A program made the translations under genes and the position numbers. The notes beneath the pieces were generated by a model that was not told the origin of the DNA, searched no databases, and saw only the letters and a program-made list of their open reading frames with translations. This document shows positions 1 through 64,000 of a stretch of DNA of 64,000 nt, in pieces; position 1 is the stretch's first letter, and each line of letters begins with the position of its first letter. Origin of the DNA: an uncultured Elusimicrobia bacterium (GTDB taxonomy: Bacteria; Elusimicrobiota; Elusimicrobia; 2-02-FULL-39-32); assembly GCA_964523525.1 (NCBI GenBank), contig CAZFYO010000003.1, positions 164,147 to 228,146 on the forward strand, given 5' to 3'.

Positions 1-1
1 C

Positions 2-1039
2 CGCGAGTCGAGAAGCGACGCCGCGCTCAAAGACCACGGCGAAGCCATCGCGGCGATCCTGGAGGAGTTGAACGCCCGCGGCGCCGGCGCGATCCAGGCC
101 GTCGGCCACCGCGTGGTACACGGCGGGGAGAAGCATAAGGAAGCGGCTCTGGCTACCGAATCGGTCCTGGCCGACGTCCGAGCGCTCTGCGACCTGGCTC
201 CGCTCCACAACCCCGCGAACCTCAAATGCATCGAGGCCTCGCTCAAACATTTTCCAGGCATCCCGAACGTCTGCGTCTTCGACACCGCCTTCCACCAGAC
301 CCTGCCGCCGCGCGCCTACCTCTACGGCCTTCCGTACGAGCTCTATCAAAAATACGGGATCCGCAAATACGGATTTCACGGCATCTCGCACAAGTACGTT
401 TCGCGCGAGGCGATGCGTCTGCTGAAGGAAAACATCCGCGATTTCAAAATTTTGTCCTGCCACCTGGGCTCGGGCGCGAGCGTCTGCGCCATTCAAGACG
501 GAAAGAGCGTGGAGATCTCAATGGGGTTTACGCCGCTCGAGGGCCTGATGATGGGAACCCGCGCCGGATCGTTTGACCCTGAAATCATCCTCTTTCTGCT
601 CAAAAAAGGTTATACGGTCGAACAAGTTGAGGAGATGATTCAGAAGAAGGGCGGGCTCAAAGGCATCGCCGAGAGCGCCGACATCCGCGAACTGCGGGAG
701 GACCAGCTTTCGGGAGACGCCAAGTCCGAGCTGGCGTTCGACATGTTCGTGTACCGCGTCCAGAGGTTCATCGGTTCTTACAGCGCGGTGATGGGCGGGC
801 TCGATATCCTGCTGTTCACCGGCGGGATCGGCGAAAAAGCTTATTTCATCCGCCGGAAAATCTGCGAAAAGTTCGGTTATCTGGGAATTAAAATCGACTG
901 GCGCAAGAACCGCGCCAATGAATCCGTTATTTCATCGGCGGACTCGGCCGTCACCGTGATGGTCGTCCCGACCAACGAAGAGCTTGAAATCGCGCGCGAA
1001 AGTTTCGCGATCATCGAAAAAAACAGGAGAAACGTATGA
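2..1039 (+). CDS. ackA: Acetate kinase, 5'-truncated by the window edge. The frame is open from nt 2, so the track's Met at 68 is internal.
   Basis: Translation contains the acetate/propionate kinase signatures VVHGG, FDTAFHQT, YGFHGISH and SCHLGSGASVCA. The upstream in-frame residues LKDHGEAIAAILEEL also fit ackA. Confidence 0.9.
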   Translation, partial: RESRSDAALKDHGEAIAAILEELNARGAGAIQAVGHRVVHGGEKHKEAALATESVLADVRALCDLAPLHNPANLKCIEASLKHFPGIPNVCVFDTAFHQTLPPRAYLYGLPYELYQKYGIRKYGFHGISHKYVSREAMRLLKENIRDFKILSCHLGSGASVCAIQDGKSVEISMGFTPLEGLMMGTRAGSFDPEIILFLLKKGYTVEQVEEMIQKKGGLKGIAESADIRELREDQLSGDAKSELAFDMFVYRVQRFIGSYSAVMGGLDILLFTGGIGEKAYFIRRKICEKFGYLGIKIDWRKNRANESVISSADSAVTVMVVPTNEELEIARESFAIIEKNRRNV

Positions 1040-1554
1040 TACAAAACGCCGCCCACCTGCACCTGATTGTGAACCACTGGCCTTTGATCCTGCTTCCGGT
1101 TGCCGCTGCGGCTTTGGCCTGGGGCGAATGGCGGGGCTCCGGCGAACTCCGCGCCTTCGGGTTCTCTTTGCTGATCGCCGCGGGGCTGTTCTGCGCCGTT
1201 ACGTTCCGGAGCGGCGAACCCGCGGAGGAAGTCGTTGAACACTCGGCCGGAGTCAGCGAAGCGCTCATTGAAGAGCATGAAGAAGCGGCGGAGCCCGCAG
1301 CCGGCGCGACCGTTCTGGCGGCAGTCCTGGGCCTGGCCGGACTTGTGTTTCAGGTCAGGAAATCGTCCGTTCCCCGGGCTATGGTCCTCGTGACGCTTCT
1401 GGCCGCGCTCGCCGCGATGGCTCTGATGGGGCGGACGGCGAACCTGGGCGGGAAGATCCGCCACGACGAGATCCGCGGCGAAATGTCCGGGGTGATGGAG
1501 GGGCAGCCTTCCGAGCCGGGCCCTGCGCCGGCCTCTGGGGCTCACGGCGAATGA
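1036..1554 (+). CDS. Hypothetical integral membrane protein with ~4 predicted TM segments. Its start is coupled to ackA by an ATGA overlap.
   Basis: ORF with hydrophobic helices (LILLPVAAAALAW, FSLLIAAGLFCAV, VLAAVLGLAGLV, LVTLLAALAAMALM). The ATG overlaps the ackA stop codon. Third-position GC bias matches the neighbours. Confidence 0.5.
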   Translation: MIQNAAHLHLIVNHWPLILLPVAAAALAWGEWRGSGELRAFGFSLLIAAGLFCAVTFRSGEPAEEVVEHSAGVSEALIEEHEEAAEPAAGATVLAAVLGLAGLVFQVRKSSVPRAMVLVTLLAALAAMALMGRTANLGGKIRHDEIRGEMSGVMEGQPSEPGPAPASGAHGE

Positions 1555-2075
1555 TGCGCCGGATATTCATAATCGCCGCCGCGGCGGCGTTCCTCGCGGG
1601 CTGCCGGAACGACGCACCGAAGGAATCCGCCGCTTCCATCCAGCCGGAAGAGTGGGTTTATGCCCGCTTCCCATCCGATCTCGGCCCCGCGCTTTTGGAC
1701 GTTTCGGATTATCCGCCGGCGGTTCAGCAGGATTACAAATTGTTTCTCGCCGCCTGTTCCTCCTGCCATTCGCCCGCCCGGGCGCTCAACGCTCCGCTCG
1801 TCAAGGAATCGGACTGGAAGCGTTACATCCACCGGATGCACGTCAAGATGGACCGGAAAGGTCTCGTCCTGAAACCGGAGCAGGAACGCCGCATCGTGAA
1901 TTTTTTAACGTACGATTCGCGGAAACGAAAGTTGGAGAACCGTCAGGAATTCGAGCTTGTGACCGAGATGATGAAGCAGCTTTACGAGGACGTTGAAAAC
2001 GAGAGGCGGAACCTTATTTACGAGACGGCCCTGGACGCTCCCAAAAAGGAAACGCCCTACGTCGGCGTCAAATAG
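1551..2075 (+). CDS. Putative lipoprotein with a single CxxCH heme-c binding motif (small c-type cytochrome-like)
   Basis: N-terminus MMRRIFIIAAAAAFLAGC carries a lipobox-type signal peptide. CSSCH motif at residues ~70-74. Coupled to the previous ORF by a 4-nt overlap. Confidence 0.5.
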   Translation: MMRRIFIIAAAAAFLAGCRNDAPKESAASIQPEEWVYARFPSDLGPALLDVSDYPPAVQQDYKLFLAACSSCHSPARALNAPLVKESDWKRYIHRMHVKMDRKGLVLKPEQERRIVNFLTYDSRKRKLENRQEFELVTEMMKQLYEDVENERRNLIYETALDAPKKETPYVGVK

Positions 2076-4734
2076 GCGCGGCGCCGCGCCGGAACAAAAA
2101 GCCGGTCGGCGCGATTTTTCCGCGCTGGCTCGCCAGCCTGTCCAATAAATTTTTGTAGATCGGATCCTCGCGCAGCCCCGTTTCGGGCCGCCGCCGGATT
2201 TCCTCCAGAAGGCCCATCACCAAAGCCGCGTTCGCCGGAGTATGGTGCCAATCCGCAAACCATAAGTTCAGCAGGCCTTTCAGCTCTTCTCTTGTTAAGC
2301 TCCTTCCTTGCAGATAGCGCGCCAGCAGGAGGTCGGGCTCGCGCGCTTTCCTCTGGTCGTACCGGAACAGAAACGTCGACAGGCTGCCCATGTACTGGCT
2401 TTTTGCCGCGCCGAATTCGAGTTGCGGGTAAAAATCCGTGTGCAGGCGGCCGAGGCCCGCGATCTGCTCGATGCCGGGGCCAGAAACAAGCTCGTGGACA
2501 AGCAGCGAGACGGGGACTGTAATTCCAATGCGCGCCAGGTCGTCCCGCACCGCGGGGACCGACATGCGCTCCCGCAAAATCTCGAAGTTAACGGCGAGAG
2601 GTTTCTTCGATCCGACCACCATCATGTCATAGGCCTGGGAGTTCCAGACCGAAACGTGGGGGAATACGGTCTGGAACGTGCGCAGGATCATCTGCACGGT
2701 TTCGTCCGTCATGGAATAGAGGTGAAACCACTGGACCATCAACCCGTCGTCCTCGAGCCGCCGGCTGCAGAGCTCAAAAAATTCTCGCGTGAAGAGGTTC
2801 GCCACGCCCGGCATGCGCGGGTTGGAGGGTTCGCTCAAAATGACGTTATAGATTTTCCGGTTACGGGCCAGGAACGATTTCGCGTCGTCCACGGCCACGG
2901 CCGCGTTGGGGTCCCGCTCGGCCTGATGGTTAAAGTTCCCGAAAAACGGGGCCGCTTCCATGACCTCGGGCGATATCTCGACCAGGTCCAGCTGCGTGTT
3001 CGGGTGGCGGAGCGCCGCGCCCGCGCTGATGCCGCTGCCGTAACCGATGCAGAGCGCGCTCGTCGGCGCCGATCGCTCGGGCCGCAGCAGCATGGGCAGG
3101 TGGCCCAGCATCAGCTCCGTTCCCAGATCGCCGTAAGCGGACGCGTCGGTTTTCCCGTTGATCTTAAGCACGCGTTCTCTTCCTCCATGTTCCACCACGG
3201 CCACCGTTGATTCCGCGCCGTCCTTATAAAAGAGAATCTTCGATCCGTCCAGCCCGCGTTTGAAGTCCGCGTAGCTGGGCGGCGGCGCGTTCCGCCAGGA
3301 AAAGTATGGGTTCATCAGGACGAGCGATTCCTTCCAGTCGTTTTTGCCAAAAACCATCAGCCCGATGGCAGCCGCCAGGGCGATTCCGGGAACCATCGCC
3401 CATTTTTGAGAGGCCTGCCCTCGCGGATCGCGCGCAAGCCGGAAAGAAATGGCTCCGCAGGCGATGGCCAGCAACGCCGAGACTTTCAAAGCGCCTTCAA
3501 TCCCGAACAGCGGCAGGAAGACAAGTCCCGCGGCCATCGATCCGGCCAAAGTCCCCGCCAGGTTGGACGAAAAAGCGATGCCCACGCCCTCGCTTGCGCG
3601 CCGTTTATAGGAAGAAATCCATTGGCTTGCCATGGGAAGCGCCGCGCCGGAAAAAAAAGTGGGAAGGAGCATCAGGATAAAACAAAATCCGAACGTGAAT
3701 GTTTGATAGATCCAAAAATTGTCCTCGGAATGCTTCAGGCTCGAGGCCATGTGGATGAAATAGTAGGGGAGGCGCGGGTACAGCGGGAACGAGAGGACCA
3801 TCGCCAGGCCGAAAGACAGCTGGCAGAAACCGAAAGAGCGCAGGATGCCGCCGGCCGTGGGGTTGCGGGCGAGCGGCCGCGAAGCGAAGAAGCTCCCGAG
3901 CGTGATTCCCAGGATGAACGCGGAGAGCATAAGGGAGAACGAATAGAGCGTCGAGCCCAGGATGAGAGCGAAGAATCGAAACCAGACGATTTCCAGCACG
4001 AGCGCCGTGAATCCCGAGAGGAACGCGGCCGCGGCCATCCAGCGGAATTGAAGGACGGTTCCAAACGGTTCGCCTGACCTTGCGTCGGGGCCCGCGTTCA
4101 GGTTTTTCGTGGATAACGATTCTTCGGGCGCGGATTCTGCGCGTGGCGCCAGAAGCAGTGCGCCCAGCCCCGAAAGCCCGCTGATAGCCGCGCCCGACAG
4201 CATCGTCAGGTCCAATCCCAGGTTTTGAATCAGCCAAAGCGAGCTCGCCGCGGAGCCGATCACGGCGCCCAGCGAGTTGACCGCGTAGAGCAGGCCCGTC
4301 ATCTTCTGCGTTTCCTGGAAGTCGCCCGCGAAGGCGCGGATCAGCACGGGAAACGTTCCGCCCATCAGGAAAGTCGGAATCATGAGCAGGGCGGCGGAAA
4401 TCGCGGCGCGGAACGGGAAAGATGAGAGAAGTTCGAAACCGGACGCGAAATAGAGCGCCTGCGTCCAGCGGTGGGCAAGCGGGTAACAGGCACAGAGGAT
4501 CGCGATGCCGAGTTCCAGCCCCGCGTAGGCGAGCACGGGATTCTTAAACCGCGCGCTCCATTTGCCGAACGCATAGTTGCCGAGCGCCAATCCCGCGAGA
4601 AAAGCCGCCAGCACAACCGTGTGGGCCTGCGTGGTGCTGCCGAGGGTCAGGGAAAGGTAGCGCGACCAGGAAACCTCATAGACGAGGCCGGCGATGCCGG
4701 AGAGGAAGAAGAGAAAACCTAGGATGCCTTTCAT
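2068..4734 (-). CDS. Fused multi-pass membrane (MFS-like) / spermidine-synthase-like (polyamine aminopropyltransferase fold) protein, 888 aa
   Basis: N-terminal ~500 aa is highly hydrophobic with many TM helices. The C-terminal part has the SAM-MTase/spermidine synthase motifs ALCIGYGSGISAGAAL, VDLVEISPEVMEAA and NVILSEPSNP. This architecture is common for 'fused MFS/spermidine synthase' proteins. Confidence 0.7.
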   Translation of the reverse strand: MKGILGFLFFLSGIAGLVYEVSWSRYLSLTLGSTTQAHTVVLAAFLAGLALGNYAFGKWSARFKNPVLAYAGLELGIAILCACYPLAHRWTQALYFASGFELLSSFPFRAAISAALLMIPTFLMGGTFPVLIRAFAGDFQETQKMTGLLYAVNSLGAVIGSAASSLWLIQNLGLDLTMLSGAAISGLSGLGALLLAPRAESAPEESLSTKNLNAGPDARSGEPFGTVLQFRWMAAAAFLSGFTALVLEIVWFRFFALILGSTLYSFSLMLSAFILGITLGSFFASRPLARNPTAGGILRSFGFCQLSFGLAMVLSFPLYPRLPYYFIHMASSLKHSEDNFWIYQTFTFGFCFILMLLPTFFSGAALPMASQWISSYKRRASEGVGIAFSSNLAGTLAGSMAAGLVFLPLFGIEGALKVSALLAIACGAISFRLARDPRGQASQKWAMVPGIALAAAIGLMVFGKNDWKESLVLMNPYFSWRNAPPPSYADFKRGLDGSKILFYKDGAESTVAVVEHGGRERVLKINGKTDASAYGDLGTELMLGHLPMLLRPERSAPTSALCIGYGSGISAGAALRHPNTQLDLVEISPEVMEAAPFFGNFNHQAERDPNAAVAVDDAKSFLARNRKIYNVILSEPSNPRMPGVANLFTREFFELCSRRLEDDGLMVQWFHLYSMTDETVQMILRTFQTVFPHVSVWNSQAYDMMVVGSKKPLAVNFEILRERMSVPAVRDDLARIGITVPVSLLVHELVSGPGIEQIAGLGRLHTDFYPQLEFGAAKSQYMGSLSTFLFRYDQRKAREPDLLLARYLQGRSLTREELKGLLNLWFADWHHTPANAALVMGLLEEIRRRPETGLREDPIYKNLLDRLASQRGKIAPTGFLFRRGAAPI

Positions 4735-4754
4735 CGATTTGATAAAATTACCGC

Positions 4755-5042
4755 ATGTCCAAACTATATAACGCTCCGTTTCACCCCAAAGGGCCGCAGC
4801 CCAACGCCACGTTTGAGATTCGCGACGGCCTGATGTTTACGACGCCCGACCATCCGGACGGAGCTGACGAAAATGCCTGGTACGCCCTCAAAGACGGAAA
4901 ACTGTTTCCCACCGAAAACCACCCGCAGCGCGCCGACGTCAGCGTTCCCTGGTACGAAGTCCGCGGCAATCTCGTCTATGCGGCGGAAGGCCATCCCCAC
5001 GGCCGTCAGAACATCCACTGGTTCGAACTCCGCAGTAACTAG
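4755..5042 (+). CDS. Small hypothetical protein (95 aa) built from 4 internal ~22-aa repeats (HPxG...[WF][YF]E[LV][RK]DGxL[FY])
   Basis: ORF with coding-like third-position GC bias. Internal repeats FHPKGPQPNATFEIRDGLMF / DHPDGADENAWYALKDGKLF / NHPQRADVSVPWYEVRGNLVY / GHPHGRQNIHWFELRSN. No recognisable family. The start codon lies only 20 nt from the divergent upstream gene start. Confidence 0.35.
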   Translation: MSKLYNAPFHPKGPQPNATFEIRDGLMFTTPDHPDGADENAWYALKDGKLFPTENHPQRADVSVPWYEVRGNLVYAAEGHPHGRQNIHWFELRSN

Positions 5043-5845
5043 CTCGAAACCGAGCAGTAATGTTTCAGCGAATTGCGCCAGACTTTGAGCGCCAGAAAAA
5101 AACTCGCCGCGGCCAGCGCCAGCGCGAACGCAAAACTTTCCCACGATAAAATTCCCAGCAGCGCCTTGGTCGGAAACGAAATCATGACCGCCAGCGGCAG
5201 TCCGAACGTCAGGATCATGCGGATGGAACGGTTGTAAATGTCGATGGGGAAGCGGCCCAAACTCACCAGGTCCCGGTAAAGCCAGATCGTATTTTCCATC
5301 TGCTGCGTTCGCACCGTGAGAGAAGCGATGATCACGTGTACCGCGAAGGCAATAACGACGCCGTTGGCGCAGAGCAAAGCGTAAACTCCGAGGCGGAAAA
5401 TACGCTCGCTCATGGAATAGGGCGCCAGGAGGTCCGGCAGAATCCACCAGGCCAGCACGACGATGGGGATCAGCGTCAGAAAATCCAGAAAATCCACCAG
5501 ATTGGATGAGATGCGGAACAATTCGTTGACGGGCTGGATCAGGTAGAAGTCCATGTCGCCTTCCCGCACGTCGCGCCCCACCATGTAGATGCCTCGCAGG
5601 AAAAACTGCGCCACGATATCGACAATATTAAAGGTCACAAAGAAAAGCGCGACTTCCTTGATGGAATAGCCCGCGACGCTCGGAACTTTTTGAAAGATGG
5701 CTCCCAGAAAGAGCATGAAGAAGCCGAGGCGCACCACTTTTCCGCCCAGCCAGCCGATGGAGCTCCAGCGGTTGGCGAGCTGCATCAAAAAGGACAGCTG
5801 GGCCAGCTTGAGCCAGACATCGACGTATTTTCGCGCGGTTTTCAT
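5039..5845 (-). CDS. ABC-2 family transporter permease (COG4587/COG3694-type), subunit 1
   Basis: 268-aa polytopic membrane protein. Lies in an operon with a second similar permease and an ABC ATPase (5039-7782, same strand, short gaps and overlaps). Confidence 0.65.
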   Translation of the reverse strand: MKTARKYVDVWLKLAQLSFLMQLANRWSSIGWLGGKVVRLGFFMLFLGAIFQKVPSVAGYSIKEVALFFVTFNIVDIVAQFFLRGIYMVGRDVREGDMDFYLIQPVNELFRISSNLVDFLDFLTLIPIVVLAWWILPDLLAPYSMSERIFRLGVYALLCANGVVIAFAVHVIIASLTVRTQQMENTIWLYRDLVSLGRFPIDIYNRSIRMILTFGLPLAVMISFPTKALLGILSWESFAFALALAAASFFLALKVWRNSLKHYCSVSS

Positions 5846-5881
5846 CTCATTGTCCTGCTTTTCTGCCTCATTTTTTGCCCG

Positions 5882-6724
5882 TCATCCGCCGTCAGCGCTG
5901 TAAACCTTCACGCCGCGTTCCCAAATCGTCCGCACCGCGACGGCAAAAATCGCGATCCAGACGATCTGCACCGTGATGCCCTGCACCCATTGCGCGTGAT
6001 CCACCTTGCCGAGATAAACATTGAGCGGGAAAAAGAGGAGCGGGGCGAAGGGCAGAACCTCGAAGGCCTTGCGCACGATATCGGGCAGAATGTTGAGCGG
6101 AAAGAACGCGCCCGAGGCAAATTCCAGCAGAAGCTCGAAGCAGAAGCGCGGTCCCGCCGACTCCGCGGTCCAGAAAGCAAAGGCGCTCACCGCGTAGCTC
6201 ATCAGGAAGAACAGTAACATCGCGAGCGCGACGGCGGGGAGGAATCGCAGCCAATAGGTAGCCGCATCTGGAAAAACCAGCGGAAGTTTTAGAATCCAAA
6301 TGGCGATCATGACTTCGACGATTGCCGAAAGCAGGTAAACGATTTTATCGGCAAGATCGCGGCTGACGCAGTAACCGATATAAGAAATCGGCCGCGTCAG
6401 ATAGGACGAAATTTTTCCCGTGTTGATCTCTCGAATCACGTCCCAGGTCTTATCGGTGAAAATGAAAGCCCGGAGGATGTTCATTCCGAGGATGTAGGTC
6501 ATCATTTCCGGAAGATTGTAGCCGGCGAGGTCGGAGCGGTCGCGGTAAATGGCGGTCCAGAAGGCGTAAAAGGCGATCAGAATGGTGATGCTGCGCGCCC
6601 GGTCCATAATAAAGGAAGCGCGATAGTAGAATACCTGCTGGAGCGACAGCGAAAAGACCGAGAAGTATTTTAGAAGAAAAGGTTGATGGGGCCGTGCGGA
6701 TGAAGCAGGGGCTGTTCCCATCAC
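5882..6724 (-). CDS. ABC-2 family transporter permease, subunit 2
   Basis: 280-aa polytopic membrane protein. 4-nt overlap with the upstream ATPase gene (6721-6724). Confidence 0.65.
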   Translation of the reverse strand: MMGTAPASSARPHQPFLLKYFSVFSLSLQQVFYYRASFIMDRARSITILIAFYAFWTAIYRDRSDLAGYNLPEMMTYILGMNILRAFIFTDKTWDVIREINTGKISSYLTRPISYIGYCVSRDLADKIVYLLSAIVEVMIAIWILKLPLVFPDAATYWLRFLPAVALAMLLFFLMSYAVSAFAFWTAESAGPRFCFELLLEFASGAFFPLNILPDIVRKAFEVLPFAPLLFFPLNVYLGKVDHAQWVQGITVQIVWIAIFAVAVRTIWERGVKVYSADGG

Positions 6725-7782
6725 GGCTGGCGGGGGCGCGGCGTTTCCTCAGGCGTCGTCACCTTGGGGAGTTCCGGCTCTTCGGGATTTTGCGGCGCGC
6801 GGGGCGCGGGCGTTTTGGCGAAGACCCGCCGGATGATTTCCTCGATGGGCAGCTCTTCAATCGCCAAGTCCACCACGGGAAACTGCGCCAGCAGTTTTTG
6901 AACAACTCCGGATACTTTCGCCCGCGGCACTTCAACCTGGTAATCCGCAGCGCCTTCCGAAATCACCCGGCCCAATTTACGCAGATCGGCGGTATCCGGG
7001 GCCTTCGTGGACGTAAATCGGATCAATTTATCCGGCGAATAGGTTTCGACGATCTTTTTAAGGTCTCCATCATAAAGCAAACGGCCGCCGTCGATCACCA
7101 TCACGCGCTTGCAAAGCTCTTCGACGTCGTCCATGTTGTGGCTGGTGAGCAAAATGGTGGATTGCGTCCGGGCGTTGTAATCCAGAATGAATTTGCGCAG
7201 TTTCTTCTGCATGACGAGGTCGAGGCCGAGCGTGGGTTCGTCTAAAAGCAAAACTTCCGGCTGATGGAGGATGGCGCAGGCGACTTCCGACTTCATCCGT
7301 TCGCCCAACGACAGTTTTTTAACGGGCACGTCGATCAAATCTTTCAGATCCAGCAGCTCGACGATTTCATTCTGCCGATTTTTAAATTCAGCTTCGGGGA
7401 TTTCGTATATCTTCTGGTTGAGCGCGAAGGTTTCGCGCGCCGGCAGGTCCCACCAAAGCTGGGTCCGCTGCCCCATCACCATGGAAAACTTCATGCGGAA
7501 TTCCATCTTCCTTTCCCAGGGCACGTAACCCATCACCGAAACTTCCCCCGAAGTCGGATAGAGGAGTCCCGATAAAACTTTGAGCGTGGTCGTCTTGCCC
7601 GCGCCGTTCGGCCCCAGGAATCCCACTAATTCGCCGCGCCCGATTTCGAACGTGACGTTTTTGACCGCTTCGACGGTCTTATATTTCTTGTTGAAGAGCG
7701 AACGCCACGCGCCGGCGAGCCCCGGCTCTTTCTGGGCCACCTGGAACGACTTGTTAAGTTTGCGGACCGAAATCGAGGGCAA
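6721..7782 (-). CDS. ABC transporter ATP-binding protein (COG4586-like). Likely TTG start at 7782, so the track's ORF to 7860 is an over-extension.
   Basis: Walker A GPNGAGKTTTL, ABC signature LSLGERMK, Walker B LLLDEPTLGLD, and an H-loop. The Met-initiated ORF would overlap the ald gene by 76 nt. A TTG at 7782 gives the typical N-terminus (M)PSISVRKLNKSF and removes the overlap. Confidence 0.8.
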   Translation of the reverse strand: MPSISVRKLNKSFQVAQKEPGLAGAWRSLFNKKYKTVEAVKNVTFEIGRGELVGFLGPNGAGKTTTLKVLSGLLYPTSGEVSVMGYVPWERKMEFRMKFSMVMGQRTQLWWDLPARETFALNQKIYEIPEAEFKNRQNEIVELLDLKDLIDVPVKKLSLGERMKSEVACAILHQPEVLLLDEPTLGLDLVMQKKLRKFILDYNARTQSTILLTSHNMDDVEELCKRVMVIDGGRLLYDGDLKKIVETYSPDKLIRFTSTKAPDTADLRKLGRVISEGAADYQVEVPRAKVSGVVQKLLAQFPVVDLAIEELPIEEIIRRVFAKTPAPRAPQNPEEPELPKVTTPEETPRPRQP

Positions 7783-7783
7783 G

Positions 7784-8893
7784 TTAGAAGAGATTTTTGA
7801 GGTCGATGTAGGGAAGTTTGAGGGACTCGGCGACGGGTTTATAGGTGATGGAACCATCATGCACCTGCAGGCCGCTGGAAAATCCGGGATCGTCGCTTAG
7901 AATCGGACCCAACCCCAGCTTGCCGAGTTTGGAAACGTAAGGCGCGATGGCGTTAGTGAAAGCGAGCGTCGCGGTGTGTCCGTAAGCGCCCGGCATGTTG
8001 GGTACGCAGTAATGCAAAACGTTGCCGACCTTGTAGGTCGGTTCGGAATGGGAGGTGACGCGGCTGGTTTCCGCCACGCCGCCCTGATCGATACAGACGT
8101 CGATGAACAGCGCGCGCTTTTTGACGCCCTTGAACATCTTTTTAGTGATCAGCTTCGGAGTCTTGGCGCCTGCCACCAGCACCCCGCCGATGATGATGTC
8201 GGCTGTCGCGACCTGTTGAGCGATGTTGGCGGGATTTGAGACGAGGGTGGAAACGTTTTCGGGCAGCATTTCGTCCAGCTGGCGCAGGCGGTCCGCGCGA
8301 GTGTCGAGTATGGTGACCTGCGCGCCCATGCCGGAGGCGATCCGCGCCGCGTTCTCGCCCACGGTTCCGCCGCCCAGCACCATGACTTTGGCCGGCAGCA
8401 CTCCGGGAAGCCCGGGCATCAAAATACCCGATCCGCCCAGCCGCGTCGCCTGAAAATAGGCGGCGATAATGATCGACATCCGCCCCGCGAGCTCCGACAT
8501 CGGCTCCAAAATAGGAAAGCGGCCCGATTTATCCTGAACGGTTTCCGCGGCAATCGCGGAAACGCCGGATTTTTGTAAAGCCTGGGTTAACGTTAAGTTG
8601 GCGGCGAGGTGCAGGTAGGAAAAAACGATTTTGCCGCGCTTGAAGTATTTGTATTCCGCGGGAAGGGGTTCTTTAACTTTGACCACGCAATCCGCTTTGG
8701 CCCAAAGAGCGGCGGCAGAGGCGCGTTTAGCGCCGGCCGAGCGGTATTCCGCGTCGGAAAAACCGGCGGAGAGGCCGGCATTCTTCTCGACCCAGACGCC
8801 ATGTCCTTCGGCAACGAGCGCGGCCGCATTCTGGGGCGCCAACCCCACGCGGCACTCGCCGTCTTTAATCTCTTTCGGAACTCCGATGATCAT
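7784..8893 (-). CDS. ald: Alanine dehydrogenase
   Basis: Starts MIIGVPKEIKDGECRVGLAPQ. Rossmann motif VMVLGGGTVG. ~369 aa with the classic AlaDH/PNT family layout. An internal Met is taken as the start because it matches the family N-terminus, and a TAATG stop/start overlap with the upstream gene was verified in the DNA. Confidence 0.9.
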   Translation of the reverse strand: MIIGVPKEIKDGECRVGLAPQNAAALVAEGHGVWVEKNAGLSAGFSDAEYRSAGAKRASAAALWAKADCVVKVKEPLPAEYKYFKRGKIVFSYLHLAANLTLTQALQKSGVSAIAAETVQDKSGRFPILEPMSELAGRMSIIIAAYFQATRLGGSGILMPGLPGVLPAKVMVLGGGTVGENAARIASGMGAQVTILDTRADRLRQLDEMLPENVSTLVSNPANIAQQVATADIIIGGVLVAGAKTPKLITKKMFKGVKKRALFIDVCIDQGGVAETSRVTSHSEPTYKVGNVLHYCVPNMPGAYGHTATLAFTNAIAPYVSKLGKLGLGPILSDDPGFSSGLQVHDGSITYKPVAESLKLPYIDLKNLF

Positions 8894-9075
8894 TACTTGT
8901 CCGACATCATCTTGCCGCCGATGCACCAGCTTGAACGGGGCGGCTCTTCGAAAACGATCCAAACGTGTTCCGACGTGACTTTGCAGTGCTTCATGACGGA
9001 CTCGGTGATATCTTTGGACAGCGCGTTCCGCACTTCCTGGTCGCGCGGCATCATGGTGACTCTCACAAAAGGCAT
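8893..9075 (-). CDS. 4-oxalocrotonate tautomerase family protein (~60 aa)
   Basis: Begins MPFVRVTM with catalytic Pro1 after Met, and has the typical ~60-aa length. GGAGG RBS 7 nt upstream of this ATG (verified on the reverse complement of 9051-9090). The track's ORF start at 9141 is an upstream extension. Confidence 0.6.
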   Translation of the reverse strand: MPFVRVTMMPRDQEVRNALSKDITESVMKHCKVTSEHVWIVFEEPPRSSWCIGGKMMSDK

Positions 9076-9131
9076 AACAATCCTCCCTCGGTAATATTTT
9101 CTTATTCTACTATTTATTGGGGAGCGCTTTA

Positions 9132-10517
9132 TCAGGACCACTGGACGCGGTTGCGTCCGGCGTTTTTGGCGGCGTAGAGGGCTTTGTCGGCTTTTTCGAT
9201 GAGCTGTTCGGCCATGGAGGCGTCTTTGGGGAATGTCGCGCCGCCGATGCTGACCGTGATCCGCTCCTCGGGCATCTTATCCTGCCCGGGGAAAACGGCC
9301 TGTTCGATCTGCTTGCGCAGGCGCTCGGCCACGGCTTTGCCGCCTTCGGGCGGCGTTTCCGAAAGGATAATGACAAACTCCTCGCCGCCGTAGCGGGCCA
9401 CCAGGCTGTCCTGGCGGAGGGCTTCCTTCAGCATGTTTGCCATCTGCTTCAGGAGGACGTTGCCCAGGGGGTGGCCGTTGGCGTCGTTGAACTTCTTGAA
9501 GTGGTCGATGTCCAGAATGAGCAGGACAAAAGTATGTTTATAGCGGTGCGACCGCGTGATCTCGTTTTTGATCTGGTTCTGGAAGTAGCGCAGGTTGTAG
9601 AGACCGGTGAGCGAGTCGGTTATGGTTTCGGTGACGAGCCGCTCCTGGTTTTCCTTGAGCTTGGCGATCATCGTGTTGAATTCGTGGGTCAGATAGCCGA
9701 TCTCGTCGCCGCTTTCGACCGGCAATTCGACGTTCAGCTGGCCCGAGGTCACTTTGCGCACGCCCTGAAGGAGGTTCTGCAGCGGCTTCGATATGTTGAA
9801 GGATAGGATGAACCCGACCACGCTCACGGCCAGGAGCACGGCCGCGCCCGACGTCAGCGCGCTCATCTGTGTCGCGAGCAGCGTGTCCTGCATGCTCTTT
9901 TCGGACTCTTCCAGCTTCACGCGAGCGATGTCCACGAGTTTGTCGCAGAGGTAGAAAATGGTGTTCAACCGCGTCTGGCCTTCGCGGGAAATCGTCGAGA
10001 TCTTCTGCTCGCGCTTTTCGATCTTCAGCTCCTGCTTGGCGGTGTCCGCCTTGGAAGGTCCCGTGATCGCCTGTTTGAGCTTGCCGATCATGCCTTTTCC
10101 GGCCGGCGCGACCTCGGGCGGTTTGGATTTGTAGGTGCTCATCAGCGCCTTGTTCTCGCCTTCGTACTCCGACATCTCCTGGCGAATCTGAACGAGGAGG
10201 TCTTTTTCCGTCTCGGTCTGGCTCAGGCTCTGCATCTGCATGATCCACTGCAGGACCGTGTCGCGCGCGGCGGCTTTTTCTTCCAGGAGGCGCGGGTTTT
10301 TGGTGGTCAGATAGCGGAAAGTGAGATTGTCGTAAAGCGCAACGTTATACTTGATGAGCTGGGCCGAGCGCATGGCGGCCATGTTATTGGAAATCATGTC
10401 CTGCATGCGGCGCGTGATCTCCTCCTGCGTCTGCATCAGGTTCCAGATAAACGCGCTCACCAGCACGATGATGGACACCGAGGCCAGGGCGATTTTGGTT
10501 TTTATGCTGAGGTGCAT
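9132..10517 (-). CDS. Sensor diguanylate cyclase: 2 TM helices, periplasmic sensor region, HAMP and a GGDEF domain
   Basis: N-terminal TM, second TM (AAVLLAVSVVGFILSF) followed by a HAMP-like segment. C-terminal GGDEF domain with intact active site RYGGEEF and an upstream RxxD-like I-site region. Confidence 0.85.
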   Translation of the reverse strand: MHLSIKTKIALASVSIIVLVSAFIWNLMQTQEEITRRMQDMISNNMAAMRSAQLIKYNVALYDNLTFRYLTTKNPRLLEEKAAARDTVLQWIMQMQSLSQTETEKDLLVQIRQEMSEYEGENKALMSTYKSKPPEVAPAGKGMIGKLKQAITGPSKADTAKQELKIEKREQKISTISREGQTRLNTIFYLCDKLVDIARVKLEESEKSMQDTLLATQMSALTSGAAVLLAVSVVGFILSFNISKPLQNLLQGVRKVTSGQLNVELPVESGDEIGYLTHEFNTMIAKLKENQERLVTETITDSLTGLYNLRYFQNQIKNEITRSHRYKHTFVLLILDIDHFKKFNDANGHPLGNVLLKQMANMLKEALRQDSLVARYGGEEFVIILSETPPEGGKAVAERLRKQIEQAVFPGQDKMPEERITVSIGGATFPKDASMAEQLIEKADKALYAAKNAGRNRVQWS

Positions 10518-10592
10518 GGGCGTAGCTCCAGCCCTAGTATTGCAGAGGTGCCCTAATTTCTCAAGGATGTTTATTAAGGAAGGTAAAGCGGG

Positions 10593-12614
10593 TTAAAACT
10601 CTAAACCCTCTTCTTTCATGACGCGCAACAGTTCCGCGACGCCGCGGGACTCCGCCACGCAGCCGCGGGGGTTGAAAGGAGGGTTGCCGTCGAACATTTC
10701 GGAGACGGTGCCGAGCCCTGCGTCCGACAGGTGCGAGACGAAGGGTCGCAGGAAATTGATGGCTTCGCCGCGCGTTTTCTGGTCGCGGCCGTAGGTTTTG
10801 AAGAACGCGGTCAGGAACGGGCCGATCAGGTAGGGCATGACGGTCCCGTTGTGCATCGCCGCCATGCGGGCGCGTTCGCTTCCCTTGATAACGCCGTGGA
10901 AATGCGGTTCCGCGGGCGCGAGCGTCCGCAGGCCGAGCGACGTGTACAGGGTCCGCCAGGCCGTTTCCATCAGTGGTTTGAAGCGGTCGTTATCCAGAAT
11001 CTCATAAGGCAGGCTGACGGCAAACAGAGCGTTCGGGCGGATGGAGCCTTCGCGCTTGTTGCCTTCGATGAGATCGTAGAGAAAGTTGTTTTGGGCGTTC
11101 CAGAAAAGCTGGTTGAAGCTTTCGCGGACCTTTTTTGCCAGATCGGTCCAGCCGTCGTCGCTTTTGCCCAGTTTGAGCGCGATCTCGCAGTAAAATTGGA
11201 TGGCGTTATACCAGAGCGCCTGGATCTCGACGGGTTTGCCTCGCCGAGGGGTGCTCATCTTGTCGCCGTCTTTGGCGTCCATCCAGGTGAGGGGCATGTT
11301 GGGCGAGGCCCCCTGGATCAGGCCGTCGGCGTCCATCTTGATCTCCAGTTTGTTGTCGGGTTCATGGATCGTGATGCCGCTTTTGAACGCCCGCAAAATG
11401 TCCTCAACGCCGGGCAGCATCTTCCGCATGAATTCCAGGTCTTTGGTCGTTTCCCAGTATTTTTGGAGCGCCCAGACATACCAAAACGACGCGTCCATAT
11501 TATTGTAGGCGGCGAGGTTTTGCGGGTCGCTCGAAAACTTGGCGGGCAGCAAGCCGTTGCGGAGAAGGCCGGACGCCTCTTCGAGGATCGACTTCGCGTC
11601 TTCGACGCGCCCCGTCGCCAGGCAGATGCCCGGCAGGCTCATGAGGGTCTCGCGGCACGTGTCGTCGTACCAGGGGTAGCCGGTGATCATCCGGATGCCG
11701 CTTTCCGTGCGGATCAGAAACTGGTCCGCGGCCAACAGGCAGCGCCGCAGGAAAGGCGGCGGCGTCAGCATTTTTTCGAAAACCTTGCTGCGGATGAAAA
11801 GCTCCTGGTCGATCCATTTCTCGATCGAAACGGGTTCGGGCGGCTTCCGCGAAAAAACGAGAGCGACCTCCTGGCCTTCCGAAAGCTCTACGATGACCTG
11901 GCCCGGGCTGTAGAGGTCTTCCTGATGATCATGCTCCATTTCCTCATCCTGCGCGTAAAGCACGTTCTTGTACCAGTAGCCGTCCGCGTAAATCTTGATG
12001 TTGTCCCTGACGGAAGCGGGTTCGCCCACCGCCGTGATATAAAATTCCGGCTGGTTTTGAACGGAGCAGTGGATCTGGTTGTCCGTGAAGCGGATCGCGT
12101 TCCGGAAGCGGTTGTCTTCCTTCAAAATGTGAGCGTGGTTCCGGCAGGACAGGAAGGGGCGCAGGACGAGCTTCACGGTCGGTCCGATCAGGTGGCGGTA
12201 CACCACGACCGCCGTCTCCTCGCCGCTGCGCAGGAAGAACCGTTTCTCAATCTTGAGGTCGTCCACGGAATAGGTCCAGCGGGGGAAGGGCTCGTAATTG
12301 AAGCTTTCCAAAAAGAGATGGCCTTGCGGGGATATCGTCCCCGGATATTCCTGGCAGGAAAAGTCCGCGCGGTGGCCGCGGATGAGGGCCGATTCCTCGA
12401 CGCGGTTCACCAGGACGCTGCGGTCAAGGTTCGGCTCCGAGGTTACGGTGAAGAGCCCGTGGTAGCGCCGCGTGTTGGCGCCCACGATTGTGCCCATGGC
12501 GTAGGATCCGAGGCCGTTGGTCTCGATCCATTCCTTGGTGATGCCGGTATCGATGATGTTCAGCACGTGCCGGCCGAACGAATAGATGGGAATGGGGCTT
12601 TTAGCAGTTGTCAT
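10593..12614 (-). CDS. Glycogen debranching enzyme, archaeal type (GDE_N + amylo-alpha-1,6-glucosidase domain)
   Basis: N-terminal motif NGLGSYAMGTIVGANTRRYHGLF is typical of GDE_N. 673 aa. A C-terminal (alpha/alpha)6 glucosidase-like region is conserved. Confidence 0.75.
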   Translation of the reverse strand: MTTAKSPIPIYSFGRHVLNIIDTGITKEWIETNGLGSYAMGTIVGANTRRYHGLFTVTSEPNLDRSVLVNRVEESALIRGHRADFSCQEYPGTISPQGHLFLESFNYEPFPRWTYSVDDLKIEKRFFLRSGEETAVVVYRHLIGPTVKLVLRPFLSCRNHAHILKEDNRFRNAIRFTDNQIHCSVQNQPEFYITAVGEPASVRDNIKIYADGYWYKNVLYAQDEEMEHDHQEDLYSPGQVIVELSEGQEVALVFSRKPPEPVSIEKWIDQELFIRSKVFEKMLTPPPFLRRCLLAADQFLIRTESGIRMITGYPWYDDTCRETLMSLPGICLATGRVEDAKSILEEASGLLRNGLLPAKFSSDPQNLAAYNNMDASFWYVWALQKYWETTKDLEFMRKMLPGVEDILRAFKSGITIHEPDNKLEIKMDADGLIQGASPNMPLTWMDAKDGDKMSTPRRGKPVEIQALWYNAIQFYCEIALKLGKSDDGWTDLAKKVRESFNQLFWNAQNNFLYDLIEGNKREGSIRPNALFAVSLPYEILDNDRFKPLMETAWRTLYTSLGLRTLAPAEPHFHGVIKGSERARMAAMHNGTVMPYLIGPFLTAFFKTYGRDQKTRGEAINFLRPFVSHLSDAGLGTVSEMFDGNPPFNPRGCVAESRGVAELLRVMKEEGLEF

Positions 12615-12664
12615 GGGTTATTGGAAACCGGCTTCGCCCCCACGAAGTGGATCCGGTTACGGAT

Positions 12665-13585
12665 TTAGTGCGCTTGCTCTAAAACTTTGCGGACGGTGAC
12701 GCCGATCTCGGCCGGCGAGGGCGCGACCTGGATGCCGAGCGCCTTCATGGCGGCGATTTTGCCTTGCGCGGTGCCGCCCGACCCGCTTTCGATAATGGCG
12801 CCCGCGTGGCCCATGCGTTTGCCCGGGGGCGCGGTCTGTCCGGCGATGAATCCGATCACGGGCTTCGACATCTTTTCCTTGAAATACTTCGCGGCTTCCT
12901 CTTCCTGCGAGCCGCCGATCTCGCCGATCATCATGACGGCGGATGTTTCGGGATCCTGCTCGAACGCCGAAAGCGCGTCGATAAATCCGGTGCCTAAAAT
13001 GGGGTCGCCGCCGATGCCGATGACGGTGGACTGGCCGTAACCGAGCGCGGTCAGCTGCCAAACGGCTTCATACGTCAACGTTCCCGAGCGGGACACAATG
13101 CCGACCTGGCCGTTCTTGGGATTATCGCTTTTTTTCTTGTGGATGTAACCCGGCATAATTCCGATCTTGCACTCGTCCGGGGTGATGATCCCGGGGCAGT
13201 TGGGCCCGATCAGCCAAATTTTCTCTCCCGTTACAGCCTGTCTGCGGATAATCTCCTGCTTCACGCGCGCCATGTCGAGCACGGGGATGCCTTCGGTGAT
13301 GCAGACGATCACTTGGATGTCCGCCGCCACTGCTTCCAGGACCGCGTCGGCCGCGTAGGGGGCGGGAACAAAAATCATGGTGGCGTTGGCGCCGGTTTCC
13401 TTCACCGCGTCGTGCACCGTATTGAAAATGGGAATGCCCTCGACGTTCTGCCCCGCCTTGCCCGGGCTGACGCCGCCCACCATCTTCGTGCCGTAATCCT
13501 TGCAGCCCTTGGCGTGGAACGAGCCCGCTCCGCCCGTAATACCCTGGCAGATGACCCGCGTTTCCTTATTAATCAAAATGCTCAT
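12665..13585 (-). CDS. sucD: Succinyl-CoA synthetase alpha subunit
   Basis: [24 protein letters not shown], CoA-binding and ligase-CoA domains, phospho-His region GHAGAII. 306 aa. Confidence 0.9.
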
Positions 13586-13606
13586 AAATTTTTGATGGCT
13601 TCTCGC

Positions 13607-14782
13607 TTAATGTCCGGCAAGCTCAACAACCTTCTGAGCGGCCTTGGCGAAATCCCCGATGCTGACGATATTCAAATTGCTCGCGGCGAGAAGGCGCTTG
13701 CCCTCTTCCACCTTGTTGCCCTCGAGGCGCACGACCAGGGGAACGTTCAGCTTCACCTGTTTGACCGCCGCGATCACGCCCTGGGCGATGACGTCGCAGC
13801 GCATGATGCCGCCGAAGATGTTGACGAGGACCGCCGTCACGTTCTTGTCCGACAAAATGATTTTGAAAGCGGCCGCGACCTGCTCCACCTTCGCGCCGCC
13901 GCCCACGTCCAGAAAATTCGCCGGGTCGCCGCCGCATTGCTTGATGATGTCCATGGTGGCCATCGCCAGGCCCGCGCCGTTCACCATGCAGCCGATGTTG
14001 CCCGTGAGCGGAATGTAGGAGATGCCGGCTTTTTTGGCCGCTTTTTCGGCTGCAGTGGAGTCAAGCTGTTTTTCGTAGGCTTCAAAATCGGGGTGGCGGA
14101 AGAGCGCGTTGTCATCGATGATGATCTTGGCGTCCAGGGCGATTAGCTCGTCCTTGTCGGTCACGGCAATCGGGTTGATTTCGAGGAGAGAGGCGTCTGA
14201 CTTAAGGAAGGCCTGAACGCAGTTCTTGAAAAATTTGAGCCGATCGCCCATTTTCTTGGGGTCCGAGGGAGCGATGCCGAGCCGGAAAATGAGTTCCCGC
14301 GCCTGGAAGCCCTCAAGGCCTGCCACGGGGTCCAGTTCCATCACGATAATTTTTTCGGGAGCGGTCTGGGCCAGCTTTTCGATCTCCATGCCGCCCTCGG
14401 CGCTGGCGATTAAAACCGGTCTGCTCTTTTTGCGGTCCACGGTGATGCTCATGTAGAGCTCGCGTTTGATCTTCGCGGTCTTTTCGATGAGCACCCGCTT
14501 GACCATGAGTCCCTCGGGACCCGTCTGGTGCGTGACCAGCTTCATGCCGATGATTTCGGCCGCGATCTTCTTGGCTTCGGCCGCGTTCTTGGCGACCTTG
14601 ATACCGCCCGCCTTGCCGCGCCCGCCGGTCTGGACCTGCGCCTTGATGACCCAGGGTCCCGGCCCCGCCCTCTTGAGGGCGACGGCCAGCGACTTGGCGT
14701 CGGTCGCAGTGCCGCCGTTCTTGGGAACGGGGATCGCGAAGCGCTCCAAAATCTGTTTTGCCTGAAATTCTTCGAGCTTCAT
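13607..14782 (-). CDS. sucC: Succinyl-CoA synthetase beta subunit (ATP-grasp)
   Basis: Starts [15 protein letters not shown], an internal Met of the track ORF that matches the sucC N-terminus MNLHEYQAK. ATP-grasp plus CoA-ligase domain. Immediately upstream of sucD on the same strand. Confidence 0.88.
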
Positions 14783-14858
14783 GGGCGGTATTTTACTATA
14801 GTCCGGCCGGAGCCGCAACAATCGCGGGGTCGACGGAAGTTAAACGTTTGTTTAGAAA

Positions 14859-14907
14859 GTTTACAATATGTTTACAATTACGTTACTGATTCGTAAGGAC
14901 TTTTACA
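14859..14907. promoter_or_regulatory. Divergent promoter region between sucC and the YD-repeat gene. Contains two GTTTACAAT direct repeats 11 bp apart (14859-14867, 14870-14878), a third TTTACA (14902-14907), and the inverted repeat TTACG-N9-CGTAA (14878-14896).
   Basis: Read directly from the sequence. Direct repeats at helical-turn spacing are typical of response-regulator or other transcription-factor binding sites. No factor is assigned. Confidence 0.3.
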
Positions 14908-14956
14908 GGGCGCGGCTGTTAGAGTTGGCAAAATAAAACGGTTCAAGGAGCGTGAT

Positions 14957-17881
14957 ATGAAAATACCCCCCATGGTCAAGAAGCTTACGTCCGTCGTTCT
15001 CGGGTTAACGCTCGCCCTGCCGGAAGCGCTCCTTGCGGCGATGCCGATGGACATGAAAGCGGACCGCGACCAGTCGGGATATATGGGCATCCAGGATATC
15101 GCCCAGCGGGAGGCCTGGCAGGAGAAGAACGTGGCCAGCCTTAACGTGGTTCAGGGACCCGTGGGAGGGTATCAGAAAAACGCGGCGGCATCGCAGAGCG
15201 TTCAGGGCGAAATCGCACGGATCCGGACCCAGACCAAATCCGATTTGGCCTCCTTGGGAAACGTGGGGAATTTCCTGTCCCGGGATAACGGCCATCATGC
15301 CTTTAAGAATGACAAGGATAAGAACTCCTTGAAGGTAGCGGACGCAATCGACCCCAAAAGCCTGCGTCTCATCGCCAACGATGACCCTAACGCTCTCAGC
15401 TCGCTGGTCAATCTCAAAGTGCGGGTGACGGACGAGTCCGGCCGCGATATCAGCGGGTTGTTTGATTCTCAACTGCAGATGGAATCGGAAACCGGAATCA
15501 CCGTTCTGCCCCCGCGTTCAATTGCGGAGCAACAGGCCGACGGCCCTTCCTCCATCGCCGTCAACACGTTTTACATCGAACAATCTTATAAGCGCGTCGA
15601 TTCGCAAACGGGCGTTGAAACGAGCGGAACCACCCGCCAGACCTATCAGCAAATCGGCGGGAAATGGAGATTGACCTCCACCGATCATAACCGGCTCACC
15701 AATTTTCCAGACGGGTCATATGAACGTCAAAACGTCTCGAGCAAATTCACTTACGACAGCAAAGGCCGTTTGATCGGAGCCGCGGGCGGCGGGACTTCCT
15801 ACTCCAATGACGGGTACGGCAATGCGATTTCGGGGACCTCCTCTCAAACCTACCAGATCGTGAACGGCAAGCTCGTCCTGTCTTCATTCAACATGTCGAC
15901 GCAATCTCAAAATATCGATGGGTCGGCGCGGCAGGACCAGATATCCAGAAAATTTTCTTATGATAGAAATGGCAATAAGATCGGCGATTCCGAGAGCTGG
16001 ATTTTTATAACCGATGACGGGTTCGGCAATGCGACCTCTGGAACGGTCAAAAGAGGCTTCGCCAGCGTGAACGGCGCGGAACGGACGTCTTACATGCGCA
16101 CGGATTCAACCACTTCAAACAAGGATGGCAGCCAGGTCAGCCAGTCGCATGTCGTCACATTCCAGTACGATTCCAGGGGGACGATGATTGGCGCGTCCGG
16201 TTCGGGTTCCGCGACTCTCAACGACGGCTGGGGAAACCTCACTCCGATTGCCACCCGGCAAACGTTCCAGTCTGTGGGCGGCAAACTGCGCCGGACTTCC
16301 GAGACCATGGAAACAAGCACGGTCAACCTGGATGGAAGCCTGCAGAAGCGGACGTTTGTGACAAACTATAAATATGATGCCAAGGGGAGGCTGGTTGGCG
16401 CTGCGGGCAGCGGAACGGGACAGTCCGATGACGGATTCGGTCGCCTAAAAACCGAGACCTATCAGATCACATATGTCATCGTGAACGGCTCAGCCCGGGT
16501 TTCGCGTATCGCAGTCGAAACCTCGGAGTCCGATCTCACGGGAAGTGCCTCACAAACCAATGTCACCTTAACGTTTCAATATAACCAGACCGGAATCATG
16601 ATCGGAGCCGCCGCCGTGGGCGATTACACCCGGTCAGATGCAATGGGGATGCCGGAGCGGGGGACGCTTCGTTTCACATTCGCCGTCATGAACGGACAGG
16701 TTCGCGTCACTAGCGTAAGCACCCACTCCCAATCCGTGACTCTGGACGGCAGCTCTGCGAAATCGGCGACGACCGTCAGCTATTCCTATGACAGACTGGG
16801 TCGCTTGGCGGGAATGAAAGCCCAGACCGCGTCTCAATCGAACGATGGTTTCGGTAACATCATCAATATGGTTTCCAATCACTCCTTCATCCTGATTCAG
16901 GGGCAGCCTCGACTGGCGCAGGTGAAAGTCTCGTCAGTTTACGCAGCACTGGATCAAAGCGCGTCCAAAACGGAATCGGTCTTTAACTTCACGTTTGATT
17001 CCAGAGGGCGTATGATTGGCGCTGCCGCGACCGGAGTGGCAACGCACAATGACGGATACGGCAATATCGAATATGAAACCATCAATATGACATTCATGAT
17101 TCACACCGGCCAGCTGAAGCTGGCCAGTGAGAGCCGGATGTCCATAGTTCAGGACGTGGACGGCAGTGTCAGCCAAAAAGTCATGACCTATCAATATAAA
17201 TATGACTCTCGCGGACTTTTGAACGGTATGACCGGTCAGGGCACGCTGACATCGAACGACGGTTTCGGGAATGTGATGAGCCAAAACATCACCCGGTCCT
17301 ATGTCGTGGTCTTGGGCGAGCCAAAACTCACTAAAGAGACCCTGGATTCCAGCACCGCCTATTCGGATGGGTTTGTGGAGCGCCGGGAAGCCAATACTAT
17401 TCTCGCCTACAGTCAAAGCGGACGGATGACGGGGATGAGCGGGACGGATACGTTCATCATGACCAAGAGCGTCGGCGCGGCAACGATATCCATCACCGGC
17501 CAGATCGATCGCCGATATACGATCATCAATGGGACCGCAAAACTGTCGTCGTCAAGAATCACCGCCTCCACACTCAACAATGTGCGCCTGGATGAATCTC
17601 TGGCCTTGAGCTACGGTTACGACTCGCTCGGACGATTGACCGGCGTGACTGGGCAGGGAGAGTACAGCGTGATCGGTTCCAAGCAACCGGGCGCCGTTGG
17701 CAGGATCATCGCGCGTTTTGAGATCGTCAACGGCTATCCGCGGCTGGTCGGTTATGATTCCTATTCGCTGCCTCTTCCGGGCAGTAAGGCGGTCGGCATT
17801 CCCGCGCCGAACCCGGTCATGCAGACAGCTTTGCCGGGCGGAACGTTCCTGGGAGCCGCGATGGGGTCTTCAATTCGGTAG
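14957..17881 (+). CDS. Secreted YD-repeat protein (974 aa), Rhs-repeat-like but without an Rhs core or toxin tail
   Basis: Sec signal peptide MKIPPMVKKLTSVVLGLTLALPEALLAA. AAGGAG RBS 8 nt upstream. ~10 tandem ~68-aa units, each with [FY]xYDxxGR[LM]xGAxGxGxxxxxDG[FY]GN...[IV]xNG...LDGS. The YD/GRL core matches the YD (RHS) repeat signature. Confidence 0.75.
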   Translation: MKIPPMVKKLTSVVLGLTLALPEALLAAMPMDMKADRDQSGYMGIQDIAQREAWQEKNVASLNVVQGPVGGYQKNAAASQSVQGEIARIRTQTKSDLASLGNVGNFLSRDNGHHAFKNDKDKNSLKVADAIDPKSLRLIANDDPNALSSLVNLKVRVTDESGRDISGLFDSQLQMESETGITVLPPRSIAEQQADGPSSIAVNTFYIEQSYKRVDSQTGVETSGTTRQTYQQIGGKWRLTSTDHNRLTNFPDGSYERQNVSSKFTYDSKGRLIGAAGGGTSYSNDGYGNAISGTSSQTYQIVNGKLVLSSFNMSTQSQNIDGSARQDQISRKFSYDRNGNKIGDSESWIFITDDGFGNATSGTVKRGFASVNGAERTSYMRTDSTTSNKDGSQVSQSHVVTFQYDSRGTMIGASGSGSATLNDGWGNLTPIATRQTFQSVGGKLRRTSETMETSTVNLDGSLQKRTFVTNYKYDAKGRLVGAAGSGTGQSDDGFGRLKTETYQITYVIVNGSARVSRIAVETSESDLTGSASQTNVTLTFQYNQTGIMIGAAAVGDYTRSDAMGMPERGTLRFTFAVMNGQVRVTSVSTHSQSVTLDGSSAKSATTVSYSYDRLGRLAGMKAQTASQSNDGFGNIINMVSNHSFILIQGQPRLAQVKVSSVYAALDQSASKTESVFNFTFDSRGRMIGAAATGVATHNDGYGNIEYETINMTFMIHTGQLKLASESRMSIVQDVDGSVSQKVMTYQYKYDSRGLLNGMTGQGTLTSNDGFGNVMSQNITRSYVVVLGEPKLTKETLDSSTAYSDGFVERREANTILAYSQSGRMTGMSGTDTFIMTKSVGAATISITGQIDRRYTIINGTAKLSSSRITASTLNNVRLDESLALSYGYDSLGRLTGVTGQGEYSVIGSKQPGAVGRIIARFEIVNGYPRLVGYDSYSLPLPGSKAVGIPAPNPVMQTALPGGTFLGAAMGSSIR
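15720..17790 (+). repeat. Protein-level tandem repeat array (~10 x ~200 nt) inside the YD-repeat gene. The units are divergent at DNA level.
   Basis: Recurrent FTYDSKGRLIGAAG / FSYDRNGNKIG / FQYDSRGTMIGASG / YKYDAKGRLVGAAG / YSYDRLGRLAGM / FTFDSRGRMIGAAA / YKYDSRGLLNGMTG / YGYDSLGRLTGVTG at ~68-aa period. Confidence 0.6.
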
Positions 17882-17948
17882 ATCATAATCAGCGTTTCAA
17901 GCGCTTCTCCTCGCAAAAACAAACGACGTTTGATATAATCCGAGCCTG

Positions 17949-19034
17949 ATGAGTTCTTCAAGTGCGATGAATGTTTCTGTCATTGGGGCCGGATCCACTT
18001 ACGGGGTGTATCTCGTGAAGTGGGCGCTGACGCTCAAGCATTTCCCCGAAACCAGCAACGAGCAGTCCGTCCCGCCCATCGGGACGATTTCTTACTCCAA
18101 TACCAGCGAGCGCAACCGCGACCTGGTGCTCGAAGTCCTCGAGAACGACATCGCCCAGATGCCCTCCTTTTCCAGCAAGAAATTTGCGGACATGTCCAAG
18201 GACGTCCACGGCTACATCAACTGGCGGGAGATGGTCCAAAAAGAGCAGCCCGGACTGGTGGTGATCTGCTCTCCCATCGAAACCCACGCGGCTTACCTCC
18301 GGGAACTGCTCTCCGATTTCAAAGTCAAGAACATCCTCTGCGAGCCTCCGGTGACGCACCTGAACGAAGCCGATTCCATCGACAGCGTGATTTCGCTTGC
18401 GGCCAGCAAGGGCGTTTCGGTGGGCATCAACCAGCAGTATGCGATCCTCTACCAGAAACTCAAAGACCTCCCGATGAACCCCCAGGAGCCGGCCAGCGGC
18501 AAGTTCGGGGACCTGATGACCGGCCTGACGGGCCTGCACGTGACCTTCATCACCCACGGCAGCCGGGTCTGGCGCAAGATTCAGGGGGTCGGGGAACAGG
18601 AGATTCTCGAAGACCTCGGGCCCCACGTTTACGAGCTGATTCCCAAATCCCTCCGGGACCAGAAAGTCACGGTGCGCGACGTCAAAAAGGAAGGGGACAA
18701 CGTTTTTCTGAACTACGTCGAATACGACCTGATGTTCGGTTCCGTGCCCGTCAAGCTGACGCTGGGCTATCACCGGAAACTGAAGAGCCTGAAGCTGGTC
18801 TTCAAGAAGGGCAAGAAGGATTTTGAATTCAATATTTCGGGCGCCTCGAACCCCCAGACCGGCGAGTTCACCCGCTGGATCGAGGGCAAGAATTACGCCT
18901 ACTATTTCAAGCACCTGCTCAACACCGACCTGGTGAAGACGTCGTTCGTCCATTCGCTGGCCGGCAAGCCGGTGGTTTCTCTGCAGGAAGGCGTGAACAG
19001 CGTCAAATTTATCCGCTCGCTCTACACCCGCTAG
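17949..19034 (+). CDS. Hypothetical NAD(P)-binding Rossmann-fold protein (Gfo/Idh/MocA-oxidoreductase-like N-terminus)
   Basis: N-terminal VSVIGAGSTYG dinucleotide-binding motif. 361 aa. The rest is not confidently assignable. The start could be the second Met (17967). Confidence 0.45.
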   Translation: MSSSSAMNVSVIGAGSTYGVYLVKWALTLKHFPETSNEQSVPPIGTISYSNTSERNRDLVLEVLENDIAQMPSFSSKKFADMSKDVHGYINWREMVQKEQPGLVVICSPIETHAAYLRELLSDFKVKNILCEPPVTHLNEADSIDSVISLAASKGVSVGINQQYAILYQKLKDLPMNPQEPASGKFGDLMTGLTGLHVTFITHGSRVWRKIQGVGEQEILEDLGPHVYELIPKSLRDQKVTVRDVKKEGDNVFLNYVEYDLMFGSVPVKLTLGYHRKLKSLKLVFKKGKKDFEFNISGASNPQTGEFTRWIEGKNYAYYFKHLLNTDLVKTSFVHSLAGKPVVSLQEGVNSVKFIRSLYTR

Positions 19035-19052
19035 TTTAATCCGCAGGTTTTT

Positions 19053-20366
19053 ATGACGAAGACAAATCGATCCGGCCGTTTATTCGCCGAGGCCCAGAAG
19101 CTTTTGGCCGGCGGCGTGAACAGCCCTGTCCGCGCCTTCAAGGCCGTGGGGGGAACGCCGCGGTTTATCGCTCGCGCGAAGGGACCGTATCTGTGGGACG
19201 CCGATGGCAACCGGCTGATCGATTTCGTCGGATCCTGGGGGCCCATGATTCTGGGCCATGCGCATCCGTCGGTTTTGAGCGCCGTTAAAAAGGCGATGGC
19301 GCGGGGTTTTTCTTTTGGCGCTTCCACCGAGCTCGAGATTGAGCTGGCTCGGCGCGTTTCTGATGCTATGCCGTCCGTGCAGAAGGTGCGCTTCGTTTCC
19401 TCGGGCACCGAAGCCGTGATGGGGGCGCTGCGCCTCGCCCGCGGTTTTACGAAGCGCTCCAAGGTCATCAAATTTTCGGGCTGTTACCACGGCCATTCGG
19501 ACGGGATGCTGGTGAGCGCGGGTTCGGGTGCCGCCACTCTCGGAATTCCCGATTCCGCCGGCGTTCCCGAGGGTTACTCCCGCGAAACGCTCGTAGTGGA
19601 GTACAACGATTTGCACGCGGTCCGTTCCTGCCTTAAAACTTACGGTTCGGAGATCGCCGCGGTGATCGTCGAGCCGCTCGCCGGAAACATGGGCGTCGTG
19701 CCGCCGGCGGAAGGATTTTTGGAGGGGCTGCGCGAGCTCACGCGCGCGAACGGTTCTTTGCTCATTTTTGATGAAGTGATTTCGGGCTTTCGTTTGGCCT
19801 ACGGCGGCGCGCAGAGCGCTTACAAAATCCAGCCCGATCTCACCTGCCTCGGAAAGATCATCGGCGGCGGGTTTCCCGTGGGCGCTTTCGGCGGCCGCGC
19901 GGATATCATGGAATGGCTGGCGCCGCTCGGGCCCGTTTATCAGGCGGGCACTCTCTCCGGCAATCCTGTGGCCATGTCGGCCGGCATTGCGACGCTCGAT
20001 CTGCTGAAGAAGAGCAATCCTTATGCCGCGTTGGAAAAACGGACGCGGACGCTCGTCGGGCAGATCGATGACCATGCCCGGACCCTCAGCCTGCCCGTGC
20101 GGATCAATCAGGCCGGATCTTTATTTACGGTTTTCTTCACGGACCAGGTAGTCACCAATTTCAAATCCGCCCAGCGCGCCAACAAAACGCGTTTCGCGCG
20201 GTTCTTCCAGGCGCTCCTCGAAAACGGCGTTTACTTTCCGCCCGCGCAGTTTGAGGCTGCTTTCGTTTCTGCCGCGCACAGCCCCGCCGTCCTCGAAAAA
20301 GCGGCGCGGGCGATCCGCAAAAGTTTGAATCAGACATCAGAGTCCAAGGAGCTTCAGCGTGCCTAA
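19053..20366 (+). CDS. hemL: Glutamate-1-semialdehyde 2,1-aminomutase
   Basis: AGGVNSPVRAF, DADGNRLIDFVGSWGPMILGHAHP, FDEVISGFR. 437 aa, class-III aminotransferase. Textbook HemL N-terminus. Confidence 0.92.
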   Translation: MTKTNRSGRLFAEAQKLLAGGVNSPVRAFKAVGGTPRFIARAKGPYLWDADGNRLIDFVGSWGPMILGHAHPSVLSAVKKAMARGFSFGASTELEIELARRVSDAMPSVQKVRFVSSGTEAVMGALRLARGFTKRSKVIKFSGCYHGHSDGMLVSAGSGAATLGIPDSAGVPEGYSRETLVVEYNDLHAVRSCLKTYGSEIAAVIVEPLAGNMGVVPPAEGFLEGLRELTRANGSLLIFDEVISGFRLAYGGAQSAYKIQPDLTCLGKIIGGGFPVGAFGGRADIMEWLAPLGPVYQAGTLSGNPVAMSAGIATLDLLKKSNPYAALEKRTRTLVGQIDDHARTLSLPVRINQAGSLFTVFFTDQVVTNFKSAQRANKTRFARFFQALLENGVYFPPAQFEAAFVSAAHSPAVLEKAARAIRKSLNQTSESKELQRA

Positions 20367-21606
20367 AATATTTCCCTTTAAAGCCATCCGCTACAAACTG
20401 TCTAATGCCGCGCTTAAAACCGCGGTCTGTCCGCCTTACGACGTGATCGGCGAGGCCCAGGCGAACAGCCTGCGCTCCGATCCGAAGAACGCGATTCACA
20501 TCGAGCTGCCCGAAGGCGATGGCGACGTGAAATATGCCAACGCGAAAAAGACCTGGGACGGCTGGCGCTCGGACGGGACACTCAAGCAGGACGCGGTTCC
20601 CGCATTTTACGTCTACGAGCAGCAATTTACTGTCGAGGGCAAGAAATACGTCCGGCGCGGATTTTTCTGCGAGCTGGAAGTGGAAGAGCCGGGCAAGGGT
20701 TCCGTCCTCCGCCACGAGCTGACCATCGCCGGCCCCAAGGTGGACCGCTTCAATCTGCTCCGCGCGCTCCACGCCAATACCAGCCCCATTTTCGGCTTAT
20801 ATAAGGATACGGCGAAAAAGTCCGTGCGCGCGATTGCGGCCATCGCCAAAAAGAAGCCCGCGGCGCAGGTTACCGATACCGAGGGCGTGACGCACAAGCT
20901 TTGGGCGCTCACCGATCCCAAACAGGTGAAAGCCATCACCGAGCTCATCGCCAAAAATCCCGTGGTGATCGCCGACGGCCACCACCGCTGCGAGACCGCC
21001 TGGAATTTCAAGAAGGAGATGGAGCATTCGCGCCTCGAGGGCGCGTCCCGCACGCTCTTCTTCCTCTGCCCGATGGACGATCCGGGCCTCGTCGTGTTTC
21101 CGACCCACCGCATTTTGGTTCAGCCCGGCCACGCGGCGCTCAGCCTCGCCGCGGTCAGAAAACGGATCGAGGAACTGCACAACATTTTTACCATCAAGGA
21201 AGGGCCGCTTGGCGGAAGACCGGGCGGGCGCGGCGGCTCGAAGCGCGGACCCGGTTTTTCCTTCGCCGTCACCGACGGGATGAACACGATCGACGTTTAC
21301 ATCAAATCCAAACAGGCGCTCCAGAAGGCGTTCCCCGGCAAAGCCAGGGCCTATCAGGAGCTGCCGCTGCTCCACCTTCACGCTTTGCTGCTGCCCGAGA
21401 TGAAGAAGGAAGATTTCATCTACGTGCATGAGGACGAGGAGGCGCTGAAGCTCGCGCGGGAAAAGCAGAAGCTCGCTTTCATCGTTCCCGCCACGTCCAT
21501 CGAGGAGCTATTCGCGATCGTCCGCGCCGGCGAAGTCATGCCCCAAAAATCGACCTACTTTTATCCCAAAGTGATCACCGGCATCCTCTTCCGGTCTCTT
21601 GAATAA
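20359..21606 (+). CDS. DUF1015 family protein (COG4198)
   Basis: N-terminal FPFKAIRY....PPYDVI motif is characteristic of DUF1015. 415 aa. 8-nt overlap with hemL. Confidence 0.65.
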   Translation: MPKIFPFKAIRYKLSNAALKTAVCPPYDVIGEAQANSLRSDPKNAIHIELPEGDGDVKYANAKKTWDGWRSDGTLKQDAVPAFYVYEQQFTVEGKKYVRRGFFCELEVEEPGKGSVLRHELTIAGPKVDRFNLLRALHANTSPIFGLYKDTAKKSVRAIAAIAKKKPAAQVTDTEGVTHKLWALTDPKQVKAITELIAKNPVVIADGHHRCETAWNFKKEMEHSRLEGASRTLFFLCPMDDPGLVVFPTHRILVQPGHAALSLAAVRKRIEELHNIFTIKEGPLGGRPGGRGGSKRGPGFSFAVTDGMNTIDVYIKSKQALQKAFPGKARAYQELPLLHLHALLLPEMKKEDFIYVHEDEEALKLAREKQKLAFIVPATSIEELFAIVRAGEVMPQKSTYFYPKVITGILFRSLE

Positions 21607-21640
21607 TTAGGGACAGCGCCCTATTTGCCATCCAGGATTA

Positions 21641-23170
21641 ATGTTTCCGTCGCTTTCGCAGTTTTTATCCTGGTCCCAAAAAAGTTCCGTCATTCCTTTT
21701 GTGCTCGAAGCGCCATTTCCCGAGGATGGGGATGGCTTTTCTTTTTTCCTGAACCAATCAGCCCGCCTGCCCTTCGCATTTTTCTTCGACAGCTTTAACG
21801 CCAAACCTCTGGGCCGCTATTCCTATTTTCCGCTCAGCGCCCCGCGGAAACGCATGGTCGCGAAAAATCCGGTCGAGTTCGCGCGCCAATGGAAATGCCT
21901 CCGCGCCGAGATCGGCCAAACACCCTCGCTTTTTTCGTCGATCGTTTCTCCCGGTGCGAGCAATACATCCGCCAAATTGCCTCCGTTTCTAGGCGGCGCG
22001 ATCGTGTTTCTTTCCTACGACGCCGGCCGCGCGTTCGAACCGGGCTGGAAATCGCGCCCGCCCGCGGACCCGCTCCGTTTCCCCTGGCTCGAGGCCGGGC
22101 TCTACGATGATCTTTTCTGCCTCGACCATCGGGCCCGCAAGGCCTATTGGATTTCCTGCGTCCGCCTTTCCGCGAAAAAAAACCGAAGCAAAACCCGGCT
22201 GACGGAGATTTGGCGAAAAAAGGAATCCGAACTCCGCGAGCAATCGCGGAAAATCAGAGGCGGACGGAATGGGGCCGATTTTCATGGATCGACGGAAAAT
22301 CTATTGAAAAATGGGAATAAATTTAATAAAAAAAATGGCGCCGGAGGGGAAGTCGTTGATGCCGGTACGCAAAAGTGGTTTCTGAAATCCGTTTTGAAGC
22401 TGAAAGAGTATATTGCCGCGGGGGATATTTATCAGGCGAACCTGTCGCGGCGGATCGCGGCTCCTTATAAGGGAAGCGGGCTGGACTACTTCGCGGGGCT
22501 GCGGAAGATCAACCCGTCGCCCTACGCCTGCTACGGAAGTTTCGGGTTCGGAGAGCTGGCGAGCTGTTCGCCGGAGCTGCTGCTCAAAAAGCGCGGCCGG
22601 ATCCTGGAGACGCGGCCCATCGCGGGCACACGGCCCCGGGGAAAAGACGCGGCCGCCGACAAGAAACTCCAGGGTGAACTGCTGCTGAGCGCCAAGGAGC
22701 GGGCGGAGCACGTCATGCTGCTCGATCTCGAGCGCAACGATTTGGGGCGCGTCAGCGTCGCGGGATCGGTGCGCGTCAAGGAAAAGATGATCGTTGAAAA
22801 ATATTCGCACGTCATGCATATTGTGTCCTGCGTGCGGAGCCGAATGAAATATAATCAGGATGTGTTCCAGGCGATCGAAGCCGTGTTTCCGGGGGGGACC
22901 ATCACGGGCTGTCCCAAGGTCCGCTGCATGAACATCCTCGACGAACTCGAGCCCGTGAGCCGCGGGCCGTTTTATGGATCGCTCGGGTGGATCGGTTACA
23001 ACGGCGACTGCGAAATGAACCTCCTGATCCGCACCGCGATCCGTCCCAAAAACAAGAACCATCTTCTGATCCAGGCCGGGTCGGGCATTGTGGCCGACAG
23101 CGCCGCGCCGCGCGAGTTTGAGGAATCCGGCCATAAAGCCCGCGCGCTCCTTGCGGCCGCAAAAAGCTAA
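21641..23170 (+). CDS. Chorismate-binding enzyme, aminodeoxychorismate synthase component I / anthranilate synthase component I family (PabB/TrpE-like). Carries an AT-rich Lys-rich insertion.
   Basis: GDIYQANLS, PIAGTRPRG, HVMLLDLERNDLGRV, GGTITGCPKVRCMNILDELEP, GPFYGSLGWIGYNGDCEMNLLIRTA. PabB-like N-terminal region PFVLEAPFPEDGDGFSFF...GRYSYF. Confidence 0.8.
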   Translation: MFPSLSQFLSWSQKSSVIPFVLEAPFPEDGDGFSFFLNQSARLPFAFFFDSFNAKPLGRYSYFPLSAPRKRMVAKNPVEFARQWKCLRAEIGQTPSLFSSIVSPGASNTSAKLPPFLGGAIVFLSYDAGRAFEPGWKSRPPADPLRFPWLEAGLYDDLFCLDHRARKAYWISCVRLSAKKNRSKTRLTEIWRKKESELREQSRKIRGGRNGADFHGSTENLLKNGNKFNKKNGAGGEVVDAGTQKWFLKSVLKLKEYIAAGDIYQANLSRRIAAPYKGSGLDYFAGLRKINPSPYACYGSFGFGELASCSPELLLKKRGRILETRPIAGTRPRGKDAAADKKLQGELLLSAKERAEHVMLLDLERNDLGRVSVAGSVRVKEKMIVEKYSHVMHIVSCVRSRMKYNQDVFQAIEAVFPGGTITGCPKVRCMNILDELEPVSRGPFYGSLGWIGYNGDCEMNLLIRTAIRPKNKNHLLIQAGSGIVADSAAPREFEESGHKARALLAAAKS

Positions 23171-23179
23171 AATCATTCC

Positions 23180-25054
23180 ATGACCGCCCAAAGCCGGGTC
23201 TGGCTCGCGCTCGCCGCCTGCATGGCCCTGTCCTTCCTGATCTACGCACCCTCCATCAAGGCCCCGTTTTTTTTCGACGACGAAACGAATTTTATCGATA
23301 ATCCGGATATCCGGAAGCTGGAGAATCTGAAAACCCGGCTGGTGTTCAAGATGGAAAAGATGGCGCAGAACACCAACGTCCCCACGCGCGCCATAACGTT
23401 CCTGACGTTCACCCTGGAATATGCCCTCTGGGGTAAAAATCCGTCCGGCTACAGGGTCGTCAACATCGCCCTGCACGGCCTGGCGGCATTCCTGCTTTTC
23501 CTCCTGCTAAGGGAAATTCTGGCGCGATGGAATCTGGGCGAATACCTCTTTGGCGTTGCGCTCGCCGGGGCCATGCTTTTTTGCGCCCATCCGATGCAGG
23601 GCGACGCGGTCGCCTACATCAGCAACCGGTCCGACGTGCTCGCGGCCCTGTTTTCCCTGCTGGCGCTGGTCCTCTTTTCGCGCGCGGGTCCGGACCGCGG
23701 CCGGGCGGCGGCCCGTCTCGTCTTCGCGAACTTCGCATTTGCGGCGGCGATTCTTTCCAAAGAGACCGCCGCGACATTCCCTCTGATTCTCCTGGGCTAC
23801 GATTATTTCATCGCCGCGAACAGGGACGGCGCGGCGCTGCGGAATCGCTGGCGGCGCCATGCCCCGTTTTGGGGAACCCTCGCTCTCTATATGATTTATC
23901 GGCGTGCGCTGATGGGCGACTTGATGTACCAATGGGCCCTGCAGGAAGATTCCTGGACGTCAATGGAGTATCTGTCAATGCAGGTGATGGCCATTCCGAA
24001 ATATCTGCGCCTGCTTTTGGCGCCCGTCGGACAATGCATCGACCATATTCTGCTGCCTCCCGATTCCTGGCTGGAGCCCCGGATGCTTGTTGCGTTCGCC
24101 GCCTGGGCCGCGATTCTGGCGCTGGCCGCGTTCCTAATCCGTGGGACGTGGAAAGCAAAATCCACCGCCGCGCTTTTTTCATCCGCCTGTTTTGGGATGT
24201 TGTGGTTTTTCGCGGGGCTGGCACCCAGCTCCAGCGTCTTTCCCATTTTTGACGCTATGGTGGAGCGCCGTGTCTATTGGCCTTCCGGCGGCTGGGTCCT
24301 GGGCGTGCTGGCCTTTTACGCCTGGCTTTTCGACGCGACGGAAAATGGTCCGGTCAATGGCGCGAACCATTCCAAAAAAATAATCGTCTTCCTGTCGGTC
24401 CACACCGCGATCCTCGCCCTTTTCACTTTGCACCGCAGCACGCTGTACGGACATCCCGAACGGCTCTGGATAGAGGCCGTCGCCCGCTACCCCGGGAACC
24501 CGCGGGCTTACGTCAATCTGGGGTCCTATATTGAGAAAAAAAATCCGGCGAAAGCCGTTGAGCTCGGCCGTATGGCACTGAGCCTGAACCCGAAATATGC
24601 CGTGGCCCAGAACAATCTGGGCAACGCGCTTTACGCGCTCAATGACGTGGAAGGCGCCGTGGCTTCCTATCAGAAGGCGATTGAGTTGAAGCCCGGATGG
24701 GTCCAGCCCTACATCAACCTGGCCGGCATGCATTACCACGCCCGCCGGCTGAAGGAAGCCGAGGCAATGTACTTGAAAGCGCTGGCGCTCGAAACAGGGT
24801 ACGCGCTGGTCTATAACAATCTCGGCTCCATCTATTTTGAGAGGGGCGAAACGGAGATGGCGGTGGATTTTTATAACAAGGCGATCGAGACCGACGCCGG
24901 TTACGGGTTGGCCTATTACAATCTGGCTCTGGTTCTGGTTGCCAGGAAGCAATTCGACCTCGCGCTGAAAGCCATGGTGTCCGCACGTGCTCTGTTGCCG
25001 GACAACCCGGCCGTTGAGAACAATTTGCGCGCGCTGCAGGCCATGAAGCCGTGA
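23180..25054 (+). CDS. TMTC/PMT-like GT-C glycosyltransferase (DUF1736-type polytopic N-domain) with C-terminal TPR repeats, paralog 1
   Basis: ~10 TM helices in the N-terminal 420 aa. The loop-1 acidic motif PFFFDDETNFIDNPDI is the DD/DE motif of GT-C PMT/TMTC/ArnT-type enzymes. The C-terminal ~200 aa contains >=5 TPR units (AxxxLGxALxxxGxxxEAxxxYxKAxEL-type). Confidence 0.7.
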   Translation: MTAQSRVWLALAACMALSFLIYAPSIKAPFFFDDETNFIDNPDIRKLENLKTRLVFKMEKMAQNTNVPTRAITFLTFTLEYALWGKNPSGYRVVNIALHGLAAFLLFLLLREILARWNLGEYLFGVALAGAMLFCAHPMQGDAVAYISNRSDVLAALFSLLALVLFSRAGPDRGRAAARLVFANFAFAAAILSKETAATFPLILLGYDYFIAANRDGAALRNRWRRHAPFWGTLALYMIYRRALMGDLMYQWALQEDSWTSMEYLSMQVMAIPKYLRLLLAPVGQCIDHILLPPDSWLEPRMLVAFAAWAAILALAAFLIRGTWKAKSTAALFSSACFGMLWFFAGLAPSSSVFPIFDAMVERRVYWPSGGWVLGVLAFYAWLFDATENGPVNGANHSKKIIVFLSVHTAILALFTLHRSTLYGHPERLWIEAVARYPGNPRAYVNLGSYIEKKNPAKAVELGRMALSLNPKYAVAQNNLGNALYALNDVEGAVASYQKAIELKPGWVQPYINLAGMHYHARRLKEAEAMYLKALALETGYALVYNNLGSIYFERGETEMAVDFYNKAIETDAGYGLAYYNLALVLVARKQFDLALKAMVSARALLPDNPAVENNLRALQAMKP

Positions 25055-26976
25055 CTCGCGGCCCGAATCAAAACCCGAATCAGAACCCGGCTTCCGCGTC
25101 CGGGCGCGCCGGCGGCGTCTCGTTTCTAATGGCGTTCTTCTGCCTGGTCATCCCCATTCTTTTGTACAGCCCCTCACTGCGCGGGCCATTCGTCTTTGAC
25201 GACTTCTCGAATATCGTCGACAATCGCGATATCCGCAGCCCTGACCGCATCGGGATCGGCCTCCTCAATACGCATTTGATCGTAAAAAACCGACAAGCTC
25301 CGACGCGCCCCGTCACGTCCTTGACCTTCGCTCTCAATTACGTCTGGAACGGCTTGAATCCGTTTGGGTACCGCCTATTCAACATACTCGTTCATTCAGC
25401 TAACACGCTTCTCGTGTTTTTGATGACCCTTATGATTCTCCGACGCCTCCAGGATGCCGCGGTGAAGGAATCCCTGGCGTTCGCCATCGCTCTGATATTC
25501 TGCGTCCACCCGCTCCAGACCGAAGCGGTGGCGTACATCAGCCACCGCAGCGACAGCATGGCCACATTTTTTTATCTCCTATCCATGCTCTCGTTCTTTG
25601 CAGGAAGGGACAGGCGCTGGCCATATTCGGTTCTGCCGGCGGCATTTTTCTTCATTCTCGCAGCGGGTTCCAAGGAGTGGACTTACGCCGCGCTTCCCGC
25701 GGCACTGCTTCTGATCGACGTTCTCGTCTTCAGCCGTTCGGAGAAACTGCGGATGTGGCGGCACGCCCCCATCTGGATTCTGGCGGTCATTCTGATCGCC
25801 TCCCGGAAATATCTGACCGGTCGATGGGGCTTTTTGGGGCCTGATCTCGACCGGATTTGGCCGGCCCTCACGTACGCGGGAGTACAGTCGTATGTCTGGT
25901 TGAAATATGCGGCCCTCTGGTTCCTGCCGCTGTGGCAAACGTTTGATCATTATCTGGTCCCAAACGCGCCGGGGTTGGCCCGCAAGATATTTGCGTCCGC
26001 TGCGTTGTGGTCCGCCGCGATCGTTGGAGCGGGATATTGGATCCACAAACTGGGATGGAAAGAATTTTCCGTGAGGGCCGCGCAGTCGGCCTCAGACCCC
26101 CGGCGCAGGCTCCTATGGCTTGGTCTCGGCATGGCCGCGATATTGATCGCTCCCACCTCCAGCATTATTCCGACGTACGAGGCCATGGCGGAGCGCCGCG
26201 TTTACCTTGCGGTCTGGAGCGGCTCTCTGGCCTGGGTTGCCTTTCTGGCGGGACTGATCAAGAATGGGGGGACGTTGAAAGCGGCCCTCGCGGTTCACAT
26301 CATGCTGCTGGCCGCGTTGACGTGGCGCCGAACCGAACTGTACCGATACCCGGAAAAACTATGGGAGGAGGCGATTGAGCGGTACCCTGAAAATGCGGAC
26401 GCGCACCTGAACCTGGGGGTGGTCGAAATGAAAAACGGCCGTCCCGACAAGGCCCTCCACAACTGGCTTCACGCGGTCGAGCTCCGTAAACTGCGAAACC
26501 CTCAGGCGTTCAACAACATAGGAGAAATTTACTTCCAGCGGGGCGAGATACGCAAGGCCCTGGAATATTTCAAGGAGGCCGCCCGGCAGGACCCCCAATT
26601 ACACTACGCCTGGCGCAACATGGGAGACGCCTTCTATGAGCTGGGGGAGGACGCCGCCGCCGAGGAAAGCTATCACCGCGCCCTCGCTCTGGTCCCGGAC
26701 GAACCCGAGCTCTACAACAATCTCGGCCTGGTTTTGGAACGGCGGAAAAATTTTCCCGGGGCCGAAAAAGCCTATCAAAAGGCGATGGAACTGGACCCCG
26801 ATTTTGCGCCGGCCCACGCGCACCTGGCCGAACTTTATGTTCAAACCGAACGGCTCCCGGAGGCGCTGCGCCGGTACGCGCAGTGGCAGGTTTTGGAGCC
26901 CGACAACCCCGAAATTCCCTCCAAAATCGCCCTGCTCCGCCGCTGGATGTCGGATCGGGCTCGCGGCAAAAAATAG
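25051..26976 (+). CDS. TMTC/PMT-like GT-C glycosyltransferase with C-terminal TPR repeats, paralog 2
   Basis: Same architecture as the upstream gene: polytopic N-domain with PFVFDDFSNIVDNRDI and C-terminal TPRs (NLGVVEMKNGRPDKALHNWLHAVEL...NNLGLVLERRKNFPGAEKAYQKAMELDP). Start overlaps the stop of paralog 1 (ATGA). Confidence 0.7.
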   Translation: MTRGPNQNPNQNPASASGRAGGVSFLMAFFCLVIPILLYSPSLRGPFVFDDFSNIVDNRDIRSPDRIGIGLLNTHLIVKNRQAPTRPVTSLTFALNYVWNGLNPFGYRLFNILVHSANTLLVFLMTLMILRRLQDAAVKESLAFAIALIFCVHPLQTEAVAYISHRSDSMATFFYLLSMLSFFAGRDRRWPYSVLPAAFFFILAAGSKEWTYAALPAALLLIDVLVFSRSEKLRMWRHAPIWILAVILIASRKYLTGRWGFLGPDLDRIWPALTYAGVQSYVWLKYAALWFLPLWQTFDHYLVPNAPGLARKIFASAALWSAAIVGAGYWIHKLGWKEFSVRAAQSASDPRRRLLWLGLGMAAILIAPTSSIIPTYEAMAERRVYLAVWSGSLAWVAFLAGLIKNGGTLKAALAVHIMLLAALTWRRTELYRYPEKLWEEAIERYPENADAHLNLGVVEMKNGRPDKALHNWLHAVELRKLRNPQAFNNIGEIYFQRGEIRKALEYFKEAARQDPQLHYAWRNMGDAFYELGEDAAAEESYHRALALVPDEPELYNNLGLVLERRKNFPGAEKAYQKAMELDPDFAPAHAHLAELYVQTERLPEALRRYAQWQVLEPDNPEIPSKIALLRRWMSDRARGKK

Positions 26977-27016
26977 ACCCTCCCAACCGCCCAAAAAAAT
27001 CTCAAAAATTGAAATA

Positions 27017-27058
27017 TTTATCATATTGATAAATAAGCCTGATAGGTGTATTTATCAG
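27017..27058. promoter_or_regulatory. Operator-like element: two inverted repeats made of four TGATA[AG] half-sites. TTTATCA-tat-TGATAAA (27017-27033) and CTGATA-N8-TATCAG (27039-27058).
   Basis: Perfect 7-bp and 6-bp palindromic arms read from the sequence. They sit in an AT-rich island ~30-70 bp upstream of the -35 hexamer of the promoter below. Confidence 0.45.
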
Positions 27059-27085
27059 ATATTTTTCGGAATCCTGACTTGGGCC

Positions 27086-27114
27086 TTGACAAAAAGGGCT
27101 TCGGGGGGTATAAC
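27086..27114 (+). promoter_or_regulatory. Sigma70-type promoter: TTGACA (27086-27091), 17-bp spacer, TATAAC (27109-27114). Predicted TSS is ~27121.
   Basis: Consensus -35, optimal 17-bp spacer, 5/6 match at -10. Preceded by an A-rich UP-like tract. No ORF in the following ~220 nt. Confidence 0.55.
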
Positions 27115-27147
27115 TCTGCCATAGTTCACTGATCTTTCATTGGCTTA

Positions 27148-27268
27148 CACGACAATAGCACACTCCAAGTAATTGGAGGCCGCAAAGCCCTCGCCGCCAG
27201 GCGGGGCCCTCTTAACGTGAAGAGGGTACGGGCCCTGCAAAGCGCAGGGCGGCCGGGTTGCCGAAGCA
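27148..27268 (+). ncRNA. Candidate cyclic-di-GMP-I (GEMM) riboswitch aptamer in the 5' leader of the giant-gene operon
   Basis: Hairpin CUCCA-aguaau-UGGAG followed by CCGCAAAGCC (27181-27190; Vc2 has ACGCAAAGCC). Long-range pairing GCCGCC (27193-27198) / GGCGGC (27248-27253) encloses the internal hairpins CCCUCUU-aacgug-AAGAGGG. 3' element GCGGCCGGGUUGCCGAAG (27248-27266; Vc2 has GCGGGGUUACCGA). A second GCAAAGC lies at 27237-27243. The match is to the GEMM consensus as remembered, not computed. Confidence 0.4.
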
Positions 27269-27292
27269 AGTCCAAAACCTCTTGAGAACAGG

Positions 27293-27339
27293 AGCTGGAT
27301 TTTCTGCGGCAAAGCGCCCGGGAAAAACCAGCTTTTTTT
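27293..27339 (+). terminator. Putative intrinsic terminator / riboswitch expression platform. Stem AGCUGG (27293-27298) / CCAGCU (27328-27333) followed by U7 (27333-27339), directly abutting the ATG at 27340.
   Basis: Complementary 6-nt arms plus a T7 tract read from the sequence. The loop is long (29 nt) and contains a third GCAAAGC (27309-27315) that could take part in an alternative anti-terminator pairing. Confidence 0.35.
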
Positions 27340-27867
27340 ATGAAACACCACAACCTGACCCTCGAGATTAAAAAGCGCGCGATGGCCGTTCTGGCCGGAG
27401 CGGCTTTTTGCCTTTCCTTCATCGCCGTTTCCCATGCCGCCGATCCCGCCTCCTCCAAAGCATACTGGACTAATTTCCTGAACGATGGGTTGAGCGACCA
27501 GTCGCTCGACGTGCGGGACTCCGCCAACCGGCCGGTCTCCGGGCGGGTCCAAAAGGACTCCTTCAAACAGCTGTTCATCCTTACTGTTTTCCGTTTTGCC
27601 GACACCGAATTTTCTCCCGGATTGAGCCGCCTCCGCAGGATGCTTGCGGACGCCATTAACCCTCTGGCCCAGAAACTGCGGGCCGCGGCCGGACACATTT
27701 GGCAATGCGCCGAGAGTTTCGCGCTGAACCTCAACAAGCAGATCCACCGCCTCGTCCGCTTTGTCCCCTTGGGCGCGGGGGATTCTCCCGGCGGGATCAT
27801 CTCCCGGGATTCCGGCCTCTCGATTTCGTTTCAAACCGCACAATCCAACCTGCCTCTCCGCTGCTAA
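27340..27867 (+). CDS. Hypothetical small secreted protein (175 aa) immediately upstream of the giant gene
   Basis: Signal-peptide-like segment MAVLAGAAFCLSFIAVSHAADP. The true start may be the internal Met at ~27382. No recognisable domain and no obvious SD, so it is uncertain. Confidence 0.35.
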   Translation: MKHHNLTLEIKKRAMAVLAGAAFCLSFIAVSHAADPASSKAYWTNFLNDGLSDQSLDVRDSANRPVSGRVQKDSFKQLFILTVFRFADTEFSPGLSRLRRMLADAINPLAQKLRAAAGHIWQCAESFALNLNKQIHRLVRFVPLGAGDSPGGIISRDSGLSISFQTAQSNLPLRC

Positions 27868-27998
27868 TCCGCCCGCTCGCCTAGAGCGTTTCTCCCCTTG
27901 GGGAAGCGCGCACGTCTCCGAACACCGGCCGCCAACCGTCTGATTGATTGTTTTATCGCCATTGCTCCGCCCGTTTTTTGAAAGGCACAGTTTCGTTT

Positions 27999-28024
27999 TA
28001 CGCGCGCACGCGCGTGCGCGTACG
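27999..28024. repeat. 26-nt perfectly alternating pyrimidine-purine, near-palindromic tract TACGCGCGCACGCGCGTGCGCGTACG ~40 nt upstream of the giant-gene start
   Basis: Read directly from the sequence. Potential Z-DNA-forming segment or a stable ~10-bp RNA hairpin (one A-C mismatch) in the inter-cistronic region. Confidence 0.3.
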
Positions 28025-28064
28025 AGGAATCGACGGAAAAAAGGAGCCTGAACCACTCGAAACC

Positions 28065-31000
28065 ATGAGCATCGCAAGCGTGAAGAAATTCTTCAGAACC
28101 AGCCTCGCCCTCCTCGGAGCGGCGAGCCTGGTCTTGCTTGCGCGCACCACCTGGACCGCCGACACCTACTGGCCGAACGCCAACATCGGCACCGACCCCG
28201 AGCTGTGGCACGGTGAGACGGCGTTCTCGCTCAATGGTCAGACCAACCTCTTCGATTTCGCGAACTCCACAACTCGGCAGATGGCCGTATCGTTCACGGC
28301 GCCGACGCTCTCCACGATGACCCTGCAGGAAGTCCTGCTCCCCTGGTCTCAGTCCAACACGAACCAGACCCAGACCGTGCGCGTCCGTGTCGCAGACGAT
28401 GATAACGGCGATCCGAGCGGCGTGTACATCGCGACCGGAACCCTGGTGATCGTGAACGAACCCAACACCGGAAAATGGCGCAGTTTTGATATGACGGGCG
28501 GCGGCCCCGCGCCGACGCTGTCCGCCGGGTCCGTTTACCATCTCGTCATCGATAAAACAGTGGGAGGCCGTAATACGGTACAGGGTATTCCGGTCCGCAG
28601 ATCCATTGCCACTGCGCTCAATGATCCTTCGGCATTGAAGCGCGTGGTTTCCACGGCTACCGCGGCGACGCCGAACCTGGCCATGAACGTCAGCACGCGC
28701 GGCGCCACCAACGAAGCCTGGATGCCTCAGGACGCGGAACCCACCTTCCTGGTGAAGTTCGGCGTCACGCTTCCCAACCTGTTCTATTGGGGCAACCCCT
28801 ATCCCAGTCTCAGCGATAACACCAACAACGGCGCCCCCGCTGGACAGTTCAACGACTACTCACCCCGCATCAACCAGGCGTTGTACAAGTCCATCCTGCT
28901 GAGGTCTTCGGCCGGCGGGGGAACGAAAAAATTAAGCCGCCTCAACGTGCTGGTCGGCAAGGACACCACCACGCCCGCGGAGTCCCTGAAGATTTCGATT
29001 GAACGGACCGATACCTACGAGATGGTCGTTCCCACTGTTACCTTCGTACGCGGAACGGATTTTGCATCGGTGGACGAAGTCGTGTGGAAAACCATCAATC
29101 TGGCCAGCAACTCCGTAGTCTTAGCGGAAGGCGTCCCCTACCGCATCAAATTTTTCTCGCCAAATTCGGGAAATAATTTGGGTTACCGGCTCTACATTCA
29201 TGCGGCTTGCGATGCCGGCGGCGTGGAATGTAACCTGGACACGGTCTACTCGGAGGCCACGTTCGATGGAGACAATACCGCGATCGAAGAGTCGTCGGAC
29301 AGCGGCGTCACCTGGACACCGAATTACGGCGCCGACATAAACTTCCAGATGCGGTTCGACAACGACGTTCCGCTGATGGCCATCACCCAGCCGGCGCAGA
29401 ACGACGAATGGAACTCGATTCCCGTGATTTCCGGAACCGCTGAGGACCAGGACAAGACTGATCACGCTCTGAGCTCGCGCACCGTGGAAGTTCATATCAA
29501 GAACATTACTAACGGTTCCAATGAAGAGTGGAGCGGGACGGCCTGGGCCCCGCCGACCGGAGCCGATACGGACAACTGGAATTCCACGGGAGCCATATCC
29601 TATACCAACGGATTCAATACCCACAATTGGGACTACCGCATCCCAGCGGCAAACTGGACGCCCCAGGCCAAATACAATGTGCGCGCCCGCGCCTACGACG
29701 CGGTGCGAAACGTCTCCACCGTTTACTCCACAACTTTCACCTACAGCCCGTATCGAGGCTCACCGGAAGCGCCCGATTCCCTCCTGACCAGCATCGTGGA
29801 TAAATCGACGGTTGCAGTGGTCAATGGACTGATCGGTACGGCGAACGACGTCAATCCTCTGACTGATATTTTGGGCAACGGATTCACGGGCGTTTCCAAC
29901 GTCAAAGTGTACGTCAAGGACACGGATTCCAACGTCTGGTGGAACAGCGGCGCGTCCACCTTCTCCTCTACCGTGGAAACGTCGCTGTTCGCGTCCTTCA
30001 ATTCGCAAAATCCCGGCGGAAATTACGACTGGCAGATCACCGCGATCGGAAACCTGAATTTCATTCATGGCAAGCGGTACGCCGTCTATACGCGCGCCAT
30101 CGATAACAGCAACGTCTCGATAGCGACCGGCGTGGTGGAAAACCTGATCAGCACAATCACGTTCCGCGTGGACCGCGCAACTCCGACCGCGGCGATCACC
30201 CAGCCGGCGCATCAGGGTTCCGCTCCCTCGGCCATTATCATCAGCGGTACCGCCGTGGACTCTGTCTCCGGAGTTCAGCGGGTGGAGTATATGATCCAGG
30301 ACCTGAGCGGATCCAACCCCGGTTTCTACCTTAATAGCGCGGGCAACGGCTGGTCGATTTCCGAACCGTCCGATTGGCCCGACGCCGACATGGGCGTGCA
30401 GTTTTCCACCTGGTCCGCCGCTCCCGGAACGACCTTGACCAGCGGCGATTACGTGGTTCGCGCGCGCGTCTACGACATCGTGGGCAACAACACGGCCGGG
30501 ACTTACTCGCTTACGGTTACATCCATCACTGTAACGGTCGACAATACCCCGCCCACGTCCGCCGTGACAGTTCCGACGCACACTTACGTGGGCGCATTCA
30601 CGGCGATCAGCGGAACCGCCAACGATAATGCGAACCTCAACACCGGCGCCCAGATCAACCTCACGGTCTATCAGTCAACTTCTGGAAATTTCTGGTATGA
30701 CCCGGACGGCGATGGGGCCATCGTCGGCCGGTGGAGAAACGTTCTTTCTTCCATTACAATTACCAGCGTTCCGAATTCTCCGAGCTGGAACTGGACCTAT
30801 ACTCCTCCCGCGCACATGTTCCGGACGGGCGGCACCTACGTTTTATGCTCGACGGCCACCGACACGTCCACCAACCGCCAGACCGGCGGGAACGTGGTCT
30901 ATACGGTACAGTACGACACGCAGACTCCCGTCGCCCAATTCCAGAAGCCCGAGTTCGGGCTGGGCTGGATCCGGAGCCTGCCGACCATCTCCGGAACAAG

Positions 31001-34000
31001 CTGGGACGCTTTCGACGGCCTGGCGTTTTCGAGCATCAGCGCCGTGGACGTGGAGATCCGCGAAGACCCCACGATTACCGGCGACTATTGGAACAATACG
31101 GGCCAATCCTACGGCGGTTCGCAGCTTTGGAATACGGCAACCCTCGGCGCGCAGAACGGGGGCGCCCGTAGCTGGAGCCTGACCGGAACGGTGGAGAACG
31201 CGTTCCGCCTCCTGGGCGCGACCTACACGATTACAATCCGGGCTCAGGACAACGCTCCCATCCCGTCCAGCGGATACAGCAAAAACCTGCAGAACCCGAC
31301 CTCGTCCTATGTTTTTCTGTGGGACGCGGAACGTCCGACGACGACAATTACCAGCCCGACTTTATCGCGCCATAACGACGCGAGCTGGTCATCCCTTTAC
31401 AGCGTCACGAATTCGAGCGCCATCCAGGGTTACGCGATAGACGGGTCCAACCGCTCGGGAATCTCCGCGGTGCAAATGCGGATCGACCGCAACAATCTGA
31501 CGGCTTCTCATTGGGACTTCGCCACCCAGGTCTGGACCGCCGGTCTTTCTTCGGATTCCGACTGGGTCAGCATCCCCGTCGTTCGCTACGCGTCTTCCTC
31601 CACCTGGAGCTACGCGGCGCTCAAATCCTCCGCACTGGCGGATACCGGCAGTTATTCCATCTATGTGCGCTCTCGCGACAACGCCCTGGCATTCGACAAT
31701 AACGCCGCCAATAACTTCAACTGGAACTGGCAGAATTCCAGCACCACTTTCATTTACGACGTCACAACGCCGGTATCGGTCTCCACTCAGCCGACCACTT
31801 CGCTGACATTCATCAACAGCTGGGACCAGGCCGTCGGCATCCGAGGCACCGCTTCCGATCCCAACAGCGGGGTCATCAACCAGGTGAACGTCGGCGTCCG
31901 GCGCAACAGCGACATGAAATGGTGGAACACCTCCAACCAGGACTTTACCGACTCGCCGGGACCCACCCTGGTCTCCACCAACATCGTGGCGGGCGCGCCC
32001 TATCAGTTCTGGTACATCCCTTTCCGTCAGAATGACGTGTCGGTGCGCAACGAGCTCACGCACAACACATCCTACGCGATCCTGATCCAGGCGGTGGACA
32101 GCCTGGCGCAGTCGGAGTCGCTGGGGAAAGCCTATACCACGTTCTATTTCGACATCGCCAAGCCGACGGCGGCCGTGTCCTGGCCGGACTCGAACGGAGG
32201 CCTGAACAACCGCAGCTACAACTCCGTGACCAGCGCCTCGGGTACAATCGCCGATAACATCCCGGTGACCGTCGGCATTGTGGAACCCCTGGACGCGAGC
32301 CTCATCGAGGTCCAGATTACCACGGCCGGCAGCGACGGCACTTACTTCTATCAGGGGCCGAACGTGGCGCAGGGATCGCGCTGGAGCAAGACGCAGAAGT
32401 GGCTTTCGAACTCGGACGGCCAGGTGAACATAACCTATAATTCAACGCTTGGGACGTGGCAGTATGCGGAAACGGGGTGCAACGGATCGCTCTGCGTCGG
32501 GGACGACAGTGTTTGGCAGAACGGCACCCAGTACGGCATCCGCGCCCGCGCCACCGACAAAGCGGGGAACGTCCAGACCGCTTTCACCAATTTCCAAACG
32601 ACCTTCACTTTTGATAACTCCGGTCCTTCGGCCGTGAGCGTCACCAACCCGGCTCCGGCGCACACGCACCGCCGCAGCCTGACCACGATTTCCGGTACCG
32701 CGACCGACAACGGCGGCGTATCGTCCATGGATTTCCGGGTCTGCATGACCAGCGATACGAACACCTGCTGGGACGGATCGAGATGGGCGGTGAACGCCAG
32801 CACCTACAATCAGGCGTATTTTGACGGAACCGCCTGGGGGGCTCCCATCAGCGTGAGTGCCTGGCAGGACGGATACCAGTACTCCATCATCCCGCGGGCG
32901 CGCGACGGCGTGCTGCCCGCCGGCAACGCCACGGTGGGAACGGCCAAAACGTTCCGCTGGGACTCCACCGTCCCCACGTCCGGGATCCAGTTCCCCGTTC
33001 CGAACCCGCCGGACAACTATTACAAGAGCTCGCAGATGGGCTCCATCGTGGGTACCGCGGACGATACGTCGCCCGGCACCCTGAGCAAAGTTGAACTCGC
33101 GATCACCCGTCTCACCCTCGGCGGCGCCGCGGAAGTCGAGTTTGATTACACGAACCGCTTTGACGACAGCCAGCGTTGGAACTCCGCCGCGCCCGGAACG
33201 CCTCTCTACTTCAATGCGGCCGGCAATCCCACTCTGGCGAGCTGGATCTACAGCATCGACTTTTCCACCTGGTTTGAAACAGGCCGCTCTTACCAGATTC
33301 GCGTCCGCGCGGAAGACGCGGGGCAAAACGTCCTGTCCGGAGGGACGGGCAATCAGTCCATCGTCCGGATGAGCTCGTTCACCATCGATAACACGGCGCC
33401 GCTTTCCGCCAGCACCTCTCCCGTGGCCAACGACATCGTTTCCACCCTCGCCGCCATATTCGGGACGGCGAGCGACTCGGGCGGCGCGGACATTTCCACG
33501 GTTTCGATCCACATCCGCCAGACGAACACGGGAACTCGCAGCGCCGCGAACTGGAACGGCTCAGGATTCGTTGAAGGCGCGGACAACGCCTCCAGCTTCG
33601 CGAACTGGTTCATGGTATCCGGCGTGGACGCGGCCACGCATACGTGGCGCTACGCCACGGTGACCGGCACGGAATGGGCCGGCGGCACGGGCGTGAACGA
33701 AGCCTATCAATACCGGGTGGTGTCCCGCGCCGAAGACCGCGCGGGCAATCACGAGGTGAGCCGCACGACCATCACGTTTGTCTACGACGCCCGCAAGCCG
33801 GCCTCCAATTTCACTAATCCTCCTTATAACAACTACTTCACCTCTTACACCCTGACGTATATCTCGGGAACCGCGACGGACCCGGGCGCCAACGGCGTCA
33901 CGGGAATTTTTGTCACCGGTGTGCGGGCGAAAATCCAGAGGATGGACACGGGCGAGTATTGGGATGCCGCGCAGGCGCCCGGCCTGAGATGGCAGACCGC

Positions 34001-37000
34001 GATCACCTCGAACAACGCCTCGGCGGCGGACGGCTCTTTTGACGGAACGTCCAACGAACCCTGGCGTTACGACATCAGCGACGGGGAGTTCTGGGTCAGC
34101 AACACATCCTATACCATCACCAGCGTCGCGCGCGATGCCGCCACGGTTCCGGGACCCAACGTGGAAACCGCGGTTCCTTCGCGGATATTCATTTACGATC
34201 CCGTCCTGCCGGGCGCCACGATCCAGGCGCCGGTCTCGGCGGACCATTACAACCGGCATTCCAAACCCCTGCTGACGATCTCCGGCACGGCGACCGACGC
34301 GGCGCCGGGCTCGATCGACCGCGTGATCGTGAAAATCCAGAGCGGCACGGGCGTCAACTACTGGACAGGATCGGCCTGGGACACGAGCATCACGAGCCTT
34401 ACCGCGACTTTGGGCGCGGGAACCACCAATTGGAATTTCGATATTCCGGGCACGGCCTGGGAGGATGGAAATATTTACAAGGTTTATGCCTACGCCGTGG
34501 ACCGGGCCTCCAACAACATCACGGGCGCGAGCCAGATCGTCAAAACTTTCACGATGGATCTCACGACCCCGACCGCCGTCGTCATCTCGCCCCTGGACGA
34601 CGCATCAAACGGCATCGCCTCCATTCAGGGCATTTCCGGAACCGCTTCGGACCCTGCGCCCGGCCAGATCATGACGGTCGAGTTTCAGATAGAAGAGAAA
34701 GGCGGCGGCTATTCGGAGAGCAGCAGCAAATTTCTGAACTCCGGCAAGACCGCGTTCGACGCGTCCTCCAACACGTTCCACAGCGCGACGTTCCTGACGG
34801 GCAGCACCTGGACGCTGAACACGTCGGTCGTGCCCTGGGGCAACGGGAATTACCGCGTGTACATGCGCGTCACGGACCGCGCCACCAACTACAACACTAA
34901 ACCCGGCGCGGCGGGACCTTTCTCGGCCATGGTCGAGTTCAAATTTGAATCCCAACCGGAGTCGTACATCACATTCCCCGCGCATGACTCCTATAAAAGA
35001 CCCTCGCAGGTCTCGGCCCCCAGCGCCATCTCCGGCACCGCCAAGGACGGCGCGGCGAAAGTGGACGCCAAGCTGGTGGACTGCGGCGACGACTTCGATT
35101 GTACCACCGGCGCCGATAACTACGGCTGGTGGGGCTCGTCCTGGTCCGCCAACGCCACGGGCTACATCACGACGACTTTGGACGGCGTGCCCAGCCCGGA
35201 CACCTGGAATTTCTCTGTGCCGCAGGCTTCCTGGACGGCCTTGGGGCAGTCGCGCAAATACCTGCTGGTTTCGCGCTCCTACCTGGGAATCACCCCGGAG
35301 CACGCGGTCGATCCAAACCCCAGCGGAGCGCAGCGCAACGCCAAGAATTTCGTCGTCGACAACCAAAACCCGACCGTGGGCGTGACGCGGCCCTCCAACA
35401 ACGTGGCGTTCACGAGCGCGGCGCTGACCAGCGTTTCAGGCACCGCGTCCGATGCTTCGCCGGGCGCCCTGGATACGACTTCCGTTAAGTTCCGCATCGT
35501 CCGCTCCTCTGATTCCGCCGAGTGGAACACGGGGTCTCAGGTCTTCGTCAATCCTCCGGGCGACCTGTTCTCGGCCACCAACCTGGGCGGCGGCAACTTC
35601 AGCTTTACGAACGCGGACTTTACCAACAGCCGTCCCTGGGTGGACGGCGTGAACTACGCGATCTATATCCAGGCCAACGATTCCGCCGGCAACCCCGCAG
35701 GCAGCGCGGTCGAAGCCTTCAACACGTTCGTTTATGATATCTCAGTTCCGTCCGCCGCCATCCTGATTCCGGCGGCCAACAATCTCTTTATCCGCCCGCT
35801 TTCGACCATCAACGGCACCGTGATCGACGTGGACCCCGACGTGACGCGCAATGACATCAGCTCGAGCGGCGTTCACGCGGTGCACCTCACCATCCAGTCT
35901 CTTGGACCCAACCAGCCCGGCGACTATTTCGACGGCGCGTCGTTCGGATCGGGCGTTTCAACCCTGACGGCCACTCTGACGGGCAACAACTGGAGCTACA
36001 ACAACGCCGGCCTCTATAATTTCCTGGCCAACGCCAGCAACGCGGGCAACACCTACACGATAAGAACCTGGGCGGTTGACCGCGCCTCGAACGCTTCCAT
36101 TAACAACGCCTCGGTCGGATTCGCTTCCATGACGTTCACGATTGATCCCAGCTCACCGACCATGGCCGTTACATCGCCGGCGGACGGGTCCAAGTACCGC
36201 ACGAATAACGTCCCTCAGATTGTTGGTACCGCGGTTGACTCGCCGACGGGCGCGGGCAAAGCCAGCGCCGGCCTCAAGAACCCCGGGCTTTCCGCGGACG
36301 GCGGCATTATCGTGGAAGTTTCCTATCTGCACGGCGGCAGCACCTATTATTTTGATAACGTCACGCCCTGGACTACGGTCTTTACCACGCGTCAGCCCAC
36401 GACGCAGACGCCCTGGAACCTGACGACCCCGGCACAGGCCGCCTATGACGATGTCATCTCGAACCACGGAGATAAACAGATTCGCGTCCGGGTTCGCGCG
36501 CGCGACGCGGTGCGCCTGTCCGATAACAGCGGCTACGATTCCAACCTCGCCGACTACACCGGATACACCAGCTTCATTATTGACGGAACGCCGCCGGTTT
36601 CGAGCGTGACGACGCCCGCCCCGGGAGCGCTTCTGAACGCTCTGACCTCGATCGCGGGCACGGCGAACGCGGACCTTTCGGGGTTGGCCGGACTGGACGT
36701 GCGGATCGCGACGCCGTCGGCGGCGCCCGCTTCCTGGTGGACGGGCTCGAGTTGGAGCGCGACCGAGTTCTGGGTGCCGGCCACCGTGGACTCGCAGACG
36801 GCCTGGCATTACGATATCTCGGCTTCAATGCTGGTTTCCAGCCGCACCTATCAGTTCGCTTCACGCGCCTACGACGTGGTCGGCAACACCCAGACCGCCA
36901 TCACGGTTTCGAGTTTCACTTTTGACAATGTTCCCGGCGTGGTGGTGAGCACCCTGCCCGTCACGAGCCAATATTACGGCGGCTCCGGCGTTACTCCCTT

Positions 37001-40000
37001 TACGGGTAACTATACGCCGCGTCCGCTCTCCATGATCGCCGGCACCGCCGAAGACGCTTTGGGCGGCGTGCGCCGCGTGGAGCTGGAGATCCGGCAGAGC
37101 AGTGCGGTGCTGTACTACGATGGCACCGGATTCGCGGCGCTTTCATCTTCCTGGAATGTCACGAACCAGGTGACCTACCATACCAGCTCGGCCACATGGC
37201 GAATGGTCAATCTCCCCGCGCTGCACAGCAGCAGCCGTTACCTCCTTCGGGCGAGGATGATCGACAACGCTCTGAATATTTCCAGCGATCCGTCGAACGG
37301 ATCGACCATCGATTTCCTTTATGACACGGCCTACCCCACCAGCACGCTGTTGACGCCGGCCAGCCCCTATATCCGGTCCATCTCGGTGATTTCGGGAACC
37401 GTGCAGGACGAACAGGTCGCCGACCCGAACAACACCACCGGCCGCAACGCCGGGTTTGAGCGGGTCGAAATCGCGATCCAGGAAGTGGGCGGCGGGCTTT
37501 ACTGGGACGGCGCGGGCGGCGGAAGCTTCACCCAGCCCGAGTCGTGGTACGCGGTGGACGGCGGCTTCGTGGTCTCGCAGTCCAGCGTCAACACCTGGTA
37601 TAAAACGACGCTTCCCGCTTTCTCTCCGGGCGAATCCTACTGGGTGCGCAGCCGCGTGATCGACCGCGCGCGCAACGTTTCGCTGGAGCTCGTCACCTCG
37701 ACCTACACGTTCCTTTACGATCCGACGCCCCCGACCGTGACGATCGGATATCCCGAATCGTTCCGCCTGCGCCAGTCGTCCGTTGCGTTCTCGTCCGGCA
37801 CCGCTTCCGATACGGGCGGAGCGGGCCTGAACGTGGTCCAGATGAAACTGCGGTTGAACACCGCGGGCGGATCGGGCGGCACGAACGGCAAGTTCTGGGA
37901 CCCGTCCACGTCCCGCGTCACGCCGGAAAACAACAACAATTTCTCCAAGAACGAGGATGACGATACGGCCTGGTTCAGCGCGAACGGGACTTCCATCTGG
38001 TCCACCGGTTCCTTCGCCGCAACCTGGGTGGATGGATCGTCTTACAGCATCGTGGTCCGGTCGCAGGACCGCGCCGGAAACTATTCCGCGTCTTACGCGA
38101 CCGTCAGCTTTACGATTGATAACGGCTTGCCGAGCTCCTACGTTTCGCTTCCTTCTTCCGCGGTCATCCAAGGCCTGCCGTTGGGCCGCGTTTCCGGAAC
38201 CGCGTCGGATTCCGGAACCGGCGTGGTCAACAGCGTGCAGGTCGCGGTGAAACTTTTGAGCGGCGCGGGAGATATGTGGCTGTCCGGCGGCGGACAGTTC
38301 AACGTGAACCAACTGAACCCGAACTGGCTGGATCAGGCGACCGGCGGCGTCAACTTTACTCCCGGAGCGCCGGCGGTCTGGGACCGGCCGATTCCGGCGG
38401 CGAGCCTGGTCAGCGGCGCTTCCTATTACGTGATCAGCCGCGCGGTGGATGAAGTCGCCAACCAGGAAGGCAGCGGGAACGGCAACATGAACACGATCCG
38501 CGGTTCAACCTTCACGTATGACCGCAACGTCCCGACCGCGACCGTCACGATCCCTCTTCAGCTTTCGTACAACAACGCTTCGCTGCTCCCGCGCATTTCG
38601 GGAACCGCGGCCGATCTCCTGTCGGTGGACAGCTCCGTGAACCGGGTCGCCGGGATCGACCTCTTCATCCAGCAGGCGACCGCGGCGGTTTACTGGACCG
38701 GCGGCGGCTGGTCGGCGACCCCTTCCGGCATTTCGATTTCAACCGCTTCGCTCCCCTACGGCAACACCTGGGGCTACACTCTCAGCGGCGCGGCGCTCCG
38801 CCACAACGCGACCTACTTCATCTGGGTCCGCGCGCAGGACCTGGCCGGCAACGAACAGACTTCATTCGCCGCCGGATCTTCGTCCAAAACGTTCAATTAC
38901 GATATCGGCGCGCCGACTTCGTCCATCCAGGGCCTGACGAACTTCGCTTTCTACCGCAAGGAAACCATCACCACGATTTCGGGAACGGCTGAAGACGAAG
39001 GGGAAATCGGCCGGGTCTTTACCAGCTCCTATTCGATCAAGCAGGCGAGCCCCGAACTCTGGTGGGACGGCAGCACCTTCACCTCTCCGACCGAAACCTT
39101 CTTCGCCCTGAACCACGACGGCTCGGGAATGTGGTCCACCGGCACGATGATCAACCGGTTCGTGGACGGCCGCGAATACGCGGCGCGCTTCATTTCCGTG
39201 GACCGCGCCCAGAACGTGGAAGCCCTTAAGGCCATGACCAGCTTCTATTTCGATATTTCGACGCCCTCGGTCCAGATCCAGATGCCCGTTCACGGCGCCG
39301 GTTACAACACTTTGGGAACCATCTCCGGAACCGCCGGCGACAATTTCATAGGGCTCAACAGCATCCAGAGAGTGGAGTACGCGGTGTTCGTGGACACTGG
39401 CGGCTACTACCGTTCCGGACCGCGCGACTTCGAGGCGACGACTCACTACTACAACCTCGCGACCGCGGACATGGCGAACTGGAGCCAGTGGAGCGCGACC
39501 AACATTCCCTGGTCCACGGGACGCACCTACACTTTGGACGTCCGGGCGCTGGACCGCGCCGGAAACATCCAGGCCAGCTTTACGGTCGGAGTTGATTCGC
39601 TGACGTTCACTTTCGACAGCAGCTCGCCGACCATAGCGATTGAAAGCCCGGCGGACGCTTCCGTGGGAGTGTTCACCACGCCTCGTCTCGGGACGCTCGC
39701 GGCGATTTCCGGAACCGCGGCCGACTTGAACGGCATCCGCCGAGTCGAAGTGCAGATTCAGCAGGGCGCGGCCGGCGACGCGCCGGCGCGTTACTGGAAC
39801 GGCACCGGGTTCAGCACGGTGGGTTCGAGCTGGAACGTGGCCGCGGGGGGAACCAGCTGGAGCTACGCGGTCCCCGGGCTATCGAACGACCGCAGTTACC
39901 GCATCGAAGCGCGCGCGGTAGATAATACCGATTTGGTGACGGTCAACATCTCAAGCGCGGATTTCGTGTTCGACACGTCCAGCCCCACGGCCCACTTCCA

Positions 40001-43000
40001 GTTCCCGGCGGACGGCTCCATCGTCAACGGCTTAACCACGATTTCAGGAACGTCGGTGGACGGAAACACGAACTATCCCTCGACCGTGGGCACGGTCCGC
40101 ATCCTCGTGCGCCAGAACTCCAATATGCGTTGGTGGAACGAGGGCGGCAGCGTGTTTGATTCCCCGGTACCCATCGATATCACTCCGGCGTTCGGCGCTC
40201 CCAACTGGACCTATACCGGAATTTCGACCTCGAACCTCGCGCCGGACACGTCCTACTATGTCACCATCCGGGCGCAGGACCAGTCTTCGCCGGTCAACCT
40301 CACGAACTACTACATCTACAACGCGACCTTCACTTTTGATAACAGCGCGCCCAACGTCGCGATCGGCCAGCCCCAGCATAACTCCTTCTACAACGGCAGC
40401 GGCGTATTTACCGCCAGCGGCACCGCGGCGGACGTGGGACTGCGTCCCAGCATCAGCCGCACGGAAGTCGCGATCGCCTCGGGCACGGGCGAAGACACCT
40501 GGTGGAACGGAACCAATTTCCAGGGCGGCGCGACCTACTATATCGACGTCGCCACGGCCGGGGCGGGAACCTTGAATTGGCAGTATCTCGGCTTCACCTC
40601 CACGGGCATGGCGGTGACGGGGCGCAACTTCCTCATATACGCTCGCGCGATTGACGGAGCCGGCAACGTCAGCGCCGTCGCGGGTCCGCGGCGCTTCACC
40701 TACGACGCGGAACGTCCTACGGCCACCATCGTTTACCCGGCGGTCGCCCCCAACAATAAACTGACCCTTAGCAACATGACGATTTCCGGAACCGCGATGG
40801 ACGCGGTCGCGGGCCTGCGTACGGTGGAGGTGGCCTTCTCGTCCAATGTCGCCAATGACGCCGGCGGCTGGCTCTCGGGCGCCAATACCTTTACCAACAA
40901 CACTCCGATTTATTTCGCGACCGCCGCCTGGACCGGATCGGTCTGGCAGTCCACCGTCGCGCTGGCCGCCCAGGGCGCAATGGTGAACGGCAACAGCTAT
41001 AAAGTGAGCGTGCGCGCGACGGATGTGGGCGGCCTGATGCATATTACTTCGCGTACCATCGTTTACGATTCGGGCGTTCCCGTCAGCGGCACGGACATTC
41101 CCAAGAGCACGGACGCCTACGTGCGCTCGCTCAACACGATTTCGGGAACCGCGGCGGACCTCGCGCCCAACGCGGGAAATATCACCAACGTTCAGGTTGC
41201 GATCTCGACCGCGAGCGGCGGATCGTTCAGCAACTGGAACGGCAGCGCCTGGGACATCGCGGACGAGAACCTGCCTCTGACCTGGACCTGGTTCAGCGCG
41301 ACGCCGGTGAACTCTCCGTTCAACGACAACACGTCCGAGCCGTGGTACTCGACCAACTCCACGCCGACCTGGATCGCGGGCGTGACGTACCGCATCCACG
41401 TGAGCGCCGAAGACGACGGCGGCAACCGGCAGAAAGATCTTGTGGCCAACGTCTTCAAGACCACGTTCACTTTCGATAACATCAACGCGGTCTCCACGAT
41501 CACCGCGCCCGCGGCCCTGCAGTCCACCCAGACCCTCCGCTCGGTGGAAGGCACGATGTCGGACGCCATCAGCGGCATCCAGAAAGTGCAGATCGCCATC
41601 CGCCATCCGGACGACACCAATTTCTGGAACGGCAGCGCCTTTAATCCTTATGATGCGGTCACTTCCTGGAACGACGTGTCCGTCTTCACCTCCAGCTGGA
41701 TCTATACCAACATGCCGCAGTCGTACGTGGACCAGACGGTTTACCGCATATACGTGCGGGCGATTGACCGGGCCAACAACGTGCCGTCGGATCCCAATTT
41801 CAACACGACCGGCGTTCCCGTCCGAATCGACGTGACGTCGCCGACTTCCAGCGCGAACCGCGTGCACACCGGCCTCGGCGCGTTCGTTCTGACTTCGAAT
41901 TCAACGGCCTATATCAGCGTGGATATCTCCAGCATCAGCGGCGTGGCGTCGGACGGCGGCCTGGGATCGGGAGTTTCCGAAGTGAAGATCCGCGTGCGCC
42001 GGTCGGACGGAAACTATCTGAACAGCGTGCAGACGGGCTGGGACACCAACGCCAGCTCGGTGGATTTCCCGTTCTTCCCGACCACCGGCCTCACGGCCTG
42101 GTCGCGCGACCTGCTGAGCGCTAACTTCACGGACGGTTACCGCTATCAGTTGATCACCCGCTCGAAAGATTTCTCGAACCTGCAGAACGTGGAGACGATC
42201 CTGACGACCGCCGCGTTCGTCATTGACCGCACCACGCCCATCGCCTACGTGGCTTCGCCCGCGGGGTCGGGCAACAACCGCTTCTTCAACAATACTCTGG
42301 CCATCATCTCGGGAACCGTTTTTGAAGACAACACGGTGGGGGGCGGCGTCGCCTCAGGCCTGCGCCGCGTGGAAGTCGAGATCCGCGATGTGACGGGCGA
42401 CGCGGTCGGCAACGCCAAGCCCTACTGGGATTTCGAAGTCACCAACGGGACCTGGACCGCGGTCCAGACGTCCACTCCCGTAACGATTGTCTCCGCCGCG
42501 ACCGGCGTTTCCACCTGGACCCTGCCCTCGACGCTCTTCCCCTCCGAGTGGCAGCGCGACATGGGCGACAACCGCCTCTACGAAATCCGCGCCCGCGCCT
42601 ACGATTTTGCCGCGAACACGGACAGCTACCGCGTAAGCCTTTCGACGTTCGATATCACCGCGCCGACAGCGACGGTCCTTTTGCCCAACACCGATCCCTG
42701 GGTTCAGACTCTGCCCACGATCTCCGGTACGGCCACCGATCCCGTTTACGGGCGCATCGGCGTGCGCGGCGCCCGCATCGCCGTGCTGATGATTTCGGGA
42801 CCCAACGCGGGCCAGTGGTGGCAGGACGATTCGCTCGGAGCTCCGGGTTACGTCACTTCGGCGCAACCCATCTACTTTGACTCGGACGGATTCAACGAAG
42901 GATCGGGCGAGTGGGTCTATAAATCGACCCACCCCGCAATCTGGCAGACGAACGAGACTCACCGCATTTATGTGGCCGCAAAGGATAAAGCCGGAAACCT

Positions 43001-46000
43001 GCAATCGCCGACCACGACGCAATATCAATTCCTCTACTCCGCCCCGCCGGCCGCGGTGGGCCTGACGAAGCCGACCAACAACCGGAAGTACATCAGCCTC
43101 ACGTCCCTGGCCGGCACGGCCAACAACACCGTGACGGTGAAAACGGAAGTCCAGATCGAACGCAAGACGGACGGCGCGAAGTGGTCGGTGGCCGGATCCT
43201 CCTGGGGCGTCTACTCTTCCAGCTACAATACTGTCTGCGACAACGCGGCGGGTTGCGGCAACTGGAGCTTCAGCAGCGTGCCGAGCGACTGGCCGGTGCA
43301 CGGATCGTCCTATACGGTCACGATCCGCGGATCAAACTCGATTAACCAGACCAATTCCGAAAGCCGCGATTTTGCCTTTGATACCACTTCGAACGGCGGC
43401 ACCGGAAAACCTGTTTCCGTTTCCACCCAGCCGACAGCTCTCTTCGCCACCAGCATCTTCAACATCGCCGGCACGGCCGCCGACCAGTCCAATCTGGCGG
43501 GCGTGCAGAAGGTGGAAGTCAGCATCCAGCGCTATCGCAACACTTTGACCGAGGAAGACGATCCCAAGTATTACTGGAACGGATCGACCTGGACCAGCGC
43601 GGGTCAGCAGTACCTGAACGCCAGCCTTGTCCAGGCCGCGGCCAACCAGTGGAACTGGGTCTATTCGGTGCAGTTCTCGACCATGTTCGCCGAGGGCTAC
43701 GGCTACAAGATCTGGAGCAAAGTTACGGACAATGCCTATGACACCAACGACAACCTGGTCGGCAACTCGGATGAGCCGAGCCCCGCGGGCTTGTCTTTCA
43801 TCACTTACGACATTCAAAACTCTACGCCGGCCTGGACCAGCCTGAACCACGGGGACGTGCGCTCGGCCTTCTCGGTCACATCGGGCACGGTGCGCGATTC
43901 CGCGAACGCGGGCGCCGACCTCGCGCAGGCGGGCGGCAATCAAATCGGCCAGGTGCAGATCGCCATCAAAGCCGTCGACTCCTTCAACTGGGGCGCGGGC
44001 GCGTTCCTGACGCCGCGCTACTGGGACGGCACATCCTTCCCCGTGGGTGGAACGAACGAAAACTGGCTGCCCACGAACCTCTCGACCGGGGGTATCCTGG
44101 CGGGCGGAATTCTGACCAGCTCCTGGACGTATCCCGCGCAGGGTCTTTCGCTGCCCACGGTCGGAAACGGCGGATTCGTGGACGGCCGTATCTTCACGGT
44201 TTACGTCCGTTCGCTTGATAAGGCCGACAACAACTACACCGCTTTCACCGTCGGCTCGGCGTCGCACACGTTCACGGCCGACGTCACCGCGCCTTCCGCC
44301 CATTTCGTGACGCCCGTCAGCGGCCAGAAACTTCTGGCGCTGAACCCGATTTCCGGAACCGCGGCTGACCCGGTTCCCTCCGCGGGCGTTTCCGTGGCGG
44401 GCATCGGCCGGTCCAGCCTCTCGATCACTTACGTGCAGGGCTTGAACACGTTCTTCTGGACGGGTTCGGCCTGGCAGCAGGTCGTGGCCGATTCCGAGAC
44501 CTGGATCATCGGCGGGTCCACTCCCACGCCTCCTCCGGGCTTCGTGGACCTCTACACCACGAGCGCCACCTGGGAGCGTCCGGGCGTGACCTGGCTGACC
44601 GACAAGCTTTACACGATCCGCGCGCGCGCGAGCGACCGCGCCATACCCGACGCGAATACGGGCGGCATCGCCACCGTGGTCGTGACGATCGATACCACGA
44701 CGCCGGCGTCGGCGGTTGTTGCGCCTTCTGCTTCTCCGATCAGCTCGCTGACGGAAATCACGGGCACGGCCAACGCCGACCTCGCGGGGCTGGCCAACGT
44801 CCATATCACCGTGACGCGGTCGGGCGACAATTTCTACTGGACGGGTTCGAGCTGGTCGGTGAACGGCGCGACGCTGCCCGTGAATTTCGCGGGGACATCG
44901 GGTGATATCACCTGGTCCACGGATTCGCTCGCCACCGCGAACCTCGTGAGCGGAACCACGTACACGATCCGGGCCTACGCCACCGACCTCGTGACGCCCA
45001 GCGCCAACAGCCAGCTGCCGCCGGGACCGGCGAGCTACAAGAACACGCCGTCGTCGTTCAGCTTCCTGTTCGATAATACGCCGCCGTCGATTTCCATCTC
45101 GTCGCCCGTCAGCCAGGGCTTCTACGGGCCCCAGAAGACTTTGGCGAACGTCTCGGGCACGGCTCTGGACGCGCTGGTCGCGACGCGCAAAGTGGAGCTC
45201 GAAATTTACAATTTCAGCCGCGACCGTTACTGGGACGGCCACGGCTTCAACTTCGTTTCTTCCAGCTTCGTGCACCTGACAGGCAACCTGATCAGCTGGA
45301 CCACCGGCATGACCTGGATCACCAACTCGACCTACGGCGTGACGGCCCGCGCCTACGATTCGCTCAATAATTCCTCGACCACGGCCCGCATCAACTTCGT
45401 TTACGATTCCACGGTTCCCGTCGTGAGTCAGGTGATGAACCCCTGGCCGACCACGGGCTACTTCCGCATCCAGTCGCAGCTGAACACGATCTCGGGAACG
45501 GCGCACGACGATTTTGCGGGCATCCCGAACGCCAGCCTGAAGGACATCCGCGTGGCGATCCAGGACGTGGATGACGGCGACGGATTCCCCTGGTGGGACG
45601 GCTCGGCTTTCGCCGCGGCTTCCGCGGATTATCGTATGACCTCGTCCACGATCAGCCTTACGGGCAACGCCCCGTTCAGCTATCCCTTTGGTTCCGACGT
45701 GGTCCCCTCCTGGGCCGCGGGACACAAATACGACGTCCGCGTCCGCGCGACGGACCGTTCGGACAACGTGAGCGCAGTCTATTCCTCAACCTTCACGTTC
45801 GACACTTCTTCGCCCACCGTTTACATTCAGGATCCGAACGTCGCGACCGAGTCGAGCCTGTCCACCCTGTCGGGCACCGCGCTGGACGCCTCGGGCGGGC
45901 CGCAGAGCGGCTCTCTGCGCGTGGTGAAAGTCCGCGTGAAACGCAACTCGGGTACGCCCGGGTTCTGGGACATCAATTCGCAGGGCTTCACCCTGACCAC

Positions 46001-49000
46001 CCTGCTGGACGAAACGACGGGCTGGTTTGACGCCGACACCTCGGACGCTTATGCAAACTGGACCACGACGCAGGCCGCGGGCGCTAACGCTTTCATCAAC
46101 GCTTTCTCTTATTCCGTGCAGGCCATCGCCTATGACCGGGCGGGCTCTTCGTCGCCGATCAGCTTCTCGACGTTCACTTTCGACAGCGGCAAGCCTGCGT
46201 CGTTCGTGAGTTTCCCCGCGGACGGATCGTTCATCCGGTCGCTCAACACGGGCATCACCGGAACCGCGCAGGACCCGGGCGACATCTCGTCCATCACGCA
46301 GATCCGAATCGCGATCAAGCGTTTGGGCGGCGCGTCCGATTCGAACGGCGACCCGAACCGTTACTGGGACGGCGGCGCCACGGTCTTCTCCGCGGCCGGC
46401 AATCCCTATAATTTCAACGGACCGATTTCGCCCACCGGAGGACCGGTCTTCGACTGGATCTACGGCGTTGGCATCCTGCCCACCGCCAAGCTGACGAGCG
46501 GCGTGTCGTACTTCATCACCACGGAAGCCACCGACGCTTCCGGCCAGGTGGAAAACGATTACTATTCCGGCTCCTCGACTTTCACGTTCGACAACTCGTC
46601 GCCCGTCTCGGGCATGGTCCGCCCGCCCCTGGGCGGCATCGTGGTGACCAATCTTCCTTATTACAAGGCGATGACCGTCATTTCCGGAACCGCGGACGAC
46701 TACACGTTCCTGCCTTCCGACCGTCAGCTGAACTCGGGGCTCGTGGGCGGATCGGCCTTCACCCGGATTTCGATCCGGGACCTCACGCAGGGCGCGACCT
46801 ACTGGAACAACGCGAGCAGCATCTTCCAGGACGCGCCGGCCAATATCAGCGAATCCGGTTCGTTCTTTGACGTCACCTTTACGGGAGCCTCCTCCGGGAC
46901 CTGGAGCGCCAATGCCGGGGCGCTCAACAGCCAGATGGTTTCGGGACACACCTATATCGTCAAATCGTCCGCGTCGGACAACATCGGCAACGTCCAGTCC
47001 GGCGTCTACGTCAGCTCGTTCGTGTTCGACGCGAGCTCTCCGACCCTGGCGATCACCGCGCCGGTCGCGTTCCCCGCGGGCCAATACACGGGCCTCGCCC
47101 AGATCAACGGCACCACGCAGGACAATCCCATCGCGCCGCTGTCGCGCGTGGGCATGAGCTCCGTCACCCTGCAGATCCAGGACCTCACGCAGGGAACGAC
47201 TTATTGGAACGGCAACGCGTTCGTCGATTTCCCGACTTCGACGATTAACGTTACGGTTACGGGTCAAGGCACGAACCTCCCCTGGAGCTACGACACGACC
47301 GGCGTTCCCTGGGTGAGCGGCCGCTCTTACCGCATCCACACGCGCGCGGGAGATATGCTCGACAACCGCAGCTCCACCCAGACCGTGGACTTCCGTTTTG
47401 ACTTCACCGCGCCTCAGTCGGCCAGCACGAAGCCCGCCAACGGCGAGGGTTTCAACGCCACCACGAACATCCTGAGCCACCTGGCCGGAACCGCGATCGA
47501 TCTTCCAAATTATTCTTCGGCGCCGTTTAACTCCGGCATCTACAGAGTGCAGATCCAATTGTGGAAGGAAAAATCGGCTCCCAATAACGATGTTTACAAC
47601 GCGGGCACCGATGAAGCCTTCGACCCTGTGCAGGTATCGTCATTCGCGGCCGGCAATTCCCTGCAGTGGATCGACATCTCCAACGTGTCTCCCGTGTTCA
47701 CGTCCTCGCCTTCCTCCATCAACTGGTATTACCCCGTGAGCGACGCGGCGTTCGCCAGCGGCGAAAGCTACCGCCTGAAAGTCCATACGCTGGACTGGCT
47801 GCGGAACGAAGAATCCACTCCGGCGCTGGTGGCCTCCAATTTTGTCCGGTTCTCCAAAGACGCGGCGCCGCCCGTTTCCTACGTGCAGTATCCCGCGGAA
47901 GGGCAGTCCTACATCAACCCGACCGTGATCTCGGGAACCAGCGCCGACGTGACGTCGGCCATCCGCCGCGTGCAGATCCGTATCCGCCGGCAGAACACGC
48001 CGAGCGACCTCTACTGGGAAGGTTCGGCCACGCAGTGGCAGAACAATCCTTCGACCTGGGTGACGACGTCTCACTTCAACGTTTGGGTGACGTCGGTGGA
48101 CTGGCAGTATCAGGACGTGCCGGCGACGTGGCCCAGCGGAACGACGTACTACGTCAACGTGCGCTCTGAAGATACAGCCGACAACGTGGAAACTGCGTTC
48201 ACGACCCGCACGTTCACGATCGATAACGTCGCGCCGCAGGTTTACATCCAGAAACCTCTGAACAATTCCGGTTTCGCCCCGCTCAACCCGCTCAGCACGA
48301 TTTCCGGTACGGCTTCCGACGACCTGGCCGGCGTTAACCGCGTTTACGTCCAGATCAAGGACCTGACGCCGGGCGCCTCCTGGTTCAACGGCACCGACTT
48401 TACGGCCGCCAACCCCCCCGAGATCGGCTCGGTGCAGGCTTCCTGGCTGACGGCCTCGAACACGTTCTGGTATTTCAATACGCCGGTTCCCTATCAGTCG
48501 GGCCGCTACTACCGCGTGGTCGCGAAGGGTTACGATAACGCCGGCAACGCCATGGCGGGAGCGGACTTCGTGGTGGGGCAGACTTCTAACACGTTCTCGT
48601 ACGATTCGTCCAGCGCGACCGCGTACCTCGCGTCGCCGGCCGACAACCGCTCTTACAACGCGGCCACGCTTCCTAATATAACCGGCACCGCGTCCGACGA
48701 CTTCTCGGGAGTGCAGAACGTTTTGCTCCAGGTGCGCGACATCACCCAGGGCACGACCTACTGGAACGGCGTGTCGTTCGTGAATTCGGTGCAGACGATC
48801 GAGCTCGCGGTCCAGGGATCGAGCCAGCCTCTGCCCGCGCTTTCGACCTACAGCTATAACACCGCGTCGCTTGCGTCGGCGATGATCACCGGTCACCGCT
48901 ACACGATCAACGTGCGCGGCCGCGATGTGGCGCAGAACGTGCAGAACGCGTCGCTCTCGCCCACTTACACGGTTCTGTTCGATACCGAGCCGCCGACCGG

Positions 49001-52000
49001 TTACTTCACGAAGCCCGATTCCGCGTTCCACAGCGCGGCGAACCCCCTCGACTTCCTGGTGGGAACTTCGACCGATACGCCCAACGATATTCTGGCGGCG
49101 CCCGCTACTGCCGAGATCCGTATCCGCCGCAACCCGCCCGGCACCGAATATTGGGACGGGTTGGGCTGGACTTCCACAGCCAACACCTGGCTTTCTAGCG
49201 CGCCCGCCCTGTCGTGGAGCCTGGCGAAGCCCACTCCCGACTGGGAAGACGACACCCAATACCGCGTCGAAGTGCGCGTCCGCGACAGCGCCGGCAATCT
49301 CGGACCCTCGACCACGTTCCAGATCTCCGGAAGCCTGTTCTTTACTTACGATTCGGGACTGCCCGCGGCGGGAATCGGAACGCCCGTCCTGCCCAACATC
49401 AATTCTCTGACGCAGATCACCGGGACGGCGCAGGACCCCAACGGCCCGAACGGATCGGTGGATAAATCGCTCATCCACTCCGTGAAGATCGCGGTTCAGG
49501 ACCGCAACAGCCTGAACTGGTGGAACGGCACGCTGATCAACATCGACAATCCGACGTTCACCGGCGCGGGCGGTTTCAGCGCGGAACCGGCGGCGTTCTG
49601 GATCGCGATGGCGACCACGACCGAAACCCAGGGCGGCGGCGCGATTTCCTGGAGCACCGCAAGCCCCAGCCTGCCGCTCGTCGCGGGCTCAACCTACACG
49701 GTTTACGTGCGGGCCAAAGACAACGCTTTGAACTTCAATACGCCCATCAGCTCCGTGACGTTCCGCTATGACAACACCACGCCCGCGTCGCGCTCCACGG
49801 CCCCTGCGGACGGATCGGTGGTCTCCGCGGTGCCCGCGATCGCCGGAACCGCGGCCGACAGCGGCAGCGTTTCTCTCGTCACGCAGGTCGGCGTTTCCAT
49901 CGGAGCCCTCTTCGGCGCCGCCACCCGCTACTATCAGCAGGGCGTGGGCTTCGTCCCCGGATCGACCGAATACTTCAACCCCGCGGTCATTGCGGGCGGC
50001 GCGAACTGGACTTATAACGACGGATTGCTGACGTACGAAGCGGGACGCCGCTACATCGTCCGCTCGCAGGCGCGCGACATCGCAGGCAACCAGGAAGATT
50101 TCAGCGCGGTCACGCCGGCATCGTTCCTCTTTGATAACTTCAAACCCACCGCGGCGGTGACGTCGGTGAACAACGGCGACTACATCGCGGCGGCCGCGTT
50201 GACGATTTCCGGCGGCGCCAGCGACAGCGCGTTCACTCAACCCGTGTCCTCGGCCTCGGGCCTGGCGGAGCTGACCGACGGCGGCGTGCAGGTCCGCATC
50301 CAGGACCTGAGCGGCGGTAACCCCACGAGCGGCAGATGGTGGGCGTTCGAAAGCGATTTCTCGGGCAACGACGCGTCGGCCGCATGGATCAACGCCCTCA
50401 CTGGAACGCCCGCTTCCTGGACCCTGACCGATACGGTCATCAATACCAAGCTGGCATCGGGCCGCCCCTATATGATTCAGGTCCGGGCGAAAGACAAAGC
50501 GTCGCCCGCGAACGTGGGCCCGAGCTCGAACGGGACCGATTCCAACTTCATCGGCGTCGCGCACGATTCCAAGACCTTCATCTATGACCCCGACGCGCCC
50601 ACTTCCTACGTGCAGTTCCCGCCCGTGACGACCGTGCGGAAACTGAACGCGGCGGGTATCACCCAGATTTCCGGAACCGCGTCGGACGCCCTGAGCGGCG
50701 TTCCCGCCAACCCCGCCAATATCGAGGTTTCCATGCAGGAAGTCTCGCCCAACACCGCTTACTGGAACGGCGCGGCGACCTTCACCGCGACTTCGGAAAC
50801 TTATTACGCGGTCGATTCCATGTCGGGCATCAACGGGACCTGGACCCGCAGCTCGCTCCCCACGTTCCAGAACGGGACCACGTACCGCATCCGGGTGCGC
50901 GCGCGCGACGCGGCCCTTCCGACCGGAAACCTGCAGACCACGAATTTCTCGACCTCGGTCTTCATCTACGATACTCAGCTGCCGACGTCCACGGTCACCA
51001 ACATCAACGAGAACCAGTTCGTGACGGGCTTCAGCAATCAGATCGTGGGAACCTCGGTGGACAATTTCGAAGTGCGCGGCGTCTCGGTCACGATTTCTTC
51101 CGGACCCACTTCCTGGTGGAACCCCGTCAGCGAGAAATTCGATTCGCCTTCCGCGATCTATCAGCATGCGGTTGCCACCGGCCCCTGGACCTGGGTCTTC
51201 TTCTCAACGAATCTCGCCAGCGGCTACACGTACCGCATCTACTCGTTCGCCACCGACGGCGCCGGCAACACGAACATCACCCGGATTTCAACCCGCACCT
51301 TTGTCTTCGACTCGGGCGTTCCCGATTCATACGTCACCTATCCTCCCGACGGATCCTTCATCGGCGCCAGCAAGCTGACGCGGATCGTGGGTACCTCGAT
51401 GGATCCGCCCTCGGGCGGCGCGCCGGCCAACGTAAAGGTTTACCTCTGGGAAGACGTGGGAGCGGTGGGAACGAAAGAAACCGGCGTGGACCGTTGGTGG
51501 GATGGAACGACCTGGCAGACCAGCGAAACGCCCGTCGCGACCAACGCAACGATCACCAACGCGCCCAACCCCGGCGACTGGGAGCTCACGGCAGACCTTC
51601 CGCCGACGCTTTCCGCGGCGGAGAACGGACGCCGCTACAAGATTTACTCGCAGGCGCTGGACGCCGCGCTCAATACCGAAAACGTTTCGTTGGGCGACGT
51701 CCTGTTCCGCTACGACGAGATCGTCCCGAACGCCGGAATCGTGGTGCCCGCGGGCGGCAGCCTCTATTACAACGGACTGCCCACAATCTCGGGTACCGCG
51801 CAGGACACGCTGAATATCTCGTCGGTGCAGGTGCGCATCGAGGGCCAGGGTATCGGGTTCTGGGACGGCGTCGCGTTCGGCGGGGACAACACGAACTGGC
51901 GGATGGCGGTCGGAACCACGGCCACCAACAACACCATCACCTGGACTTATACGTCGCCGGATTGGGCGGCCAACGGCAACATCCCCTATTTCGTGGAAGC

Positions 52001-55000
52001 GCGCGCCTTCGACGTCGCCGGCAACACCCGCACGCTTTCGGCCAACACCTTCACCTTTGACAACCAGCGGCCGGTTTCCGTCACCAGCTATCCTGTCACC
52101 AGTGATTTGAGATTCTCTTCGATGAACGCCATTGCCGGAACGGCCAACGATCCGGGCTCGTTCCGCAGCGGCATCAAGAACGTGCGCATTATGATCCGCC
52201 GCTCGCTGGACGGCAACTATTGGAGCGTGGGCGATTCCGACTGGACCATCAGCACCGATCCCGATTTCAACATCTCGCCGACCCAGACGCTGCACACTTC
52301 GAGCGCGGTCTGGGTTTACTCGCACCCGAATTTCGTCGACAAAACGGCGTGGCTGCCGTCGGGCCAGACGTTCTACATCTACGTCCGTTCCGAAGACAAC
52401 AGCCGCTATCAGGACTTCTCCACGATGACGCTGCGCGAATTGAACTTCTCCACCCGCACGTTCGTCTTCGACAACGTCGCGCCCGTCTCGCGGCTCTATC
52501 TGCCGGCCGACAAGCGCGCCTACAAAGCGGCGTCCTTCACAAATATTTCGGGTACCGCGACCGACGCCACGAGCCCCATTTCCACCAACGCCATCAAGAT
52601 GTCCCTGAAAGTGGAGGACGATCCCATCGGCCAGAGATACTGGGATGAAAACGGATCGACCTTCACGTTCACGACCGAAACCTGGTGGCAGGCGGGAACG
52701 TTCATGAATTCCACCTGGACGTATCTCGGCTTCGCGACTTCCAAACTCGAAAACGGGCGCCACTACGTGTTCCGGTCCACCGCGGCCGACGTGGTCGGCA
52801 ACACGGAGTCGCCCAGCGCCCAGTCCCGCTTCCTTTACGATACCATTGACCCTCAATCGGCTCTCGTAGCGGGGGACAATACGACGCCCGATCCCGCCAA
52901 CGCGGCAGATCTGGCCTTCGGCACCGATCTCGTCGTCCAGGGCCGCGCGAACGACCCCGGTTTCGTGGACAGCTCGGAGCCTGACCGCGACGATATCGAG
53001 GGAACGGGTTCCGGCGTCGGCCAGCCTCCGACGTCCGACTCGGCCTGGCATACCGGCCGGTTACAGATTTTGATCCTGCGCGACGTGGGCGGAATCCCCG
53101 TGGGCGCGGAGCCGGTGCTCTATTCGGATCCGGGCAAAGGCGAAGCGGGCGATTTCTACTGGAACGGATCGACCTGGGTGGCAGCGACGGGCGGAGAACA
53201 GTGGCAGGACATGACGTACATTGCGGGCGCCGTCACCTCGACCTGGAGATACGACGACATCGCCAACACCAACATCGGCATCCCCGGCCAGACCAGTGCC
53301 TGGTGGAAAGGCGATCAGTACGTGGCCTGGACGCGCGCCATCGATAACGCGGGCAACACCCAGGGCTCGGCGAGCTCCATCGCCTCTGGAGCGAAGTTCA
53401 CGATTTCCAATAACGTCGACCACTTCCACGTGACGGGCCTTCCCGCCTCGCTCGAAGCGGGCGCCGACCAGGGCATGACCATCACCGCGCATGACTCCGA
53501 CCACGCAGTCGCTTCGAACTTCAACGGCCTCATCAATTTCTACGTAGACGGCAATCCGGGCGGACCCGAATCGATGCGCGCGTCGGTCGGCGCGCCGGGC
53601 GACGATCTCGGACTGCCCGCCCAGCAGAGCATGACCAACGGTCTTCTGACTTTGGCCGACAATCTCGGCATGCGGCTACGCAAGGCCGCGACGGGCCGCT
53701 TCGTCCGCGTCGAGACCAACAGCCCAGTGGGCGGCAGCATCCGGTCCGGCAACTCGGCCACGTTTGACGTCACCGAAAACGTTTCCGTTTCTCCCGCGCC
53801 GCGTGTTATGGTGCTCCTGGGCGGCCAGCAGTATGCGCCGGGCAAAACCTCGGCGCCCGAAGGCCGCGTGAACAATTCCACTCCGACGTACCGCACCGCG
53901 GGCGACACCCTGCAGATCACGCTCCGCGCGGTGGACAAATACTGGAACACGCTGGTTTCGTCGAACCCTCAGGTGGCGCTCACCATCACAGATCCCTTCG
54001 TGGCGAACGTCAGCTCCGCGAACCCTCAGCTTTCATTTGGTTCCGCCACGGTGACCGCGGAAGTCCGCACGGTCGGCAACTGGGCCGTGAACGCGCAGGG
54101 CGCGGGACTCTACACCAACAACGCCAACCCCTCATCCGATTTCGAAGTGAAGCCGGGCGCGGCGACGCGCCTCCTGGCCCGGTTCCCCGGCGAATCGCGC
54201 CAGGAAGGAAAGACATCGGCGCCCGCCGGCAAGAGCGGCACGCCCACTGCGTTGCAGGCCGGCACCACCATCACCATCACGGTGCATGGCGTGGACTCCT
54301 ACTACAACACCGACCCCACGTCCAACATGCAGATCATTGTGGAGACGCCGTTCGACAATGCGGATACCGAGCCTGCGCCGCGCAACCTGGTCAACGGCAC
54401 CACGCATTTTGACATCACATACCTGACCGCGGGAACCCAGACCGTTAAAATCCGCACCACCGCGATCGCGGGGGCAAACTCCACGTACATCACGCCAAAC
54501 CCCGTCACGGTTTACCCCGACGGCGAACAGCATCTCCTGATCCTGATGCCCGGCGAAACTCGCATCTCGACCCGCACCGCCCCGGGCAAAACCGGCGCCG
54601 CCACCGCGCTCACCGCCGGCACGACGTACGGCGCGACCGTGCACCTCGTGGACCGATTCTTCAACGTGGTGGACTCGACCAACGACTTCAACACGGACGT
54701 GGTCTGGCCGACCGTGAAAGTCACGCTCTCCGATCCGTTCGATCAGGCTTGGGGCTATGAGCCCGCGGCCGGCAACATCGGGCCGCCGTTCAACGGCACG
54801 CGCGTCTTCCAGGTGCGCCCCGTCACAAAGAACCTGCTCAGCAACGCGACCGCGCATGCGTCGGACGACAATTTCGAAAGCCTCTACACCAACGACACGT
54901 CCAGCGGCATCCGCGTGAATCCGGGCTCGGCGACCCGCCTGCAGACCGTCGTGCTCGGCGAAACGCCCGTGGAAGGCTCCAATTTTGCGAACGGCAAGCA

Positions 55001-58000
55001 GGGCTCGCCCACGGCGCGCACCGCGGGCAACTCCTATAACATCAGCGTGCGCGCGACCGATGATTACTGGAACCTGGTGACTTCGGAAGGCCGCGACGTG
55101 GATGTGGAATCGAGCGATCCCTATTCCGACAACCCCAGCACCGCGTCTCTGGGCGGCGGCTTGCAGACCTTCACGACCTTCATTCCTCGCCGCGCGACCG
55201 CGGCTCTGAATGTATTCGCGTATGACGCGAGCGCTTTCAATCCCAAGCTGACGGCTTCCACCATCGCTGTTCAAATAAACCCCAACACCGCGACCAAGCT
55301 GATGGTGCTGCTGCCCGGAGAATTGCTGGAACAGGGCAAGGGTCCCTATGACACGGGCTTCACCGGCGGACGCAGCGGATCGCCCACGCCCGTGACTGCC
55401 GGAACCTCGATCATCGCGACGGTGCGCGCGGTCGATGATTATTGGAACCATAACACGGCGCCCTCGGTCGGCGTGACCGCGACCAGCTCCGATCAAAACG
55501 ATATCGAACCTTCGAACCTGGCGCTGGTGAGCGGAACCACGCAGTTCACATTCACCCTGGTGAGCGCCGGCACGCAGACCGTCATCGCGACCGATCTTAC
55601 GGCCGCCTTTGCGCTATCGACTTCGGCGGTCATCACCGTGAACGGCGGTCCGGCCGACCGCCTCCTGGCCCTGCTGCCCGGCGAAAGCCTGAACCGCGGC
55701 AAACCTCCCTATCCCGCCGGACCCAACTGGGGCCCTGCTTACAATGAAGGCGGCAAAAACGGCCAGCCGGACGAAGATGGAATCTCCGGCAACGGCGTCC
55801 AGGACTTCATCGCCGGAAAATCGTACAAGATGACCGTGTACGCGACCGACGCGCGCTGGAACCCGGACACGGCGAACAGCTATCCCGTGGCCCTGACCTC
55901 GAACGATCCGAGCTCGCTCAATATTTTGGGCAACAAGAACCTGGTCGCCGGAACGACGACCTTCGACTTCACGATCTATACCGCGGTGACCGCGACCGGA
56001 ACGGCGCGCAACCTGGTCGTGATCTCCACCGATCCCGCGCCCGACTGGACCTACACCTCGACTTTCACGCTCGTTCCCAACAGCTTCTCCAAATTCCGCA
56101 TGATGGGACCGGGCGAGACGCGCGACCCCGGAACCGTCGCGGGCAAGGCGGGAACCATCAGCCTGTCCACCGTTAACGTGAATATGCAGGTCATCCTGGA
56201 CGCGACCGACGACTGGGGCAACCTCGTGAGCACGAACCCGTCCGTGACCGTGCAGACGGATGACGCCTACGATTCTCCCGATCCGATTTCGCCCACGCTC
56301 GTGAACGGAACCTCGATCTTCTTCCTGATTCCCAAGACCGCGCGGCACTCGGGGCTGAACAGCACGCCGGCCACGACGCCCACCGTCGCGCGCACGACCG
56401 TGACCTATGCCGGGTTCCCGTCGGCTTCCATCGCCTACAGCGTGAACGCGAATGCCACGGAAAACTATCTACTGGTTCTCGTGCCCGGAGAAACGTCTCT
56501 CGGCGGCTCGGCCGCGGGCCGCACCGGAACGGTGCAGACGCAGGTGGCCGGCGCCAACTTCGTGGCGACCGTGCAGGCCGTGGACTCCCGCTTCAACCTG
56601 CGGACCGACAACCCGGCCGTCACCATCAGCATCAGCTCTTCGTCCGACAACTATTTTGATACGTTCAACTCCATCGCGATCACGAACGGCCAGGGCACGA
56701 TTTCGCCCGTCCGGTTCCTTTCGCAGGGCAACCACACGATCTCCGTTTCCGCCGCCGGCTGGCAGGTCAGAAATGACACGTCATCCGTCGTTCCTGTCGT
56801 GCCTTCGTCCTTCACTCAGCTGCAGGTTCTGCTGCCCGGCGAAACCGCGGTGGAAGGCAGCGCCACCGGCAAAGCCGGCGCGGTCTTCCCTTCGGGACTG
56901 CTCGCGGGCACCACGTTCAACATCACGGTGCGCGCGGTGGATAACCGTTTCAACCTCGTCCCTTCGATCTCTTCGACCGTTATCATCAATGGCTCGGATG
57001 TTTACGGCACCTATCCGCAGGGGACTTCGGGCGCGCTTTCTTCCAGCCAGAGGATTTTCCAGGCGGTGTTTGTCACCTCGGCCACCGCGGCGCAGATTTC
57101 CGCTTACGTTTCCGGCAATCCTCCGGGCATCTCGACCGGAACCTCCACCGGCTTCAGCGTGCTGGCCTCGACGCCCGAACAGCTGATGGTGGTCGTGCCC
57201 GGCGAAACGCTCGTGCCCGGACTGCCTCCTTATAATATGGGCGGCGGTAAAAACGGAACGCCGAATACCCAGCTGGCCGGCGTCTCCACCAACGTGGCGG
57301 TTTACCTCACTGACCGTTACTACAACCCCGTTTCCACCAACGCGGTGCCTTCAGTCCTTGCCGGCATCCGCGTGACCGACCAGTACGCGACCACTTCGCC
57401 GGCCAGCGTGAACCTTCAGCTTTCACAGGGCACCACGGGATTTGCCGTCACGTTCCGCAGCGCCAGCACGATCGGCTGGAAGATCACGGCCTCGACGCTC
57501 ACCGGCGTGCGCTACAACGATTACGTCACGGCCAACATACCCGTCGCGTTCGGCAGCCCGTCCAAACTCCTGCTCTTCACTCCGGGCGAAACGCGCCTCC
57601 CCGGCTCGGTCACGGGTAAGGGTGGATCCATCAACGGCCAGACGGTCGATTCCACTTTCACGGTCACCGTGCTCCTCACCGACAGCGACTGGAACATCGT
57701 GACCACCACGAACGCGAGCGTCTTCATCCGCACGCTGGATCAGTACGACATCGATCCCGCGACCTTCGTGGTGACGAACGGCAGCGGCACGGCGGACATC
57801 AATTTCCATACGGCGGGCAACTGGAACCTGGTCGTGACCACGGCGGCAGGGAACAATCTGACTTCTTACACGAACCCCACGGTTTCCGCGGCGACCGGAA
57901 CGGCGACGAAACTGCAGATCATCGTCCCGGGTGAAACGCATGTGCCGGGCTACGATTTCGGCAAGACGGGCGCGGTCATCACCCAGCAGACTTCTGAAAA

Positions 58001-61000
58001 TTATTTCAACGCCACGATCAACGTGACCGACAAATACTGGAACCGCAACCAGACCGCGAACACCAAGGTCGTGTTCGATTCCAACGATCCGTTTGACACG
58101 CTTTCATCCGATCCGGGAGAAGTCAACATCGTCAACGGTCAGGGCGTCGTGCCCGTGAAGCTCCGCACGCGCAACCTGACCACGGGCTGGACCATGACGG
58201 TCGCGACCGGACCTTCGGCGGTTGGAATCGAAACGACCTTCGCGGCGCACACTTCGACGCCGGTGCAGATCGCGCCTTCGACGCCTCTGCGCCTCGTCGT
58301 GCTGGCCCCGGGCGAACAGTTCCAGGAAGGTTCCGCCACCGGCAAGTTCTCCACCAACACCGTTCTCGCGCAGGTCGCGGGTTCCACGTTCAACGTGACC
58401 GTGATGGCCACCGACGCGGGCTACAACTTCGTCAACGACACCGCCACGGCGATCAGCATCGCTTTCAACGAGCCTTCTCCTTATGATGATGTTTACGCGG
58501 CCGTTCCTCCCGCGCTTTCGCTCGTAAACGGAACGACGACGTTCGGCATCTTCCTTTACACCGCGGAGAACAAAGAAACCAAGGTGAAGGCGTCCGGCGT
58601 CCTGACCGGCGCGACGCGTTCGTCCTCCACCGCGGCCATCCCTCTGCGGCACGACAATTTCGCGAAGTACCAGATCCTGGTCCCGCCCGAAACGAACGTG
58701 GCCGGCAAGCCTCCTTATAACATCGGCGTGACCACCGGCGGCAAGGCGGTCGTGGAGATCACGACCCAGACCGCGGGCGCGCCGTTCAACATCACGATCC
58801 GCGCGGTCGACCTCTACTGGAACCGCACCACGAACCAGTCTCCGACCGTCAACATTTACACCAGTGATCCCTACGACACGGAGATCGCGACCACGCTTCC
58901 GAACGGCGAGCGCATCCTGCCCTGGACGTTCGTGCAGGCCAACCAGGCCCCAGGCTACCGGATCTGGGTGGAAGACGGCAACCTGACGCGCACTTCGACG
59001 TCGCCCGTAATCCCCGTCAGCTATGGCGCCCCTGCGGCGCTTCAGGTCCTGCTGCCCGGCGAAACCGCGGCGCCCGGCAAAGTCCCCGGCTCCCCGGGCT
59101 ACAGCGCGCCTGCCGGCAAGAACGGCACGCCCGATATCTGGATGGCCGGCGTTTCCAGCGCGGTGCGGATCAACTCGGTGGACGTGAACTACAATATCGT
59201 CGGCAACGACGCGTCGCAGATCGTGGCCTATGCGGACGATCCCTACGACGCGCCCGCGACGTTCTCGCAGTTCCTGCAGAACGGAACCACGGTCTTCAAT
59301 TTCACGCTGGTCACGGCTTCCGGCGCGACGCGCATCCACGCTTATGACAACAGCCCCGCGATCCAGGGCTGGATCAACAACGGCAACCCCTACGATTCCG
59401 AACAGTTCATCGTTTATCCGAACTCGGCGACCAAACTGCAGGTCCTGATCCCGAACGAAATCGCGGTCCCCGGCGCGCCGCTCGGCAAGTCCTGGACCAG
59501 CATATCGACTCAGGTTGCGGGCACCGCGTTCAACGTCACCGTGAACTCGGTCGATAACTGGTACAACCTGGTGTCCTCGATCACGCCGCAGCCGCGCATC
59601 GCGGTGCAGACGAACGATCCCTTTGACACGCACCCGTCCTCGCAGATCTTGACCGCGGGATCCACGGTCTTCAGCTTCGTGATGGTGACGGCGAACCAAA
59701 ACCCCGGCTGGGTGATCCGCGCGAGCACCTGGAACGTGGGCGATCCCTTCCTTTATGATGACGGCGGTTCGCGCGCGGTGCCTCTGCGTTCCGGAGTGCC
59801 TACGCAGCTGCAGGTCCTGATGCCCGGCGAACGCGCTCTTTCGGGTGCGGCGACCAGCTACGGCAAATCCGGAACTCCCGACTCGGATGGCAACAACGCC
59901 AACGGCATCCAGAGCTTCGTGGCAGGCTCGGCCTTCGCGGTGACCGTGAACCTCGTGGACGCGTACTACAACGGCGCTTCCACCAACAGCGCCGTATCCA
60001 TCAACCTTTACACGCCGTTTGATCCCTTCGATGATCCCGCTCTGTCCGGTTTTGAATCGGGCTATCTGCCGGCCAACCCTCAGCCCCTGACGATCGGCTC
60101 CACGCAGGTGGTCTTCACCAACGTGCGGATGAACACCGCCTCCACACAGAGCTTCCGCGTGGACGGTAACCTGAGCGGAATCGCTTCCAGCACGTCGCCG
60201 ATCTTCATCACGACCCCCGCGGCGCCTTCGCAGCTCCTCGTAGTGATGCCGGGCGAAACGCGGGTCCAGGGCAAGTGGAACGCGATGCCTTACGGCCGCA
60301 ACAGCTTCACCGCCAGCACGCAGACGGTGGGGACTTCCTTCGGCGCGATCATTTACGTCACCGACCCTTACCTTAACTTCGTCTCGACCACTCTGCCGGG
60401 TTCGAACCAGATCACGGTCACGACTTTGAACGATCCTTATGACACGGAGCCGGGCAATTTCTCCATCATCGGCGGTACGGCCACGATTCCTCCTTCGGGC
60501 GCCGGCACCATCGCTTACAAGAGAGCCGGCATCGGACAGGTCGTGGCGACGGATAACCGCGCGCTCAGCCCTCTCGGAAACACGACGGCTTCGGAGAGCG
60601 CCTCCACCTTTACCGTCATCCCCGGCGCGCCTGTTTATATGCAGGTGGTCGCCCCGGGCGAAGTGGCGGTGCCCGGATGCGGACCCGGAGCGCAGGCCGG
60701 ATGCAGCGAGGGCCGCGCCAGCAACCTGCCTGACAACCAGGCGGTCGGCACTCCGTTCACGGTGACGGTCAACATCACCGACCAGTTCTGGAACGTGGTG
60801 AGCGCTTCCACCCAGATCATCAAATCTTCGTCCACCGATCCCAACGACGTGGATCCCGATACCGTCACGGTCACCGGCAGCCAGAGCTTCACGTTCAACC
60901 TGCGCCGCACGGGCAGCGCGGTCATCCAGGCGCACGACGCGGACCTTGCGTTGCCGACGCTGACCGCCGGACCCGCGCCCACGTTTGATTCCGGTTATAC

Positions 61001-64000
61001 CCAGAGCATCACCGTGACTCCCGGCGTGGCCCGCAAGATCGTCCTCCTGATGCCGGGCCAGACTCTGAACGAAGGCGCCACCACCATCGAGGAAGCCAAG
61101 TCCGGCGCGCCGGTGGAGCAGATGGCCGGTTCCCAGATCAACGTCACCGTCAAACTGACAGACGATTATTACAACGAGGTCGCGCCCAACAATCCTCCGC
61201 TGGTCGTGCGGCTCTCCACGCCGTCCGATCCCGACGCGGAAATCCGGTTCGGCGGACAGCTGGTTTCGACCGCTTCCTTCGGCGCGGGCGAATCTTCCAA
61301 AGTCTTCCAGCTCGTGATGCACAAAGCTTCCACCGCCTCCTATCTGACCGCGGCTAAATTCTCCGGCCTCGGCGCCTTCACGGATGATAATTTAACGACC
61401 GACCCCAACGAACTGTACTTCAAGGTGAGCCCGCGCGACGCGGACAGCGCGGTGGTGGACGGAACCTACGCGGGCCGCACCGGCGGTCTCCAGATTCTCG
61501 TTCCCGCCGAGACGGCCAACGACGGCATAGGCGTCTATCCGGCGTCGAAAGGCGCCACCAGCGCGGGCAAGCTCACGACCACGCTCACGGCCCAGACCGC
61601 CGGCGTGCCCTTCAACGTCACGGTGCGCCTGGTGGACGCGTTCTTCAACATATCGACTTCTCCCGCTCTGCCCATCGTCGAGCTCGGAACGACCGAGCCC
61701 TATGACACGGACCCCGTGGGCAGCGGCGTGCTGAACAGCCCGTCCCAGGGCCTGCGCGTCTATCCCGTCACCCTTTACAGCCGCGGTTCGGGCCACATCC
61801 TCACTGCCACGGCCACCACCGGCGGTTACTCGAATTTCGCGGGTGTCTCGCCCAGTATGACCGTCAACGCGTCCACTCCGACCCGCCTGCACATCGTGCT
61901 GACCGGCGAAACGCTGGTCGAAGGCAAATGGAACCAGGCTCCGCTCGGCAAATCCGGCGCGCCCACCACGCACCAGATGACCGTGGACGTGAGCGCGGCC
62001 AATGAGAGCAGCCTGGGCGCGACCGTATATGTGGTGGACGACTTCTACAACAAGTCCAACGTCACGGCCCAGACGAAAGTGGCCTTGACGTTCCCGAACG
62101 ATCCCCTGCAGGGCCTGTCGCCCAGCGTGATGCCGTCCACGCAGACCATCAATTCCGGCTCCGAAATTTTCTTCCCGACGCTGAAGCCCCGCATCGCGAT
62201 CTCGTCGTGGACCGTGGTGGCCTCCACAACGCCCGACAGCACGATGTCTCTGGCCAACTCGTCGGCCGCCTCGTCCAACCTGATGGTTTACCCGGGCCAG
62301 GCGCACCACTTGCACTTCGCCAACTTCTCGTCCACCGACATCATCGCGGGCGAAACCATCTCGGCCAACCTGCTCGCGCACGACGCGTGGCACAACCTCG
62401 TTTCCACCGGCGCCAACATTTACGCGGGCACCGTGCAGTTCAGCGCCGAAGCCGGATCGGTGTCGCCTCAGGATCCGACCGTGCCGGCCAACTATACCTA
62501 TACCGGATTCTCCGAAGCGTCGCCCGGCCTGCATAACTTCGGCAACGGCGGATTCACCCTGCGCTACGCCGGAACACGTTGGCTCAAGGCCGAGGACATC
62601 AACAATTCCCTGATCAACACCGAGCGCGGCGGCTATTCCACTCAGTCCACCATCCACGTTTCTCCGGGACCGGCCACCGGCATGCGCGTCACCGCCACGG
62701 CCTTCTCGGGCGATGACTCCGCGACCACGGGCACGATCGAGCAGGAAGCGGGCTCGCTCGACGCGCTCCCCGGCTCCCGCGGCCGCGTCCGCATCACGGG
62801 CCAATCGGTGGACAGCTTCTCGAATGCCGTTTCGTCCCAGGGCGTGCTCTTCGTGATCGAGTCCAGCGCCACCGTCGGATCAGCCTCTGATTTCGGCTTC
62901 AAATCCACTCCCAACGGGTTAGCCTGGACCGATATGGGCCTTTCGACCAGCGCGGTCACGGACGCAAACGGACAGATCGGCCTTTCGCCCCAGATTTGGT
63001 ATTACGTTTCAACCGTCAGGAACGACCAGGCCCGGGTGTGGGTGGGTACGTCGACCATGTTCAACGTGTCCGGTTTCATCACCCAGAACCTGAACATTTC
63101 CCTGCCGGTCAAGACCATCGGCGGCGACGTCAAGCAGTTTGCCTTCATCTCCTCGGTCACGGCCGTGGGCGCGGGTATCATCGTTGGACAAGGCGCGGAT
63201 TTCACGGTTGAGCGGCGCGATGCCTTCAACAACCCGACCGAAAAAGGCGCGACCACCGTGCGCCTGCACCTGGGCGACGTGGACGACGGCAGCCAGACGC
63301 AGGACACGACTCAGAAGTCTGTGCACAGCGCGTTTACCCTGGGCGGCGTGGTCAGCGGCATGACGTACGGCTCCGATTACGGTTTCTGGACGCAGGGCAA
63401 CCCCGACACGAGCCTCGGCTCCAACCCTCAGCGAACCATCGCGACGGGCCAGACGACCGCCAGCTTCCGTTATAAGGACAAGATGGCTTCCACGCCTTCG
63501 GGCGAGGACAGCCGCGTCGGCACCTGGAAGATCACGGCGCACGCCGCCGGCATCGCGCAGGCCGCGCACCAGCTGCGCGTCGACCCGCAGAACACCAGCA
63601 CGCTGCGCTTCGACAATGCGCAACGCACGATCCGCGCCGGCCGGCCCTCGCATGACGACGCCATCGCCAAAATCTTCGAAGTGGAGCTTCAGGACTCGTT
63701 CGGCAACGTCACGCTTTCAACGCGCAACGTGGACATCGTGGTCACGTCGTCCCGCACGAACTCGCCCACCAACAATTCTTTCGGTTTCTCGCGCTCGTCC
63801 GACATGTCGGTCACGGATCCCGTGTTCATCACCCATTCCTCGCCGTCCATCGTCGTGAGCCTCTCGACCGGCCAGTATTACGCCACGTTCTACTACCTGG
63901 ACACCACCGCTTCGAGCGTTTACGGCATTGCGGGATCCACGTATCCCGAGCTCCGCGCGAGCGCGACCAACCAGATGGTCAACTGGGGCCTGGGCCTCCA
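28065..64000 (+). CDS. Giant secreted repeat protein (adhesin/surface-fibre-like), >=11,978 aa, 3'-truncated by the window edge
   Basis: ATG at 28065 preceded by AAGGAG (28041-28046). Sec signal peptide MSIASVKKFFRTSLALLGAASLVLLARTTWTA. The track lists no plus-strand frame-0 ORF with a stop anywhere in 28-64 kb. All listed plus ORFs there are in frames 1 or 2, so the frame beginning at 28065 is open to the end. The translated repeats are coherent. Every long minus-strand ORF here (Arg/Gly-rich, low complexity) is consistent with antisense of a high-GC gene. Confidence 0.85.
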   Translation, partial: MSIASVKKFFRTSLALLGAASLVLLARTTWTADTYWPNANIGTDPELWHGETAFSLNGQTNLFDFANSTTRQMAVSFTAPTLSTMTLQEVLLPWSQSNTNQTQTVRVRVADDDNGDPSGVYIATGTLVIVNEPNTGKWRSFDMTGGGPAPTLSAGSVYHLVIDKTVGGRNTVQGIPVRRSIATALNDPSALKRVVSTATAATPNLAMNVSTRGATNEAWMPQDAEPTFLVKFGVTLPNLFYWGNPYPSLSDNTNNGAPAGQFNDYSPRINQALYKSILLRSSAGGGTKKLSRLNVLVGKDTTTPAESLKISIERTDTYEMVVPTVTFVRGTDFASVDEVVWKTINLASNSVVLAEGVPYRIKFFSPNSGNNLGYRLYIHAACDAGGVECNLDTVYSEATFDGDNTAIEESSDSGVTWTPNYGADINFQMRFDNDVPLMAITQPAQNDEWNSIPVISGTAEDQDKTDHALSSRTVEVHIKNITNGSNEEWSGTAWAPPTGADTDNWNSTGAISYTNGFNTHNWDYRIPAANWTPQAKYNVRARAYDAVRNVSTVYSTTFTYSPYRGSPEAPDSLLTSIVDKSTVAVVNGLIGTANDVNPLTDILGNGFTGVSNVKVYVKDTDSNVWWNSGASTFSSTVETSLFASFNSQNPGGNYDWQITAIGNLNFIHGKRYAVYTRAIDNSNVSIATGVVENLISTITFRVDRATPTAAITQPAHQGSAPSAIIISGTAVDSVSGVQRVEYMIQDLSGSNPGFYLNSAGNGWSISEPSDWPDADMGVQFSTWSAAPGTTLTSGDYVVRARVYDIVGNNTAGTYSLTVTSITVTVDNTPPTSAVTVPTHTYVGAFTAISGTANDNANLNTGAQINLTVYQSTSGNFWYDPDGDGAIVGRWRNVLSSITITSVPNSPSWNWTYTPPAHMFRTGGTYVLCSTATDTSTNRQTGGNVVYTVQYDTQTPVAQFQKPEFGLGWIRSLPTISGTSWDAFDGLAFSSISAVDVEIREDPTITGDYWNNTGQSYGGSQLWNTATLGAQNGGARSWSLTGTVENAFRLLGATYTITIRAQDNAPIPSSGYSKNLQNPTSSYVFLWDAERPTTTITSPTLSRHNDASWSSLYSVTNSSAIQGYAIDGSNRSGISAVQMRIDRNNLTASHWDFATQVWTAGLSSDSDWVSIPVVRYASSSTWSYAALKSSALADTGSYSIYVRSRDNALAFDNNAANNFNWNWQNSSTTFIYDVTTPVSVSTQPTTSLTFINSWDQAVGIRGTASDPNSGVINQVNVGVRRNSDMKWWNTSNQDFTDSPGPTLVSTNIVAGAPYQFWYIPFRQNDVSVRNELTHNTSYAILIQAVDSLAQSESLGKAYTTFYFDIAKPTAAVSWPDSNGGLNNRSYNSVTSASGTIADNIPVTVGIVEPLDASLIEVQITTAGSDGTYFYQGPNVAQGSRWSKTQKWLSNSDGQVNITYNSTLGTWQYAETGCNGSLCVGDDSVWQNGTQYGIRARATDKAGNVQTAFTNFQTTFTFDNSGPSAVSVTNPAPAHTHRRSLTTISGTATDNGGVSSMDFRVCMTSDTNTCWDGSRWAVNASTYNQAYFDGTAWGAPISVSAWQDGYQYSIIPRARDGVLPAGNATVGTAKTFRWDSTVPTSGIQFPVPNPPDNYYKSSQMGSIVGTADDTSPGTLSKVELAITRLTLGGAAEVEFDYTNRFDDSQRWNSAAPGTPLYFNAAGNPTLASWIYSIDFSTWFETGRSYQIRVRAEDAGQNVLSGGTGNQSIVRMSSFTIDNTAPLSASTSPVANDIVSTLAAIFGTASDSGGADISTVSIHIRQTNTGTRSAANWNGSGFVEGADNASSFANWFMVSGVDAATHTWRYATVTGTEWAGGTGVNEAYQYRVVSRAEDRAGNHEVSRTTITFVYDARKPASNFTNPPYNNYFTSYTLTYISGTATDPGANGVTGIFVTGVRAKIQRMDTGEYWDAAQAPGLRWQTAITSNNASAADGSFDGTSNEPWRYDISDGEFWVSNTSYTITSVARDAATVPGPNVETAVPSRIFIYDPVLPGATIQAPVSADHYNRHSKPLLTISGTATDAAPGSIDRVIVKIQSGTGVNYWTGSAWDTSITSLTATLGAGTTNWNFDIPGTAWEDGNIYKVYAYAVDRASNNITGASQIVKTFTMDLTTPTAVVISPLDDASNGIASIQGISGTASDPAPGQIMTVEFQIEEKGGGYSESSSKFLNSGKTAFDASSNTFHSATFLTGSTWTLNTSVVPWGNGNYRVYMRVTDRATNYNTKPGAAGPFSAMVEFKFESQPESYITFPAHDSYKRPSQVSAPSAISGTAKDGAAKVDAKLVDCGDDFDCTTGADNYGWWGSSWSANATGYITTTLDGVPSPDTWNFSVPQASWTALGQSRKYLLVSRSYLGITPEHAVDPNPSGAQRNAKNFVVDNQNPTVGVTRPSNNVAFTSAALTSVSGTASDASPGALDTTSVKFRIVRSSDSAEWNTGSQVFVNPPGDLFSATNLGGGNFSFTNADFTNSRPWVDGVNYAIYIQANDSAGNPAGSAVEAFNTFVYDISVPSAAILIPAANNLFIRPLSTINGTVIDVDPDVTRNDISSSGVHAVHLTIQSLGPNQPGDYFDGASFGSGVSTLTATLTGNNWSYNNAGLYNFLANASNAGNTYTIRTWAVDRASNASINNASVGFASMTFTIDPSSPTMAVTSPADGSKYRTNNVPQIVGTAVDSPTGAGKASAGLKNPGLSADGGIIVEVSYLHGGSTYYFDNVTPWTTVFTTRQPTTQTPWNLTTPAQAAYDDVISNHGDKQIRVRVRARDAVRLSDNSGYDSNLADYTGYTSFIIDGTPPVSSVTTPAPGALLNALTSIAGTANADLSGLAGLDVRIATPSAAPASWWTGSSWSATEFWVPATVDSQTAWHYDISASMLVSSRTYQFASRAYDVVGNTQTAITVSSFTFDNVPGVVVSTLPVTSQYYGGSGVTPFTGNYTPRPLSMIAGTAEDALGGVRRVELEIRQSSAVLYYDGTGFAALSSSWNVTNQVTYHTSSATWRMVNLPALHSSSRYLLRARMIDNALNISSDPSNGSTIDFLYDTAYPTSTLLTPASPYIRSISVISGTVQDEQVADPNNTTGRNAGFERVEIAIQEVGGGLYWDGAGGGSFTQPESWYAVDGGFVVSQSSVNTWYKTTLPAFSPGESYWVRSRVIDRARNVSLELVTSTYTFLYDPTPPTVTIGYPESFRLRQSSVAFSSGTASDTGGAGLNVVQMKLRLNTAGGSGGTNGKFWDPSTSRVTPENNNNFSKNEDDDTAWFSANGTSIWSTGSFAATWVDGSSYSIVVRSQDRAGNYSASYATVSFTIDNGLPSSYVSLPSSAVIQGLPLGRVSGTASDSGTGVVNSVQVAVKLLSGAGDMWLSGGGQFNVNQLNPNWLDQATGGVNFTPGAPAVWDRPIPAASLVSGASYYVISRAVDEVANQEGSGNGNMNTIRGSTFTYDRNVPTATVTIPLQLSYNNASLLPRISGTAADLLSVDSSVNRVAGIDLFIQQATAAVYWTGGGWSATPSGISISTASLPYGNTWGYTLSGAALRHNATYFIWVRAQDLAGNEQTSFAAGSSSKTFNYDIGAPTSSIQGLTNFAFYRKETITTISGTAEDEGEIGRVFTSSYSIKQASPELWWDGSTFTSPTETFFALNHDGSGMWSTGTMINRFVDGREYAARFISVDRAQNVEALKAMTSFYFDISTPSVQIQMPVHGAGYNTLGTISGTAGDNFIGLNSIQRVEYAVFVDTGGYYRSGPRDFEATTHYYNLATADMANWSQWSATNIPWSTGRTYTLDVRALDRAGNIQASFTVGVDSLTFTFDSSSPTIAIESPADASVGVFTTPRLGTLAAISGTAADLNGIRRVEVQIQQGAAGDAPARYWNGTGFSTVGSSWNVAAGGTSWSYAVPGLSNDRSYRIEARAVDNTDLVTVNISSADFVFDTSSPTAHFQFPADGSIVNGLTTISGTSVDGNTNYPSTVGTVRILVRQNSNMRWWNEGGSVFDSPVPIDITPAFGAPNWTYTGISTSNLAPDTSYYVTIRAQDQSSPVNLTNYYIYNATFTFDNSAPNVAIGQPQHNSFYNGSGVFTASGTAADVGLRPSISRTEVAIASGTGEDTWWNGTNFQGGATYYIDVATAGAGTLNWQYLGFTSTGMAVTGRNFLIYARAIDGAGNVSAVAGPRRFTYDAERPTATIVYPAVAPNNKLTLSNMTISGTAMDAVAGLRTVEVAFSSNVANDAGGWLSGANTFTNNTPIYFATAAWTGSVWQSTVALAAQGAMVNGNSYKVSVRATDVGGLMHITSRTIVYDSGVPVSGTDIPKSTDAYVRSLNTISGTAADLAPNAGNITNVQVAISTASGGSFSNWNGSAWDIADENLPLTWTWFSATPVNSPFNDNTSEPWYSTNSTPTWIAGVTYRIHVSAEDDGGNRQKDLVANVFKTTFTFDNINAVSTITAPAALQSTQTLRSVEGTMSDAISGIQKVQIAIRHPDDTNFWNGSAFNPYDAVTSWNDVSVFTSSWIYTNMPQSYVDQTVYRIYVRAIDRANNVPSDPNFNTTGVPVRIDVTSPTSSANRVHTGLGAFVLTSNSTAYISVDISSISGVASDGGLGSGVSEVKIRVRRSDGNYLNSVQTGWDTNASSVDFPFFPTTGLTAWSRDLLSANFTDGYRYQLITRSKDFSNLQNVETILTTAAFVIDRTTPIAYVASPAGSGNNRFFNNTLAIISGTVFEDNTVGGGVASGLRRVEVEIRDVTGDAVGNAKPYWDFEVTNGTWTAVQTSTPVTIVSAATGVSTWTLPSTLFPSEWQRDMGDNRLYEIRARAYDFAANTDSYRVSLSTFDITAPTATVLLPNTDPWVQTLPTISGTATDPVYGRIGVRGARIAVLMISGPNAGQWWQDDSLGAPGYVTSAQPIYFDSDGFNEGSGEWVYKSTHPAIWQTNETHRIYVAAKDKAGNLQSPTTTQYQFLYSAPPAAVGLTKPTNNRKYISLTSLAGTANNTVTVKTEVQIERKTDGAKWSVAGSSWGVYSSSYNTVCDNAAGCGNWSFSSVPSDWPVHGSSYTVTIRGSNSINQTNSESRDFAFDTTSNGGTGKPVSVSTQPTALFATSIFNIAGTAADQSNLAGVQKVEVSIQRYRNTLTEEDDPKYYWNGSTWTSAGQQYLNASLVQAAANQWNWVYSVQFSTMFAEGYGYKIWSKVTDNAYDTNDNLVGNSDEPSPAGLSFITYDIQNSTPAWTSLNHGDVRSAFSVTSGTVRDSANAGADLAQAGGNQIGQVQIAIKAVDSFNWGAGAFLTPRYWDGTSFPVGGTNENWLPTNLSTGGILAGGILTSSWTYPAQGLSLPTVGNGGFVDGRIFTVYVRSLDKADNNYTAFTVGSASHTFTADVTAPSAHFVTPVSGQKLLALNPISGTAADPVPSAGVSVAGIGRSSLSITYVQGLNTFFWTGSAWQQVVADSETWIIGGSTPTPPPGFVDLYTTSATWERPGVTWLTDKLYTIRARASDRAIPDANTGGIATVVVTIDTTTPASAVVAPSASPISSLTEITGTANADLAGLANVHITVTRSGDNFYWTGSSWSVNGATLPVNFAGTSGDITWSTDSLATANLVSGTTYTIRAYATDLVTPSANSQLPPGPASYKNTPSSFSFLFDNTPPSISISSPVSQGFYGPQKTLANVSGTALDALVATRKVELEIYNFSRDRYWDGHGFNFVSSSFVHLTGNLISWTTGMTWITNSTYGVTARAYDSLNNSSTTARINFVYDSTVPVVSQVMNPWPTTGYFRIQSQLNTISGTAHDDFAGIPNASLKDIRVAIQDVDDGDGFPWWDGSAFAAASADYRMTSSTISLTGNAPFSYPFGSDVVPSWAAGHKYDVRVRATDRSDNVSAVYSSTFTFDTSSPTVYIQDPNVATESSLSTLSGTALDASGGPQSGSLRVVKVRVKRNSGTPGFWDINSQGFTLTTLLDETTGWFDADTSDAYANWTTTQAAGANAFINAFSYSVQAIAYDRAGSSSPISFSTFTFDSGKPASFVSFPADGSFIRSLNTGITGTAQDPGDISSITQIRIAIKRLGGASDSNGDPNRYWDGGATVFSAAGNPYNFNGPISPTGGPVFDWIYGVGILPTAKLTSGVSYFITTEATDASGQVENDYYSGSSTFTFDNSSPVSGMVRPPLGGIVVTNLPYYKAMTVISGTADDYTFLPSDRQLNSGLVGGSAFTRISIRDLTQGATYWNNASSIFQDAPANISESGSFFDVTFTGASSGTWSANAGALNSQMVSGHTYIVKSSASDNIGNVQSGVYVSSFVFDASSPTLAITAPVAFPAGQYTGLAQINGTTQDNPIAPLSRVGMSSVTLQIQDLTQGTTYWNGNAFVDFPTSTINVTVTGQGTNLPWSYDTTGVPWVSGRSYRIHTRAGDMLDNRSSTQTVDFRFDFTAPQSASTKPANGEGFNATTNILSHLAGTAIDLPNYSSAPFNSGIYRVQIQLWKEKSAPNNDVYNAGTDEAFDPVQVSSFAAGNSLQWIDISNVSPVFTSSPSSINWYYPVSDAAFASGESYRLKVHTLDWLRNEESTPALVASNFVRFSKDAAPPVSYVQYPAEGQSYINPTVISGTSADVTSAIRRVQIRIRRQNTPSDLYWEGSATQWQNNPSTWVTTSHFNVWVTSVDWQYQDVPATWPSGTTYYVNVRSEDTADNVETAFTTRTFTIDNVAPQVYIQKPLNNSGFAPLNPLSTISGTASDDLAGVNRVYVQIKDLTPGASWFNGTDFTAANPPEIGSVQASWLTASNTFWYFNTPVPYQSGRYYRVVAKGYDNAGNAMAGADFVVGQTSNTFSYDSSSATAYLASPADNRSYNAATLPNITGTASDDFSGVQNVLLQVRDITQGTTYWNGVSFVNSVQTIELAVQGSSQPLPALSTYSYNTASLASAMITGHRYTINVRGRDVAQNVQNASLSPTYTVLFDTEPPTGYFTKPDSAFHSAANPLDFLVGTSTDTPNDILAAPATAEIRIRRNPPGTEYWDGLGWTSTANTWLSSAPALSWSLAKPTPDWEDDTQYRVEVRVRDSAGNLGPSTTFQISGSLFFTYDSGLPAAGIGTPVLPNINSLTQITGTAQDPNGPNGSVDKSLIHSVKIAVQDRNSLNWWNGTLINIDNPTFTGAGGFSAEPAAFWIAMATTTETQGGGAISWSTASPSLPLVAGSTYTVYVRAKDNALNFNTPISSVTFRYDNTTPASRSTAPADGSVVSAVPAIAGTAADSGSVSLVTQVGVSIGALFGAATRYYQQGVGFVPGSTEYFNPAVIAGGANWTYNDGLLTYEAGRRYIVRSQARDIAGNQEDFSAVTPASFLFDNFKPTAAVTSVNNGDYIAAAALTISGGASDSAFTQPVSSASGLAELTDGGVQVRIQDLSGGNPTSGRWWAFESDFSGNDASAAWINALTGTPASWTLTDTVINTKLASGRPYMIQVRAKDKASPANVGPSSNGTDSNFIGVAHDSKTFIYDPDAPTSYVQFPPVTTVRKLNAAGITQISGTASDALSGVPANPANIEVSMQEVSPNTAYWNGAATFTATSETYYAVDSMSGINGTWTRSSLPTFQNGTTYRIRVRARDAALPTGNLQTTNFSTSVFIYDTQLPTSTVTNINENQFVTGFSNQIVGTSVDNFEVRGVSVTISSGPTSWWNPVSEKFDSPSAIYQHAVATGPWTWVFFSTNLASGYTYRIYSFATDGAGNTNITRISTRTFVFDSGVPDSYVTYPPDGSFIGASKLTRIVGTSMDPPSGGAPANVKVYLWEDVGAVGTKETGVDRWWDGTTWQTSETPVATNATITNAPNPGDWELTADLPPTLSAAENGRRYKIYSQALDAALNTENVSLGDVLFRYDEIVPNAGIVVPAGGSLYYNGLPTISGTAQDTLNISSVQVRIEGQGIGFWDGVAFGGDNTNWRMAVGTTATNNTITWTYTSPDWAANGNIPYFVEARAFDVAGNTRTLSANTFTFDNQRPVSVTSYPVTSDLRFSSMNAIAGTANDPGSFRSGIKNVRIMIRRSLDGNYWSVGDSDWTISTDPDFNISPTQTLHTSSAVWVYSHPNFVDKTAWLPSGQTFYIYVRSEDNSRYQDFSTMTLRELNFSTRTFVFDNVAPVSRLYLPADKRAYKAASFTNISGTATDATSPISTNAIKMSLKVEDDPIGQRYWDENGSTFTFTTETWWQAGTFMNSTWTYLGFATSKLENGRHYVFRSTAADVVGNTESPSAQSRFLYDTIDPQSALVAGDNTTPDPANAADLAFGTDLVVQGRANDPGFVDSSEPDRDDIEGTGSGVGQPPTSDSAWHTGRLQILILRDVGGIPVGAEPVLYSDPGKGEAGDFYWNGSTWVAATGGEQWQDMTYIAGAVTSTWRYDDIANTNIGIPGQTSAWWKGDQYVAWTRAIDNAGNTQGSASSIASGAKFTISNNVDHFHVTGLPASLEAGADQGMTITAHDSDHAVASNFNGLINFYVDGNPGGPESMRASVGAPGDDLGLPAQQSMTNGLLTLADNLGMRLRKAATGRFVRVETNSPVGGSIRSGNSATFDVTENVSVSPAPRVMVLLGGQQYAPGKTSAPEGRVNNSTPTYRTAGDTLQITLRAVDKYWNTLVSSNPQVALTITDPFVANVSSANPQLSFGSATVTAEVRTVGNWAVNAQGAGLYTNNANPSSDFEVKPGAATRLLARFPGESRQEGKTSAPAGKSGTPTALQAGTTITITVHGVDSYYNTDPTSNMQIIVETPFDNADTEPAPRNLVNGTTHFDITYLTAGTQTVKIRTTAIAGANSTYITPNPVTVYPDGEQHLLILMPGETRISTRTAPGKTGAATALTAGTTYGATVHLVDRFFNVVDSTNDFNTDVVWPTVKVTLSDPFDQAWGYEPAAGNIGPPFNGTRVFQVRPVTKNLLSNATAHASDDNFESLYTNDTSSGIRVNPGSATRLQTVVLGETPVEGSNFANGKQGSPTARTAGNSYNISVRATDDYWNLVTSEGRDVDVESSDPYSDNPSTASLGGGLQTFTTFIPRRATAALNVFAYDASAFNPKLTASTIAVQINPNTATKLMVLLPGELLEQGKGPYDTGFTGGRSGSPTPVTAGTSIIATVRAVDDYWNHNTAPSVGVTATSSDQNDIEPSNLALVSGTTQFTFTLVSAGTQTVIATDLTAAFALSTSAVITVNGGPADRLLALLPGESLNRGKPPYPAGPNWGPAYNEGGKNGQPDEDGISGNGVQDFIAGKSYKMTVYATDARWNPDTANSYPVALTSNDPSSLNILGNKNLVAGTTTFDFTIYTAVTATGTARNLVVISTDPAPDWTYTSTFTLVPNSFSKFRMMGPGETRDPGTVAGKAGTISLSTVNVNMQVILDATDDWGNLVSTNPSVTVQTDDAYDSPDPISPTLVNGTSIFFLIPKTARHSGLNSTPATTPTVARTTVTYAGFPSASIAYSVNANATENYLLVLVPGETSLGGSAAGRTGTVQTQVAGANFVATVQAVDSRFNLRTDNPAVTISISSSSDNYFDTFNSIAITNGQGTISPVRFLSQGNHTISVSAAGWQVRNDTSSVVPVVPSSFTQLQVLLPGETAVEGSATGKAGAVFPSGLLAGTTFNITVRAVDNRFNLVPSISSTVIINGSDVYGTYPQGTSGALSSSQRIFQAVFVTSATAAQISAYVSGNPPGISTGTSTGFSVLASTPEQLMVVVPGETLVPGLPPYNMGGGKNGTPNTQLAGVSTNVAVYLTDRYYNPVSTNAVPSVLAGIRVTDQYATTSPASVNLQLSQGTTGFAVTFRSASTIGWKITASTLTGVRYNDYVTANIPVAFGSPSKLLLFTPGETRLPGSVTGKGGSINGQTVDSTFTVTVLLTDSDWNIVTTTNASVFIRTLDQYDIDPATFVVTNGSGTADINFHTAGNWNLVVTTAAGNNLTSYTNPTVSAATGTATKLQIIVPGETHVPGYDFGKTGAVITQQTSENYFNATINVTDKYWNRNQTANTKVVFDSNDPFDTLSSDPGEVNIVNGQGVVPVKLRTRNLTTGWTMTVATGPSAVGIETTFAAHTSTPVQIAPSTPLRLVVLAPGEQFQEGSATGKFSTNTVLAQVAGSTFNVTVMATDAGYNFVNDTATAISIAFNEPSPYDDVYAAVPPALSLVNGTTTFGIFLYTAENKETKVKASGVLTGATRSSSTAAIPLRHDNFAKYQILVPPETNVAGKPPYNIGVTTGGKAVVEITTQTAGAPFNITIRAVDLYWNRTTNQSPTVNIYTSDPYDTEIATTLPNGERILPWTFVQANQAPGYRIWVEDGNLTRTSTSPVIPVSYGAPAALQVLLPGETAAPGKVPGSPGYSAPAGKNGTPDIWMAGVSSAVRINSVDVNYNIVGNDASQIVAYADDPYDAPATFSQFLQNGTTVFNFTLVTASGATRIHAYDNSPAIQGWINNGNPYDSEQFIVYPNSATKLQVLIPNEIAVPGAPLGKSWTSISTQVAGTAFNVTVNSVDNWYNLVSSITPQPRIAVQTNDPFDTHPSSQILTAGSTVFSFVMVTANQNPGWVIRASTWNVGDPFLYDDGGSRAVPLRSGVPTQLQVLMPGERALSGAATSYGKSGTPDSDGNNANGIQSFVAGSAFAVTVNLVDAYYNGASTNSAVSINLYTPFDPFDDPALSGFESGYLPANPQPLTIGSTQVVFTNVRMNTASTQSFRVDGNLSGIASSTSPIFITTPAAPSQLLVVMPGETRVQGKWNAMPYGRNSFTASTQTVGTSFGAIIYVTDPYLNFVSTTLPGSNQITVTTLNDPYDTEPGNFSIIGGTATIPPSGAGTIAYKRAGIGQVVATDNRALSPLGNTTASESASTFTVIPGAPVYMQVVAPGEVAVPGCGPGAQAGCSEGRASNLPDNQAVGTPFTVTVNITDQFWNVVSASTQIIKSSSTDPNDVDPDTVTVTGSQSFTFNLRRTGSAVIQAHDADLALPTLTAGPAPTFDSGYTQSITVTPGVARKIVLLMPGQTLNEGATTIEEAKSGAPVEQMAGSQINVTVKLTDDYYNEVAPNNPPLVVRLSTPSDPDAEIRFGGQLVSTASFGAGESSKVFQLVMHKASTASYLTAAKFSGLGAFTDDNLTTDPNELYFKVSPRDADSAVVDGTYAGRTGGLQILVPAETANDGIGVYPASKGATSAGKLTTTLTAQTAGVPFNVTVRLVDAFFNISTSPALPIVELGTTEPYDTDPVGSGVLNSPSQGLRVYPVTLYSRGSGHILTATATTGGYSNFAGVSPSMTVNASTPTRLHIVLTGETLVEGKWNQAPLGKSGAPTTHQMTVDVSAANESSLGATVYVVDDFYNKSNVTAQTKVALTFPNDPLQGLSPSVMPSTQTINSGSEIFFPTLKPRIAISSWTVVASTTPDSTMSLANSSAASSNLMVYPGQAHHLHFANFSSTDIIAGETISANLLAHDAWHNLVSTGANIYAGTVQFSAEAGSVSPQDPTVPANYTYTGFSEASPGLHNFGNGGFTLRYAGTRWLKAEDINNSLINTERGGYSTQSTIHVSPGPATGMRVTATAFSGDDSATTGTIEQEAGSLDALPGSRGRVRITGQSVDSFSNAVSSQGVLFVIESSATVGSASDFGFKSTPNGLAWTDMGLSTSAVTDANGQIGLSPQIWYYVSTVRNDQARVWVGTSTMFNVSGFITQNLNISLPVKTIGGDVKQFAFISSVTAVGAGIIVGQGADFTVERRDAFNNPTEKGATTVRLHLGDVDDGSQTQDTTQKSVHSAFTLGGVVSGMTYGSDYGFWTQGNPDTSLGSNPQRTIATGQTTASFRYKDKMASTPSGEDSRVGTWKITAHAAGIAQAAHQLRVDPQNTSTLRFDNAQRTIRAGRPSHDDAIAKIFEVELQDSFGNVTLSTRNVDIVVTSSRTNSPTNNSFGFSRSSDMSVTDPVFITHSSPSIVVSLSTGQYYATFYYLDTTASSVYGIAGSTYPELRASATNQMVNWGLGL
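29380..53410 (+). repeat. Class-I tandem domain array inside the giant gene: ~60 divergent ~110-145-aa beta-sandwich (Ig/FN3-like) repeats
   Basis: Each unit has [PS][TS]xx[IV]TxPxxxxxxxxxxxx[ILV]SGTAxDxxxG[IV]xxVx[IV]x[IV], then [YW]W[ND]G[ST]x[FW], then W...Y, then Y.[IV].[VA]RAxDxAGNxx, then F[TV][FY]D. ~60 [ILV][SAIT]GT[AS]xD anchor motifs were counted in the translation. Confidence 0.65.
53410..62300 (+). repeat. Class-II tandem domain array inside the giant gene: ~22 ~130-aa repeats with consensus hxhLhPGETxxxGxxxxxxGxPxxxxAGxxFxhTVxAVDxYWNxV...SxDPxDxxP...LxNGTxxFxFxLxxAGxxxI
   Basis: Recurrent LMPGETRIS / LLPGELLEQGK / LVPGETSLGG / LLPGETAVEGS / IVPGETHVPG / LLPGETAAPG / VMPGETRVQG etc. 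at ~390-nt period, each followed by VxAVD.YWN and DP(F/Y)D motifs. Confidence 0.6.

Follow-up and report, generated by a model that had tools for sequence, protein, structure and literature searches.

The closest solved sequence relatives of the repeat array described here are the extender domains of two giant bacterial surface proteins, MpIBP (also MpAFP) of Marinomonas primoryensis and SiiE of Salmonella enterica. Region II (RII) of MpIBP consists of about 120 acidic repeats of 104 residues that are identical at the DNA level and free of Lys and Arg; these Ig-like β-sandwiches are joined head to tail into a rod. The side-chain ligands of the Ca2+ between its repeats are Asp191 and the C-terminal Asp104 (PMC4083281). 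SiiE carries 53 BIg domains, which are diverged rather than identical and hold 5 to 6 conserved acidic residues that form two types of site, and its rigidity has been traced to the type I interface Ca2+ sites (PMC5466336). MpIBP is an RTX substrate of a type I secretion system (T1SS); SiiE leaves the cell through the SPI4 T1SS.

Elusimicrobiota have almost no cultured members, and their cell-surface biology is essentially unexplored. We analyzed a 64,000-nucleotide stretch of DNA from this phylum (the window), which carries a gene with a long array of Ig-like units, here called type A. Like RII of MpIBP, the type-A zone is a long, acidic, head-to-tail array in which both Asp ligand positions are conserved. 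However, it has 60 units that are only 25% identical, each of about 130 aa with an extra YWNG...W insert, and it contains 427 Lys and Arg residues; the protein also begins with a Sec-like signal and shows no RTX motif within the window. SiiE, from another phylum, provides the best sequence match in the PDB and resembles the array in the divergence of its domains, but its BIg domains are shorter, only the last 50 to 55 residues of the type-A unit align with them, and the unit has three conserved Asp and lacks most of the conserved acidic residues of BIg.

A giant reading frame with at least three repeat zones

A stop-free frame on the + strand extends from 27948 to 63998 (at least 12,017 codons) and continues past the end of the window. 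Its likely start is the ATG at 28065, upstream of which the sequence reads GGAAAAAAGGAG, giving at least 11,978 aa up to the window end. The protein is thus among the largest known from bacteria, far above the 5,000 uninterrupted codons beyond which bacterial proteins are classed as huge. In an orthologue-like relative (L003), the frame remains free of stops for at least 2,080 aa beyond the equivalent of the window end, and the full protein is probably longer than 14,000 aa. Its features, all on the + strand, are as follows.

28065..63998, +, giant ORF of at least 11,978 codons, 5' end complete, 3' end cut by the window
28065..28160, +, predicted Sec-type signal peptide (MSIASVKKFFRTSLALLGAASLVLLARTTWTA), read by eye from the sequence
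28161..29396, +, N-terminal head without repeats, about 410 aa
29397..52880, +, 60 tandem type-A Ig-like units (self-HMM matches at aa 445-8267, nt 29397-52865; alignment A1; AlphaFold2 models)
52881..53798, +, transition zone with a degenerate 61st type-A unit at nt 53115-53423 (partial HMM match)
53799..62288, +, tandem array of 22 type-B units, each about 125 aa (self-HMM 64-104 bits, alignment A2)
62289..63998, +, third β-rich type of module, truncated where the window ends

The first residues are signal-peptide-like: they combine a hydrophobic core and a basic n-region with a "WTA" site of the small-x-small kind. No segment of the first 444 aa reached the hydropathy threshold for a transmembrane helix. 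Within the head, aa 63-172 (nt 28251-28580) resemble the "choice-of-anchor R" domain (NCBIfam NF041539, 27.6 bits, E 2.4e-6, below the cutoff of 30). The head has no match in Pfam, and the heads of two relatives (P0044 and P0096) are weakly similar to it.

The gene has at least three repeat zones, and the type-A array is just the one that comes first. Type-B units carry the signature LxVLxPGET...Q.AG..F..TV..VD...N, have no relative in Pfam, NCBIfam, or the PDB, and share only one strand with type A when the two profiles are compared by HHalign (probability 8%). The third module also lacks a match in Pfam and NCBIfam, and its counterparts were found among the relatives: it is 35% identical to P0129 over 562 aa and 34% identical to the end of P0040, and it reaches 65% identity with L003 in the best segment.

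Sixty divergent units on a fixed core

Type-A units were detected with an HMM built from the giant protein's own sequence and iterated. It recovered 60 full-length, back-to-back units scoring 41.5-89.7 bits each, compared with a top domain score of 5.3 bits in 20 shuffles of the protein. The degenerate 61st unit covers model positions 36-111 at 37 bits and has kept YWNGS and RAIDNAGN but not SGTAxD. The first-pass annotation, which had placed about 60 repeats at 29380-53410, therefore gave the right count and was accurate to about 20 nt at each end, with the qualification that the repeat-rich protein goes on past 53410 with a different type of unit. Its range of unit lengths (110-145 aa) was about right but slightly narrow, the measured period being 111-157 aa (mean, 130.6 aa).

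The three motifs that it had quoted are all present in the array. In SGTAxD, the Gly is found in all 60 units, the Thr in 57, and the Asp in 56; the Trp of YWNG occurs in 43 of the 60; and RAxDxAGN retains its Asp in 58 and its Asn in 41. A Trp (57/60) and a Tyr (55/60) are conserved as well, as are the Asp and Pro of a linker motif, TFxxDxxxP (56/60 and 55/60, respectively). Around these anchors, the alignment shows a fixed core with loops and lengths that vary widely, as had been described, including a large variable insert of about 50 aa around YWNG...W. The zone is net acidic (626 Asp and Glu against 427 Lys and Arg).

Identity among the units is low at both levels. At the protein level, the mean pairwise identity is 25% (range, 14-40%), and in codon-aligned DNA it is 42%, with a maximum of 53.5%, so that the near-identical copies expected of a recent expansion are not there. 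Tandem Repeats Finder reported no array at the unit period, and neighbouring units do not resemble each other more than distant pairs do. We found no supporting point for a recent origin by amplification or for an artefact of assembly; this reading is excluded by these values and by the occurrence of orthologous units in independent assemblies, and we give it practically no weight.

The type-A unit as a branch of the bacterial Ig-like superfamily

AlphaFold2 modeled a single type-A unit with seven strands (pLDDT, 87.2; pTM, 0.77) and two consecutive units with similar confidence (pLDDT, 85.7; pTM, 0.77). The top Foldseek matches of the single-unit model were FN3 and Ig domains; the FN3 probability was 1.0, with weak and generic scores (E of at least 0.01, TM 0.43-0.48). 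Those of the two-unit model were tandem FN3/Ig proteins, likewise generic. As modeled, the unit belongs to the Ig/FN3-like β-sandwich (E-set) fold class, which is defined by two sheets, about seven strands, and termini at opposite poles, in line with the reading made from the sequence at the outset.

The first annotation had also seen no obvious match to Big_2, VCBS, or cadherin, and the Pfam scans agree, being empty for all three at an E value of ≤0.01 on the protein and ≤0.1 on single units. Four other families gave weak signals. Big_13 (PF19077) matched 10 of the 60 units at an E value of ≤0.1 (best E, 3.8e-5) and left 50 without a match; summed over a 3,000-aa chunk it scored 33 bits against a gathering threshold of 27, with no individually significant stretch. 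Big_7 (PF17957; 19.2 bits) and Big_3_2 (PF12245; 18.9 bits) stayed below their gathering thresholds of 24.1 and 23.3 and matched five and two single units, respectively, at an E value of ≤0.1. The NCBIfam OmpL47-type β-barrel domain (NF047446) scored 31.5, 34.4, and 18.9 bits on three chunks of the protein against a curated cutoff of 40, again with no individually significant stretch. These weak matches sit on two segments common to type A and all four families, i.e., the C-terminal strands (...Y.v.v.A.D.AGN....t..D...P) and the start of the unit (SGTA.D..GV..V). The four models have 68-122 positions, whereas the type-A unit is longer and falls below every threshold when units are taken singly, which makes the earlier label of a poorly described family a fair one. 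Cadherin and protocadherin EC repeats are likewise tandem β-sandwiches, with Asp-rich Ca2+ linkers, and protocadherin-15 gave a weak match in a profile search of PDB sequences (E 0.006-0.016); the cadherin motifs DxNDNxP (D.[ND][DN].P) and DRE have no match in the type-A protein.

The type-A unit is thus not an orphan fold. It belongs to the Ig-like superfamily of bacteria as a long (about 130 aa) and divergent branch, and it is a domain subtype without a curated model. Its profile matches 25,180 representative proteins at an E value of ≤1e-3 and 2,150 at ≤1e-30; the unit is common in metagenomes but escapes Pfam and NCBIfam at their thresholds. With a model made from alignment A1, thousands of fragments now called "hypothetical" would be better annotated, and giant genes broken by assemblers and gene callers would be easier to reassemble.

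Junction aspartates and a putative Ca2+ brace

In the PDB profile search, SiiE BIg50-52 ranked first (2yn3, E 4.4e-6), followed by the MpIBP RII tetra-tandemer (4p99, E 1.3e-4) and then by cadherin repeats. The SiiE and MpIBP matches are limited to the C-terminal half of the type-A unit (profile positions 49-118). There, the HMMER alignment places the Asp of MpIBP "SSDAAGN" and that of "HTVD", 17 residues apart, opposite the near-invariant Asp of RAxDxAGN and of TFxxD, respectively. Judged by this spacing, the MpIBP pair corresponds to Asp191 and the C-terminal Asp104. Type-A units thus show the sequence hallmark of Ca2+-rigidified BIg extenders, an Asp at a domain's C-terminal end and another in a β-hairpin of the next. 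By analogy with the MpIBP and SiiE extenders, the two junction aspartates most likely hold a Ca2+ that stiffens the joint; the AlphaFold models themselves contain no ions.

The two-unit model is confident at this very place. Residues 101-120 have a pLDDT of 92-93, and a strand (114-119) begins directly after D109...P113. This short, ordered linker, together with the similarity to rod-forming extenders, supports the extended fibre suggested in the first-pass annotation.

Positional orthology among Elusimicrobiota

In other Elusimicrobiota genomes, each of units 30-53 of the window is matched by a single counterpart, and the two series are colinear. Orthologous units are about 38% identical, against 25% for paralogous ones, and their order is kept over at least 20 units. 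Because of this colinearity, we conclude that the array is ancient and that each position has been kept, and the low DNA identity and the absence of a neighbour or offset effect agree with the initial view of an old, maintained array. Such unit-by-unit orthology makes the locus a clean natural example of a long domain array kept from homogenizing. It also suggests that the units may act as more than a spacer.

Several relatives from Elusimicrobiota metagenome-assembled genomes (MAGs) have the same order of head, type A, and type B, e.g., P0018 (A43-B13) and P0040 (A20-B32). Fragments from Elusimicrobiota and Endomicrobiia MAGs (e.g., MFA5858611.1, MCB4756877.1, and MBI5883380.1) contain the full-length type-A unit in 20-54 copies each, have type A followed by type B and colinear orthologous units, and are true family members; all are partial or fragmented, uncharacterised, and at 25-36% identity, and none has the full gene. 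With 60 units, where no other exceeds 54, the window copy is the longest uninterrupted type-A array among those compared. NCBI already labels such relatives "Ig-like domain repeat protein."

A stalk as the probable role of the array

Taken together, we consider it probable, with appreciable room for doubt, that the region is the stalk of a giant surface fibre exported by the Sec pathway, in which 60 Ig-like domains form a rigid and probably Ca2+-braced rod. Sixty sandwiches of the Ig/FN3 type, or 61 with the degenerate one, of about 130 aa each would be joined head to tail, and each short linker (TFxxD-xxx-P-t-s-a-v-x-x-P) would continue directly into the opening strand of the domain that follows; it is this continuity that would make the array a rod. 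At each junction, the Asp of TFxxD at a domain's C-terminal end and that of RAxDxAGN in the following domain's F-G hairpin would bind Ca2+ and produce a stiff joint. At the MpIBP value of about 4.5 nm per domain, the type-A zone would span about 0.27 µm, and all 82 domains within the window would reach about 0.37 µm. Such a stalk could keep either the non-repeat head or the distal modules well away from the cell envelope, where they would meet a surface, another cell, or a particle. Any anchoring or sorting signal would lie, with the C-terminus, beyond the window.

Other roles were weighed against this one. The array might instead be a multi-site binding platform, in which the variable insert of each unit is a distinct surface for glycans, matrix components, or partner proteins, so that all 60 positions are kept. 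The higher identity to orthologues than to paralogues in conserved order, the absence of concerted evolution among the type-A units, and the wide variation of loops and lengths on a fixed core all speak for such a platform, but low identity between units and positional orthology are also expected of a purely structural rod. In titin-like proteins, non-identical neighbouring domains limit misfolding and recombination. Moreover, Pfam scans found no lectin, CBM, or enzyme signature in any type-A unit. We regard the platform as rather unlikely; it is compatible with a stalk and does not exclude it. A structural component of the envelope or matrix (S-layer-like, sheath, or biofilm scaffold) that does not project as an adhesin is suggested by the match of the two-unit model to the HPI S-layer protein of Deinococcus (8cka; 18% identity, TMq 0.38), which also appeared in the sequence profile search (E 0.028), and to the biofilm scaffold RbmA. 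These matches, however, reflect the generic likeness of tandem β-sandwiches. An S-layer protein is normally of much smaller size and forms a lattice by self-assembly, and Pfam detected neither SLH nor any other domain for a lattice or an anchor within the window. We find this role very improbable.

A protein this large, built from tandem Ig domains, and akin to SiiE and MpIBP would also fit the RTX adhesins of the SiiE, LapA, or MpIBP kind, which pass through a T1SS with the C-terminus leading. Against this, the N-terminus resembles a Sec signal peptide and not a T1SS retention module, and GGxGxD nonapeptide motifs number zero in the visible 11,978 aa, the C-terminus lying beyond the window. 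The 28 kb upstream contain no secretion-system genes, and specifically no ABC, MFP, or TolC genes of a T1SS; they encode housekeeping and TPR proteins and an ABC-2 exporter that has no relation to T1SS. P0129, the only full-length relative that we examined, has the sorting-type domain FlgD_ig at its end (34.6 bits; cutoff, 27), not RTX repeats. We therefore judge export of this kind very improbable.

Upstream genes and a wider reading of the array

With a stalk as the preferred role, the giant array is real, old, and unusually large, an instance of a fibre protein of a kind well known from bacteria. It leaves the general view of giant Ig-repeat surface fibres as it was, and the advance is therefore incremental unless functions specific to position, or glycosylation of the fibre, hold true. 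Both belong to a bolder reading, which we offer as a long shot: type A would be an essentially Elusimicrobiota-specific Ig-like family in which each position of the 60-domain rod has been conserved since before the lineages split, and the fibre might be O-glycosylated by proteins encoded upstream. Conservation of each position would mean that function depends on position, as in a ruler or in a binding surface that carries a code. As for glycosylation, two multi-TM and TPR proteins are encoded directly upstream (23180-26976) and are distant relatives of GT-C protein O-mannosyltransferases of the PMT_2/TMTC type. Eukaryotic TMTC enzymes O-mannosylate cadherin repeats, and if the two upstream proteins modify the fibre, they would be a bacterial counterpart of these enzymes. 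The fibre itself is rich in possible acceptors, Ser and Thr making up 22% of its residues.

A giant gene encoding 60 tandem Ig-like units

A six-frame scan revealed a single plus-strand frame without stop codons, extending from position 27948 to the window end (12,017 codons). The first plausible start is the ATG at 28065, with GGAAAAAAGGAG just upstream. As the frame stays open from this ATG to the window end, the gene has at least 11,978 codons, and its 3′ end is cut by the window. Read by eye, the encoded N terminus is MSIASVKKFFRTSLALLGAASLVLLARTTWTA followed by D, which would correspond to a typical Sec signal-peptide layout. The visible 11,978 residues include 13 cysteines and 22% serine plus threonine and are net acidic, a composition that would be consistent with an extracellular fibre. 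Three types of repeated module follow a head region in the predicted protein.

Repeat modules of the giant protein
29397-52865, plus strand: 60 contiguous full-length type-A (Ig-like) units, aa 445-8267
53115-53423, plus strand: partial type-A unit
53799-62288, plus strand: 22 tandem type-B units of about 125 aa
62289 to window end (63998), plus strand: third module type, cut by the window end

The type-A units were delimited with a hidden Markov model (HMM) seeded with anchor-delimited segments and iterated over the giant protein; with a clean model of the final alignment, the count rises to 61. Individual units scored 41.5 to 89.7 bits, versus 5.3 bits for the best match in 20 shuffles of the protein, and their period ranges from 111 to 157 aa (mean, 130.6). 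The consensus reads ...L..ISGTAxD...sG...VeV.I........YWnGs..F......W.......g...W.Y..........G..Y.i.vRA.D.AGN.......s.TF.yD...Pt.avt.P, with conserved residues G (60 of 60 units), T (57), D (56), W (57), Y (55), D (58), F (51), D (56), and P (55). The first-pass annotation had placed about 60 divergent Ig/FN3-like repeats at 29380-53410, and its coordinates, unit count, and motifs were all correct.

The type-A array is old and conserved by position

Pairwise identity between type-A units averages 25% at the protein level (range, 14 to 40%) and 42% in codon-aligned DNA, with a maximum of 53.5%. Tandem Repeats Finder detected no array at the unit period, and a DNA repeat search of the array recovered only short motif-encoding stretches of 60 to 80% identity. 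Neighbouring units are about as similar (25.4%) as distant ones (25.1%), and at every offset from 1 to 12 identity stays near 25%, which rules out a super-repeat periodicity and leaves no trace of recent local duplication. Successive units of one database relative, P0017, best match window units 30, 31, 32, ... 46, 48, ... 51, 52, and two others, P0037 and P0001, show the same unit-for-unit correspondence. Orthologous units share about 38% identity, compared to 25% with paralogues; for the relatives' units, the best bit score exceeds the second best by a median factor of 1.2 to 1.5. Given these counterparts in other genomes, this stretch of the array, at the least, was in place before the lineages diverged, and each position has been kept. 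The low DNA identity, the lack of an array at the unit period, and the orthologous units elsewhere together exclude a recent amplification or an assembly artefact. The earlier reading of the DNA divergence as the mark of an old, maintained array is thus borne out by both the mean DNA identity and the positional orthology.

Type-A units are long, divergent bacterial Ig-like domains

In a Pfam search of the whole protein, Big_13 reached 33 bits summed without any individually significant stretch, and the only other matches were Big_7 and Big_3_2 (19 bits each). When units were scanned singly, Big_13 matched 10 of 60 (best E value, 3.8e-5), Big_7 matched 5, and Big_3_2 matched 2. None of the 60 matched Big_2, VCBS, or Cadherin, as anticipated in the first-pass annotation. 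NCBIfam returned only an OmpL47-type domain at 19 to 34 bits, below its cutoff of 40. An AlphaFold2 model of a single unit, computed from an alignment of the 60 paralogous units, is all-beta with seven strands (pLDDT, 87.2; pTM, 0.77), and Foldseek against the PDB matched this model to FN3/Ig domains only (E ≥ 0.01; TM score, 0.43 to 0.48). In a profile search of PDB sequences, SiiE BIg50-52 came first (E value, 4.4e-6), the MpIBP RII tetra-tandemer second (E value, 1.3e-4), and protocadherin-15 after these, all confined to type-A profile positions ~49 to 118. Type A has in common with the bacterial Ig-like superfamily the C-terminal "Y.v.v.A.D.AGN...t.D" strands and the "SGTA.D..GV..V" start but differs in a variable middle insert around YWNG...W. 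The unit is thus a long, divergent branch of this superfamily.

An exhaustive search of 1.84 billion representatives with the type-A profile retrieved 25,180 proteins at E ≤ 1e-3, 10,250 at E ≤ 1e-10, and 2,150 at E ≤ 1e-30; in most cases, the top matches listed span the full unit and have 8 to 54 copies. Names were available for 14 of the 20 relatives looked up, 11 of them belonging to Elusimicrobiota or Endomicrobiia metagenome-assembled genomes (MAGs). Of the other three, one was named only "bacterium," one bore a truncated "Candidatus ..." name, and P0017 carries two assignments, to an Elusimicrobia bacterium and to "Candidatus Obscuribacterium magneticum." The relatives looked up are mostly partial and titled "Ig-like domain repeat protein" or "hypothetical protein."

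Head, type-B units, and extent of the full gene

The head comprises about 410 aa between the signal peptide and the type-A array. Pfam gave no match on it, and the NCBIfam "choice-of-anchor R" model, aligned especially to 28251-28580, scored 27.6 bits, below its cutoff of 30. Domains of the choice-of-anchor class are usual in proteins with interchangeable C-terminal anchors. Among the relatives listed, only P0044 and P0096 carry a weakly similar head.

The type-B signature, based on a clean alignment, is LxVLxPGET...GKxGTP...Q.AG..F..TV..VD...N.V...DPYD...L..G..F...TA. Searches of Pfam, NCBIfam, and PDB sequences found no type-B relatives except for 1 of 22 units matching Big_3_5 (E value, 0.0012), and type B is less characterised than type A. 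The two have one strand in common; as the HHalign probability is only 8% over 26 columns, we do not claim homology.

The giant protein itself is absent from the protein collections, which list nothing above about 8,000 aa, and its best relatives there are 32 to 36% identical. The order of head, type A, and type B recurs in P0018 (43 type-A and 13 type-B units) and P0040 (20 and 32). A scan of genome contigs yielded one relative, L003, from an uncultured Elusimicrobia MAG (CAYHWZ010000053.1; relevant span of L003, 4172-10447). At 49.6% identity over 1,449 aa, it is an orthologue-like fragment. L003 runs about 2,080 aa past the equivalent of the window end without a stop codon, so the complete gene probably exceeds 14,000 codons. 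By eye, this extension consists of repeated modules of roughly 200 to 250 aa ("...V..i.iW.D.n..g..d..D..ig..."), for which Pfam returned no match. P0129, a complete and shorter relative (5,048 aa), carries CarboxypepD_reg domains and then a terminal FlgD_ig (34.6 bits; cutoff, 27), which hints that members of this family may end in a sorting or anchoring domain. P0001, the closest homologue in the databases, lies in locus L002 (ena:ERZ26871208 contig_125795_np1212, 389929-415613) and belongs to a row of at least nine adjacent same-strand "genes" (175 to more than 3,045 aa); faint or weak Big_13, Big_7, or Big_3_2 matches occur in five of them. This string is most likely a single homologous giant gene that frameshifts or gene calling have split in that assembly.

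Tandem bacterial Ig-like domains are a familiar building material of giant surface fibres, and the label "Ig-like domain repeat protein" on the relatives is already in the databases. Proteins longer than 5,000 aa are noted to be abundant in Elusimicrobia (PMC11573180), and the type-A family is not described in a dedicated giant-gene preprint. What is new is the long unit subtype outside every curated model, the exceptionally long, position-conserved type-A array, and the predicted composite architecture of A, B, C, and possibly further modules with a Sec-type start.

Predicted calcium bracing of the junctions and alternative readings

A two-unit AlphaFold model (248 residues; alignment of 59 overlapping di-domain segments) reached a pLDDT of 85.7 and a pTM of 0.77, with a pLDDT of 92 to 93 at junction residues 101 to 120. 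Strand 114-119, after the conserved D...P, enters the next sandwich. The type-A linker is thus short and ordered in the model, and a rod-like arrangement would be expected. From topology and strand order, the C-terminal pole of each unit would present the aspartates of TFxxD and SGTAxD, facing that of RAxDxAGN in the F-G hairpin at the N-terminal pole of the next unit. In MpIBP RII, a Ca2+-stiffened adhesin extender domain, the inter-repeat Ca2+ ligands include the C-terminal Asp104 and Asp191, which sits in the beta7-beta8 hairpin of the following repeat, 17 residues before the terminal Asp of that repeat (PMC4083281). The profile-search alignment pairs the D of MpIBP SSDAAGN with that of type-A RAxDxAGN and the D of HTVD with that of TFxxD, and the two MpIBP residues are likewise 17 residues apart. 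SiiE is kept linear and rigid by interface (type I) Ca2+ sites (PMC5466336). Based on the alignment with the MpIBP ligands and on the SiiE interface sites, we propose that predicted Ca2+ ions brace the type-A junctions. At the MpIBP length of about 45 Å per domain (PMC4083281), the type-A zone would measure about 0.27 μm and the 82 domains in the window about 0.37 μm. By analogy, the giant protein, putatively exported through its signal peptide, could act as a stalk that holds the head, or else the distal modules, away from the envelope.

An adhesin of the RTX/T1SS class is an unlikely identity for this protein: its N terminus is Sec-like, the visible 11,978 aa contain no GGxGxD motif, no secretion system, T1SS genes included, is visible in the 28 kb of the window upstream, and the complete relative P0129 ends in FlgD_ig. 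The positional orthology of the type-A units suggests a position-specific binding platform, a role compatible with a stalk, but no binding signature was found in the units. A component of an S-layer or matrix could also be envisaged, but its basis is limited to generic fold matches.

Upstream neighbourhood and base composition

The giant gene is flanked by chromosomal housekeeping genes.

Features upstream of the giant gene
14957-17881, plus strand: RHS/YD-repeat ORF, 974 aa (Pfam RHS_repeat, 37 bits; TIGR01643, 27.8 bits)
23180-25054 and 25051-26976, plus strand: tandem paralogous TM+TPR genes, directly upstream of the giant gene
26977-28064: 1.1-kb gap between the TPR genes and the giant gene
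27126-27800, minus strand: 224-aa ORF in the gap, no Pfam match
27384-27405: terminator-like hairpin in the gap, then TTTTGCCTTT

A scan of the 1.1-kb gap found no promoter-like or terminator-like sites above shuffle expectation. Some 10 kb separate the RHS/YD-repeat ORF from the giant gene downstream of it, and the relative P0040 is labelled "RHS repeat domain-containing" at NCBI. The label found no support, as the visible tail of P0040 matches the third module of the window and no YD repeats were seen; Pfam gave no RHS match in the giant ORF.

Each TM+TPR protein has at least six predicted TM segments, an early FFFDDE or FVFDDF motif, and TPRs at its C terminus. Searches of Pfam, NCBIfam, and PDB gave no match for the TM part. 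Among 69 homologues, nine carried PF13231 (PMT_2), one carried PF08409 (TMTC DUF1736), and three were named protein O-mannosyl-transferase. The two proteins may belong to the GT-C protein O-glycosyltransferases and have the Ser/Thr-rich fibre as their substrate, a side note for which results were mixed and drawn from labels of distant homologues only. Synteny with giant Ig genes was not conserved in three distant homologue loci.

The GC content of the giant gene (28000-64000) is 0.62 to 0.64, versus 0.55 to 0.61 in 1-28000, and its GC skew is steadily negative (-0.05 to -0.13), unlike that of the upstream genes. A composition rich in Thr, Ser, Ala, Asn, and Asp may be the source of this shift. 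Long minus-strand ORFs also occur in series inside the giant gene (40044-53051).

Examples of antisense ORFs
43332-45725, minus strand: 797 aa
47640-49478, minus strand: 612 aa
40044-41867, minus strand: 607 aa

These ORFs are probably not genes but by-products of the biased, GC-rich codon usage of the giant gene, and automated gene calling could annotate them wrongly.
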